Part shown: positions 1 to 47,719 of the stretch, piece by piece
How the letters are laid out: each line of letters starts with the position of its first letter
How positions within the stretch are numbered: the first letter of the stretch is position 1
Source of the DNA: a virus
Lineage: Duplodnaviria > Caudoviricetes
Length of the DNA: 47,719 bases
IMG/VR virus record: IMGVR_UViG_3300031454_000010
Location: 1 to 47,719 of that record
Strand: one strand, 5' to 3'
The notes under the pieces: generated by a model
Told to the model about the DNA's origin: nothing
Seen by the model: only the letters and a program-made list of their open reading frames with translations
Database searches by the model: none
Program-made: the position numbers and the translations under genes

Positions 1-70
1 GCGCGAAACGCGGGCCGATCCGCGCGACCAGCGCCGTAAAGGCCTCGCCCCACGCCGCCAGCGCCGTCAT
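1..70 (-). CDS. IS701-family transposase, N-terminus only
   Basis: MTALAAWGEAFTALVARIGPRFAR matches the typical IS701 transposase start (W..L..RI..RF.R). Confidence 0.65.
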   Translation of the reverse strand, partial: MTALAAWGEAFTALVARIGPRFA

Positions 71-124
71 GCCGCCCCCCCTCCATCGCTCCGGAGGCAT
101 TCTCGCACAACGACGACTGTAGTA
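1..124 (-). mobile_element. Left end of IS701-like insertion sequence (partial, runs off window)
   Basis: Minus strand reads TTAG|TACTACAGTCGTCG at 128->111, resembling IS701-family ends with a YTAG target. A GGAGGGG RBS precedes ATG at 70. GC content jumps at 124. Confidence 0.7.
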
Positions 125-614
125 CTAATTCCTCCGGCGTGCGGTCCTTCAGAACCTTGCAAAATTCAAGTCGGTGTTCAAAAAGCTTCTGCCTAATGAG
201 GTCAACGCCGTCACTGTCAGGCTTACGATGGGCACGGTCCAAATCTCTACGAAGTCTGCCAATCCCAACTTGTAATCGGTGAGCGCGCTCTCCACGCGAT
301 AAGACCGGCGACATTGATGCGGGGGCAGCGGGTTTCGGCGTGGTCGGCGTTCCGGCTAAAGATGGGTAGGCCGACTCAAAGGGGACGCCATTGACGAACA
401 AGATATCGTGACTGGCTGATAGAGAGGCGGCAATAATTTTCTGTCCCATCACCTCAAAATGCACTCTGGCAGCGCCATCCGGCGTTATCGCAATGACTGT
501 GCCTTCTTCGTACAATCGATGGGTGAGCCTATCACCGAGCATAAGACGACGACCCGCCACTGGGACACCTCCTCCGGCTACAGAGCTACGTGAACCAGCG
601 AAGGTTTCCATCAT
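125..614 (-). pseudogene. Gene truncated by the IS701-like element; N-terminal PcrA/UvrD-C-terminal-like Tudor motif
   Basis: Open frame from ATG 614 (MMETF...LGDRLTHRLYEEGTVIAITPDGAARVHF...KDRTPEE) with no stop before the IS junction. Absent from the ORF track because it has no stop in the window. Confidence 0.55.
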
Positions 615-1578
615 CCGTTTCCATTGGATAAACGTCAAGGCAACTCAATGGAACCCGTTCTCATTAAGTTTTTAATGCAGGCCATCTACCCGTCACAGCA
701 TGCGCTATAATGCTGAACGTATACAAAAAGCCGTTCCCGAAATTGGAAAATACAATTGGCGGAGTTGTCCACTTTTGGAACCGGGACAGGGCGCGTTATT
801 GGCGACCATGGCCGTGACGTGGAACAGGCAGCGCACAGACTTGAGCGCAATCGCCGTATACGATTAACGGAAGCTACGCTATACCAGCATGGAGCGCGAT
901 CCGCAGCGGGATGGTTGCTGGTAATGCCGCTCGATGTGGAGGCGATGGCACGGGCCGACTTGCTACGTATGACCCGTGCGTCGCGCGGAGCGCGGCGGTT
1001 CGTGATGACAGCCCGGGAGGACTGGCTTATGAGCAATGGTTGGCGCAAGGCGGAAGTAGCCTGGAAGGGTTAAGAGATATGGCGCACGTAATGACACTCA
1101 CGAAAGTGGCGGCTTTGGCACGAGTTGTCGACGTTTTAGGACACTTGGACAGCATCAAGTCGGGGGAGCCGTTCAGCCCAGCCTTCCAAAAGTGGCGGCG
1201 CGATGCTGAAATTGTCATCCGTCACGTCTTTCCCAACCAACTAGATCATGCTCAAGAATTCGGAGCTATTCTCTACACCAACCCCAATCCGATTATGCGG
1301 ATAAGCAACGGACTATTTCCGACCGTCTCAGACCCTAATGCTGTCCAGCAGAAAGCCACCTTTTTTGCACGAGGCATGGAAGCGGCGCGTACGCAGTTGG
1401 AATCGATACGCGACGAAATCCGTGATTACTGGCTCGATGACAGCGACATGACACGGCATGTGGAGAAGGGAGAGCCGATGACGACGGAACCGCGCATCAG
1501 GAATAAGGTATTCATTATCCATGGCCACGACGTTCAGTTGAAGAAGGAAGTGGAGTTGTTTTTGCGGACTATCGGTTT

Positions 1579-3027
1579 CTCTAGTTTTCGCTAACTGGGG
1601 TCGTGCGGCTGAGGCAAGCGCATCGGGCGCGGCCCTCTGGTAGAGTCCGGGTGCTGAGACCGTGACTCGCCGGAGGTGCGCCCGATGCCGGAAGCAGTGT
1701 ATCGCACGATGACGCTCCTGTGTGCCCTCGTCGCGGGCGTGCCGATCGGCACGAACCTGGGGCTGCTGCACCTGCTGTGGATGCTGGTGCGCGGGCGGCG
1801 GCTCGGCGCGCGGGGGGCGCTGTTCCCTGGGCTGGGCGAATGCGGCCTGTCGGCGCGGGCGGTGCGGCGGGCGTGGGCGGCGCTCGGCCAGGGCGGCTGG
1901 GCGAGCGGGCCGTTGCTCGCCCGCTGGGGGGCGACCGTGGTGGGGGCGGGCCGCTGGCAGCCGCACACCCACGGCGGCTACCGCCCGGTGGCGGTCGACC
2001 TGACCGGCTTCTGGCGGCCCCGGCTGCGCGCCTGCCCCACCAGCCACGACCACGGCATGGCGGGCCGCGCGCTCCCGGCGATCCCCGTCGGCCTCGTCGC
2101 GCGGGTCGGCAGCGTCGGGGGCCAGCGGTTGGCGCTGCCGCTGGCGTTCGTGCGCGCCGACGCGGGCGATCCCCGGCCGGCCGGCCATGAGCGCCTGCTG
2201 GTGCGCGAGGCGGCCGCGCGGTGCGCGGCCGATGACGTGCTGGTGCTGGATGCGGGCTTCGGGGTGGCGCTCCTCCAGGAGGAGGGCGCGACCCGCTCTG
2301 TGGTCCGGCTGGCGAGGAACAGCACCTTCCGCCGCGCCGCGCCCCCGCCCTACGGCGGGCGGGGACGCCCACCGACGCGCGGCACGGTCGTGCGGCCCTT
2401 GCCGCGCACCTACCAGGGCCGGCCGATCGCCGCCACCCCGCCCGACCGCGTCGTGACCTGGCCGGAGGGCGACGGCCTCGTGCGCGCCGAGGTCTGGACC
2501 ACGCTGGTGCGACCCGACGCGGACGCCGCTAGCCCCAGCTTCGCCGTCATCGCCCTGCACGACCCGCGCCATCGGGAGCCGCTGCTCCTCGCGACGCCGC
2601 TCGCGTTGGCGCCGCAACAGGCCCGCGATTGCTACGGTGATCGCTGGCCCGTGGAACAACTCCCCTTGGCCGCCAAGCAAATGCTCGGGGCCGCGCGCCA
2701 GTTTGTGTCGGCCCCGGAGACGTGCCAGCGCCTGCCCGCGCTCGCCCTGCTCGCCGGGGCGGTGCTCTCCTACGCCGCGGCCACCACCCCGGCCATCCCG
2801 ACGGGCTTCTGGGACCGCCGCCCACAGCCCACGCCCGGCCGCCTCCGGCGCGGCCTCGCGCGTACCCCTTTTCCGCACGACTTCCCCTTGCCCGCCCATA
2901 TTCGCGCAAAAGCCGCCGTCACCGACCACCTGCCCAAGGGCTTTTTTGGCCAACGCCGCCGAGAAGCACCCGCCGCCACTGCGCCGCCTCCCACCCAACT
3001 GGCCGCCTGAGTTAGCGGAAACTAGAG
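1579..3027 (+). mobile_element. Complete 1449-bp DDE insertion sequence (IS4/IS701/ISH3 superfamily)
   Basis: Inverted repeats CTCTAGTTTTCGCTAACT (1579-1596) and AGTTAGCGGAAACTAGAG (3010-3027), 17/18 match. 5-bp target duplication GGTTT at 1574-1578 and 3028-3032. Much higher GC than flanks. Confidence 0.95.
1676..3010 (+). CDS. DDE transposase
   Basis: VAVDLT and VLDAGF motifs plus a Y-2-R-3-E-6-K signature (YGDRWPVEQLPLAAK). Fills the IS; stop abuts the right inverted repeat. Confidence 0.9.
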   Translation: MRPMPEAVYRTMTLLCALVAGVPIGTNLGLLHLLWMLVRGRRLGARGALFPGLGECGLSARAVRRAWAALGQGGWASGPLLARWGATVVGAGRWQPHTHGGYRPVAVDLTGFWRPRLRACPTSHDHGMAGRALPAIPVGLVARVGSVGGQRLALPLAFVRADAGDPRPAGHERLLVREAAARCAADDVLVLDAGFGVALLQEEGATRSVVRLARNSTFRRAAPPPYGGRGRPPTRGTVVRPLPRTYQGRPIAATPPDRVVTWPEGDGLVRAEVWTTLVRPDADAASPSFAVIALHDPRHREPLLLATPLALAPQQARDCYGDRWPVEQLPLAAKQMLGAARQFVSAPETCQRLPALALLAGAVLSYAAATTPAIPTGFWDRRPQPTPGRLRRGLARTPFPHDFPLPAHIRAKAAVTDHLPKGFFGQRRREAPAATAPPPTQLAA

Positions 3028-3659
3028 GGTTTGGATGTTTCTATTTTGCACCAACTACCCCGTGGCGGACGGACGATTATCGAGATGTTGGAAGCGTACT
3101 CCGATGTGGACTACGCTATAGCGCTCCTGACCCCAGACGACATTGGTGCTGCCGACAAGGATTTCTCAGCCGCTGTCCAGCGCGTGCTGTCAGACGGACC
3201 AGCGGCCACCCTCGCCGTGGAATTGTCCAACGCGCTCGGGCACCGGGCACGGCAGAATGTCATCTTTGAGATGGGGCTGTTTCAGGGGATGTACAGACGC
3301 GGAAGCGTGTGCGCCATCGTTGCCAAAGGCGTGGAGATTCCGTCTGACATCGCGGGGGTGCTATATATTCCTGTTGCGGGCGATGGCGACGCTGATTGGA
3401 AGACGCTGCTACGACGGGAATTGGACTACCGAGGCTTGCACTACGACCACACCAAAATCTGACTGACGAGGTAAGGAATATCGCAGCTATTGGTGCTGCT
3501 ACGCCCTGCATATCTCCCAGCCCAATAGTGATGCACTGGTGCCGTTTGTCGCCGGGCGATAAGCCGCACCCACCCGCTAAACCTCGATTCAACCGACGTA
3601 CTTAAAGGGGAGGCTCCACGCGCCCCACTGGACGAGAAGATGCTAGACTGACCCACCAC

Positions 3660-3688
3660 CCGATAACGCGCAACCGATAACGCGCAAC
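3660..3688. repeat. 14-bp tandem duplication CCGATAACGCGCAA x2
   Basis: Direct read, upstream of ggt. Confidence 0.8.
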
Positions 3689-3722
3689 ATGGATGCAACA
3701 CGGATACGCGAGGAGCGGGCGA

Positions 3723-5403
3723 ATGGTAGGGCCGCACGGGCTGGGATACGAGGCGCATCGCCCGGTCGTGATGGGCGCGCGGGGCATGGTCGTGGCCGGA
3801 CAGCCGCTCGCGGCGGGCGTCGGCAGCGCGATCCTGGCTCAGGGCGGCAATGCGATCGACGCGGCAGTCGCGACCGCCGCCGCGCTCGGCGTCGTGGAAC
3901 CGAACATGTCCGGGCTGGGGGGCGACGGCTTCATCATGATCGCGCGCCGCGACACGCACGGTCGAGGTGGTCAACGCCACCGGGGCCGCCCCGCTCACTG
4001 CCACCCGCGCCGCCTACGCCGACGGTATCCCCCTCCATGGCGCGCGCAGCGTCTCGGTGCCGGGCCTGCTCGACGGCTGGCTCGCCGCGCACGAGCGCCA
4101 CGGCACCCTGCCCCTGGCAACCCTGTTCGCGCCCGCCGTCGCCCTGGCCGAGGAAGGCTTCCCCGTCTCGCACAAGCTCGCGGAGTACACCGCCCAGGCG
4201 GTGGCACTCGGCACCTTCCCGACCTCGCGCGCGATCTTCTGGCGCGACGGTCGCCCATTGCGCGCGGGCGAGATCCTGCGCCAGCGCGATCTCGCCCGCA
4301 CCCTGACGACGATCGCGGAGGGGGGCAGGGCGACCTTCTACGGCGGGGCGCTCGGGCGGGCGATCGCGGCGAGCATCGCGGCGGCCGGCGGGCTGCTGAC
4401 GCTCGACGACCTCGCGGCGCACCGCACGCGCTGGCAGGAGCCTATCGCCACGACCTATCGCGGCCACACCGTCTACGAGGCCCCGCCGAACTCCAGCGGC
4501 CATATCCTCTTACAGGAACTCAACCTGATCGAGGCGTTCGATGTCGCCGGGCGCGACCCATGCGACCCCGCCACGCTGCACCTGATGGTCGAGGCGAAGA
4601 AGCTGGCCTTCGCCGACCGCGAAGCCTACGTCGCCGACCCGGAGTGGACCGCCATCCCGCTCGCCGGACTCCTCGCCAAAGACTACGCCGCCGCCCGCCG
4701 CGCCGCGATCGACCCCGACCGCGCCGCCTCGGCGGTCGCGGCGGGCGACGCCTGGCGCTACGATCCGGCGGGGATCGCGCCCGGCAAGTCCGGCACCGCG
4801 CCGCTCGAACGGCGCGAGGACACGACCTGCCTCGTGGTCGCCGACCGCTGGGGCAACGCGGTCTACCAGTTGCAGAGTATCCAGTCGAGTTTCGGCTCCT
4901 GTCTGGTGGCCGGGGAGACCGGTGTCCTGCTGAACAATCGGATGACCTACTGGCACCTTGACGAGGGGCACCCCGACCGCCTCGAACCGGGCAAGCGCGT
5001 GCGCCACACGATGAACCCGGTGCTGGTCTTCGCGGGCGACGAACTGCTGCTGGCGCTCGGCACACCGGGCGCGGACACGCAAGTTCAGACCAACCTCCAA
5101 CTGATCAGCCACCTCCTCGATCACGGCATGACGCCGCAAGAGGCGGTGGAAGCGCCACGCTGGCGGCATCGCCAGATCGGCGGCGAATCGACCGTGCCGC
5201 ACGGCACCGACGATGTCCTCGTGCTCGAAGACCGCTTCCCCACCATGACGCGCGACGCGCTGACCGCGCGCGGCCACACCCTGGAGATCATCGGCCCCTG
5301 GGAGGCGACCGGCAGCGCGGTCGTCATCCGGCGCGACCCCGACACCGGCGCGCTCCACGGCGGGGCCGACCCGCGCCGGGATGCGTATGCGATCGGGGTT
5401 TAG
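3723..5403 (+). pseudogene. ggt: Gamma-glutamyltransferase, frameshifted near 3957-3960
   Basis: GGNAIDAAVA...EPNMSGLGGDGF in one frame; VNATG...SVSVPG...EDTT (catalytic Thr)...LNNRM...GTPGADTQ...GADPRR in the next frame. Confidence 0.9.
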
Positions 5404-5409
5404 GGGCGG

Positions 5410-5501
5410 GGTCCAAGGTCCAAGGTCGAAGGAGGGTTCTCGGCCTGAACAGAGCGCCGCCCGGCCACGCCCGAGCCACTTTCGACCTTGGACCTTGGAC
5501 C
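5410..5501. repeat. Intergenic inverted repeat built from heptamer units (REP-like)
   Basis: GGTCCAAGGTCCAAGGTCGAA (5410-5430) is the exact reverse complement of 5481-5501. Confidence 0.85.
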
Positions 5502-5555
5502 TTCGACCAGCGGGCCGCCGCCCGCCTGACCTTCGACCCCGAACCCGGAGACCCC

Positions 5556-5639
5556 ATGAAGATAACCGACGTCGAAGCGATCTGGCTGCAATTGCCGGAG
5601 ATCAACGAGCGGTGTGATGGTACGCAGGACACGCTTGTT
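5556..5639 (+). pseudogene. 5' fragment of mandelate racemase/muconate lactonizing (enolase superfamily) gene; prophage junction
   Basis: GGAG RBS then [28 protein letters not shown], a typical family N-terminus. The expected V.TD.G..G.GE does not follow. Confidence 0.75.
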
Positions 5640-5751
5640 GCTTGCGCCAAATCCACACCGCGACCGTGCGAGGCTTTGCACAGGGCGCGAAGCAGCCCCC
5701 AGGGGCCGGGTGCGCCTGGGGGCCGTGCGAGGTGGGGAGGGCCGCTGGCGG

Positions 5752-6294
5752 CTAGTGGGTCGGCACCGCGACCGGCGCGACGATCTCGACCGGCGCGACC
5801 GGCGCGCTCGACGGGAACAGCGCCCCCACCGTCGCCACGATCGCGGCGATCGCCTGCTCGGCGGTCGGGCCGACCGGCACTGGGGGCGCGGGCGGCGCGG
5901 CATTGACCGTGGGGCTGTCGCCGGTCAGCACCACGGCGGGCACGGGCGCGGCGTTGGCGGCCTGCTTGACCTGCGTCACCGCGCCCTCGATGTACGTCCG
6001 CATCTGCTCGGCGCTCAGGATAATCCCGTGCTCGCCGAGGATCATGGATGCACGGTCGGCGGCCTCCTGGTACTTGGTGTGGGGGTCGAAGCCCAACGTC
6101 TTGCCCAATTGCTCCGCCGCCCGCACGGACTCGCCCGTGATCGCGATGGCCTGCGTGGTGCGAATTGCCCCGATCCGCGCCTCGACCAGCCGACGGAAAT
6201 AGACGAACACGGCCCCGAGCAGTCCGGACGAGAGCAGCAGCGAGAGCGCGGCGATGATGGCGGCTCCGGCGGTCGTCGTGGTGGCGTTGTCCAT
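5752..6294 (-). CDS. Holin, LL-H-like
   Basis: GAGGAG RBS; one N-terminal TM segment; SVRAAEQ...K...A...GIILSAEQM...IEGAV pattern. Confidence 0.75.
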
Positions 6295-6304
6295 GGTGTC
6301 CTCC

Positions 6305-6388
6305 TCAATCGTGCCAGAACGCGGGCGAGCGCACCACGTAGAGATCGCGCATGTCGTCTTGATCTCCACGCCAATGGATGTAGAAGAT
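6305..6388 (-). pseudogene. Relic 3' end of the 7022-7375 gene
   Basis: Translates IFYIHWRGDQDDMRDLYVVRSPAFWHD*, versus LYVVTWRGDADDMRDLVVVRSPAFWVD* at the end of the 7022-7375 gene. Confidence 0.9.
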
Positions 6389-6400
6389 TCCGCGTTCCGG

Positions 6401-6470
6401 TGGTATAATTAGGCGTAGTGAAGCCGAGGCACGGCGGCAACCGTCCTCGGCGTGACGCCCCATGAAGGAG
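6401..6470 (+). promoter_or_regulatory. Extended -10 promoter, leader hairpin and RBS of the HNH gene
   Basis: TGGTATAAT at 6401-6409; hairpin at 6423-6451; AAGGAG at 6465-6470. Confidence 0.7.
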
Positions 6471-6479
6471 CCTCCTGAG

Positions 6480-7025
6480 ATGCCCCGTAACTATACCAGG
6501 CGCCCCATCGAGGAACGATTCTGGGAGAAGGTTGATCGCAGCGGTGGCCCGGATGCCTGCTGGTTGTGGCAGGCGTCGTGCCGGAATGGTTACGGCCAGT
6601 TCGGCGTCCGAGCAGGGAAGATCGTGGTCGCGTCCCACTTCGCTTACGAATTGGCCTACGGTCCGCTTTCCGCTGGCATGTTCGCGCTCCATAATTGCCC
6701 CGGTGGCGACAATCCACGCTGCGTGAACCCGCGCCATCTCTACGCTGGAACGCAGCAAGACAACGTGCGGGACTGTGTTGCGAAAGGTCGCCACTCCCCA
6801 GGGAAGGGTGCGCCGTGCGGGGAGCGCAATGGTACCCGCACGCATCCCGAAGCCTACCGAGGTAGCAGGAATGCACACGCGCGGCTGAGCGAGGCCGAGG
6901 TGGGCGCCATGCGCGCTTACCACGCCGAACATCATCCCCAATTCAAAGACCTGGGGATGATGTTCGGCGTGGGCGCACAGGCGGCGCACAAGATTGTTTC
7001 TGGTCAGCGATGGAAGCACGTTTAG
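6480..7025 (+). CDS. HNH endonuclease (homing type), antisense to the phage late genes
   Basis: RFWEKVD...CWLW...GYG...LHNC..DNPRCVNPRHL..GT..DN..D, with a C-terminal HTH-like segment. Confidence 0.9.
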   Translation: MPRNYTRRPIEERFWEKVDRSGGPDACWLWQASCRNGYGQFGVRAGKIVVASHFAYELAYGPLSAGMFALHNCPGGDNPRCVNPRHLYAGTQQDNVRDCVAKGRHSPGKGAPCGERNGTRTHPEAYRGSRNAHARLSEAEVGAMRAYHAEHHPQFKDLGMMFGVGAQAAHKIVSGQRWKHV

Positions 7026-7375
7026 TCCACCCAGAAGGCGGGCGACCTGACAACGACAAGATCGCGCATGTCGTCGGCGTCGCCTCTCCACGTTACGACG
7101 TAGAGTTTCAGGCGGTTATCGGCGGGGTGGATGAGCGGCGACATACGAAAGACGTTGATCGGGCGCAGTGGATCGAGCGCGTTGAGGTCGAGGGTGCGGA
7201 AACCCAGATCCTCGAACCAGAAGTCGAACGAGCGCTTGCCGGGGCTGTGGCTGTAGGCCACGGAGGGGGGCATCGCGACCGTGCGCCCGCCCGGCATGGC
7301 GTACTGGTCCACGCCACGCGCGAACGGACCCTTGTAACTCACCTCGACTTGTCCCTCTCGCCATTCCCAACCCAT
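7022..7375 (-). CDS. Hypothetical protein (117 aa)
   Basis: GAGGAGG RBS; lies directly after the endolysin; conserved relic of its C-terminus supports coding. Confidence 0.75.
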   Translation of the reverse strand: MGWEWREGQVEVSYKGPFARGVDQYAMPGGRTVAMPPSVAYSHSPGKRSFDFWFEDLGFRTLDLNALDPLRPINVFRMSPLIHPADNRLKLYVVTWRGDADDMRDLVVVRSPAFWVD

Positions 7376-7388
7376 GTTCCGCCTCCTC

Positions 7389-8759
7389 TTACGCGACTTG
7401 GACCCAGGGCGTGTATCCGCCCTCCGCTGACCACTCGCAGTCGAACCACGCCTTTTTGTCCGGGTTGTAGTAGCGGGCTTTGCGGTAGACGATCACGCCC
7501 TCACCGTCGGGCCAATCGAACGTGTCCGGCTGTCCGGCGTCGAGCCAGCCATCCGGGTGCGCGGGTTTCACCGCCTCGCCGATGACCGCCCCGATGTCCT
7601 GCTTCGCCACGATGCCCCCCTGCGCGTCGTAGGCCGCCTGCACGGCACCGACGAAGCGATCCCACGTCCAGCCCCAATCGCCCGCTTTCAGGTGCTTGGG
7701 GCAGCCACGGTGGACGGTGGGGTTGCGCGCGCTCCAATAGGAGCCGTGCTGGCGCACCGTCACGTCCTTGATCACCGTCTTGCCGTGCGCCCGCAGCACC
7801 TTCGCGACGATCTCCGCCATCAGCGTGCAGGCGGTCCCGTAGTCGCCGTCCCGATTGACGCAAATCTCGCCGCTGACCGTGCGGTTGCTCGCGTCGTCGG
7901 ACTGGTCCTGGCCGTCCCCGATCGCCCAGCACGGCTCGCCATCCTGCGGCCCGGACGGGAGGAACTGCGCGCTGTGGCCGCCAGCGAGTCCGTCCGTGCA
8001 GAAATGGAAACTCGCGTCGGGTCGAGTGCCGCCGTTGTACGTCCCCGCCAGATAGTCGTGGGTGTTCCCCACCCCCGTGGCGGGCCGCTCGTTGTCCGTC
8101 TCGTGGACCACGAACGCGTCGAAGTCGAGCAAGCGACCACCGGGGCGATTGCTCCCCGGTTTCAGTTCCATGATCGTGCGCGCGAATTGCTGCATGGTTG
8201 TTCCTCCTCCTGTCTCCGCCACGATGGCTTGCCAAATTCGCTCAATCGAGTCGCCGTATGACAAACCCGGCACCGCCCAGCGCCCGCCCAAGCTTTTCCA
8301 CGACGTCGCCGCGCCCTTGTCTTTGATCGCGCCGCGCACCGCCGTGATGCGGTAGTCGCCGTCCCCGCGCCGGTCGTCGGCCCAAGCGAGGATGTGGATC
8401 ATCTGCGCCCGTATCCCCGCCGTCCACGTCGGCCAGCCGCCGCCCGCCGCGCCATCGTTCGTCGCGCCCAGTCCGGCAGGATTCTTTTGGCTCGCCTTGA
8501 CCTGATTGCCGAAGGCGTAGCTGTTCGTCTCGATGATGCTCTGTGCCAGCCCGGCATCCCCGGCCAGCCCGTCCGCATCCCAGGCCACGTAGGCGGCGAC
8601 GATCTCGTCGAGCGCGGCGTCGGTCAGCGGCGCGACGATCCGCCCGCCCGCCCCGGCGGTCGTCACCCCGGCGCGGTTGGCGGCGCGTAGGCGGGCGCGC
8701 ATCTGCGCCGGGGTGGCGCGGCGGCGCGTGCCGATGATCGGCAGATCGACCAGGCCCAT
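7389..8759 (-). CDS. Endolysin: glucosaminidase-like domain plus amidase-2 domain
   Basis: AQSIIET...NPAGLGAT...LGGRWA...YG, then VVHET...SFHF...EICVN...QH...CP zinc-amidase motifs. GGAGGAG RBS at ATG 8759. Confidence 0.9.
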   Translation of the reverse strand: MGLVDLPIIGTRRRATPAQMRARLRAANRAGVTTAGAGGRIVAPLTDAALDEIVAAYVAWDADGLAGDAGLAQSIIETNSYAFGNQVKASQKNPAGLGATNDGAAGGGWPTWTAGIRAQMIHILAWADDRRGDGDYRITAVRGAIKDKGAATSWKSLGGRWAVPGLSYGDSIERIWQAIVAETGGGTTMQQFARTIMELKPGSNRPGGRLLDFDAFVVHETDNERPATGVGNTHDYLAGTYNGGTRPDASFHFCTDGLAGGHSAQFLPSGPQDGEPCWAIGDGQDQSDDASNRTVSGEICVNRDGDYGTACTLMAEIVAKVLRAHGKTVIKDVTVRQHGSYWSARNPTVHRGCPKHLKAGDWGWTWDRFVGAVQAAYDAQGGIVAKQDIGAVIGEAVKPAHPDGWLDAGQPDTFDWPDGEGVIVYRKARYYNPDKKAWFDCEWSAEGGYTPWVQVA

Positions 8760-8993
8760 GGCGTCTCCTCCTCCCCTGCCTCGCAGGTCGTACAGCACCG
8801 TCAGCCGCCCCAGGAGTACCGGCCCCGAGCGTTGGGTGCCGCGTTCGAGATCCCGCAGCGTCCCGCGCGCGACGCCGACCGCCGCCGCCGCCTCGCGCCT
8901 GGTCAGCCCGGCCCGCTCGCGCCGGTCCCGCCACTGCGCGCCGCGCACTCGCGCCAGAGCCGCACCGCGAGGATCGTCCTCGAGTCGCCGCAT
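8760..8993 (-). CDS. XRE-family HTH domain, in frame with the endolysin (no stop)
   Basis: WRDRRERAGLTRREAAAAVGVARGTLRDLERG. Start codon uncertain. Confidence 0.7.
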
Positions 8994-9160
8994 ACCCCCA
9001 GCCCTAGCCCCATCCGTTCGTAGGCCTGCCACGCGTGCTTGTTCGAGGTGTCCGTCGCGATCCCCAGCCGTCGCCCGATCTGCTCATGCGTCAGCCCCTG
9101 CCAGCCCAGCGCGACGACCTGCAACTGCCGCGCGGTGAGGCGGGTGATGCGCGCCGTCAC
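8903..9160 (-). CDS. Stand-alone LuxR-type HTH protein
   Basis: LTARQLQVVAL..QGLTHEQIGRRLGIATDT..KH...AYERMG. GTGA overlap with the nuclease stop. Confidence 0.8.
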   Translation of the reverse strand: MTARITRLTARQLQVVALGWQGLTHEQIGRRLGIATDTSNKHAWQAYERMGLGLGVCGDSRTILAVRLWRECAARSGGTGASGPG

Positions 9161-9609
9161 CGCGCCCCCCCGCCCGGTGTCGGCACCGGCACCGGCACGG
9201 GCTTGACGCCCTTGCCGTCCCAGGCCACCCCCAGCCCGGCGGCGATCAGCGCGGCCCCCAACTCGGCGTTGTCGGAATCCCGCCATACGCGCGCGTCCCA
9301 CCGCCCGCCGAACTTGTCCGGGGTGATCGGGACGAGCGGCTGCCATGACGCGATCGTGAGCGGCCACCGCCCCGGCCCCGCGTCGGCCAGCCACGCGGCG
9401 ACCCAGCGCTGCGCCACTTTCCCCTCGGGCGTGGCGAGCTCGGGCGTGTTGACGCCGAGTACCCGCACCGCGACCTCGGCCCGCGCGCCGAAATCCAGCT
9501 CGACGAGGAGCGTCACCGTGTCGCCGTCGTGATTGCCGAGGGCCGCCGCCCGGTGGCTGTGGTTCGGCGGGTCCGGCCTGGTCTGCGTTGTGGATTGCGC
9601 GGTATTCAC
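9157..9609 (-). CDS. Thermonuclease (SNase-like)
   Basis: DGDT, VRVLGVNTPE, DKFGGR and LIAAGL motifs. Confidence 0.85.
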   Translation of the reverse strand: MNTAQSTTQTRPDPPNHSHRAAALGNHDGDTVTLLVELDFGARAEVAVRVLGVNTPELATPEGKVAQRWVAAWLADAGPGRWPLTIASWQPLVPITPDKFGGRWDARVWRDSDNAELGAALIAAGLGVAWDGKGVKPVPVPVPTPGGGAR

Positions 9610-9674
9610 GCGACAATTCCCCCTGTTGTAGCGGTTTCCTTCGGCTCCTCGCGAATCGCGATCGGTCGGCGGCA

Positions 9675-9812
9675 TCACCATGCCCGCCACACCACCGTCG
9701 CATCCGGACAGGTGTCGCACCACTCGGCGGTGGTGCGAATAGGCCCGTTACCCCAGGCCAAACCAACAACGATACCCAGCGCGACAACGAGGGCGAGAAT
9801 CTTGCGGGACAT
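9675..9812 (-). CDS. 45-aa putative secreted or membrane peptide with CxxC
   Basis: GGAGGT RBS; MSRKILALVVALGIVVGLAWGNGPIRTTAEWCDTCPDATVVWRAW*. Below the ORF-track size cutoff. Confidence 0.7.
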   Translation of the reverse strand: MSRKILALVVALGIVVGLAWGNGPIRTTAEWCDTCPDATVVWRAW

Positions 9813-9846
9813 CGGCCACCTCCTATCGGAATACCTACGGTCACAG

Positions 9847-11202
9847 TCAGCACGACGGCGCTGCTCGTCGGCCCTCTTTCGCTAGATCGCTTACCGCCCT
9901 GCCCGCGTCGGCATCGTTGAAGCGTTCCGTCTCCCGGTCCTTGCGCTCCAGGTACTCCCGCAGGGCGTCGGCGCTCGCGCCCGCCGCCTCGGACGCCTCG
10001 CGCGCCACCCGATTGGTCTCCGCGATCCGCTCCTGCACCTGGATCGCGGCGTGGTACGCGTCCTGCGCCCCGTCGCGCGCCTCGGTCGTGAGCGCGGTGT
10101 TGTGGACGAGTTCGGTCATCGTTTCGGCGTGGCGCGCGGCCTCGACGGTTGTGGACTGCGGCGTATCGTCGCGCTCGTTCTGTCGGCCCTGTTCCTTCTC
10201 GGAGCGGGCGTCGGCACGATCCTCGCGATCCTCGCGGCGGTCATCCCGCATAGTGAGGTATTCGCGCAACCCCTCCATCTCCACCTTGGCCGCATCGGAA
10301 GTGCGCGCCACCTCCTCATCGTTCAGCGCGGCGCTTTTCTGGTTGGCCGTGTTGGCCGCGTGCGCCTCGTTGCGCGCCTCCGTCGTGATCGCGGTGTTTG
10401 CGTGGATCGCCTCCATGTAGGCATCGTGGCGCAACTCGTCAACACCCTTGGCAAGCTTGTCGCTGCCCGGTATTTCCTCGGTGAAGATTGCCTGAAAGAC
10501 CTTCCCCGCAACGCCGGTCGTCTCGCTGAGCGTGATATGCAGCGGTGCCTCGGTCCCATCTTTCCGCAGGCCCGGTAAGTCGAGTACCTGATTCATGCTC
10601 GGGCCGGGCTTGTCGCTGGTGTAGGCGCGAGCGATGCCGCGTAGGTGGTCGTCCCGGAATCTCTCGGGCATCAGCGCGGTCATCGATGTCCCGATTACCT
10701 CATCGGCGCGGTACCCGAATATCCGCTCGGCGGCGGCGTTGAATTGCAGGATGACGCTGTGGCGGTCGATCGAGATGATGCCCGCCGCGCTCGACTCGCG
10801 GGCGCGGCGTAGCGCCAGCAAGTCCCTGATGTTCGCCTGGCGATCCCGGCGGTCGAGTATCTGCAAGGACCCGAGGATGGCGCTAACCCCGATCAACAGG
10901 CCGAACGAGATGACCGCGACCCAGGTCGGCGAGATGAGCGCGGCGGTCCGTACCGCGACAACACCGAAGAAGAGGAGGATCGCGGCGATCGCGCCGCGCC
11001 CGAATGCCGAACGCAGTTGGGCCACGGATTCGCGGAAGGCGAAACTGTCGCCGCCATTGCGCGTGAGGATGGCGCGGTCCTGGCGACCGACACGGAAGCT
11101 GTCGATGCAGAGGAGCAGGGTGACGGCGCTGAACAGGACCAGGCCGATCTCGGGGATCGTCACCGTCGCGTAGTACAGCAAGTATTCAATCCGCTCCAGC
11201 AC
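9847..11202 (-). CDS. Membrane protein with ~3 TM segments, FixL-like PAS domain and duplicated helical C-terminus
   Basis: IISIDRHSVILQFNAAAERIFGYRADEVIG...LMPERFRDDH...GLRKDGTEAPLHITLS. Confidence 0.85.
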   Translation of the reverse strand: MLERIEYLLYYATVTIPEIGLVLFSAVTLLLCIDSFRVGRQDRAILTRNGGDSFAFRESVAQLRSAFGRGAIAAILLFFGVVAVRTAALISPTWVAVISFGLLIGVSAILGSLQILDRRDRQANIRDLLALRRARESSAAGIISIDRHSVILQFNAAAERIFGYRADEVIGTSMTALMPERFRDDHLRGIARAYTSDKPGPSMNQVLDLPGLRKDGTEAPLHITLSETTGVAGKVFQAIFTEEIPGSDKLAKGVDELRHDAYMEAIHANTAITTEARNEAHAANTANQKSAALNDEEVARTSDAAKVEMEGLREYLTMRDDRREDREDRADARSEKEQGRQNERDDTPQSTTVEAARHAETMTELVHNTALTTEARDGAQDAYHAAIQVQERIAETNRVAREASEAAGASADALREYLERKDRETERFNDADAGRAVSDLAKEGRRAAPSC

Positions 11203-11455
11203 GATCGCCTTCCTTCCCGGCCCGCCTGCGCCCCTGTATCTCGGCTTCTATCCGTTCCTCCAACATTTGTCGATTCATGCCCAGCATCTCCAGTCGAGCA
11301 TAATCCTCGCGCGCCCTGGCCCGCTGTGCCTGTTGCGCCCCGATCGTCGCGTCGAGCGCCGCCGCGCGGCGTTCCAGGGACCGCAGCCCCTCGTCATCGG
11401 CGTCCGGCGCGTCGAACGGCAGCCAGCGGGACAGCAGCGTCATCAACCACCTCAT
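11186..11455 (-). CDS. Small coiled-coil protein
   Basis: MRWLMTLLSRWLP...; ATGA-coupled to the upstream gene. Confidence 0.65.
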   Translation of the reverse strand: MRWLMTLLSRWLPFDAPDADDEGLRSLERRAAALDATIGAQQAQRARAREDYARLEMLGMNRQMLEERIEAEIQGRRRAGKEGDRAGAD

Positions 11456-11667
11456 CCGGCCCCGCCCCTCGACGACTCCCGCTCTGCCACGGTCATCGCC
11501 TTGAACGCCATCTCCTCGTACCGCGTGAGTTTGGTCATCGCGACGGTGTACACATAACCCGGCACGAGGACACCTTTGAGCAGGAGCACGATGACCAGCA
11601 GCAGCGCCGCGACGATTCCCGCCGTGCCGCCCGTCAGGATCTGCGCGATCAGGTTCTCGGTACCCAA
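11452..11667 (-). CDS. Small single-TM holin-like protein
   Basis: GAGGGAGG RBS, TTG start; hydrophobic GIVAALLLVIVLLLKGVLVPG followed by a charged tail. Confidence 0.6.
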   Translation of the reverse strand: MGTENLIAQILTGGTAGIVAALLLVIVLLLKGVLVPGYVYTVAMTKLTRYEEMAFKAMTVAERESSRGGAG

Positions 11668-11693
11668 TGCCCGGCCCCTCCCTCGCGCGCAAC

Positions 11694-11777
11694 GAAAAAC
11701 GCGCCACCGAACCCTCATCGGGCCGTGGCGCGCTCGTCGGCGCGTACACTGCGACCTTGCTGCCTCAGATTGTAGCA
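11694..11777 (-). promoter_or_regulatory. Extended -10 followed by terminator-like leader hairpin, ahead of the lysis module
   Basis: TGCTACAAT (11777-11769); stem CGCGCCAC/GTGGCGCG (11732-11700) followed by TTTTT. Confidence 0.6.
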
Positions 11778-11968
11778 CGATCGCCGCCCGGCGTGCGGAT
11801 GTCCCCCTCGCCCGCCACCCACGCGCCGCGCACCGTCTCGCAGCGTGCGCCGCCCGCGCGCCGGTGGATGAGCCGGAAGGCGGGGAGCGCGCCCGGCACG
11901 TCGCGCAGCCGGTGCCAGGTCGCGCCGCGCACGGGTTCCCCGCACGTCGGGCAGCGCTCGTCGCTCAT
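11765..11968 (-). CDS. Small CxxC..H..C zinc-finger-like protein
   Basis: MSDERCPTCG..W.RLR...H.R.GG..C; similar to 24817-25065. Confidence 0.65.
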   Translation of the reverse strand: MSDERCPTCGEPVRGATWHRLRDVPGALPAFRLIHRRAGGARCETVRGAWVAGEGDIRTPGGDRATI

Positions 11969-12218
11969 GCCCGCCCCCCGCCCGCCTCGCCGCGCTCAGG
12001 TGCGCTCCTCGCCATCATCACGCCGTCGTGCCATCATTCGACCACCCAGTGTCGGACGAGCATCGCCGCGTGCTGCCCCGAGTTGCTGCCGACCGTCAGC
12101 CCCAGCCGATCCGCCGTGCGGTAGTCGGCGCGGGCGCTGGTAGGCAACGCCAGGAAATGGCGACCGTCCGTGCTGTACGAGATGACCCGATTCATGTCGT
12201 CATCCTCGTCGCCCCGCC

Positions 12219-12601
12219 TCAACCCACGACCCACTGAACCACGCCATCCACCGACTTCGGCGTGCAGGTTCCCGCACCGGGATTGGGTAGGCGGTCGACG
12301 GTCGTGGCGACCGCGTACAGGTAGAACGCGAAGCGCGACATGTACGAAGCCGCGACCGTGCTCCTGAGCCGCCAGTAGCGGGCGATCACGGGGGTCGCCA
12401 GGTCCACCGCGCGCCCCACTGCGACTCATTGGGGTGGACCGGGCCGAACGTCACCCGAGCGAGGATGTCCCAGCCCGAGGCGGTGGGGAAGGTGTCGCCG
12501 GGTCGCCACAAGATGAGGCCGAAAACCAGGGTCATCAGGCCCGTCCCGAGCATCGTGAGGTTGGGTTGGTTGCCGAAGGTCCGTCGTAGTGCGGCGCCCA
12601 T
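12219..12601 (-). pseudogene. Probable degraded membrane-protein gene
   Basis: GGGAGG RBS; hydrophobic N-terminus; coding-like sequence continues in a second frame near 12415. Confidence 0.4.
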
Positions 12602-12613
12602 GCCCGCCTCCCG

Positions 12614-14287
12614 TTAGCCGATCCCGTACAACGTGGCGACGCTCCCGATGTCGAAGTTGCCGCTGTCGAGCGTCAGTTGGAGGCTGACGATCGCCGCCGT
12701 GCCCCGCCACTGGCCGAAAATACTGAACACCTGATTGCCGTTGGCGCTGTAGTGGTTGCCGCTGCGCGCGAGAATCTGCTTGGCGAACGCGGTGCGCGCA
12801 TACCCGGGGATGACGATCTCGGTCACGGTGGCAACCGCAGCGGGCGAGGTAGCTCCGTTCGCCCCACCCGCTCGGATGTAGGTGGCCGCATTGGCTTGAT
12901 CGTTGACGGCAGTGTTCCCGTTGTACGCGATCGTGCGCTGCTCGTCGTAGTTGGCGGTGGCGTCCCCGTTGCATTGGAGACGCATACCATACGACTCCTG
13001 CGCCGCGTCGCCGCGCGCCGTGACCACCAGGCGTAGTTCGTCGTAGGTGCTAGGGATGTTCGCGAACTCGATCATTGCCTGCGGCGCGGTGAGGGCCATC
13101 TGGCCAATCCGCGTCGGCGCTCCCCCGCCCCCGCCTCCGCCACCAGCCGCAGGAGCCGCAGGCGTCGCCCACCCTGGTACCAATGTCGCGGGGTTCACGG
13201 TCAGGACGGTATTCGCCGCACCCACGCCCAAACGGTTGAGCGCCGTGACGGCCCCACGGCGCACCTCGAAGCTGTAGATGCCGAAACCGTCGGTCGGGTT
13301 CGTGACGACGATCGCGATGCGCGAGGTCGTGATCTCGGGGAAGGTATACGTAGCGTCCTGCGCAACGCAGGTGAATGCGGCACCTGGCACGTCGATCCAG
13401 GTGGCATTGTCCGCGCTGCTCTGCAACTTGAAGGCGTTGACGGCGTACTGCGCGCCAGGGACATTGAAGCCCCGCAAGCGAATCTTCGAGACGGCGCGCG
13501 GCGTCAGGAGGTCGATACGGGTGTAATGTTCCCCGTTAGCAATCCCGACCGTTGACCAGTAACTACCCTCGTTGCCGTCGATGATGTTCCCGCCGCTGTT
13601 CCCGCCGCTGCTCCCGCTGTCTACGTACGGGTGATTCAGCGCGTAGTCGGCGGAATCGGGCAAGCCAGCCTTGTAGATCAGATCGCCAATGGTCGTGGTG
13701 GGGTCGGTGCTGCCGCCGCCACCGCCGCCCGCCGCTGGTGTGGCCCAGCCGAGCAAGTGGGTCACTGGATCGACGGTGAGGACCTGCCCATCCGTGCCCT
13801 TGCCAAGGCGCGTGGGTGCGCCCCGCGCGCCGCCCACGATCAGATCGCCCGCCGTCGTCATCGGATTGAGCGCCAGGTCGGTTTTCAGTTGCCCCATGGT
13901 GCGGCTGGCCCAGGCGGTCCCCTTGAATTGCAGCACGTCGTCAACGGCGGGTGTCAGGGCCGCGATGTTCGTCAAGTCGCCGTCGAGGGGTTGCGCGCCG
14001 ATGTCCGCCGCCGCGATGGCATCACCGCCGCCCGTGGCGTGAGAGGCGCCATGGGCGATCGGCAGACGAGCATCCGCGAGGCGCGCGTCGTTGCCCGCCG
14101 CCGCCGTGGTGGCCGTGGTGCCGAGTCGCAGCAGGGTCGCATAGTCGTCCCACCCCGTCCCATTGTCGCGGCTGACCAGCCCCTGGTCGGTCGCGAGGTA
14201 CAGTCGGCCTTTCGTGTCCGCCGCGTTGTTCGTCGGGCGGGCGCTCAGGAGCCCGGAGAGGATCGCCGCGTCACCGAGGATTGCCAT
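12614..14287 (-). CDS. Tail fibre/receptor-binding protein with F5/8-type C (discoidin-like) domain
   Basis: TTAGDLI..TRLG.G..GQVLTV repeats; NIIDGN..SYW...IDL...F.LQ.S.D...W; position at the end of the tail genes. Confidence 0.8.
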   Translation of the reverse strand: MAILGDAAILSGLLSARPTNNAADTKGRLYLATDQGLVSRDNGTGWDDYATLLRLGTTATTAAAGNDARLADARLPIAHGASHATGGGDAIAAADIGAQPLDGDLTNIAALTPAVDDVLQFKGTAWASRTMGQLKTDLALNPMTTAGDLIVGGARGAPTRLGKGTDGQVLTVDPVTHLLGWATPAAGGGGGGSTDPTTTIGDLIYKAGLPDSADYALNHPYVDSGSSGGNSGGNIIDGNEGSYWSTVGIANGEHYTRIDLLTPRAVSKIRLRGFNVPGAQYAVNAFKLQSSADNATWIDVPGAAFTCVAQDATYTFPEITTSRIAIVVTNPTDGFGIYSFEVRRGAVTALNRLGVGAANTVLTVNPATLVPGWATPAAPAAGGGGGGGGAPTRIGQMALTAPQAMIEFANIPSTYDELRLVVTARGDAAQESYGMRLQCNGDATANYDEQRTIAYNGNTAVNDQANAATYIRAGGANGATSPAAVATVTEIVIPGYARTAFAKQILARSGNHYSANGNQVFSIFGQWRGTAAIVSLQLTLDSGNFDIGSVATLYGIG

Positions 14288-14289
14288 GG

Positions 14290-14769
14290 TCAGCCTCCGA
14301 TCGTCAGGTCCGCGCCGCCGACCGTCAGCCGCTCCGGCCCGGTCGTCAGCACGTTGCCCGGTAGCCCGATGTTCGCCGCGCGGGTGTTGCGCCACTTCCC
14401 GGCGCGGTAGGTCAGCGCGTCCCCCTCCCGGAGGTCGGACAGCGCCACGTCCGCGAGGGTCGCCAGCGTCGTCCCCGCCGTCTGCGGCACCCAGGAGCGC
14501 ACCCCGGCGACCGTGGAGGCGAGCACCCGCCCGTCCGTCGCGGGCACGCCGAGCGGCGGTTCGGCCCCCCGCGCCGTGCCGGTGCCGCCGCTCGGCTGCG
14601 GGAGCACGCCGTCGTGCGCGCTCGTCTCGCCGAGGCGCAGCGTCCCGGACGGCGTCAGCCCGCGCCGGGTCAGGGTGCGCGCGACCTCCGTGGCGATCTG
14701 GCGCAGCGTGACCGCCAGTTGCCGGTTCAGCGCGGCGGCGAGCGCGCCGGGGATGCCTGCGTCGCTCAT
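14290..14769 (-). CDS. Minor tail protein
   Basis: MSDAGIPG...LATLADVALSDLREGDALTY..GKW.N fibre-type motif; ATGA-coupled. Confidence 0.7.
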   Translation of the reverse strand: MSDAGIPGALAAALNRQLAVTLRQIATEVARTLTRRGLTPSGTLRLGETSAHDGVLPQPSGGTGTARGAEPPLGVPATDGRVLASTVAGVRSWVPQTAGTTLATLADVALSDLREGDALTYRAGKWRNTRAANIGLPGNVLTTGPERLTVGGADLTIGG

Positions 14770-17700
14770 GGTGCCACCCCCCGGACCATCCCCTCGGTGT
14801 AGGGTCGATAGTTGCCGGCCGGGAAGGCCGCCGCGAGGGCGGCGTCGGCGCTCTCCCAGGGCGTCCCCGGCTCGGCGAGCGCCGGGCGTCGCGCGAGGAC
14901 GATCCCCAGGTCGTGCGCGACGTACCAGTCGTTGGCGGCGTCGCCCGGCACGAAGGCATGGATCGCGAAGGAATTGGCGTGGTCGCCCGTGGTGATCGCG
15001 CTGCGCGCCGCGTCGTACACCGCCGTCCAGGTCGCCCCCTCGTCGGTCGACCGGGACACCCCGCCGCCGCCGTAGTGGAAATCGTTCGCCGCGTCGCGCG
15101 CGAACCATGGCGACGCCGCCACCCCCGCGATCGCCGTCGCCTCGCTCACCGCCCCGCCTGCCGGTGTCAGCAGTCGCCGCAATCCTGCGGCGAAAGGGCT
15201 GGAATCCTGGAACAGATAGGCCCCGCCGAGCCGCGTGGCCACGTGGTGCCCGCCCGTGGCGAGGTTGGCGTAATCGGCGGGGACGATCCCCGTGGCGGCG
15301 AAGGTCGCCCCGCCGTCGATCGAACGGATCAAGGCGGGCCAATTGACCGAGCCGCCCGCTACCCGCCCGTGGAGGTAGAGGCGGTTCGCGTCGGTCGGAT
15401 CGACCACGAGCGAGGCGATCGGCCCCTCGATGAACTCGCCCGTGGTCCACGAGAACAGCTCGGCCCAGGTCGCGCCATTGTCGAGCGACTTGGCCAGCTT
15501 GACCTGATCGGCGCGGGGATTGTCGCCCGTGCGCCACCCGGCGTAGACGACGCCGCCCGGCCCCGGCGCGATGTGGTTGACCCGCCCGATCGTCAGCGGG
15601 GTCCAGGTCGTCCCGCCGTCCGTCGAGCGGAAGGCATTGGTCGTCCCGCCGTGCTGATAGGTCGAGGTGTCGTTGCCGGTGCCGGTGCGCGCGTAGGTGA
15701 AGAGCGTCGCCCCCGACGCGCGCAGCACATACTCCCCCGCGAGTCCCGCGCACGGATGGGGCGAGGCGAGGGACACCCAGCCCGCCGCCGTCAGCGCGAC
15801 GATCTGCGCCGGGGCGGCCCCGTTGGGCTGCACCGACATGATCAGGCTGCCGCGCGCGACCGTCGGTGCGACCTGCGCCCGCAGCGCGCCATACGCCACC
15901 ATCGTCGCGCCCGGCGCATCCTTGACGTTGAGGAAGGTCGCCCCCTCGTCCGCCGACTTCCAGACGCCCTTCGCGGTCGCCAGCCAGACGATCGGGAAAC
16001 GCCCGTCGCGGATGGCGTGCCGGATCGTCCCCACGATCGCCCGGTCGTAGCCCGTACTCGGCACGAGATCGCCCGACGCCCCGGCGACGGCGGTGAACAC
16101 CCGCCCGCCGTCGCCGTCGTCCGCGAGAAACAGGCGCGCGGCATCGAGCGAGATCGTCAGCGCGGTCCCGCTGAACGGCGTCGCTTGCCCGCTCGGGAGC
16201 GGGTGGGCCAGCGCGCCACCACGCTCGCGCACGCGCGCCGCCTCGCCCGCCGCGCCGACCGGGCCACCGTAGGCGATCCAGCCGACCGGCGTGCCGACGC
16301 CCGCATCCGTCCCCGCCGCGACGCCGCTGGCGAGGCGGGCCACGATCAGCGCCGGGTTCGGATGCGTGAAAAACGCCTCCCAGGAGGCCCCCGCGCCGTA
16401 GGAGTGCCAGAGGACGTTCCCGCCGCCCGCGTAGAGGTCGCCGGGGCTGTACGGCGACTCCTCGATCGCGTCGCAGCGCCCGCTGTTGGGGAGCGCGGCC
16501 ACGGCGGCCCAGCTCACGCCCCGGTCCACCGAGCGCCAGACCCGCCCGTCCGAGGCCGCCGCCCAGGCGACGCCGGTCTCCGCGCCGGTGCGGTCGCGGC
16601 TGATCGTCAGCGCGGTCACGCCGGTCGGCCCGCTCGGCGCGGTCGCGGTGCCGTCGCGCAGCACGCGCGCGAGGACGCCCGCCGCGCTCGCCGCGAGGGT
16701 GTAGTCGTCGCCCGCCTGCTCGGGGATGACGATCGCGGCGGTCGCGTAATCCCGCCACGTTTTCTGGTCGGCGCTGAAATGGAGCGTCCCGTCGCAATAC
16801 CAGAGGTCGCGCGTGTAGGCCTTGCCCGCCGCCTTGGTGATGGCGCGCGTGGCGCTCCCCGTCCTGCCGTGATCGTCCGTCACCGTCAGCGTGACGGTGG
16901 GGGGCGTCGCGGGGAACGGATTGTAGACCGCGCTCGCCGCGCTGCCGGTGCCGAGCGGGGTGGGCGCGACCGGGGTGCCGGACCAGGCGTAGGCGACGAT
17001 CGCGCCGTCCGGGTCGTGCGAGCCGGAGCCGTCCAGCGCGGCGATCACGACCTCGTCGCCGTTCGCCAGCCCCTCGATCTCCAGCGCGTAGTCGATCGCC
17101 GCGAGCGGGGCCTGGTTCGGGTCGGTCCCCTCCGAGGCCGCGCCGCCCTGCAAGGTCAGCGTCGTCTGGTAGCCCTGCGCGCCGTAGGTATGCTGCGCCT
17201 CCACGACGCGGTACAGGTTGGCGGCGGTCAGGCCCAGCGCGTCCGACACCACCGCGACCGTCATCCCCGGATAGAGGCCGCTGTCCCCCCTGGCGAGCGG
17301 CAGGGTGACGGTCTCGACGCGGCGGTTGACCTCGCCGAGCGTGCGCGTGGCGATCGCGCTGGCGAGGTCGTAGGTCTCGATCAGATCCGACTGGATCGCC
17401 GTCTCGCGGTAGCCGGGCGGCGTGGGGACGTAGGGGCTCGGCGCGTCCACGGTGACGCCGATGGCGTAGGGCGTGCCGTCCGCGAGGATGCCCGACTGGC
17501 CGGTGACCGTGACGCGGTTGGAGACGCCATCGCTGCTGCGCTGTCGCGTCGCGTCGGAGCCCTTGAAATCAGCCCCTTGGGTGAAGGTGCGCGCGGGGGA
17601 ACCGCTCGGCAGTCCGCTCGCCGGGAGGCGCGTCACGCGCCCGTCCGGGCCGTCGAACGTGCGGTAGCCGGTCAGTTTGTCGAGTTCCTGGATCAGCGTC

Positions 17701-18233
17701 CAGCCCGGCTCGTCGGAGCGGAGCCGCACCGCGTAGCGGCTGCCGGGCGACGGGGCGAGCGTGGCGAACCGGGTGCCGCTATCGGCAATCGTGACGTCGG
17801 TAATCCCGTAGAGCGCCAGGATGTCGGCGACGATCGCGCCGTCGGTGGTATCGACCCAGCCTTTGGCGAAACGCTCGTTGGTGGGCGGCAGGGTGGGATC
17901 GGGGTTGGCGAGGCTCGCGTCCTCGATGCCGGTCGGCTCCTGCGTCCGCCCGAGCGGCCCCACGGCGGTGAACGACACCGTCTGCGGGCCATACTTGACG
18001 GTGTCCTGATTGAGCGTGCCCGCGCCGACGCTCCGCACGCTCGCCGCCGCGAGGTAGCCGAGGTCCAGCCGCACCGCCTCGTCGCCCCGGAAAGCCGAGC
18101 CGGACGGCACGACCCGCGCGCTCACGGTGGCGAAGGGCGAGCGGATGCCCGAGGTCGCTTGCGCCTCGAAGACGGTGTGCGACTGCCCCCCGACCGTCAG
18201 TTGCGCGCGCGGGAAGACCAGTGTGTGTGCCAT
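14766..18233 (-). CDS. Tail hub/tip protein with PKD domain and BNR/Asp-box beta-propeller
   Basis: NRVTVTG hub region; LDGSGSHDPDGAIVAYAWS...VTLTVTD (PKD); six S.D.G.[TS][WF] Asp-boxes. Confidence 0.85.
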   Translation of the reverse strand: MAHTLVFPRAQLTVGGQSHTVFEAQATSGIRSPFATVSARVVPSGSAFRGDEAVRLDLGYLAAASVRSVGAGTLNQDTVKYGPQTVSFTAVGPLGRTQEPTGIEDASLANPDPTLPPTNERFAKGWVDTTDGAIVADILALYGITDVTIADSGTRFATLAPSPGSRYAVRLRSDEPGWTLIQELDKLTGYRTFDGPDGRVTRLPASGLPSGSPARTFTQGADFKGSDATRQRSSDGVSNRVTVTGQSGILADGTPYAIGVTVDAPSPYVPTPPGYRETAIQSDLIETYDLASAIATRTLGEVNRRVETVTLPLARGDSGLYPGMTVAVVSDALGLTAANLYRVVEAQHTYGAQGYQTTLTLQGGAASEGTDPNQAPLAAIDYALEIEGLANGDEVVIAALDGSGSHDPDGAIVAYAWSGTPVAPTPLGTGSAASAVYNPFPATPPTVTLTVTDDHGRTGSATRAITKAAGKAYTRDLWYCDGTLHFSADQKTWRDYATAAIVIPEQAGDDYTLAASAAGVLARVLRDGTATAPSGPTGVTALTISRDRTGAETGVAWAAASDGRVWRSVDRGVSWAAVAALPNSGRCDAIEESPYSPGDLYAGGGNVLWHSYGAGASWEAFFTHPNPALIVARLASGVAAGTDAGVGTPVGWIAYGGPVGAAGEAARVRERGGALAHPLPSGQATPFSGTALTISLDAARLFLADDGDGGRVFTAVAGASGDLVPSTGYDRAIVGTIRHAIRDGRFPIVWLATAKGVWKSADEGATFLNVKDAPGATMVAYGALRAQVAPTVARGSLIMSVQPNGAAPAQIVALTAAGWVSLASPHPCAGLAGEYVLRASGATLFTYARTGTGNDTSTYQHGGTTNAFRSTDGGTTWTPLTIGRVNHIAPGPGGVVYAGWRTGDNPRADQVKLAKSLDNGATWAELFSWTTGEFIEGPIASLVVDPTDANRLYLHGRVAGGSVNWPALIRSIDGGATFAATGIVPADYANLATGGHHVATRLGGAYLFQDSSPFAAGLRRLLTPAGGAVSEATAIAGVAASPWFARDAANDFHYGGGGVSRSTDEGATWTAVYDAARSAITTGDHANSFAIHAFVPGDAANDWYVAHDLGIVLARRPALAEPGTPWESADAALAAAFPAGNYRPYTEGMVRGVAP

Positions 18234-18234
18234 C

Positions 18235-18582
18235 TCACCCTACCAGGAATTTCAGGGTGCCCTTGTAGAACCCTTCAACGAAGTAGCGGAAATCCTGCCC
18301 CAGCGAGAGCTTCGCCTGCCGTGTCGGATTGGCGATCAGGGCGAGCGTGGCCCGTTGCCCGTTCAGCGCGACGAAGGCCGTCCATCCCGCCGCCGGGATC
18401 ACGACCTGCAGGCTGATCTCGGCGGTGCCGCGACGCCCGAGATCCTGCGTGACATCGAGGTCCGCTCCGGGGACATGCTCCGTGACCGTCACCGACTCGC
18501 CCGGCAGGATGAGCACCGGCACGGAAGTCGCCTCCTGTTGCACGGTACGGAAAAGCTGTCCCCCGAAGGTATGATTCGCCAC
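18235..18582 (-). CDS. Distal tail-like protein
   Basis: GGAGGGG RBS, GTG start; follows the tape measure; HVPG...Q.LGR motif. Confidence 0.65.
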   Translation of the reverse strand: MANHTFGGQLFRTVQQEATSVPVLILPGESVTVTEHVPGADLDVTQDLGRRGTAEISLQVVIPAAGWTAFVALNGQRATLALIANPTRQAKLSLGQDFRYFVEGFYKGTLKFLVG

Positions 18583-18584
18583 GG

Positions 18585-21500
18585 CTACCCCCTCCATCCG
18601 CTGATCGCGCCGCCGCCCGCCACGTCGCCGTCGAGCGCCGCGAGGAAACCGCGCAGCCCGGCCTCCTGCCCCTCCTGCACCGCCCGCTTCACGTCGATGT
18701 CGCTCGTAAAGGTGGCATCCGGGAAGCTGATCGGGGCGTTGAGCGTGATCGGCCCGTTCCCCAGGCCCGCCCGCGCGAAGGAGGCCCCCGCGCCCGCCCC
18801 GGCCAGCGCGGCCACGTCGCGCGGGGGCGGGTCCGGGAGGCGGTAGACGGGCGCGGCGGGCGGCGCGACCGCCACCGTGGGCAGCGGGGCGAACAGCGCG
18901 GCCCGGCTGTAGCTGCTCGGCTGGGGCCGGGGGCCGATTGCCGGGCCGGGCGGCGGCGGGGTGTCGCCGGGGTCGGGCGCGCCGCTCACCTCCGGCGTCG
19001 TCACGCGCGCGTCGCGCCCGCCACCCTGCGCGCCGCCGGGTCCGAGGCTCGGCGGCGGCGGCGCGGCACGACTGAAGGCGTCGAGGATGTCTTTCGAGGG
19101 TTTCAGGACGTTCTCGAAGAAATCCTTCCACTTCCCGAACCGCGTTTCCAGGAGCGTGTTCTGCTGGCCCAGGTTCGTGGTGATCGCCTGTTGCGCGACC
19201 ACTTCGAGGTCGGCATTGTCCTTGACCGTCTTGGCATCGTTCACGCGAGTCTGCGCGTCGGCGACCGCCTGCTTGTCGGTCGCCGCGACGATCTTCCCGC
19301 GCGCGGTCTCCTGATCGATGGTGCCCTGGATGGCGCGACCGCGCGCGGCGTAGTCGTCCGCGACCCGCTTGGCCTCCTGCTGCACCCCGGCGATGCGGTC
19401 CTGGAGCGCCTGCGCCGTCGCCCGATCGGACTCGGCGCGGACGGCGGCCTGGTCCTGCAATGCCTGGATCGCCGCCCGATCGGCCTCCCCGCGCAGCCGC
19501 GCCTGCTCCTGGATCTCGGCGACGCGCGTCTGTGCCGCCGTCACGCCCCGTTTGTCGACGTCGGACTGGTCCTGCGCCGCCTGCTCGACCGGCTTTTTCG
19601 CCGCGTCGAGTTCGTCGCCGCGCACCGCCGCCTGCTGCCGGGCGAGATTGAGCGCGTAGTCGGCGCGCGCCTGGACGAGCTTGCGCTGATCCTCCAGCGC
19701 CCGCGCCGCCGCCTCGCCCGCGCCGCCCGGCTGTCGCGCCGCCCGGATGCGCTCGTCGAGCGCCAACAACTCGCGCCGTTGCTTGACTTCGAGGGACTGC
19801 ACGCCCGCATCGGCGGCGGTTTTCGCCTTGAGCTGCGCGGCGACTGCGGCATCGCCCGTCGCGAGTATCCGGCGGCTCTGCTCGTCCAGCGCGTCGTTCT
19901 GGCGCAGGAACTCGGTGGTCGTCCCGGCCAGTACCGCCGCATACGCCGCCGCGTGCTGCGTGGCCGCTTCCTGCGCGGCGGATTGCTCGCCCTGCGCGAC
20001 GCGAAGCTGGACCTGGAACTCCTGCTGCGCGTCGGCGGCGACCCGTTGCGCGGCGGCGAGTTGATCCTGACGGACCCGCTGCGCGTCGGACTGCTGGCGT
20101 TGCACGGTGGCAAGCGCCTGTTGCAACGTGTCGAGCTGCTCGGTGTAGCCCCGCGCCGTGGTGGCGGACTCCTGGTTCAGATCGGACAGCGACTGGTGCA
20201 GGCCATCCAGGCTGTCGCGCAACCCGTCCTGATGGGTCTGGGCCGTCTGTTGGGCGGCGGTGAGTCCATCCTGGGCGGTTTTCAGGTCGTTCGTGGCGCG
20301 CGTGACCGTCTCCTGGGCCGCGCGCAGCGTGCCGTAACTGTCGGCGCTCCTGAGGATGGCGTCGGCCTGCGCGCCGAACGCTTGGCGCACCTGCCGCTCG
20401 GTCTCGCCCGAGACGTGGCCGATCGTGCGGATGTCGTCGGCGATCCGCGCGGTGAGCACGTCGATCTCGCCCCCGCCCTTCGCGATCTGCTCCGTGGGCG
20501 TGAGGCTGCCGTAGAGCTGGTCGAATGCGCCCTGCAACTGCGGGCGGAGTTTGCTGAAGACGTCGAAATCCTCGGCCTTGAAGCCCTGGACGAAGCGCCG
20601 GAACTCGGCGGTGTCCCGCGTGTAGCGGGCCGTGTACGCGGCGGCCTGATTCGCCTTGGCCGTGATGTCGAATTGCGCCTCCGATTCGGGGAGCGTAGCG
20701 GGCGAGGAGCGCGCGCGCGGTGTGGCGGCGATAGGCCCGACGAAGCCGACCGGCAAACCTTCCGCGAGGCGCAACCGCTCGCGGTCGGCCTGGTGCAGCA
20801 CGGCGACGAGCTGCGTGTACGTCTCCAGCGCCTCCTTCGCGTTCTTCAGGCTAACGCCGGATTGGAGATCCGCCCCGAGTTGGGCGACCACCTCGATCGG
20901 GTTCTGCGCGCGCAACGCCTCGATCGCGTCGTGGACCCGCTGCGCCTCGTCCACGCGCGCCTGGAGCCGCGCCAATTCGGACTGCGGATCGGCCCCCTGC
21001 TTGACCGCATTCAGGGCCTTCTCGGCCTCCTCGCGCCCGCGCGCCCAGGCGTCGCCATATTTGATCACCGAGCCGATCAGGTCCGGCAGCGACTCGCCCG
21101 TGAGCGTCTTGGCCGTCTCGTTGACCGCGATCAGCGACAGTCCGATCGCGGCGATCGGCGCGGCGATCGCGGCCGTCGCCCCCAGGCCCAGGCTGCCCGT
21201 GGCCGCGAACGAGGCACTCGCGACGCGCAGCGCCGCCAGCGCCCGCTGCGCCTCCAGGAGCGGGCCGGGGAGCTTGGTCACGGCCAGCAGCAGCAGGCCC
21301 AGCGACAGGCCGACCTCGACCGTGTCGCCGTTCAGCCCCTTGACCAGGCCGGCGGTCACGCCGAGCGCCGGTCCGAGCGCGCCGCCCAGGTCGCGCGCCA
21401 GGCCGACCACGCCGAGCCCCGCCTGTTTCGCGGCCTCCCCGATCGTCAGCAGGTGCTCCTGCACGTCCCGGCGAGACAGGAAGGCGCGCAGATCGGCGAT

Positions 21501-22790
21501 GCCGCTCGCGATCCCCCGCGTCAGTTCGTCCACGGCCGCCTTGACCTGGCCGGATTGCAGCGCGGCCGCGAACGTGCCCAGATCCCGCTTGGCCTCGTCG
21601 AAGAGCGGCTGCCCCGCGCGCCCGGCCAGGCTCGCGAGCGCGTCCTGGACGTTCGAGAGTTGCCCGCTGAACGTCTGCGACAACCCGGCGACGAGCGATT
21701 CGTCGATGCCCAGATCCTTCAGCCCGCGCCGGATCGCCTCGATGCTGGACAGCCCCTGATTCTTGTACTGCGCGATCGCCGTGGTGTTGATATTGAAGCG
21801 GTCGCGCAGGCTCGTCAGGTCGCCCGACTGCGCGTTGCCGAGCGCCAGCGCCGCGCCCCGGAAGCCGCCGCCCTGCGCCTCGTCCGGGTTCAGCGCGGCC
21901 AGGGTCTCGGTCAGCTTGATCAGGTCGGTGAGCGCCACGCCGCTCTGGCGGGAGAGCGGCACCAGCGTCGCGATCGAGTCGGCCATCTGCCGGAATGTGA
22001 ACGGGGTCTTGTCGGCCTCGGTGCGGAGATCGCGCAGGGTGTTGTCCGCCGTGATCTGGCTGCCGGTGAACGCGACCAGGGTGGCGCGAACCGTCTCCAA
22101 CTCGCGGTTATAGCCGATCAGCGCCTGCTGTCCGGCCCCCGCCGAGCGGCGCACGAAGTCCAGCCCGGCGGTGACCAGGCCCGCCGTGGCCCCGCCGACG
22201 AAGCCGGAGAGGATCGGCGAGCCCCCCCCGCCCGCCGCTTGCGGGGTCGGGGCGGCGGCGCGCGCGGCCTGGCGTCCCTGCTGCGCCGCCTGGCGCGCGT
22301 CCTGCACGGCCTGTTGGGACAGACGGCGACGCTCGGCGGCGGTCTGGCGCGCGAACGCCTGTTCCGCCTCGGCGATCTGGCGCGCGCTGGTCGTGGCCGC
22401 GCGCTCGACCGTCCGCAGATCGGCCGCGAATTGGGGGAGGTCGGTGCGGATGCGGTAGAGCAACGCCGCCTGGACCCCGTCCTTCGCGGCGCGCGCCTGG
22501 CGCTCGGCGTCGGCGAGCCCGGCGCGCAGGAGCCCGGCATCGGTCCGGAGCTGGTAGGTGAGGTCTTTGGCCGCGCCCGCCTTGCCCTGCGCGACGAGCT
22601 GCTGCGCCCGGGCGAGGTCGGCGCGCAGGAGGGCGGCGTCGGCGCTGAGGACGACGCGCGCGTTCTCGCGCAGCGCCCGCCCGGCGGTGGCGGTGTCCTG
22701 TTTCGCCTGCTCGAGGCCGCGCCGGAGCGCGCTGTCGTCGGTGGCGAGCGTGAGGACCACCCGACCGAGCGACGCTGAACCCGCCGACAT
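18585..22790 (-). CDS. Tape measure protein
   Basis: 1401 aa, Ala/Gln-rich helical; ADKTPF and TFSGQLSN tape-measure motifs; position. Confidence 0.92.
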   Translation of the reverse strand: MSAGSASLGRVVLTLATDDSALRRGLEQAKQDTATAGRALRENARVVLSADAALLRADLARAQQLVAQGKAGAAKDLTYQLRTDAGLLRAGLADAERQARAAKDGVQAALLYRIRTDLPQFAADLRTVERAATTSARQIAEAEQAFARQTAAERRRLSQQAVQDARQAAQQGRQAARAAAPTPQAAGGGGSPILSGFVGGATAGLVTAGLDFVRRSAGAGQQALIGYNRELETVRATLVAFTGSQITADNTLRDLRTEADKTPFTFRQMADSIATLVPLSRQSGVALTDLIKLTETLAALNPDEAQGGGFRGAALALGNAQSGDLTSLRDRFNINTTAIAQYKNQGLSSIEAIRRGLKDLGIDESLVAGLSQTFSGQLSNVQDALASLAGRAGQPLFDEAKRDLGTFAAALQSGQVKAAVDELTRGIASGIADLRAFLSRRDVQEHLLTIGEAAKQAGLGVVGLARDLGGALGPALGVTAGLVKGLNGDTVEVGLSLGLLLLAVTKLPGPLLEAQRALAALRVASASFAATGSLGLGATAAIAAPIAAIGLSLIAVNETAKTLTGESLPDLIGSVIKYGDAWARGREEAEKALNAVKQGADPQSELARLQARVDEAQRVHDAIEALRAQNPIEVVAQLGADLQSGVSLKNAKEALETYTQLVAVLHQADRERLRLAEGLPVGFVGPIAATPRARSSPATLPESEAQFDITAKANQAAAYTARYTRDTAEFRRFVQGFKAEDFDVFSKLRPQLQGAFDQLYGSLTPTEQIAKGGGEIDVLTARIADDIRTIGHVSGETERQVRQAFGAQADAILRSADSYGTLRAAQETVTRATNDLKTAQDGLTAAQQTAQTHQDGLRDSLDGLHQSLSDLNQESATTARGYTEQLDTLQQALATVQRQQSDAQRVRQDQLAAAQRVAADAQQEFQVQLRVAQGEQSAAQEAATQHAAAYAAVLAGTTTEFLRQNDALDEQSRRILATGDAAVAAQLKAKTAADAGVQSLEVKQRRELLALDERIRAARQPGGAGEAAARALEDQRKLVQARADYALNLARQQAAVRGDELDAAKKPVEQAAQDQSDVDKRGVTAAQTRVAEIQEQARLRGEADRAAIQALQDQAAVRAESDRATAQALQDRIAGVQQEAKRVADDYAARGRAIQGTIDQETARGKIVAATDKQAVADAQTRVNDAKTVKDNADLEVVAQQAITTNLGQQNTLLETRFGKWKDFFENVLKPSKDILDAFSRAAPPPPSLGPGGAQGGGRDARVTTPEVSGAPDPGDTPPPPGPAIGPRPQPSSYSRAALFAPLPTVAVAPPAAPVYRLPDPPPRDVAALAGAGAGASFARAGLGNGPITLNAPISFPDATFTSDIDVKRAVQEGQEAGLRGFLAALDGDVAGGGAISGWRG

Positions 22791-22805
22791 GCCGCACCCC
22801 GCGCG

Positions 22806-22906
22806 AAAAAGGGGACAGTCCGATCAGTCCCCCGGAGGGGACCGGCCGGACTGTCCCCCCACTGGCGTGGGTGCGGTCGCTCGCGCCGATAGGGTGCAGT
22901 ATAGCA
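22806..22906 (-). promoter_or_regulatory. Extended -10 followed by terminator-like hairpin before the tape measure gene
   Basis: TGCTATACT (22906-22898); 12-bp stem GGGGACAGTCCG/CGGACTGTCCCC followed by T5. Confidence 0.65.
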
Positions 22907-22932
22907 GGGGCGTGGGGTCCGGTCGAGTGGCG

Positions 22933-23190
22933 CTAGAAATGCCCGGTGAACGTGCCGATCGTCATGTCGAGCGCCACACAGACCAGGAGGGTCGTCACGA
23001 TCAGCACGACGCAGGCGATCAGCACTTTTGCCACGACGCGCGTGGTCGCATTCAGCGAGAGATCGGTGTCTTTGCCGGGCATGGCTGTTCGAGGCGCAGC
23101 AGGAGCGGTGCCGCACGCGTAGCAAAATCGCGCGCCTGCCGGTTGCTTCACGCCACACGCGGGGCAAAACCGCACATCCTCTTGCACCAT
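22933..23190 (-). CDS. Zinc-ribbon membrane protein
   Basis: GGGAGGA RBS; FCPACG...ARFCYACG plus a C-terminal TM segment. In frame with an upstream RBS and ATG at 23514. Confidence 0.75.
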   Translation of the reverse strand: MVQEDVRFCPACGVKQPAGARFCYACGTAPAAPRTAMPGKDTDLSLNATTRVVAKVLIACVVLIVTTLLVCVALDMTIGTFTGHF

Positions 23191-23568
23191 TCCTCCCACC
23201 CCCGTCCCAGTGTCACGCAACGCACCACAGGGGGACAGTATGCGCGCGTGGCCGACAGGGTGGCAGATACGAACGGTCCCGATCGCGGCGGTACATTCGG
23301 CGGGACTGCCGCCCGCAGCGGACTCGGGGAACTCAAGCTTGTGGTCGAAATAGCTCCCCCGCCGGATGCTCGGGTCATCCGGGGGCGGCGGGGCCGGGGC
23401 GCGCAGGGCGATGGCCGCGCGGAACGCCGCGTCGTACAGGGCCAGCGACTGGGGGGTGGGGGCATTCGGGCGGAAGTAGGGGGTGGCAGGGCGGCGGCGC
23501 TCGGCGGTGTCCATGGTCGATCTCCTCGGGCGGGGCGGGCGTCGTGGCCGCCCCGGCGCTTGTTGTCG

Positions 23569-23937
23569 TTACGCCGCCACCAGGACCGCGCCGCGCACGG
23601 CGATGTTCTCGGGGAGGTCGAGCGGGAAGTAGCGGGCGACGCGGGCCAGCGGGGCGACGATGCCGAACGCCCAGCCTTCCCGCTCGGCGCGGCGGGCCAC
23701 CTGGCCGATGTGCTTACACATCCCGGTGTACTCGTAGCCCTGGCACGAACACGCCCAGCCGACCGGGGTGCGCTCGATGGCGTAGACGGTGCCGGGGGCG
23801 GAGCGGCTGGCGGTGATATACCGCCGCGCTTCCGAGATGACCACGACCCGCACGCCCAGCGTGCGGGCGCGGGCGCGGGCCTCCACCCGGCGGGCGGGGA
23901 AGGGCTTCGAGAAGGTGCGGGGCTGCGTGGCGCTCAT
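23569..23937 (-). CDS. SWIM zinc-finger protein
   Basis: Y.I.....W.CSC..Y.....CKH motif. Confidence 0.85.
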   Translation of the reverse strand: MSATQPRTFSKPFPARRVEARARARTLGVRVVVISEARRYITASRSAPGTVYAIERTPVGWACSCQGYEYTGMCKHIGQVARRAEREGWAFGIVAPLARVARYFPLDLPENIAVRGAVLVAA

Positions 23938-24015
23938 GGTGTAGAATCCTTTCGCGGCTTCCGGGTCGTGAGGGGCGGATACTCTTGGTCGGGTGCCGCC
24001 CCTCTTCGTTATCTT

Positions 24016-24085
24016 TATTGTACCGCGTTTATCTATACATGTCAAGCGTTTTGCGTTGCAGTGTTAGTCTTTATGCGGTACAATA
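24016..24085. promoter_or_regulatory. Back-to-back sigma70 promoters sharing an inverted 11-bp -10 region
   Basis: Minus strand TTGACA-17-TACAAT; plus strand TTGCAG-17-TACAAT. Both contain GCGGTACAATA. Confidence 0.85.
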
Positions 24086-24104
24086 CTTCGCAAGGAGGTG
24101 AGCA

Positions 24105-24254
24105 ATGCCAGAGGAAAAGAGGTCTGTTTCCTATCGCTTCGATCCGGAGATCGTGCGCCTGATTGATGCACTGAGAGCGAAGATGCACCTGTCGGCCACG
24201 GCGGTGATCATCACGGCGTTGCGCGAGTTGGCGAAAAAGGAAGGGGTGAATTGA
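24105..24254 (+). CDS. 49-aa ribbon-helix-helix protein
   Basis: AAGGAGGT RBS; MPEEKRSVSYRFDPEIVRLIDALRAKMHLSATAVIITALRELAKKEGVN*. Confidence 0.8.
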   Translation: MPEEKRSVSYRFDPEIVRLIDALRAKMHLSATAVIITALRELAKKEGVN

Positions 24255-24255
24255 G

Positions 24256-24770
24256 ATGAAAGATTCGGCTAAGGATTCGGCTATTGAAGTAGTGTTTGTG
24301 AACCCCTTGGGAAATTACGCGCTATACAAATATTTCAGCGATAGTGGTGCGCTTCTCTATGTCGGGGTTACTCAGGATTGGCAAAATCGAAGATCGGGCC
24401 ATCGTGCTTCGGAATGGTATTGTCTCGTCGTAAGGGTCGAAATTCTCTCATTCTCCGATCCCATCGAAACCGCGAAAGCTGAAATGGAAACATTGTATTG
24501 GCAAAGGCCACGCTATAACCGTGACTATACAGGCACAACTAGTGCTGCTTGGGCAAACAATCGGCTCCCCGCGAAAGAATGGGGGCGCAGAATCTCCTCT
24601 CCCTATGCTCCCCAGCCCAAGACCATTGCAACAGTTAGCTTGTGTGGGGAGGGGGCGGATACCCTTATTGCCCTGGCCTCGCAAACAAATCTGTCGAAGC
24701 GCCAAGTTGTGGAGCGCGCATTGGCCTTACTTGAAGCGTCGTTGGATGCGAGTGCAGACCAAAATAAACA
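24256..24770 (+). CDS. GIY-YIG nuclease with RHH-like C-terminus (true 3' end uncertain; frame open to 25770)
   Basis: ALYKYF...LLYVGVT...R...H...E......P.YN; low-GC segment ends near 24770. Confidence 0.8.
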
Positions 24771-24816
24771 GCAGGTCGAGGCGGTGGTGGAGGACGTGGC
24801 GTCGCCGGTCGGCGCG

Positions 24817-25065
24817 CTACCCGGCGCGACGCAGCACGCCCGGCGACGCGGCCCCGGCGCAGATCCGCGCGCCGGGGTCGTCCCGCGCCAGCGGCGGCCC
24901 GCCGTAGATCACGCATTTGCGGCGGCCCGCGTGCCCGCCCGGCCGCTCGTGGCGGTGGCACCAGCCCCCGAGGCGACCGGCGACGGCCCGCAACGGTCGC
25001 CAGCCCGCCTCGGCGAGGGTCGCCCCGCAGCGGGGGCAGCGCTTATCCGGGTCCATGCCGTCCAC
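24817..25065 (-). CDS. Small CxxC..H..C zinc-finger-like protein
   Basis: KRCPRCG...W.PLR....H.RPGG....C; strong RBS; paralog of 11765-11968. Confidence 0.6.
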   Translation of the reverse strand: MDGMDPDKRCPRCGATLAEAGWRPLRAVAGRLGGWCHRHERPGGHAGRRKCVIYGGPPLARDDPGARICAGAASPGVLRRAG

Positions 25066-25083
25066 CCTCCCCCCCCTCCCCGC

Positions 25084-25530
25084 CTACGCCACGAGGCCGA
25101 ACGCGCCCGCCCAGCCCAGGAACTCGTCCAGGCTGCCGAGCACCGCGCGCCCGTGCGCGTCGTGCCGTGGCCCCGCGCCGTCGTTCGCCGCGCCGTCGCC
25201 CGCCGCGCCCGCCGTGTCGCCCGCCGCCGCCGCGTGCAAGCGCGCCAGGATGGCCGCCCCGCCCTCCGCCGTCGCGTGCGGGTAGACCAGCGCGCCGAGC
25301 CAGGACAGCTGCTCCTGCGCCGCCAGGCGCGGCAGGGCGCGGTACGCCGCGCGCAGCCACGGCAACGGCACCGCGCACGCCCAGTGTCGCCACGTCCCGC
25401 CGTAGCGGGCGGAGACCGCCGCGAGGACCGGGAACCAGGCGGCTATCCCGCCGTCTCCGCCGTCGGCCCCGTCGGCTCCGTCGTCTCCGGCTCCGGGGTC
25501 GGCGTCGCCGGGGCCGTGGCCGCGAAAAAA
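25084..25530 (-). CDS. -1 frameshift extension of the tail chaperone (gpGT-like)
   Basis: The -1 frame is open from the slippery site: FFRGHG...LPWLRAAYRALPRLAAQEQL... Confidence 0.75.
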   Translation of the reverse strand, partial: FFRGHGPGDADPGAGDDGADGADGGDGGIAAWFPVLAAVSARYGGTWRHWACAVPLPWLRAAYRALPRLAAQEQLSWLGALVYPHATAEGGAAILARLHAAAAGDTAGAAGDGAANDGAGPRHDAHGRAVLGSLDEFLGWAGAFGLVA

Positions 25531-25955
25531 GCCGTGGCGATCGCCCGCCGTTGCGGCAGGGTCAGCGCCAGCAGGGTCGGCTCGGGCAGATCGGGCAGCG
25601 CGATCCGCACGATCTCGCCGTACACGTCCAACTCCGCGACCTCCAGCTCCGCCCACTGCTCGGGCGTCACCTCCTGCCCCTCGTCGTCGAGCGCGAGGCG
25701 GTCGAACTCCCCGGCGCGCGCGCTGAACTGCTGCAACCGCAGGTGCTGCCAGAGCGCGAAGTCCTCGTAGAAGCTGATGCGGTAGGCCGCGCCGTCGATC
25801 GCGATCGTCGGGCGGGTCGGCGCGGTCGTCGTGAGCGACAGGAGCGGGTCCGGCACCAGGGCCAACGCGCGGCGTTGCACGGCGGTCTCCGGGCGCGGCA
25901 GCACGCCCTCGCTCGCGCCCGCCTGTCCCTGGATGCGTTTCTTCGGCTTGCTCAT
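25443..25955 (-). CDS. Tail assembly chaperone (gpG-like)
   Basis: Follows the major tail gene; contains slippery T TTT TTC at 25530-25524. Confidence 0.8.
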   Translation of the reverse strand: MSKPKKRIQGQAGASEGVLPRPETAVQRRALALVPDPLLSLTTTAPTRPTIAIDGAAYRISFYEDFALWQHLRLQQFSARAGEFDRLALDDEGQEVTPEQWAELEVAELDVYGEIVRIALPDLPEPTLLALTLPQRRAIATAFFAATAPATPTPEPETTEPTGPTAETAG

Positions 25956-26021
25956 CGTTTCGTCCCCCGCGAGGAGGTGCCGCCCGGCGCGACACCCCCG
26001 CCATCCCGCCGCCCCGTCCGG

Positions 26022-26615
26022 CTAGGCGAGCGGGGTCACCTGCCGGACCACCATCAGGCGGCTCGGCGTGAAGCTCTCGTCCGGCAGCGCGGTGACGATC
26101 AGGTTCGCCACGCCCTTTTGCGTCGGTGTGACCTTCGCCGCGATGTTCCCGGTGCTCTGCCCGCGCGGGATCAGCACGCGGAACGGGAGGTTGTTGAGCG
26201 GCTGCGCGATGTTGAGCCCCCAGGTGTTGATCTCCAGGCTGCTCGCGCCCGCGTCAATCACCAGCTCATCCTGTCCCAGCACGGTCGCCGTCGGGGGGGT
26301 CGTCGTGGCCGTGCCCATCCCGGCGACGAGCTTGATGTTGCCGGGATCGAGCTCGGCCAGCGTGGCGTCGATCTGGAGGGTGCGCGCGCCGCCGATCTGG
26401 TACAGCGGGTCGGGCACCTGATCGACGTTGACGGCGGTGAACTGCTGCTGCGTGGTGAAGCCCACGCCCCCATCGGTCCAGCCGCGCTTGACGTACGGGA
26501 CGGGCCACGCGTCGTCCGCGCCGACCGTGTTGGCAGGCAATGCGGCGGCGGCGACGTAGGGCCGCTGGTAGACATCGATCTTGCGGGTCTGCAACACGCT
26601 GTTCGGGTTGAACAT
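26022..26615 (-). CDS. Major tail tube protein
   Basis: GWTDGGVGF...VDQ...ATLAE motif; position. Confidence 0.8.
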   Translation of the reverse strand: MFNPNSVLQTRKIDVYQRPYVAAAALPANTVGADDAWPVPYVKRGWTDGGVGFTTQQQFTAVNVDQVPDPLYQIGGARTLQIDATLAELDPGNIKLVAGMGTATTTPPTATVLGQDELVIDAGASSLEINTWGLNIAQPLNNLPFRVLIPRGQSTGNIAAKVTPTQKGVANLIVTALPDESFTPSRLMVVRQVTPLA

Positions 26616-26705
26616 GGCCAGTACGCTCCTCGCCCTCGACGGGCATGACGGGTGTGACCCGCGTGGACACTCGGCGCGTCCGCCTGGGCCGATTCGGGCG
26701 ACGAC

Positions 26706-26936
26706 CTAACCGGCGACGCTCGTCCGGGCCACGTCGGACGACTGCCGCGCGCCCTCCTGGGCGGCCTCAATCGCCGCCGTGTCCTTCGGCGAAGCGAAAC
26801 GGTGCCCCTGCCGCTCCAGCGCGGCGACCTGCTCCTGGGTGAGCGCGATCTTCTCGCCCACCGCGATCGGCGCGCTGTCCGCGTCCGCCTGCAAGCGATC
26901 CGCCGTCCCGTTCCCCAGCCATACCAAATTTGCCAC
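26706..26936 (-). CDS. Hypothetical phage protein
   Basis: AAGGGGG RBS; fits the operon. Confidence 0.6.
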   Translation of the reverse strand: MANLVWLGNGTADRLQADADSAPIAVGEKIALTQEQVAALERQGHRFASPKDTAAIEAAQEGARQSSDVARTSVAG

Positions 26937-26954
26937 GATGATCCCCCTTCTGCC

Positions 26955-27437
26955 TTACTTGAACCAGCCGATTTTGCCCCTGATCCGCTCCCGCAGCACG
27001 AGCGCCTCCCGGCTCGTGATCGGGACTAACGCGCCGAAACGGAACCCTTCGGTGATGCGGTCGCGGCCCTCAATGCGCGGTTGGCGCAGGATGGCGAAGA
27101 TTTCGGTGAGGCCGTTGAACGGTTTATCGAGGCAGGCGAGCGAGAGGAAGCGGTGTTTCCGCCCGCAAATGCCGCATTCGGGGCGAAACCCCGGCACGGC
27201 GTCATTTTCTATGAGGTACCAGCGATTCGCCAGGACGCCCTCAGCGACCTGCACCGGACACGCGGCGGCACAGTCGTAGGCGAGCCGTGGACCGTGCCGC
27301 CGGGCGACACAATCCCGGTGATGCCAGAGCGTGCCGCCGCCCGCGTGCAAGGCGTCGATCACCACGCGCGGCAGGGCACCCCACTGTGGGGGCACTTCCG
27401 GCAAGATCAGCCGTTGCACGTCGAGCGTTGCGGTCAT
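26955..27437 (-). CDS. Hypothetical Cys/His-rich protein
   Basis: GAGGTG RBS; ATGA-coupled; CGICGRKH. Confidence 0.65.
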   Translation of the reverse strand: MTATLDVQRLILPEVPPQWGALPRVVIDALHAGGGTLWHHRDCVARRHGPRLAYDCAAACPVQVAEGVLANRWYLIENDAVPGFRPECGICGRKHRFLSLACLDKPFNGLTEIFAILRQPRIEGRDRITEGFRFGALVPITSREALVLRERIRGKIGWFK

Positions 27438-27898
27438 GGTGTCACCTCGGATTTCAACACCTCGAAGCTTATCGCCCGGATATGGACCCCGATCTCGCGG
27501 TCGTAGAGCGGCAGGAGCCCCGACACGCGCCGGATATCGATGATCCGGCACCCCGCCGCCGTGAACGCCTGCGCGACGCGCGTGGCCGGGACCAGCGCGC
27601 CGAGTGCGAGCCTGGCGGCGCGGCTCGCCTCCAGCCCGGTCTTGCCGTACGCCAGCACGTCGATGCGCGGCGTGTCGAGCGGCACGGACGGGTCGGGGCC
27701 GAACCCGCCCGCGTCCTGCACGATCAGCGCGTGCCCGGTCCAGCGGGCCGGGTCGCCCGGCAATGCCCGCATCTGCCCCCCAATCCGTTTCGTGCCGTCG
27801 CGATCATCCGCGCACAACGCCAGCAGTTCGGGAAACGACCGCAACCGCGCGATGATCGCGGCCACATGGTCAGGCGGTGCGGCGATCGTCGCGCTCAT
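27434..27898 (-). CDS. Tail terminator-like protein
   Basis: PRIDVLAYG...A..LA motif; position. Confidence 0.7.
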   Translation of the reverse strand: MSATIAAPPDHVAAIIARLRSFPELLALCADDRDGTKRIGGQMRALPGDPARWTGHALIVQDAGGFGPDPSVPLDTPRIDVLAYGKTGLEASRAARLALGALVPATRVAQAFTAAGCRIIDIRRVSGLLPLYDREIGVHIRAISFEVLKSEVTP

Positions 27899-28230
27899 CG
27901 CAGCCGCGCGGCGAGGCGTTCCGCCAAGCGCGGGAACTCGGCGTCGGCGGCGGGGCGCAGGAACGCTTGCCCGCGTGGGGGCGGCAGGAACTCCTGGTAG
28001 AGGGCATATTCGGGGTCGCCGTCGTAGACGCCGAAACTCCCCGCTACCCCGTCCGCGACCGCCTCGGCCGGGCGTGTGGCGACCCGGGAACGCAGATAGC
28101 CAGTAGCCACGTTGACAAGGCCCCGCGCCACCTGCGCGGCGGCGGCGGTGGTCTCGTCTACCGCCGCGCGCTGCGCTTCCCGGATGCGCCCGAGGAGCCC
28201 CGCCTCGTCGAAGGTCATGGTGACGCTCAT
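27895..28230 (-). CDS. HK97 gp10-like tail completion protein
   Basis: V.TG.LR.R...YA.YQEF...FLRPA. Confidence 0.8.
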   Translation of the reverse strand: MSVTMTFDEAGLLGRIREAQRAAVDETTAAAAQVARGLVNVATGYLRSRVATRPAEAVADGVAGSFGVYDGDPEYALYQEFLPPPRGQAFLRPAADAEFPRLAERLAARLR

Positions 28231-28625
28231 CGCCCCTCCGCTCCCGACGATACCGCCGCACAAATCAACGTCGTGTGCCCGACCAACCGCCGGACTTCTC
28301 TGACGTTGAGTGGGCCCGGCGTGAGCACCGCGCCCGCATCGTCGCGCACGTCCGTGACGCGATGCGCTTCCGTGACCGCCACCCCGGCCGGGATCAGGAC
28401 GTGCCACTCGTGCGTGACGATCGACTCCCCCGCCGTGATCAGCTCGCCTTGCCCGAGCGGCTGGCCGGCGAAGCAGCGGATACCCGTCTGCGGCGCTTCG
28501 TCCGGGCCGGGCGTCGGCACTTCGTACTCATCGTAACTCGTCGCCGCGCCCGGCCCGGTCAAGGTACAGGTGCAGGGCAGATACGGCGTGGTCAGCGCGG
28601 CGATCGTCGCGGCGCTCATCACCAT
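28227..28625 (-). CDS. Head closure (stopper)-like protein
   Basis: Position, size and beta-rich composition. Confidence 0.6.
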   Translation of the reverse strand: MVMSAATIAALTTPYLPCTCTLTGPGAATSYDEYEVPTPGPDEAPQTGIRCFAGQPLGQGELITAGESIVTHEWHVLIPAGVAVTEAHRVTDVRDDAGAVLTPGPLNVREVRRLVGHTTLICAAVSSGAEGR

Positions 28626-29083
28626 CGTCGCACCCGCCACGGCGCATCCTGCGGGAACGCCCCGCCCCGGAAGCGCCCCGCGTTCGGGTCGGGGCCATAC
28701 AGCTCGAGCGGCGCGTACGGGGCGGGCGTCTGCGGGGTGGTGGCGGTCAGCGGCGCGCTCGCCACGCCGCCCGCCGCCGACGCCTGTGCCCGCGCCGTCG
28801 TCAGCTCCCCCAGCACCTCGCCGCGCAGTTCGAGCAGGCGTTTGGCCAGGTCGCTGGCGCTCTGGCTGTGATCGGCGTCGGTGAAGCTGACGATCTGGCG
28901 GGCCTCGCCGAGCGCGAGATCGAGCAGGCCCAGTTTCGTCTCCAGCAGGCGCAGGGCGGGCGTGGCGGCACCCGCGTACCAGGACCACAGCACGTCGTAA
29001 TGCGCCGCGAGCGCGCCGGCGGGGGTGTCCCCGATCTGCGCGATCAGCAACGCCTTGAACTGGGCCTCGGTCGGTGCCACCAT
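28619..29083 (-). CDS. Head-tail adaptor-like protein
   Basis: Position; IGD motif; helical composition. Confidence 0.6.
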   Translation of the reverse strand: MVAPTEAQFKALLIAQIGDTPAGALAAHYDVLWSWYAGAATPALRLLETKLGLLDLALGEARQIVSFTDADHSQSASDLAKRLLELRGEVLGELTTARAQASAAGGVASAPLTATTPQTPAPYAPLELYGPDPNAGRFRGGAFPQDAPWRVRRW

Positions 29084-29106
29084 CGCGCTCCCCCGCCCCC
29101 GCCCGC

Positions 29107-29508
29107 CTACGCCGTCAGGTCGCGCAACTGCCTGATCCGGGCGTCGCCGATCCCCGTCACCGCGCGGAGCTCGTCGTCGGACGCGTCGCGGATCGCCGCG
29201 AAGTCGCGATAGCCATTGGCCGCGAGCGCGGCGGTGGCCTCCAGGCCGACCACCCCGGCCAGCCGCGCGCCCTCGTCCTCCGTGCCGACCGCGCCGCCCG
29301 GTTGCCCGGTGGTCAGGTTCGCGGGCGGCATAGCGCCCGGATCGTACGCGGCGAGCGGCGTCTCGCTCGTCTCCTCGATCGCGCCGAGCAGCAGCAGTCG
29401 CTCGATCGCCGCCCCCTCGCCGCCGAGCTCGGCGGCGGCCACATTCGCGCCCTGCGCGTGCGCGCCCACGCCGCCGTGCATGATCAGGTACCGTTTCGTG
29501 CTGGTCAT
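29107..29508 (-). CDS. Helix-hairpin-helix domain protein
   Basis: LAANGY....IRDASDDELRAVTGIG. Confidence 0.75.
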   Translation of the reverse strand: MTSTKRYLIMHGGVGAHAQGANVAAAELGGEGAAIERLLLLGAIEETSETPLAAYDPGAMPPANLTTGQPGGAVGTEDEGARLAGVVGLEATAALAANGYRDFAAIRDASDDELRAVTGIGDARIRQLRDLTA

Positions 29509-29543
29509 CGTCCCTCCCGTTCTTCGTGCGCCTACGCCGAGGC

Positions 29544-30557
29544 TCAGACGTTCCCGATCACGATCGCCGAGGGCCAGTAGATCACGACCCCGCCGTTGTG
29601 GCCGCGATGGACGTCGATCTTCTTGGGCGGGCGCTCCGACTCGTCCACGATGTCGTAAGGGCCGGGCGCGGCATTGACGTTCTGCGCGTTGCGCGTCAGG
29701 CGGTAGTTCCCGAGGCTCTCGCCGCTGTTGCGCGCCCCCACCGTGACCGTCTTCCCGTCCGGCAGGAAGAGGCGGAAGACGCCGGCGTCGTCGTAGTAGC
29801 CATCGTCCAGCACCTCAACCTGGGGCAGATCGTCGTCCGCGAGGATCGTATTGATCCCGGCGATCGAGTTGTAGGTGCTGCCCGCCGCCGCGCGCCGCCC
29901 GCCGAGATCCGCCGCATTGCTGTTGCTGAGCAGGTTGTTGGCCGTGACCCGATTCATGAAGGTCCGCGCCTTGCGCCCCAGGCTGACCCCGTGGCCGCGC
30001 GACAGCAATTGCTGCGCCTGGAAGTCGCTGCGCGGGGTCGCGGTCCCGCGCGCCGACCAGGGCGTGGTCGCGGTGTAGGTCTGCAAGGGGAACGTCCCCG
30101 CGTGGACCAGCGCGCCGTGCGCGTTGAGCACGGTGAAGGTGCCGGTACTGAGGAGGGCCCAGATCACCTGCCGCATCCGCGCGACCTCGCGCGCGATCAG
30201 CTGCTCCTGCTTCTCGGTCACCAGATCGGCGACCGGGATCGGCGTGCCGAACGTCCCGAACTGGCGGCGGCGGGTCAGTTCGGCCTCGTCGATCGGCAGG
30301 AACTCGCCGTAGACGCCCGGTTCGTAGAGGTACCGCTTCATGCCGAGCGGGGCGACGCGCGGCGGCTCGCCGTTGAGCCCGCGAATCTGCTGCAAGCCGC
30401 GATAGTTGTCCCGCTGCTCCCATTCGAGCAGGTGGTTGTCGGTGAGGGCGATCGGGAACAACTGGAAGGCCGGATCGTCGAGCGCCATCGCGGCCATGAA
30501 GTCCTGGCCGATGGTGGTCAACTCGACCGAGGTCGGGTAGGCGTACTGGTTCGCCAC
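29544..30557 (-). CDS. Major capsid protein (lambda E-like)
   Basis: 337 aa; AAGGAG RBS; follows the protease and decoration genes. Confidence 0.85.
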   Translation of the reverse strand: MANQYAYPTSVELTTIGQDFMAAMALDDPAFQLFPIALTDNHLLEWEQRDNYRGLQQIRGLNGEPPRVAPLGMKRYLYEPGVYGEFLPIDEAELTRRRQFGTFGTPIPVADLVTEKQEQLIAREVARMRQVIWALLSTGTFTVLNAHGALVHAGTFPLQTYTATTPWSARGTATPRSDFQAQQLLSRGHGVSLGRKARTFMNRVTANNLLSNSNAADLGGRRAAAGSTYNSIAGINTILADDDLPQVEVLDDGYYDDAGVFRLFLPDGKTVTVGARNSGESLGNYRLTRNAQNVNAAPGPYDIVDESERPPKKIDVHRGHNGGVVIYWPSAIVIGNV

Positions 30558-30650
30558 GCGAAGCTCCTTTCACACCCCGGACGGGGCGGGCGTCATGGAT
30601 CCCGTCGCTGCGGGGACAGCCGCCGCCGGGGTGTGCCGGGCGGCGTGGGT

Positions 30651-31055
30651 CTAGCCAAACCGGAGAATGCCGTTCGCCAGGGTGCCGCTGATCAGCGCGC
30701 CGCCGAGCGCGGTCAGCGCGCCCGCGTCGAGCCCGGTCAGGTCGGTCGTCTTGAAGACGCCGCGATAGAACGCCGGGACGCTGCGCGCGGGGAGCGCGAT
30801 CTCGTCCGGCAGCGCGATCAGCCCGCCCGCCACGGTGCAGCCGTAGCGCAACACCAGCTTGGCGACCTGCGAGCCGTCGGCGTTGGCGGTGGCGTAGGGC
30901 TTGAAGGTGCCGGGCGTGGCGGTCAGTTCGCCGAGCACCGTGCCGCGCGGGTAGGTGCCGTCCGCGAGATTGACGTGGATCTCCGCCGCGTCGTCGGCCT
31001 CGTAGAACGGGTCGAGGCGATTGCTCGCCGGATCGTAGGTGCTCACCAGGACCAT
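30651..31055 (-). CDS. Head decoration protein
   Basis: GTVLGE...Y.....DGSQ.A..VL motif. Confidence 0.8.
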   Translation of the reverse strand: MVLVSTYDPASNRLDPFYEADDAAEIHVNLADGTYPRGTVLGELTATPGTFKPYATANADGSQVAKLVLRYGCTVAGGLIALPDEIALPARSVPAFYRGVFKTTDLTGLDAGALTALGGALISGTLANGILRFG

Positions 31056-31097
31056 GCCGCCCTCCTCGTCTGTCGTGTCGTGTCGTGTCGTGCCGAC

Positions 31098-32651
31098 CTA
31101 GACGGCCAGCGTCAAGCCCTGCTGCGCGACCAGCGTGGCGATCGTCGCCCGGTGCTCGGCGCTGAGCGCACCCGCGACCGGGATACCGTGCCGCGCCAGG
31201 ATGCCGCGCCCGGTCGGGGTGAACGCGCGCTGCTCCCGCCACCGCTCGGCGGTGAACGGCTCGGCGTCGCCCTCCTGGCGCGTGTGCCGCTCCGACCCCA
31301 CCACGGTCAGCGCGCCATCCTCGCCCTGCCGGAGCGGCAGGAGTTCGGCGGTGAGGTTGTGGGTCGGTCGCGCCGCCTGACGCGCGGCGAGCCCGACCAC
31401 CCTGGACGCCTGCGCCGCGTCGCGCGGGTGCGCGGCGTCATCCTGCGCGGCCTCGCTGTAGGCCGTGACCAGCGCCTCACGCTCAGCCGGGATGGCGCGG
31501 TTGGCCGCGATCTCGGTCTCGGCGAACGCCGCCGCGTCGGTGGCGACGGTGGCCTCGGCGCGCGCCCGTTCGGCCTGGCGCAGCGCGGCAATCTCGGCGC
31601 GCGCCTGCAGCAATTCGTCGTTCGTGGTGTCCGACACGTCGCTCCTCCCCGCGACGATGGGGACGCCGACCGCACCCCCGCTCGCCGTGCTATTCGCCTG
31701 GGCGAAGGGGGCGTCATCGCCCGCCCCGCCCAGCCACGCCATGAACCGCTCCATCCGCCCATGCTGCTCCGTCACGACGCCTCCCGTGTTCCGCGCGGCG
31801 ACGCGCCCCGCGCCCCCGCTCATCCGGCGCGGCTCCCGCGCCCGCTGCTGCAATTCCGCCACGACGCCCTCGAAGCTGCCCAGCCGATCGGCGAGGCCGG
31901 CGTCGATCGCCGCCTGCCCGATCAGCACGTCGCCGCCGAGCGCGATCACCGCGTCCGGCGTCAGGCCGCGATACGTCGCCACCGCGCCGACGAAGACGTC
32001 GGCGAGCGCGTCGACGGTGGCCTGGAGGCGGGACTTCCCCCCCTCGGTGCGCGGATCGAGGCGCTTGTGGGGCGACTGGCTGCTGATGAAGTCGATCGTG
32101 CGACCGGGCCGGGCGGCGGGGTCGGGGACGCCCATGATCACGCCGATGTTGCCGAGTATGGCATCCGCCGCGATCACCACCTCGCCAGCCGCGCTGGCGA
32201 GATAGTAGCCCGCCGACGCGGCCAGCCCGCCGACATAAGCGACGACCGGCTTGCGCTCATTGGCCGCGCGCACCATCGCCGCGAACTCCCCCACGCCGTT
32301 CGCCTCGCCACCCGGCGAATCGACATCGAGGAGGATGCTGCTGATCGCGGGGTTGTCGAGCGCGGCGTGGAGGTCGGTCGCCAGGGTCTCGATGCTGACG
32401 CCGCCGCTGATCGCGGCGAAGACGCTCATGTAGCGCGTGATCACCCCGTCCACCGGGATGATCGCCACGCCATCCCGCACCGCGACGCTGTGCGTGTTGT
32501 CCAAAGGTCTGCCCAGATCGGCGGCGACGGCTTGCGGCGAGAGATTGTCCCGATCGGCGATATGCACCAACGTTTGCAGCATCTCGGGCGTCAGCATCCA
32601 CGGGGCGGAGGCGATGTGGCTACGCACCCGTGCGGCGGGACGATCGCTCAT
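31098..32651 (-). CDS. S49 capsid maturation protease with scaffold-like C-terminus
   Basis: LDVDSPGGE, AASAGYYLAS, GNIGV and GLADRL motifs. Confidence 0.92.
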   Translation of the reverse strand: MSDRPAARVRSHIASAPWMLTPEMLQTLVHIADRDNLSPQAVAADLGRPLDNTHSVAVRDGVAIIPVDGVITRYMSVFAAISGGVSIETLATDLHAALDNPAISSILLDVDSPGGEANGVGEFAAMVRAANERKPVVAYVGGLAASAGYYLASAAGEVVIAADAILGNIGVIMGVPDPAARPGRTIDFISSQSPHKRLDPRTEGGKSRLQATVDALADVFVGAVATYRGLTPDAVIALGGDVLIGQAAIDAGLADRLGSFEGVVAELQQRAREPRRMSGGAGRVAARNTGGVVTEQHGRMERFMAWLGGAGDDAPFAQANSTASGGAVGVPIVAGRSDVSDTTNDELLQARAEIAALRQAERARAEATVATDAAAFAETEIAANRAIPAEREALVTAYSEAAQDDAAHPRDAAQASRVVGLAARQAARPTHNLTAELLPLRQGEDGALTVVGSERHTRQEGDAEPFTAERWREQRAFTPTGRGILARHGIPVAGALSAEHRATIATLVAQQGLTLAV

Positions 32652-34135
32652 GCAGCACCCCCCCCCTGGTTGGCGGTAGCGGGCGTTGTCGGCGTTGTCG
32701 GCGTTGTCGGCGCGCTGGGGTCGGCGGGTTGCGGTGGCGCGGTGAAACGTTCCCGCTCGACGGCAGTTTCGGATGGCTCGCGCGCGGGGAGTCCCAGCGC
32801 GCCATCCACCTGGGGCTTCTGCGAGGGCGTGAACCACCCGGCGCGCTGGAGATTCGCCACCGCGTTCATGCGCGGCGTCAAGTCTTCCTCCTCGACGCCG
32901 CCCAGCGAAACGAGGGGTGTGAGCGCGGCGGCCTGCTCCCCGAAATTGATCGTGGCCCACTGGCGCAGCACGTCGCGCCGGAGCAGCCGCGCGAGCGCCT
33001 TCTTCGCCTGCCGCACGCGCGTGTTCTTGGTGTCCTGGTGGACCTGCGCGGCGGCGCGCGCCTGGTGCTCGCCCTCCGTGGTGGCAAGCGTCTGCCCGCT
33101 GATCGCGAGCGTGATGTCGCGGTTGTACATCGCGAACGCATCGAGGAACGCCGCGCCGGTCCCCTGGCTGAACAACTCCTGGATCGCGGTGCCGAACGGC
33201 ACGGCCAGCGCGGTCCCATTGCGCAGCGCGATCAGCTGCGTCAGCAGCACGTCGACCGCGCGGATCACCGTGCCCGTGGGCTGGCCGTCCGGGCCGGTCT
33301 CCCACTCGTTTTGCGCCCCCTCGCCGAGGATGCCGACCAGGATCGGCGAGGCGAACTGGGTCAGGTATTTGACGTGTTCGATGAGGATCTGCTGCTTGAG
33401 GTTCCACGGGGTGTAGGCGGGGCGCAGGACGCTCGTGCCGCGCGGGTCGCCATCGACCGGGCGGAACGGGAGGTGCGCGAACTTGCCGCGCGGCAGGAGG
33501 TTCGGGGGCGGCTCCCCGCCCGCCGCGACGAAGAGCCCGCCCGGCAGGGTGCCGTACCGGCCGGGCACGCGCGCCAGGAACCCGACGAGGCGATTGTAGC
33601 GGTCCACCACGAACGACACCGCGTCGCGCGGTTTGGGGCGGAGCGCTCGCAGCACCAGGCCGGGCTTCCCGGCCACGTCGCCCGGCGCGTAGACCTGCTC
33701 GGCGACGCGGTTGCCGAGCGCCACGGCGCTCGCCAGATCCCACAGCACGTCGTCGAGCGGCGTGTCGAGATCATCGAGCATCCGTTCGGCGGCGTCGCGG
33801 ATCGTCGCCGCGAGCGCGTGGCCGTCCGCCGACGCGTCGTCCACGGCGGGCGCCAGCACGACGCCATCCTCCAGGATCGCGGCGCGGAAATTGTCGACCT
33901 CGGACGAGACGCGCGCGTCGCAACACATCCGATCGTAGAGGTCGGCCCCGAAATCGCGGGTGATGTCGTCGATATACAGCGGCAGGCCGCGCAGGAACGC
34001 CGTGGACCACACCCCGTTGCCGCCCGCCGCGTATTCGCGCTGCAAGTCGGCGCGCACGGTGAGTCCCGCCCCGGACGGTGCCGACGGCGACCCCTGCGTG
34101 GTGATCCGCTCGGTGATGCGCGCGACCAAGGGCAA
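32648..34135 (-). CDS. Portal protein (DUF935/Mu gp29-like)
   Basis: A..LG..V.E, P.G.S.LRP.Y..W..K, I..AI.GQTL.T and A.VH motifs. Confidence 0.88.
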   Translation of the reverse strand: MPLVARITERITTQGSPSAPSGAGLTVRADLQREYAAGGNGVWSTAFLRGLPLYIDDITRDFGADLYDRMCCDARVSSEVDNFRAAILEDGVVLAPAVDDASADGHALAATIRDAAERMLDDLDTPLDDVLWDLASAVALGNRVAEQVYAPGDVAGKPGLVLRALRPKPRDAVSFVVDRYNRLVGFLARVPGRYGTLPGGLFVAAGGEPPPNLLPRGKFAHLPFRPVDGDPRGTSVLRPAYTPWNLKQQILIEHVKYLTQFASPILVGILGEGAQNEWETGPDGQPTGTVIRAVDVLLTQLIALRNGTALAVPFGTAIQELFSQGTGAAFLDAFAMYNRDITLAISGQTLATTEGEHQARAAAQVHQDTKNTRVRQAKKALARLLRRDVLRQWATINFGEQAAALTPLVSLGGVEEEDLTPRMNAVANLQRAGWFTPSQKPQVDGALGLPAREPSETAVERERFTAPPQPADPSAPTTPTTPTTPATANQGGGAA

Positions 34136-34151
34136 CGACCCCGCCGCCGGA

Positions 34152-34244
34152 CCGTCGTGCGGTCATGTGGCCTGGGGGCCGTCGTGCGGCCGCTGACAAT
34201 AGTGCAATGCCCGAGAGTGTAGGGCGTACACGAACGAATGTCAA
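34152..34244 (-). promoter_or_regulatory. Portal promoter with direct repeat in the leader
   Basis: TTGACA-17-TACACT (34244-34216); CCGCACGACGG twice (34179-34189 and 34152-34162). Confidence 0.75.
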
Positions 34245-34546
34245 CCCTGCTGCTTGACGCGCCCGACACCCGGCTGCGTCGCGGGCACACCGAGCGGGCC
34301 GGGCGGACCGGGCCGGCCCGGCGGGGGTGGCGGGGGTGGCGGCGCATCCGGCGGCGGGACGAGGGGTTCGCCCCGCTGCTCGCCGCCGAGGTAGACGACG
34401 ACGCGCTTGTGACAGCCCCGGCAGTAGACGCCCCGGAGGACGCCGCGCACGAGCGTGGCGGGCGCGATGAAGAGGAGCTGATTGCAGCCCGAGGTGGCGC
34501 AGCGGTAGAACGTCTCGGCGGTCGCGACCGGTCGTCGGGTGTCCAT
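34241..34546 (-). CDS. Small Com-like zinc-finger protein with Pro-rich tail
   Basis: YRCATSGCNQLLF...YCRGC; GGGAGG RBS. Confidence 0.65.
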   Translation of the reverse strand: MDTRRPVATAETFYRCATSGCNQLLFIAPATLVRGVLRGVYCRGCHKRVVVYLGGEQRGEPLVPPPDAPPPPPPPPGRPGPPGPLGVPATQPGVGRVKQQG

Positions 34547-34562
34547 CGCCGCCCTCCCCCGT

Positions 34563-35921
34563 CTATCTGATCGTCGGCACGGCGCGCGCGCCGCCCACCG
34601 CGAACCCCTGGACCGGCAGCGGACGACCCGCCGCAAGAGCAGCGATGGCTGAGGCCATGACGCAATCCTGGGTTAAGTCCCGGTCTTGGTGCGCATAGAT
34701 CGACAACTCGCGCCGCCATTGCGGGAGGTCCGGGGCGACCAATTCGCCGCGCTGCATGAGGAGCTTCAGCGCGTCCAGGGCGTTGCGCTTCGTCTTCGCG
34801 GTGGTGGTGAACGGCTCCACCGCCACGTCCAGGAACTCGATCAGCGGGTCACCGCTGCCATTCGACTCCACCACCACCTTGCCGGGATACCGCCGGGCGC
34901 ACGCCTCGATCCGCGCCGCCTGTTGCGGGTAGGGGAGGTTGAGGTGCCGTTCGTAGGCCACCACGCGGAACGGCGCGGTCGTCACGTCGAAGGTGAGACC
35001 GACGAACGCGTCGTTGTGCCGCCCGATGTCGAAACCGGAGACGTAGCGGTGTCCGCGTTCCGGCCCGGCGAGCGGTGGGGCACCGGGGCGGAACAGCCGG
35101 TCGAGCTCCGCCACGGTGAACACCTCGCCGCCGGAACGGAGGAAGTCCACCGCATATTCCTGGGCGAACTGCTCATCGGTCAGGTGGTCGTCGTTCTTTT
35201 TCTGCTGCGGCCAGTCGGGGATGGTGCGCCAGACCGGGTGGACCTGCCAGGGGAGGAAGTGTGCCGACCACGGGGAAGCGGCATCCTGCGCGTCGAACCA
35301 GAGGCGCGCGAAGAGGTTATCCCGGCCTTTGACGGAGGAGAGGATGATCAGCCGCCCGCCCGTCTCGGCGAGCGTCGGGGTGATCGCGGTGTAGATCTCG
35401 TCGCCGTACTGCATCCACGCCATCTCATCCAAGACGACGAGCGTGGCGGCGACGCCGCGCCCCGCGCCGAGCGTGGCGGACTGGACGGTGATCGAACCGC
35501 CATGGGGGAACACGATGCTCATGGTATTGTCGGTCGTCGGGCGCGCGGGCAGGCGGCTGATCGCGGTACGGACGTATTGCAAGAACTTCGCGGCCTGATC
35601 GCCCGTGCGCGAGACGACGAGGACCGTGCCCCCGGCCAACCCTTCGGCGGCGCAGATGAACGCCACGTCCTGACTGATGCCGATCTGGCGCGACTTGGCG
35701 ACGATGAGACGGTCGGACGGGTCGGCGAGGATGGCGTCCTGGTAGTCGCGCGCCACGTCGGCGTAGCGTAGGACCGCGCCGGCTGCGGTGCGCAGGATGG
35801 CGTGCTGGTGTGCCCACGCGAGCGGTGCGAGTGGGGCCGACGCGGCGACCGGATAGAGCGCGCGGTACTTGGCCCTGGTGCGGGCGTAGCCGGGGGAGTA
35901 GGTCGCAGGCGCTGCGGTCAT
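34563..35921 (-). CDS. terL: Terminase large subunit
   Basis: KSRQIGIS, LVVLDE, F.QEY, GFDIG, VESNG.G and QDCVMA motifs. Confidence 0.93.
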   Translation of the reverse strand: MTAAPATYSPGYARTRAKYRALYPVAASAPLAPLAWAHQHAILRTAAGAVLRYADVARDYQDAILADPSDRLIVAKSRQIGISQDVAFICAAEGLAGGTVLVVSRTGDQAAKFLQYVRTAISRLPARPTTDNTMSIVFPHGGSITVQSATLGAGRGVAATLVVLDEMAWMQYGDEIYTAITPTLAETGGRLIILSSVKGRDNLFARLWFDAQDAASPWSAHFLPWQVHPVWRTIPDWPQQKKNDDHLTDEQFAQEYAVDFLRSGGEVFTVAELDRLFRPGAPPLAGPERGHRYVSGFDIGRHNDAFVGLTFDVTTAPFRVVAYERHLNLPYPQQAARIEACARRYPGKVVVESNGSGDPLIEFLDVAVEPFTTTAKTKRNALDALKLLMQRGELVAPDLPQWRRELSIYAHQDRDLTQDCVMASAIAALAAGRPLPVQGFAVGGARAVPTIR

Positions 35922-35947
35922 CGCGCCTCCTTGTTCCAATACGGTTC

Positions 35948-36367
35948 TCAGCGAGTTGGAGAAACGCTAAGCACCAGATCGCGCTCGATGCTGTCCACCA
36001 CGGCGCGATCGTCGCCCTTGCCGATCTCGGCGGCGATGGCCTCGGCCTCGCGGCGCTTGTCGGTGAGTTCGAGGCGGTCGGACGGCTTGCGCCACTCGCC
36101 CCCGCCGCGCCGTTCCAGGTAGAAGGTGATCGCGGCGACATTGCCCTGCCGCGAGGCGTGGCCGAGATCTTCGACGTAGAGGGCGATGGCCTCGGCTTCC
36201 GCCGTCGCTACTGCCGCAGAAAACACAGGGTAGTGTTTCCGCCAGGCGCGGAGGGTTTCGTAGCTGAGTCCGCTCATGCGCGCCGCATTGGTGAGCGTGT
36301 TGCCCCCCCGGATCGCCTTGACGATCCGCGTGGAGATGTCCTCGTTGTACTTCAGCGGCCTAGCCAT
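35948..36367 (-). CDS. terS: Terminase small subunit
   Basis: HTH IRGGNTLTNAARMSGLSYETLRAW; AA.FYLERR; directly upstream of terL. Confidence 0.8.
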   Translation of the reverse strand: MARPLKYNEDISTRIVKAIRGGNTLTNAARMSGLSYETLRAWRKHYPVFSAAVATAEAEAIALYVEDLGHASRQGNVAAITFYLERRGGGEWRKPSDRLELTDKRREAEAIAAEIGKGDDRAVVDSIERDLVLSVSPTR

Positions 36368-36812
36368 GGATGAGCCTTACCTGGGGATGTTTGGCGGCAT
36401 GACAGGGAACACACAGAGTGAGACCGTTGATCAGGTCGAAGCGGCGATGCGGATGGGTGGCCCAGTGGAGGATGTGCTGGGCATGAAGCGCCCCGCGTGC
36501 GCCGCATTTCCGACAGGTGTGGTTGTCGCGCGCGAAGACCGCGTTACGCCATTTGGCGTACTCGGGGGTATTGCGCCCCCCGCCCGAACCGGCGCGGATG
36601 CGGTTATCGACGGTGGCGATGTCGAGGCGATAGGTGAGCAACAGTCGCTCCCCATCGTGCAGATTACGGAGTTTCGCGTCGAGTTCACGCGTGAACTCCG
36701 CCAATGCCGCCTCGCGAATATCGGCGGTTTGATGAAGTCGCTCCGGGATCACTTGCTCGTGAATCGCTTGGACGATCTCGCGCGTCTTACGCTCTTGCTC
36801 GGTTACGAACAT
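36360..36812 (-). CDS. HNH endonuclease
   Basis: WR.AVF.RD..TC..CG....HI.......RFD..NG.TLC..CH. Confidence 0.9.
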   Translation of the reverse strand: MFVTEQERKTREIVQAIHEQVIPERLHQTADIREAALAEFTRELDAKLRNLHDGERLLLTYRLDIATVDNRIRAGSGGGRNTPEYAKWRNAVFARDNHTCRKCGARGALHAQHILHWATHPHRRFDLINGLTLCVPCHAAKHPQVRLIHG

Positions 36813-36988
36813 CGCGCAATCCTTTCGCCGTGTGGATCGAGCCGTCGCCAGCGGCAGAGGGTGCGGTAGGTGATCCCGGCCACGGCGGCGGAGGTATGGA
36901 GGGTGTTCCCGTTGCGAATGGCGTCAAGGAGCGTCTTTTGAACGGCGAGGCTCTTCCGCTTGTTCGGCGTGCCCTTGGGTTTCGCCAT
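36803..36988 (-). pseudogene. Relic 5' end of the terminase small subunit
   Basis: MAKPK...LLDAIRNGNTLHTSAAVAGITYRTLCRWRRLDP aligns to TerS IVKAIRGGNTLTNAARMSGLSYETLRAWRKHYP. Confidence 0.85.
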
Positions 36989-37031
36989 CGCCCCTCCCCG
37001 TCCGTCGTCCACGCGTCGCCCCTGCCTACTT

Positions 37032-37060
37032 AGTGTACAGGTGACACGATGTTACGTCAA
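37032..37060 (-). promoter_or_regulatory. Promoter of the packaging operon
   Basis: TTGACG-17-TACACT. Confidence 0.75.
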
Positions 37061-37075
37061 TCGGCGGCGGGGCGC

Positions 37076-37315
37076 TCAGCAGTACGCCCCATGGAGCAGC
37101 ACCACCGCGCCGGGCCGGTCGAAGTACGTCTCATGCAGCGTGTAGGGCGCGTCGGCGTGGGGCCGCAGCCCGCGCGCCATGAGCGCCGCATCGAGCAGCG
37201 CGCGGGCCTCGTCCGGGTGGCGCGCCACGATCACGGCGGCCACGCCCACGGGATCGTGGCCGTCATGGTCGGTGCAGAAGTAGAGCAGGTGGCCGGGCGG
37301 GACTGGGGGTCTCAT
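37076..37315 (-). CDS. Hypothetical protein
   Basis: GGAGG RBS, ATGA coupling. Confidence 0.6.
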   Translation of the reverse strand: MRPPVPPGHLLYFCTDHDGHDPVGVAAVIVARHPDEARALLDAALMARGLRPHADAPYTLHETYFDRPGAVVLLHGAYC

Positions 37316-37578
37316 CGCCCCGCCTCCTGCGCCTCGATCGCGTCGGCCAAGGCCACCAATTCCGCCGCCATGGCGCGTGCAAACCCCGGCGACAGGAAAA
37401 AGTCCTGATCGAGATAGCCTCCGGGGCGGTCGTCACGGATGCCGATACAGATCCAGACCTCGCGATCGTCGCGATTGAGCAGCAGGTAGCCAGTCTCGTT
37501 ATTGACACTCCACGCTTGATCGGCATCGTCCTCGACGTCGCAACGGTAGTCGCCCATCGGCGTGCTGTTACCCATCAC
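37312..37578 (-). CDS. Hypothetical protein
   Basis: GGAGGAGG RBS, overlapping operon arrangement. Confidence 0.6.
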   Translation of the reverse strand: MMGNSTPMGDYRCDVEDDADQAWSVNNETGYLLLNRDDREVWICIGIRDDRPGGYLDQDFFLSPGFARAMAAELVALADAIEAQEAGR

Positions 37579-37939
37579 CGCCCTCCTCCCCGTCCCCCGC
37601 CCCGGTCGCGGCGGCGCGGCGCGCGGCGAGGGCGGCGCGCCACGCGTCGATGCGACCCTCCAGGGCGGTGAGATCGTCGCCTTCCTTCTCGTTGTCGGCC
37701 TGGTAGCCCGCCAGCCACACCATCAGGCACTCCCCCAGCATGTCGCGCGCCTCATCCAGTGCCGCCGCGTCCGCCCGCTCGCGCGCCTGAGCGGCGGCGA
37801 GCGCGTCGAGGATGAGCGTGAGGTCCGCCCGCAGCGTCCCGTAGAGATCGCCGGACACCACCCATGGCTGCCCATCCGCGAAGGCCCGCAGCCGCGCCAC
37901 GGCCCCGTCCGGCGCGGCCCCCGTCGTCTCACTGGCCAT
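37568..37939 (-). CDS. Hypothetical protein
   Basis: Overlapping operon arrangement. Confidence 0.6.
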   Translation of the reverse strand: MASETTGAAPDGAVARLRAFADGQPWVVSGDLYGTLRADLTLILDALAAAQARERADAAALDEARDMLGECLMVWLAGYQADNEKEGDDLTALEGRIDAWRAALAARRAAATGAGDGEEGGDG

Positions 37940-38189
37940 CGCTCAACCGCCTCATGCCGCGTTGCAGGGGCGACCGATGCGCCACCGCCAGCACCACCGC
38001 GACTTCCTGCGTGGTCGGCTCGCGCCCCAGAAGCGCCGCCATCCTGCCGCGAATCGGCGCGTCGTGCGGGATCGTCCGCTCTTCCAGGAGCGCCCGCGTT
38101 GCCTCGCGCGAGGTCCACCGCGGATCGGGGAAACGCGGCGTCTCGTCCGGCGCGTCCCCCGGCGGCGTGGTGGCGGGGTCATTTGGCAT
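37929..38189 (-). CDS. Hypothetical protein
   Basis: GGAGG RBS before MPNDP. Confidence 0.55.
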   Translation of the reverse strand: MPNDPATTPPGDAPDETPRFPDPRWTSREATRALLEERTIPHDAPIRGRMAALLGREPTTQEVAVVLAVAHRSPLQRGMRRLSDGQ

Positions 38190-38391
38190 CGGTCGCCTCC
38201 TGCGCTCGTGTGAGCGCCCTTCGCGCCCCCGGACAGACCCCCCGGCCACAGTCCCGCCAAGTGCCCGCCTCGTCGCCGTGATACGCCTGATGGAGTATTT
38301 GGGCGAAATACGCCAGGTCCGCGATCAGCGCGTCGAGGGCCTCGCGCAGCCGCGCGATCTCCCCTGATTCGTCTGTCGCTCTCGCCATCAT
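38179..38391 (-). CDS. Hypothetical protein
   Basis: GGAGGGG RBS, coupling. Confidence 0.55.
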   Translation of the reverse strand: MMARATDESGEIARLREALDALIADLAYFAQILHQAYHGDEAGTWRDCGRGVCPGARRALTRAQEATDAK

Positions 38392-38663
38392 GCCCCCTCC
38401 GCTCCCGGCAGCGGATCGTCGTTGTCGTCGCCCCAGGTGAATAGCGCCGCGACGAACTCGATATGTGCGTCATCGAGGTTCAACCGAGCGCTGCCGCGAT
38501 CGGTCGCCAACCGCCGCGTGCGCTCTACGTCATAGTTGGTCGGATCGACCTCATACGCATACGCCGCCACCGCCCAACGGATGAACGCGCGCTTGTACTC
38601 GTCCATTGCCTGCGTCAGTTCTGGCCGTATCTCGCCCATCGGTACCGCAGCCATGGCCCGCAC
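38388..38663 (-). CDS. Hypothetical protein
   Basis: GAGAGGGG RBS, coupling. Confidence 0.55.
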   Translation of the reverse strand: MRAMAAVPMGEIRPELTQAMDEYKRAFIRWAVAAYAYEVDPTNYDVERTRRLATDRGSARLNLDDAHIEFVAALFTWGDDNDDPLPGAEGA

Positions 38664-38671
38664 CCCTCTCG

Positions 38672-39109
38672 CTACGCCGCCTCAACGCTTTCGAAAGTCA
38701 ACCGCACCATACCGGCGCGTAGCTGCGGATTCCTGCTCCAGCGGATCTCGCCCCACACGATCTGGCGATCATTTGAAATCACGATGCCCTGGACGCCATC
38801 GCAACTCGATTTGAGCAGCGCGATGGCCCCGTCATCGTCGAGTCGCCGCGCCCCTTTCGGCAGGATGAACTCGACCGAGAGGCGCACCGGGCCGGTCGGC
38901 CAGCGCGGGCCGTCGCGGCTAGCGCACCGCGCGGCGAGCGCGGCTTCGTAGCGCGCGGCCATCGCGAGTTTTGCCCGCTCGTAGCGGTTGCGAGAGCCAT
39001 TGGGGCTGAGGCGGTAACTCGGGGTACTCACCACGATCGTCAGTGCGCCCTGCGCCTCGCCAGCGCCCCCGTGCTGGCCGGTAGGCATTGCGGTGGTGTC
39101 ACCGGCCAT
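38672..39109 (-). CDS. RusA-like Holliday junction resolvase
   Basis: LSPN...RRLDDDG...K...DG.....ND.QI acidic motif. Confidence 0.7.
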   Translation of the reverse strand: MAGDTTAMPTGQHGGAGEAQGALTIVVSTPSYRLSPNGSRNRYERAKLAMAARYEAALAARCASRDGPRWPTGPVRLSVEFILPKGARRLDDDGAIALLKSSCDGVQGIVISNDRQIVWGEIRWSRNPQLRAGMVRLTFESVEAA

Positions 39110-39620
39110 CGTCGCCCCCCTCCGCGATCAGCGCCCGCACGTACCACTCCTTGCCTCGCACGAACGGGTGCCGCTGGGCGTGGCATGTTGTGCAAAGCCA
39201 AACGACATCAAGCGGGCGCGAATAATCCTCGTGGTGCGCCTGGATGCCGCGCTCCGAACCGCCGCACCCGGAACACGCATCGGGCTTGGCAACATCCCCC
39301 GCCCTCACCGCCGCGTGCAGCCGCCGACGCGCCAGGACATGGCGCACGCGATCCGCTTCTGTGCGGGTACGATCGAAGAAGTGGCTCCTCGCCCCCGAAA
39401 TCCTGGGTGCGCCCTTTTTCCCGTTCGCGGCGGCGTTTTCTTTTTTCAGACACCCGCAAGAACGAGTGCGTCCTTGGATTAAGTGCCGCGAGGGGACACG
39501 CTTGCGGGTGCCGCAAGCACACACGCACAGCCACATCAGACGGCCCTGTTTGTCCTGGCCGTGGGGTTCTCGTGCTTTCAGGCGACCGAACGTTTCACCC
39601 GCCAGTTGACGTCGTCTCAT
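39099..39620 (-). CDS. HNH-type endonuclease with N-terminal zinc-binding domain
   Basis: L.G..FGRL...WLC.C.CG...L..G.TRSCGC and C..CG....AHHEDY..PL.V.WLC..CH. Confidence 0.85.
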   Translation of the reverse strand: MRRRQLAGETFGRLKAREPHGQDKQGRLMWLCVCACGTRKRVPSRHLIQGRTRSCGCLKKENAAANGKKGAPRISGARSHFFDRTRTEADRVRHVLARRRLHAAVRAGDVAKPDACSGCGGSERGIQAHHEDYSRPLDVVWLCTTCHAQRHPFVRGKEWYVRALIAEGGDDGR

Positions 39621-40005
39621 CGCGGTCCTCCCCCATCGTGATCAACTTTTCGACGTAATAGCGGGCCTTGCGATAGTCGATCAGCGCAGCGCCCTTGCGC
39701 CCGGCGCGCGAGAGATACTTCAGCGCGTTGCCGAGCAGGAAACCGCGCAACTCGTCGGGCGTCAGCTTCGCCCGCAGGTAATCGATCGTCTCGATCCCGC
39801 CCGCCGTGTAGTGATCCGGGCGGTCGATCTGCGCCGCCACCACCTCGGCTTGCGCCGGTGGTGCCCCGTCACGCGCGTTTGCGGTCGCGGTGTCTCGGCG
39901 TGCATCGTGGCCCTCCTCGCGCGTTAGGGGACCGCTGGCGGCGCAGGCGGTCGCCAGGGCGGCACCGAGGCGGGCGGCGGCCTCGGCGCGGGCCAGGGGG
40001 GTCAC
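39595..40005 (-). CDS. DUF3310 (T7 gp1.7 nucleotide-kinase-like) protein
   Basis: P.HYT.GGIETID...GF..GNALKY..RAG.KG...D..KA.YY. Confidence 0.85.
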   Translation of the reverse strand: MTPLARAEAAARLGAALATACAASGPLTREEGHDARRDTATANARDGAPPAQAEVVAAQIDRPDHYTAGGIETIDYLRAKLTPDELRGFLLGNALKYLSRAGRKGAALIDYRKARYYVEKLITMGEDRDETTSTGG

Positions 40006-40250
40006 GAGGCACCCCACAATCGCTGTGCCCGCAACCACTGTTCCCGGCCTTCGGGCACCCACACGACATCGACGGCATCGGCCTCTTCGTCCAACACCAC
40101 CCGGGCATACCCGGCGCAATACATCCGCAGCATCGTCTCGGTATCATGGCCGCGCTGCACTCCGGCACCGATCAAGACCGCCAATAACGTTCGCAGGATA
40201 GCGCTAATCTGATCGAAGTCTCGCGGCAGCGTCGCGTCCGCCTCACCCAT
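40002..40250 (-). CDS. Hypothetical protein
   Basis: Overlapping operon arrangement. Confidence 0.55.
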   Translation of the reverse strand: MGEADATLPRDFDQISAILRTLLAVLIGAGVQRGHDTETMLRMYCAGYARVVLDEEADAVDVVWVPEGREQWLRAQRLWGAS

Positions 40251-40773
40251 CGCCCTGGCCCTCCCCCGCGTCGTCGCCCCACAGGCCCGGTCGCCCTGCC
40301 TCGGCTTGCCGCAACCCGGCAAGCACCCCTGGTGGCGCATCCCACGACCACAACCCGAGCGACCCGCGCGCGGGGATCGGCTCCGGCAGGGCCACGATGT
40401 CCCCGAGGAACCAGGCGTAGCGGCCCGGCGAGTAGTCGCCGAATGCCAGTTCGTTGCGACTCGGCGAGTAGCTATTGTCCACCTCCTCGACGGGTACGCA
40501 GTAGGCGAGGCGACACACGGCGATGACCGCCCCCAGCGGCAGGCCATCGTCCGGCGCGTGCAGGCCCAGCCCGGCCAGACGGAGTGCGCTGTGGCATGGT
40601 TCTTCCAAGCACAGGGCTTGCAAGCCGGGCGGGCCACCGACCGCACGCAGGCCCTTCGCCGCGTGGATCGCCAGCGGCCCGTGATAGGGCGTCCCCCAGG
40701 AGCGCGTCTCGATAGCTTTGGCCTTGATCGCCACCAGCGTGGCAAACGGTTGGGTCAAACTTAATGCCCGCAT
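40243..40773 (-). CDS. ASCH domain protein
   Basis: ALSLTQPFA.L.....K.IETRSW...G.LAIHA...RG.LGLW. Confidence 0.9.
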   Translation of the reverse strand: MRALSLTQPFATLVAIKAKAIETRSWGTPYHGPLAIHAAKGLRAVGGPPGLQALCLEEPCHSALRLAGLGLHAPDDGLPLGAVIAVCRLAYCVPVEEVDNSYSPSRNELAFGDYSPGRYAWFLGDIVALPEPIPARGSLGLWSWDAPPGVLAGLRQAEAGRPGLWGDDAGEGQGDG

Positions 40774-40867
40774 GGTCGCTCCTCCTCTAGCCCTCGCGCG
40801 TCAGCCGGTGTCGCCGCGCGGTCGCCGTCATCGCGCGCCTCCTCCTTGCTGTTTGCCGCTGCCGCCC

Positions 40868-41062
40868 CTAGCGGATCGTCGGCAGCCGTGTCGCCGTCGC
40901 CGGTCGTCGCCGCAGCTCATCCACGACACCCTCGTATTCGCCGAGCAGGCCGATGAACAGATCGTCGTGCGCCGGATCCTGTCGCCGCATGTCCAGCCCG
41001 TTCCAGAGGCGCGCGTAGAGCCGATCGCGGCGCGCGGCGAGGTCGGCGGTCGTCTCAGGCAT
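40868..41062 (-). CDS. Hypothetical protein
   Basis: GGAGG RBS; coupled to the helicase. Confidence 0.55.
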   Translation of the reverse strand: MPETTADLAARRDRLYARLWNGLDMRRQDPAHDDLFIGLLGEYEGVVDELRRRPATATRLPTIR

Positions 41063-42845
41063 CGTCCACCTCCGCTATCTCGGCGTCCCAGGGGTCGGTC
41101 GGCTCGCGGCGATACGCGACCGGCCCGCTCGCGTTGTACCGCCCGGTCAGCGGGTCGTAGAACAACTCGACCATGCCCGGCATACCCGACTCGGGCTGGA
41201 AGCGCACCTTCTGGACGTAGACCTGGGTGGGTCGCCGGTCGTCGGACGATTCCCGGTGGACCACGATCCCCACGTCCGCCTTGTTGCGCCACATCGAGCC
41301 GCCGGAGATGTCGTAGAGGGTCGGCACGGGGTAGGCCCCCTCCACCTTCGCCAGGGTCCGGGGATGCGCCACGAGCCAGACATGCACCTTGTGCGCGCGG
41401 GCGAAGCGCTTGATGGCGATCAGGCTCTGCCCCAGGTACTCGTCCTCGCGCAGCCCTGGGGGGCGGCTGTGCTCCAATTCGTTCCAGGGATCGATCACCA
41501 CGCCGGTCACGCCACGCCGACGGATCGCCACGCGCGCCAGTTCGAGGATGCGATCCAGCGCGTAGCCCCGCTCATCCTCGTCGGGCGGCAGGACGAAGGT
41601 CACGTACTCGTCGATCCACGCCCGCGCCTCGTCGCGTTCCGTGGCCGTCATCCGGGGGTGGGGGCCGCGCCGAAAGGGCTTACCGGTCGCGATCTGGAGG
41701 AGTTGCCCCAGGTGGCGCTCCAATGGCTGGTTCTCGGGCGAGCAGATCGCGAAGCGCCACCCGTGCGCCACGATCAGGTCGACCAGCAGCCAGTCCAGCC
41801 AGGCCGTCTTGCCCATGCCGGGGATCCCGGTCAGCACCGTCAGCGCCCCCGGCTTGACTTTGTAGAGCGCGGCCAGCGGCGCGCAGGTCGGCTCGACCCC
41901 CCCGGCCATGCCGTGGTCGTACAGGTCGGAGAGCCGGTCGGCCAGATCGTTGGGGGTGAAGAGTCCGGCCACCGGGACCGGGCGCGCCGCGTCGAGGCAG
42001 GCCGCGAGGGCCGGTGCGCCGTGCCTGACCAGGACCTCGTTGGCGTCCTTGCACCCCTCCGGCCAGGCGACGACGCGGCAGCGCGCCACCCCGATGCGGC
42101 GGATCAGCTCGTCTTGCAGGCCCCGGCCCGGCGCGTCGTTGTCCACCGCGATGATGTGATCGGCGATCCCCTCCAGGGTCGCGGCGGCGCTGTCGAGCGG
42201 GGCGAAATGGCCGGTCGGGTTGCGGGACTCGGGCGGCGGCGCGCCGTTCGGCATCGAGACGCAGGAGGTGAAGCCGACCACCGCGCAGGAGAGCTTGTCG
42301 ATCTCCCCCTCGACCCAGACCAGCGGGCGGGCGGGATCGATATCGTCGAGGCCGTAGAGCAGCAATTCGGCGTCCTTCTCCATGCGGAAGTGCTTGGCCC
42401 CGTCCCGGTATTTCACGTTGATCACCGCGCCATCCCGGAAATACGGGAAGGCGATCGTCGCCACCTCGCGCCCTGCCTGCGGCATCCAGATCTGGCGCGA
42501 TTCCAGGCGGTGCGCGTCGATCACCGCCGCCGTGAGGTGCCGATCGCCGGTCAGCCAGGCCCGCGCCCTGGCGTCGAGCGCGTCGGGATGCGACGGCGCG
42601 TAGGCGGGCCGGGCGAAGCGCCGGGGCTGCCGCACGCCGGGGATCGTGCCGTAGTCGTCCGCGCCCGTCTTCACGCCGCCACTCCAGCCGCAGTGCTTGC
42701 AATCCCAGGTCCCCTTGTCCGCGTTGACCGCCAGGCAGCGCTCGTGCGCCTTGCGCCGCGCGGCGCTGCACCGGGGGCAGGTGGTGCGGACCTCCCCCGT
42801 GGCACCGGGGGGCACGTCGATCCCGTGGTCCTCCAGCGTCGCCAT
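41055..42845 (-). CDS. Primase-helicase (T7 gp4/Twinkle-like)
   Basis: Zinc finger CPRC..CKHC; TOPRIM VEGEID, DND, KDANE; SF4 helicase GIPGMGKT, IDPW, VAHP, GG...NKAD. Confidence 0.92.
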   Translation of the reverse strand: MATLEDHGIDVPPGATGEVRTTCPRCSAARRKAHERCLAVNADKGTWDCKHCGWSGGVKTGADDYGTIPGVRQPRRFARPAYAPSHPDALDARARAWLTGDRHLTAAVIDAHRLESRQIWMPQAGREVATIAFPYFRDGAVINVKYRDGAKHFRMEKDAELLLYGLDDIDPARPLVWVEGEIDKLSCAVVGFTSCVSMPNGAPPPESRNPTGHFAPLDSAAATLEGIADHIIAVDNDAPGRGLQDELIRRIGVARCRVVAWPEGCKDANEVLVRHGAPALAACLDAARPVPVAGLFTPNDLADRLSDLYDHGMAGGVEPTCAPLAALYKVKPGALTVLTGIPGMGKTAWLDWLLVDLIVAHGWRFAICSPENQPLERHLGQLLQIATGKPFRRGPHPRMTATERDEARAWIDEYVTFVLPPDEDERGYALDRILELARVAIRRRGVTGVVIDPWNELEHSRPPGLREDEYLGQSLIAIKRFARAHKVHVWLVAHPRTLAKVEGAYPVPTLYDISGGSMWRNKADVGIVVHRESSDDRRPTQVYVQKVRFQPESGMPGMVELFYDPLTGRYNASGPVAYRREPTDPWDAEIAEVDDA

Positions 42846-43672
42846 CAGTCGTAGACCTGCCGCGCCCTGGCGACCTGGGGGTGGTTGTGGGGCAGGGCGC
42901 GCAGCGGGCTGGCCGGTTCGTCCTCCCAGCGGCGCTGGTTGAGCCAGGTCGAGGGCAGATTGATGTAGCGGCCCCCCTCCTGCTGCCACTCCGCCGCCTG
43001 CATCTTGCGGGCGATGGCGTCGAGCATCAGCGCCACGGTCGCCTCATCCGGCCTGTGCCGCTGCCACCACTTGACGGCCTCGGCTTTCGACTCGCGCCGG
43101 GGGTAGGCCCGCCAGAAGCGATCGAAGCGCCCCTGGTCCGCACGGGGCAGCGCGCCGCCAGCCAGCAGCCGGGGCGACGACATCGCCCCCTGGGGGGTAG
43201 GGGGGGACTCTTCCTCTTCTCTTCTCTTCTCTTCTCTTCTCTTCTCTTCTCTTCTACTAGGCGGTACCCCTCCCGTATCGCTCGATGGTGTATCGGCTAA
43301 CGATACGGGAGGGGTAGGCGAATCCCCGTCGCTTTCCGGCGGTGCGGGCAGATTGCTCGGGGAGGGTTTGTCGATCCTTTGCCACTGGCGGAAGTTGGTG
43401 AAGACGAGATAGATCCGCCCGTCGGCCTCGTACCGCCGCACTTGGCGCATGGCCTGAAGGATCGCGGCCAGGTCGTCCTCCGTGTCGGCGATCGTCGTGT
43501 CGGCGTAGACGGTCGGCACGACCAGCCGCACCGCCGCCGCCGAGCCTTTGAGCCGCCCGTCGTCGTCGGCATTGGAGAACAGGCCGATGTAGAGGAGCTG
43601 CTGGCGGGGGGTCAACTCGGCCATCCCCTCGTCCTGCCAGATCGACGGATCGATCATGCGCTTGCGTGGCAT
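42845..43672 (-). CDS. Replication initiator/replisome organiser
   Basis: R.IDPSIW...LLYIGL..NADDDGR...F..WQ.I; C-terminal FDRFW.AYPR..K...TWLNQ.RWED. Confidence 0.85.
   Translation of the reverse strand: MPRKRMIDPSIWQDEGMAELTPRQQLLYIGLFSNADDDGRLKGSAAAVRLVVPTVYADTTIADTEDDLAAILQAMRQVRRYEADGRIYLVFTNFRQWQRIDKPSPSNLPAPPESDGDSPTPPVSLADTPSSDTGGVPPSRREEKRREEKRREEEESPPTPQGAMSSPRLLAGGALPRADQGRFDRFWRAYPRRESKAEAVKWWQRHRPDEATVALMLDAIARKMQAAEWQQEGGRYINLPSTWLNQRRWEDEPASPLRALPHNHPQVARARQVYD
43214..43255. repeat. (AGAAG)n pentamer tract in the initiator linker
   Basis: About 8 perfect units encoding RREEKRREEK. Confidence 0.85.
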
Positions 43673-43926
43673 CAGCGTCCCTCCTTGAGCATGGTCACGG
43701 TGGCGAGCGTCTGCCGCAGCGCCCGCAGGTAGGCCCCCCGGCGCTGCTGTCGGGCGCTGGCCCGGTCGGCGCGCGGCAGTTCGGCGGTGGCGTCGAGGGT
43801 GGCCGCGTAGTCCGCGCCGAGGGGCGCGAGGGCGTCCGCGATCTCCGCGTGGGTGCGGAGCCGGTCCAGGGCGGCGGCGGTGTCCCCAGTGGTGCGCCAG
43901 GAGCGGTCGCGGGTCGGGTCGGGCAT
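43672..43926 (-). CDS. Hypothetical protein
   Basis: TGATG coupling on both sides. Confidence 0.6.
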   Translation of the reverse strand: MPDPTRDRSWRTTGDTAAALDRLRTHAEIADALAPLGADYAATLDATAELPRADRASARQQRRGAYLRALRQTLATVTMLKEGR

Positions 43927-44702
43927 CAGGACACCCCCAGGGGCAGGACGGCCTGCTGTAAGCGGCGCGCGGCGAGTTCACAAAACCGCTCCTCGACATC
44001 CACCCCGATGGCGCGAATCCCGGCGTCTTTGGCCGCGCGTAGCGTGGTTCCGCTGCCGCAAAAAGGATCGAGCACGGACATTGCGCCGCTGTCCCGTATA
44101 GCGCGGGCGGGCAGGCCGAGCGGGAACGGCGCGGGGTGTCCCGTCTCGTCATGCTCCATGCCCAGCCGCCACATGTCGCTGCGACCGGACGCCGCGTGGT
44201 CCCGCAATCGGAAGCCGGGCTTGGCGAACAGCAAGAGCCATTCGTATGCCGATGCGTAGCGGCGCAAGTTCACCCCGATCCCGGTGCCGCGATCCCAGGT
44301 GATGATCTGGCCCAATGTCAGCCCGCCGAAGTCGAGGCCGAGCGGCAGGCGCACCTTGCCGTGTTCCACGCGCGGACGGTGGTTGTAGTAGATCGCGCCG
44401 TCGTCGCCGACGACACGCCACAGGGCGGCGAGGACCGCGCGCTGCCACTCGTCGTACCGCTCCTGGGGCATGGCATCGTCGTGCGCGCCGTAACCGTCAC
44501 GGAATCGCCCCGCCCGGCTATTCGCGCCCGGACGGTACATGCCGCGCCCGTTGCCGCCCGGCACGAGGCCCATGTTGTAAGGCGGGCTGGTCACAACCAG
44601 ATCGACCGCCCCGACGGGCAGGAAAGGCAGCACGTCCTCGCACCTGCCGTGATAGATCGTGATCCGGCTATTCGTGTCCTGGTAATACGGGTTTATCGGC
44701 AC
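43926..44702 (-). CDS. Beta-class amino (N4C/N6A) DNA methyltransferase
   Basis: VTSPPY, HPAPFP and VLDPFCGSGTT motifs. Confidence 0.92.
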   Translation of the reverse strand: MPINPYYQDTNSRITIYHGRCEDVLPFLPVGAVDLVVTSPPYNMGLVPGGNGRGMYRPGANSRAGRFRDGYGAHDDAMPQERYDEWQRAVLAALWRVVGDDGAIYYNHRPRVEHGKVRLPLGLDFGGLTLGQIITWDRGTGIGVNLRRYASAYEWLLLFAKPGFRLRDHAASGRSDMWRLGMEHDETGHPAPFPLGLPARAIRDSGAMSVLDPFCGSGTTLRAAKDAGIRAIGVDVEERFCELAARRLQQAVLPLGVS

Positions 44703-45165
44703 GTTCGTACCTCCCCGTTTCGCGGTTGAAGCGAACGATGCCGTCGTTCAGCAACCCGACGAGCAAGGCGTCGTAGGAATTGTGAACATCGTTGTGGTGT
44801 GACTTGTCTCGGCATACATAGAGATTTTCTCGCGCATTGTCCGCTCGTATAGCGTTGACGTGATGCACGATTTCTTCGGGCGTTAGCGGACGGCCCAACG
44901 ATGCCTCCATCGCAAGGAGATGTTCTGCTCGCCAACGCCCTTTGCCCACGACCACCTTGACGAGAACGTAGCCATCGTGACCGAGGCGCGTCTCGCCGAG
45001 CGGCATACGTTGACGTTTCGTGTTCCAGGCCCGCCGTTGAGCGTCGCCAATCTTGCGACGATACTCCGTCGTCCGGGGAAGTCCTCGCAAGTTGTGACCA
45101 CTCACAAACTTGCGCCCCTCTGCCACTGCTTGTCCGCAACCGCACGCACACAACACCATGCCCAT
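44668..45165 (-). CDS. HNH endonuclease with CxCGC and NUMOD3-like N-terminus
   Basis: CACGCG...GHN; EH...ME..LGRPL...E.VHH.N....DN..ENL. Own TGTTATACT -10 (45193-45185) and AAGGAG RBS. Confidence 0.9.
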   Translation of the reverse strand: MGMVLCACGCGQAVAEGRKFVSGHNLRGLPRTTEYRRKIGDAQRRAWNTKRQRMPLGETRLGHDGYVLVKVVVGKGRWRAEHLLAMEASLGRPLTPEEIVHHVNAIRADNARENLYVCRDKSHHNDVHNSYDALLVGLLNDGIVRFNRETGRYERADKPVLPGHE

Positions 45166-45208
45166 TCTCCTTACTATGGGACATAGTATAACATTTTCTA
45201 GTACGGTA

Positions 45209-45232
45209 ATCCTGATCGTAGTAGGGGATCAT
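45209..45232 (-). pseudogene. Relic 5' end of the methyltransferase
   Basis: MIPYYDQD, ATGA-coupled to the upstream gene; compare MTase start MPINPYYQD. Confidence 0.7.
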
Positions 45233-45432
45233 GCGGCCCGCGCTTCCCGCGCCGCCGCGCAGCCCGCTCGCGCCCGCTCGTACAGGGGCTCGTCGTCCCA
45301 AGAGCTAGCGGTGTGACGTTTTCGTAGCCAACCATCGCCGTCGTAGTACAGCCCACGTGGCCACACGAAGGCGATCTCGTCCAACAACAACACAGGCAGG
45401 CGCGGCTGTAGTGCGGGGTCTGTGGTTGTCAT
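45229..45432 (-). CDS. Hypothetical protein
   Basis: ATGA coupling. Confidence 0.55.
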   Translation of the reverse strand: MTTTDPALQPRLPVLLLDEIAFVWPRGLYYDGDGWLRKRHTASSWDDEPLYERARAGCAAAREARAA

Positions 45433-45761
45433 GCCGCCCGCCCTTCCCGCCCCGCCGCGCAGCCCGCCGCGTCGGCGCAGCGCCAGCCGAACAGCCCGCG
45501 CACCAGCGCCTCGGCCAGCATGAGCCGGTCACACGCGCCGCAGGTCGCCCAGATCGGGCGCAGTCCCGTCGCGCGCACCAGCCTCGCGCCCCGCGCGGTC
45601 GCCACCACCGTCGGCGGCGGTGCGGGTTCCCGCTCCTCCGTCGCCGCCCCGGTCGTTGGATACCCGGCGGCGTCCTCCGCCCGCTGTCGCGCCCGGTACG
45701 CGCGCACCCGCTCCGCCATCGCCGCCCGCCGCTCCTGCTCGATCGCCATCGCTGTCATCAT
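45429..45761 (-). CDS. Hypothetical protein with CxxC
   Basis: Operon arrangement. Confidence 0.55.
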   Translation of the reverse strand: MMTAMAIEQERRAAMAERVRAYRARQRAEDAAGYPTTGAATEEREPAPPPTVVATARGARLVRATGLRPIWATCGACDRLMLAEALVRGLFGWRCADAAGCAAGREGRAA

Positions 45762-45767
45762 CCCCCC

Positions 45768-46928
45768 CTAGCCCGCATATCCAGCGGGCTTGCCCGCCAG
45801 CACGTCGCCCGGCGCGTCGGCCAGCGCCTCGCTGATGTCGGCTTCGTCGCCAGGGTGCGGTCGGTTGTGCCACGCCGCCTCGATCAGGTCGGTCGTGACC
45901 AGCATCGGCACCCGCGCCTTCCAGTCGCCCAGCGTGGACAGTCCGCCGTCGAGCGCGAAGAGCCGGTCGAGCGCCTGGCGTTGCTGCGCCTCCGGGTGCC
46001 GCTCGTTGAGGTAGGCCAGCAGCTGCTCGGCGCGCTCGGCCACGCTCGCGACGGGCGGCGTCGGCGCGTCGTCGGCGGCGGTGTCGTTCACCGCGCGTCG
46101 CACCTCCGGTGAGCGCATCAGGGCGGTGAGATCGGCAGCCTCGACGGGCGCGGCCTCCACCACCGCCGCCTCGATCGGGGCGACGCTGGCCTGTCGCGCG
46201 GCCTTGATCCGCGCCCAGTGTTCCATCGCGATCCCGCGCTGCGTCGCGGTCATGGCCGGGCGCGCGGCCTTGAGCCGGTGGGCGAGCGTCTGCCCCGCGA
46301 GGCCATCGGCGGCGTCGCGATCGAGGTCGCCGATGAACGCCACGAACGCCCGGTGCGGCATGCCCTCCGGCGGGGCGAGTTGCGCGGGCGGCACCTCCAC
46401 CACCGTGACGGTGCCGCGTTGCTGGTCGCCATCCTGTGCCCAGTTGATCTCTTCGTGGACCGGCAGCGACACGTCGAAGGCGCGGCGGAGCGCCATGCAT
46501 TCCGCGCGCACCAGGGCCATTTCCGGGCCGTATTGCTTGTTGCGCCCGGACTTCGCGTAGCGCCCCCAGAACGTGAAGGGGAGCCGCATATCCTTCCGCC
46601 AGATCGCCACCTTGGCGAGGTGGTGGGTCTCGTTCTCCTCTTGCGCCAGCACCTCGATCCCGTCGAGCATCCCCGAGCGGTGGGCCAAATTCCACAGCCC
46701 CTTGTGCGTGACGTACGGCTTCCCGTCCACGGGGATGAGATGCCCCAAGACCGGGTTGAAGCCGCTGGACTGCGCGACCATCATGATGGCGTCGATCTCC
46801 GCCTCCCCGACATTGCGCGCCACCATGCCGCGCAGCACGCGCCGCACCTCCAGCCAGTCCGTCTCGGTCTGCGCTGTCGCCAGCGTCTGCGGGCCGACCG
46901 TGGTCAGCGCCCGCTCCTGGCTCGTCAT
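45768..46928 (-). CDS. RecT/Red-beta-like single-strand annealing protein
   Basis: GFNP....YVT..G...LAHRSG.LDG...P.M..RAE..ALRRAF; GGGAGG RBS. Confidence 0.8.
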   Translation of the reverse strand: MTSQERALTTVGPQTLATAQTETDWLEVRRVLRGMVARNVGEAEIDAIMMVAQSSGFNPVLGHLIPVDGKPYVTHKGLWNLAHRSGMLDGIEVLAQEENETHHLAKVAIWRKDMRLPFTFWGRYAKSGRNKQYGPEMALVRAECMALRRAFDVSLPVHEEINWAQDGDQQRGTVTVVEVPPAQLAPPEGMPHRAFVAFIGDLDRDAADGLAGQTLAHRLKAARPAMTATQRGIAMEHWARIKAARQASVAPIEAAVVEAAPVEAADLTALMRSPEVRRAVNDTAADDAPTPPVASVAERAEQLLAYLNERHPEAQQRQALDRLFALDGGLSTLGDWKARVPMLVTTDLIEAAWHNRPHPGDEADISEALADAPGDVLAGKPAGYAG

Positions 46929-47101
46929 CGTTGGCCTCCCCGCGACTTCGCCGCTTTGTAGTAGCCTCCGGCGGCGTTGTAGGGCCTCCCGCGCGCCACC
47001 CAGGCCCGATAGTCCGCTTCGCGCAACGGTCGATACTGGCGGGGGGCGCTGCGTCCGGGGATGAGGTGCCACCGACCACGGAGCCAGTACATCCCTAGCA
47101 T
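46925..47101 (-). CDS. 58-aa hypothetical protein
   Basis: MLGMYWLRGRWHLIPG...GGQR*; ATGA-coupled to the recombinase; below the ORF-track cutoff. Confidence 0.55.
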   Translation of the reverse strand: MLGMYWLRGRWHLIPGRSAPRQYRPLREADYRAWVARGRPYNAAGGYYKAAKSRGGQR

Positions 47102-47295
47102 CGCGTCACCCCCGTGTCGTCGCCGAGCCAGCGCGAGCAGCGCGGCCCGTCCGGGTCGGGGTACAGCGAGGCGATATAGGCCGGGGACGCCTGTTCCGGG
47201 TGCGCTTCAAGCCAGTGCCACGCGGCGAGGATGTCCCGAACGATCCGGCGCTGCCCGGCGGCCCCGGTCATCAGCGCCCGCTCCTGGCTCGTCAT
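47095..47295 (-). CDS. 66-aa hypothetical protein (duplicated gene)
   Basis: GAGG RBS; MTSQERALM...GVTRC*. Confidence 0.6.
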   Translation of the reverse strand: MTSQERALMTGAAGQRRIVRDILAAWHWLEAHPEQASPAYIASLYPDPDGPRCSRWLGDDTGVTRC

Positions 47296-47719
47296 CGCGC
47301 CACCTCGTAGAGCAGCAGCCACGCCCGCTCCCCGCCTTGCAGATAGACACCCGAGACCCCGACTCCGGGCACCGCCAACCACATCGGCCCGGTCAGTGGG
47401 ATCGCCTCCGGCGCGAGCGAGGCGGAGACGAAGCGCACGCCCATGTCGTCGCACATCTCGCGCAGTTCTTGTCGGTCCTCGTCGTCCCCGTCCGTCCATG
47501 ACGCCCACATGACGTGCGCGTGCCGGTCGCCCCGGCAGTAGGCGTTGCAGCCAAGCGCGGCATGCCGCGCCTCTAGCGGCGAGCGCGTCGTCAGCATCGC
47601 GTCACCCCCGTGTCGTCGCCGAGCCAGCGCGAGCAGCGCGGCCCGTCCGGGTCGGGGTACAGCGAGGCGATATAGGCCGGGGACGCCTGTTCCGGGTGCG
47701 CTTCAAGCCAGTGCCACGC
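47097..47719. repeat. Exact direct repeat, at least 127 bp, 496-bp spacing
   Basis: 47097-47223 is identical to 47593-47719 (window end). Confidence 0.92.
47292..47597 (-). CDS. Hypothetical protein
   Basis: Coupled on both sides. Confidence 0.6.
   Translation of the reverse strand: MLTTRSPLEARHAALGCNAYCRGDRHAHVMWASWTDGDDEDRQELREMCDDMGVRFVSASLAPEAIPLTGPMWLAVPGVGVSGVYLQGGERAWLLLYEVAR

Follow-up and report, generated by a model that had tools for sequence, protein, structure and literature searches.

Four HNH endonuclease genes of one phage genome as probable homing cassettes that replace gene ends

Introduction

Homing nucleases of phages have been described as intron-borne, intein-borne, intergenic or gene-splitting. 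A terminus-replacing mechanism has been demonstrated, with cleavage proven, for the yeast WHO elements at FBA1 (Coughlan et al. 2020, PMC7282813); this and the other papers compared below are represented here by parts of their text. In WHO elements, as in our reading of the phage cassettes described here, the unit consists of a nuclease gene and a resistant gene end, the old end remains as a displaced fragment, splicing plays no part and the nuclease may face either way (PMC7282813). WHO elements differ in that their nuclease is intein-derived and carries a zinc finger, and in having one main target, using only 3' ends and forming clusters (PMC7282813), whereas the window analysed here (the whole stretch of 47,719 nucleotides of the tailed-phage record IMGVR_UViG_3300031454_000010), known from sequence alone, holds four unrelated HNH architectures at four targets, at 5' as well as 3' ends and without clustering. 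Relics in the window are as short as 8 codons, and one is fused into the nuclease. Membership of the WHO family proper was rejected, as all four window nucleases match HNH or phage endonuclease families; the word "phage" is absent from the main text of PMC7282813.

Several other systems share parts of this layout. The mORFs make gene hybrids in Allomyces (atp6) and Glomus (atp6, atp9, cox2, nad3), and they too attach a foreign terminus, strand the native terminus past the nuclease and occupy several genes per genome; they differ in being LAGLIDADG or GIY-YIG elements of organelles with C-terminal cases described (PMC3630166), whereas the window has HNH genes in a phage and includes N-terminal cases. 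The T4 seg and mob nucleases are likewise free-standing in phage and spread through repair that co-converts the neighbouring gene, but they are described as intergenic with distant cut sites or as splitting a gene into two polypeptides (PMC2988022), whereas in the window insertion is inside a gene end and a relic is left. The string "duplic" has no match in the available text of that review of intronless homing in T4 (PMC2988022). In phage Omega, insertion of the HNH gene gp51 also alters the end of its neighbour, giving lysin A a new 3' end, but the part of the account available describes a 35-bp loss and a possible repair error, with no relic or replacement model (Pope et al. 2013, PMC3706429). 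HNH homing into actinophage methylase genes without splicing is exemplified by ShiLan, where the insert differs in being read through in frame as a methylase loop, with no terminus duplicated in the text available (PMC11855218); a hidden HNH of this type was rejected for the window, where stops intervene and termini are duplicated. Finally, integrase elements with a replacement gene end in attP, such as e14 in icd with icdC, leave the target whole and the old end as a fragment, but use a site-specific recombinase, are excisable and span many kb (PMC13626634, PMC10111431), whereas the window cassettes contain no integrase. No phage description of a terminus-replacing design was found in the literature searched, the main texts of mostly non-subscription papers, and a precedent may exist.

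Results

All four HNH genes separate a complete gene from a relic of that gene's terminus

Four HNH open reading frames, and no more, were found in the window using four profiles built from the window HNHs and their relatives, with PHROG and Pfam support (Table 1). Each is flanked on one side by a complete gene and on the other by a relic of that gene's terminus, which bears out the original observation that all four separate a gene from a diverged copy of its own end, although case 3 is the weakest of the four. The relics are matched better than the attached ends by HNH-free alleles (cases 1 and 2) or by family profiles (cases 3 and 4), and the relic is still coupled to the neighbouring gene or promoter as in the native arrangement. 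Since related phages mark the stranded copy as the original end, the inserts are likely to be selfish elements bringing a replacement end. From these sequence comparisons, we consider it probable that each of the four HNH genes is a free-standing homing element, the unit that moves being the nuclease gene together with a diverged copy of the start or end of the target gene, as in WHO elements and mORFs.

Table 1. Features of the four HNH cassettes, in window coordinates
Feature	Position	Strand	Remark
Holin	5752..6295	-	Coupling to relic matches that of HNH-free alleles
Case 1 relic, original 3' end (HWRGDQDD...PAFWHD, stop) of gene 7022-7375	6305..6376	-	Stop overlaps holin ribosome-binding site
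Likely HNH1 promoter (extended -10 TG-n-TATAAT, 6401-6409) and 5' hairpin (6423-6450)	6401..6450	+	Read from sequence
HNH1, N-terminal HNH_3-type domain and C-terminal extension	6480..7025	+	Convergent with host gene
Host gene 1, encoding a 117-aa hypothetical protein and flanked by endolysin and holin	7022..7375	-	Last ~24 codons (7022-7093) are the putative incoming end
terS with putative incoming (type A) 5' part, replaced through ~residue 95	35948..36367	-	Start overlaps HNH2 stop
HNH2, C-terminal HNH domain	36360..36812	-	Profiles, family matches
Case 2 relic, original terS start, 61-codon ORF (51 homologous codons, 36836-36988)	36803..36988	-	Stop overlaps HNH2 start
Sigma-70-like promoter upstream of relic	37032..37060	-	One of 2 scan matches in 33000-47719 (0.7 expected)
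RusA-like gene	38672..39109	-	Start overlaps case 3 relic
Case 3 relic, probable original 3' end of the DUF3310 gene (EWYVRALIAEGGDDGR, stop)	39099..39149	-	Now in-frame tail of HNH3
HNH3, N-terminal phrog_374-type domain and C-terminal HNH-like domain (phrog_2340)	39099..39620	-	Family matches
DUF3310 gene, start codon inferred	39595..40005	-	Likely incoming end spans last ~21 codons
N6/N4 DNA methyltransferase	43926..44702	-	First ~12 codons are the putative incoming start, overlapping HNH4 end
HNH4, Cys-rich N-terminus and central HNH_3-type domain	44668..45165	-	Family matches
Likely HNH4 promoter (extended -10 TG-n-TATACT, 45193-45185) and hairpin	45155..45193	-	Read from sequence
Case 4 relic, original methyltransferase start MIPYYDQD	45209..45232	-	ATG overlaps stop of ORF 45229-45432

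The observation that the four nucleases differ in architecture also held, the four being unrelated. Judged by eye, the catalytic residues of HNH1 and HNH4 look intact, and HNH2 and HNH3 appear to depart from the canonical motif: HNH2 has QH in place of D/H-H, with Gln at the position expected to hold a metal-binding Asp/His, and HNH3, like its relatives, lacks the motif Asn. These departures weigh against the homing reading. Of the further claim that at least two HNH genes carry their own promoter, extended -10 boxes were read before HNH1 and HNH4, but the list from a consensus promoter scan contains neither. The hairpin 5' of HNH1 has a fold z of -2.2, equalled by 6 of 200 shuffles; that of HNH4 pairs the start codon, closes a loop over the ribosome-binding site and is present in both the MFE and centroid structures, the whole fragment having a fold z of only -0.16.

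No splicing is needed for any of the four genes, as had been predicted: all are complete as written, and no Rfam family reached the gathering score in the window. Annotation-missed introns do exist in ICP1 and cluster J phages, and the inserts might in principle be introns whose self-splicing would bring gene body and relic together again in the RNA; the HNH ORF and the replacement end take up all but ~20-100 nt of the inserts, and this reading has a nearly negligible probability.

A search of solved structures gave no match, and sequence searches found no second copy of any window cassette. Contigs of a sequencing run that is possibly the source cover cases 2, 3 and 4 without difference and are not independent support. 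No read joint that skips an HNH gene was convincing, the 36056-36869 joint in run X2 having just 21 letters on one side. A GIY-YIG-like, non-HNH endonuclease gene starts at 24256(+), with no relic seen beside it by eye.

HNH-free alleles carry the relic in cases 1 and 2

In case 1, the final 27 residues of gene 7022-7375(-) are repeated at 6308-6388(-) with 70% identity (tblastn E 4e-10), a score reached by none of 1000 shuffles and at none of 808 window positions. In two HNH-free loci (L021, L022) the gene runs directly into holin, and the 19 nt over the stop, ribosome-binding site and holin ATG are those of the relic junction. Over the last 21 residues, all eight homologous proteins, from three clusters, are nearer the relic than the attached end, by 1-3 residues. 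No relatives of the case 1 gene were found in the viral contigs searched.

In case 2, residues 11-47 of terS are repeated at 36833-36943(-) with 41% identity (E 8e-6), which 0/1000 shuffles and 0/742 window positions matched in score. In the HNH-free locus L103, a full terS begins with a relic-type start, and terL comes next; this full-length terS shares 39/52 amino acids and 114/156 nt with the relic. An exact 18-nt match immediately precedes the junction, where the identity stops. The original prediction that HNH-free alleles carry the relic thus holds in cases 1 and 2. The sigma-70-like site precedes the relic rather than the working terS and is probably the promoter of the native terS.

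HNH genes upstream of terminase can aid packaging (PMC10448857, in the part available), and HNH2, with its C-terminal HNH domain and fitting position, could be read as a packaging helper like HK97 gp74, next to an unrelated small HTH protein encoded by the upstream ORF. We give this reading very little credence, given that the upstream ORF matches, at the identity above, the beginning of the full-length terS of L103, where no HNH separates that start from the gene body or terS from terL. HNH2 as a homing nuclease could later have been domesticated.

The case 2 locus also bears on ordinary mosaicism, in which a diverged phage would donate an HNH gene with a neighbouring gene end through one homologous plus one illegitimate crossover, without targeted cutting, leaving relics as passive scars. 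Each terS start type is found in a phage where no HNH was detected beside it, the relic type in L103 and the "new" type in L104, and mosaicism could also yield the terS swap, which reaches well beyond the 51-codon relic to ~residue 95 and covers most of the gene. A second terS-start match near the gene was found at none of 87 other terS-like loci; a distant terS occurs in only 3 of 401 genomes of one class, and HNH2 has no relatives in the viral contigs searched.

Family profiles favour the relic in cases 3 and 4

In the remaining two cases the pairwise similarity is not significant, its score being reached by 342/1000 shuffles in case 3 and 658/1000 in case 4, and the relics are carried by family-level evidence. 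The DUF3310 relic EWYVRALIAEG in the tail of HNH3 has a family-profile score reached by 2 of 386 control zones, although a fixed 11-column profile ranks it only 12th of 81,591. The WY of this relic is found in 39 of 41 DUF3310 homologs and the YY of the attached end in none of the 41; no WY tail was found at nine loci of other HNH3 relatives.

In case 4, the relic MIPYYDQD ranks first of 84,990 six-frame positions by family profile (30.6 bits, versus 16.2 bits for the gene's own start), a score reached by none of 382 control zones. The spacing from PYY to the next motif is 6 residues in 99/106 homologs and 8 in the attached start, and an M-x-P-Y start like that of the relic is present in 66/109. 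A PYY-type relic with an HNH in between was found at none of 80 methyltransferase loci. For both cases, the agreement of HNH-free alleles with the relic therefore stands at the family level, and no close empty allele missing the HNH alone was found. A relative of ~99% identity in run X2 is without the entire methyltransferase-HNH4 block, and this absence as a unit favours mosaicism.

The same layout might be left by old target-site duplications, in which insertion doubled the local gene end and the unused copy decayed, with no need of a foreign donor. In all four cases, as in the mycobacteriophage set described below, it is the unused copy that lies nearer the family and the empty alleles; as decay predicts the reverse, this alternative is largely refuted and is very improbable.

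Cultured phages show the layout at close range

In mycobacteriophage Awesomesauce, the end of the methylase gene gp73 is followed by the HNH gene gp74, a relative of HNH1, and then by a relic. HNH-free LunaStella, Dante and Purky match the Awesomesauce relic at 54, 50 and 52 of 63 nt and its attached end at 38, 41 and 38 of 63 nt, respectively, and the relic end of DocMcStuffins resembles the empty allele of Purky. SkinnyPete, of another genus, is identical to Awesomesauce over 540 nt upstream and the 588-nt HNH and differs at 3 relic positions. In these phages the attached end moves with the nuclease, and the occurrence of an identical cassette beside different relics in two genera is compatible with repeated entry at one site.

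These phages show at close range that the relic is the original end. Insertion inside the gene end is supported by the relic and gene layout together with the HNH-free alleles. The attached end probably arrived with the nuclease in the window as well; a second copy was seen for the mycobacteriophage cassette only. The claim that the incoming terminus is recoded did not hold in the window: the attached ends differ in amino acids, as diverged alleles rather than synonymous recodings, and near-synonymous, AT-rich recoding is clear in the mycobacteriophage cassette only. A codon-usage test, which leaves out the case 3 attached end, gave no clear recoding signal, the tested ends falling within the core-gene range. 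By sequence, the attached ends in the window look like alleles from diverged phages.

Mosaicism gains from Gordonia phages Bradissa and DumpsterDude, in which the HNH and relic have moved without the target gene and stand behind an unrelated gene. It is opposed by the identical cassette with differing relics in two genera, by junctions in or beside conserved motifs (HW, TLCRWR, WY and PYY; GNAV in mycobacteriophages) and by the presence of the layout at all four HNH genes of one genome, compared with 10/600 control ORFs reaching a flank-repeat score of 45. On balance, we regard mosaicism as unlikely.

Discussion

Under the preferred reading of terminus-replacing homing, the nuclease would nick or cut a conserved motif close to the gene end where a co-infecting or resident phage has an empty allele, and repair would use homology to the gene body on one side and to the relic on the other. 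The recipient would gain a chimeric yet whole gene, predicted to be cut-resistant, and its own old end would be displaced as a new relic. Entry of the cassette would require neither intron nor intein, and could proceed at 3' ends (cases 1 and 3) as well as 5' ends (cases 2 and 4). One genome would thus hold four independent cassettes apparently inside gene ends, supplying spare parts like the yeast WHO elements.

If this is right, a gene terminus beside an HNH gene has a history different from that of the gene body, relics account for many tiny "hypothetical" ORFs, and the junction of relic and body predicts the nuclease target from sequence alone. The model is directly testable with Awesomesauce, SkinnyPete and DocMcStuffins versus LunaStella, Dante and Purky, all of which grow on M. 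smegmatis mc2 155.

The proposal of a general mobility mode was not established. A long relic was found at 1 of 56 other HNH genes by a test that misses short relics, and the HNH rate is not above that of control ORFs, of which 10/600 reach the same cut-off, a score of 45, and 3/600 a score of 60; seven top-scoring control ORFs inspected by eye include no nucleases. Applied to the window, this neighbour-terminus scan scores case 1 at 111 and the case 2 pair at 46 and misses cases 3 and 4. An earlier flank scan with low-complexity masking detected only one of the four window cases and, at a score of 50, no flank repeat at 36 other HNH genes. Among hand-picked tests of cultured-phage HNH loci, a relic pair was found in 2 of 17. 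EvePickles has the methylase and HNH with no relic, and the comparison of Fastidio with Geralt was uninformative, their upstream regions being non-homologous. It is conceivable, with slightly less than even confidence, that terminus-replacing HNH cassettes of unrelated architectures, acting at both gene ends, give homing nucleases a widespread third mode of residence in phage genes, in addition to introns and inteins. In that event, relics down to 8 codons would escape annotation and pairwise searches, and protein ends would be swapped routinely in terminases, methylases, SSBs and lysis genes. In Lactobacillus phage Lb, an 18-codon stub of the ssb start precedes the HNH, a gene outside the 56 because the HNH profiles used missed it. 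The best cultured-phage matches of HNH4 include HNHs nested in cluster J methylase genes.

HNH genes and stranded gene ends

The window, a complete virus record of 47,719 nt, has a G+C content of 70%, and genes for terminase, portal, capsid, tail, lysis and replication lie on its minus strand. Four profiles built from its HNH proteins and their relatives detected exactly four HNH open reading frames at E 1e-5, and the encoded proteins differ in PHROG matches and domain order. Below, "relic" denotes the copy of a gene terminus stranded beyond an HNH gene, and "attached end" the terminus on the working gene.

Features of the window and of the comparison loci
Feature	Position	Strand	Description
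TIR-like ORF	911-1594
Gamma-glutamyltransferase-like gene	3693-5403		identified by eye from its motifs; start and body frames differ near 3,930
Case 1 relic	6305-6376		HWRGDQDDMRDLYVVRSPAFWHD, past the convergent HNH1
HNH1	6480-7025	+
Case 1 gene	7022-7375		117-aa hypothetical protein; terminus TWRGDADDMRDLVVVRSPAFWVD
Accessory module	23569-24840		low GC, within the tail region; a minus-strand ORF diverges from the two plus-strand genes below
Small regulator	24105-24254	+	in the module
GIY-YIG-like endonuclease gene	24256 (start)	+	in the module; no relic seen by eye
HNH2	36360-36812	-
Case 2 relic	36803-36988		61-codon ORF downstream of a promoter-like site
HNH3	39099-39620	-
CTCTT tandem repeat	43206-43263		in the replication initiator gene; contigs break at the repeat
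HNH4	44668-45165	-
Inverted repeat	45173-45187		perfect, 6 bp, overlapping the HNH4 -10 box
Case 4 relic	45209-45232		MIPYYDQD
Awesomesauce cassette	L205:1280-2044		MT553347.1; methylase gp73, HNH gp74, relic; related loci L299, L300
Lactobacillus phage Lb	L218:1130-1900		MG020111.1; 18-codon ssb start stub, HNH, complete ssb with diverged start
Bradissa, DumpsterDude (Gordonia phages)	L206:1970-2044; L301:1488-1560		HNH and methylase relic behind an unrelated gene
Constella gp104/gp105	L213:350-1777		out-of-frame HNH nested within a cluster J methylase gene, ShiLan-like
Alteromonas phage AD45-P4	L214:475-2740		thymidylate synthase annotated as two pieces around two endonuclease-like genes; no duplicated end

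HNH-free alleles in cases 1 and 2

The original prediction was that HNH-free alleles would carry the relic joined to the gene body, and such alleles were found in both cases. The two case 1 termini match at E 4e-10, a score reached by none of 1000 shuffles and at none of 808 positions. The relic's H and Y are kept in all three homolog clusters and its Q in two of the three, and over the last 21 residues all eight homologous proteins are nearer the relic than the attached end, by a margin of one to three residues. Two metagenome loci, L021 and L022 (61% protein identity), have no HNH gene; their gene runs directly into the holin, and 19 nt at this junction are identical to the relic junction. 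Judged by these alignments, the case 1 relic is the original 3' end of the gene.

The case 2 relic is similar to the start of terS (E 8e-6), and homologs of the terS body carry two start types. In the viral locus L103, the relic-type start continues into a complete terS with terL after it; 39/52 amino acids and 114/156 nucleotides are identical to the relic, including an exact 18-nt run directly ahead of the position at which the window diverges. The working terS has the other start type through about residue 95, so the conversion tract exceeds the relic in length; as this start type is also present in L104, where no HNH gene was detected nearby, what came in is a naturally occurring allele. 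Both observations complicate a simple reading of the terS swap.

Short relics in case 4 and, probably, case 3

With a profile of 109 homolog starts, the case 4 relic ranked first among 84,990 positions, ahead of the methyltransferase's own start, and its score was reached in none of 382 control zones. Its ATG overlaps the stop codon of the upstream ORF. In the attached start the spacing is 8 residues, as in 4/106 homologs, versus 6 residues in 99/106. The relic and HNH4 are separated by an extended -10 box and by a hairpin that covers the start codon; such hairpins control T4 nucleases, and this one may act likewise. The inverted repeat is a possible autorepression operator. A ~99% relative in X2, another study's sequencing run, lacks the whole methyltransferase-HNH4 block (43942-45248 replaced by 34 other letters) and is therefore uninformative on HNH4 insertion.

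In case 3, pairwise similarity between the termini was not significant. The DUF3310 ends recovered at 52 of 80 loci comprise 41 distinct sequences; WY is present in 39 of these and YY, the form in the window's gene, in none; the HNH3 tail, which overlaps the rusA start, reads EWYVRALIAEG. Its score was matched in 2/386 control zones by an ungapped local profile search, and it ranked 12th with a fixed 11-column profile and second with an 8-column profile whose columns were picked after data inspection. None of nine HNH3 relatives has a WY-type tail. The HNH3 tail is probably a relic of the DUF3310 3' end.

Frequency and cultured counterparts

Long relics were found at 1/56 HNH genes versus 10/600 control ORFs (score 45), in a test blind to short relics, including two of the window's four, and relic pairs appeared in 2 of 17 hand-picked tests. 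Long relics, to which this figure applies, are uncommon at HNH genes in this sample, which makes four of four in one genome unusual.

HNH1 relatives among cultured phages led to a mycobacteriophage set that replicates the layout independently. In Awesomesauce, the methylase ends in SGNAVTPCAARDLVGVVAQSLGVSA, followed by the HNH gene and an unannotated NAVTPPAARDLVGVVAESLGVTS. Of 63 nt compared, three HNH-free phages share 54, 50 and 52 with this relic and 38, 41 and 38 with the attached end, identifying the relic as the original end here too. The attached end shows mostly synonymous, AT-rich codon rewriting from about five codons before the relic start. In SkinnyPete, of another genus, 540 nt of methylase sequence and the HNH gene of 588 nt are identical to those of Awesomesauce, but the relic differs at three positions; the DocMcStuffins relic terminus resembles Purky's empty allele. 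An identical cassette with differing relics fits the prediction of repeated homing into different recipients, a pattern that could also arise by co-conversion over a long stretch or by transfer of a block. Two arrangements are counter-examples: the Gordonia phages (table), and EvePickles, with methylase and HNH and no relic. For the Lb ssb, the 20 records listed, of 309, contained no close empty allele. Among cultured phages, the best matches to HNH4 include the Constella HNH; Constella is not named in the available text of PMC11855218.

Proposed mechanism and precedents

The sequences show the layout, the relic as original end and the native coupling of relics, and no known intron family was found in the window. 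Under the proposed model, the target site would lie in a conserved motif at the junction, the nuclease would cleave or nick the empty allele, repair would use the gene body and relic as two homology arms, and the diverged attached end would confer resistance. This gene-end replacement design is already known: the same model is demonstrated for yeast WHO elements (PMC7282813) and described for mORFs of fungal mitochondria (PMC3630166), and integrase elements such as e14/icdC share the design (PMC13626634, PMC10111431). For phages, the precedents found are partial: intronless homing and split genes (PMC2988022), an HNH insertion that gave lysin A a new end (PMC3706429) and ShiLan (PMC11855218). 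No phage description of relic-plus-replacement cassettes was found in the openly available main texts searched. The window contributes four cassettes, at both gene ends, in a single genome, and a path to a cultured, testable phage set.

At the window's left end, the gamma-glutamyltransferase-like gene and the TIR-like ORF suggest host or moron DNA.
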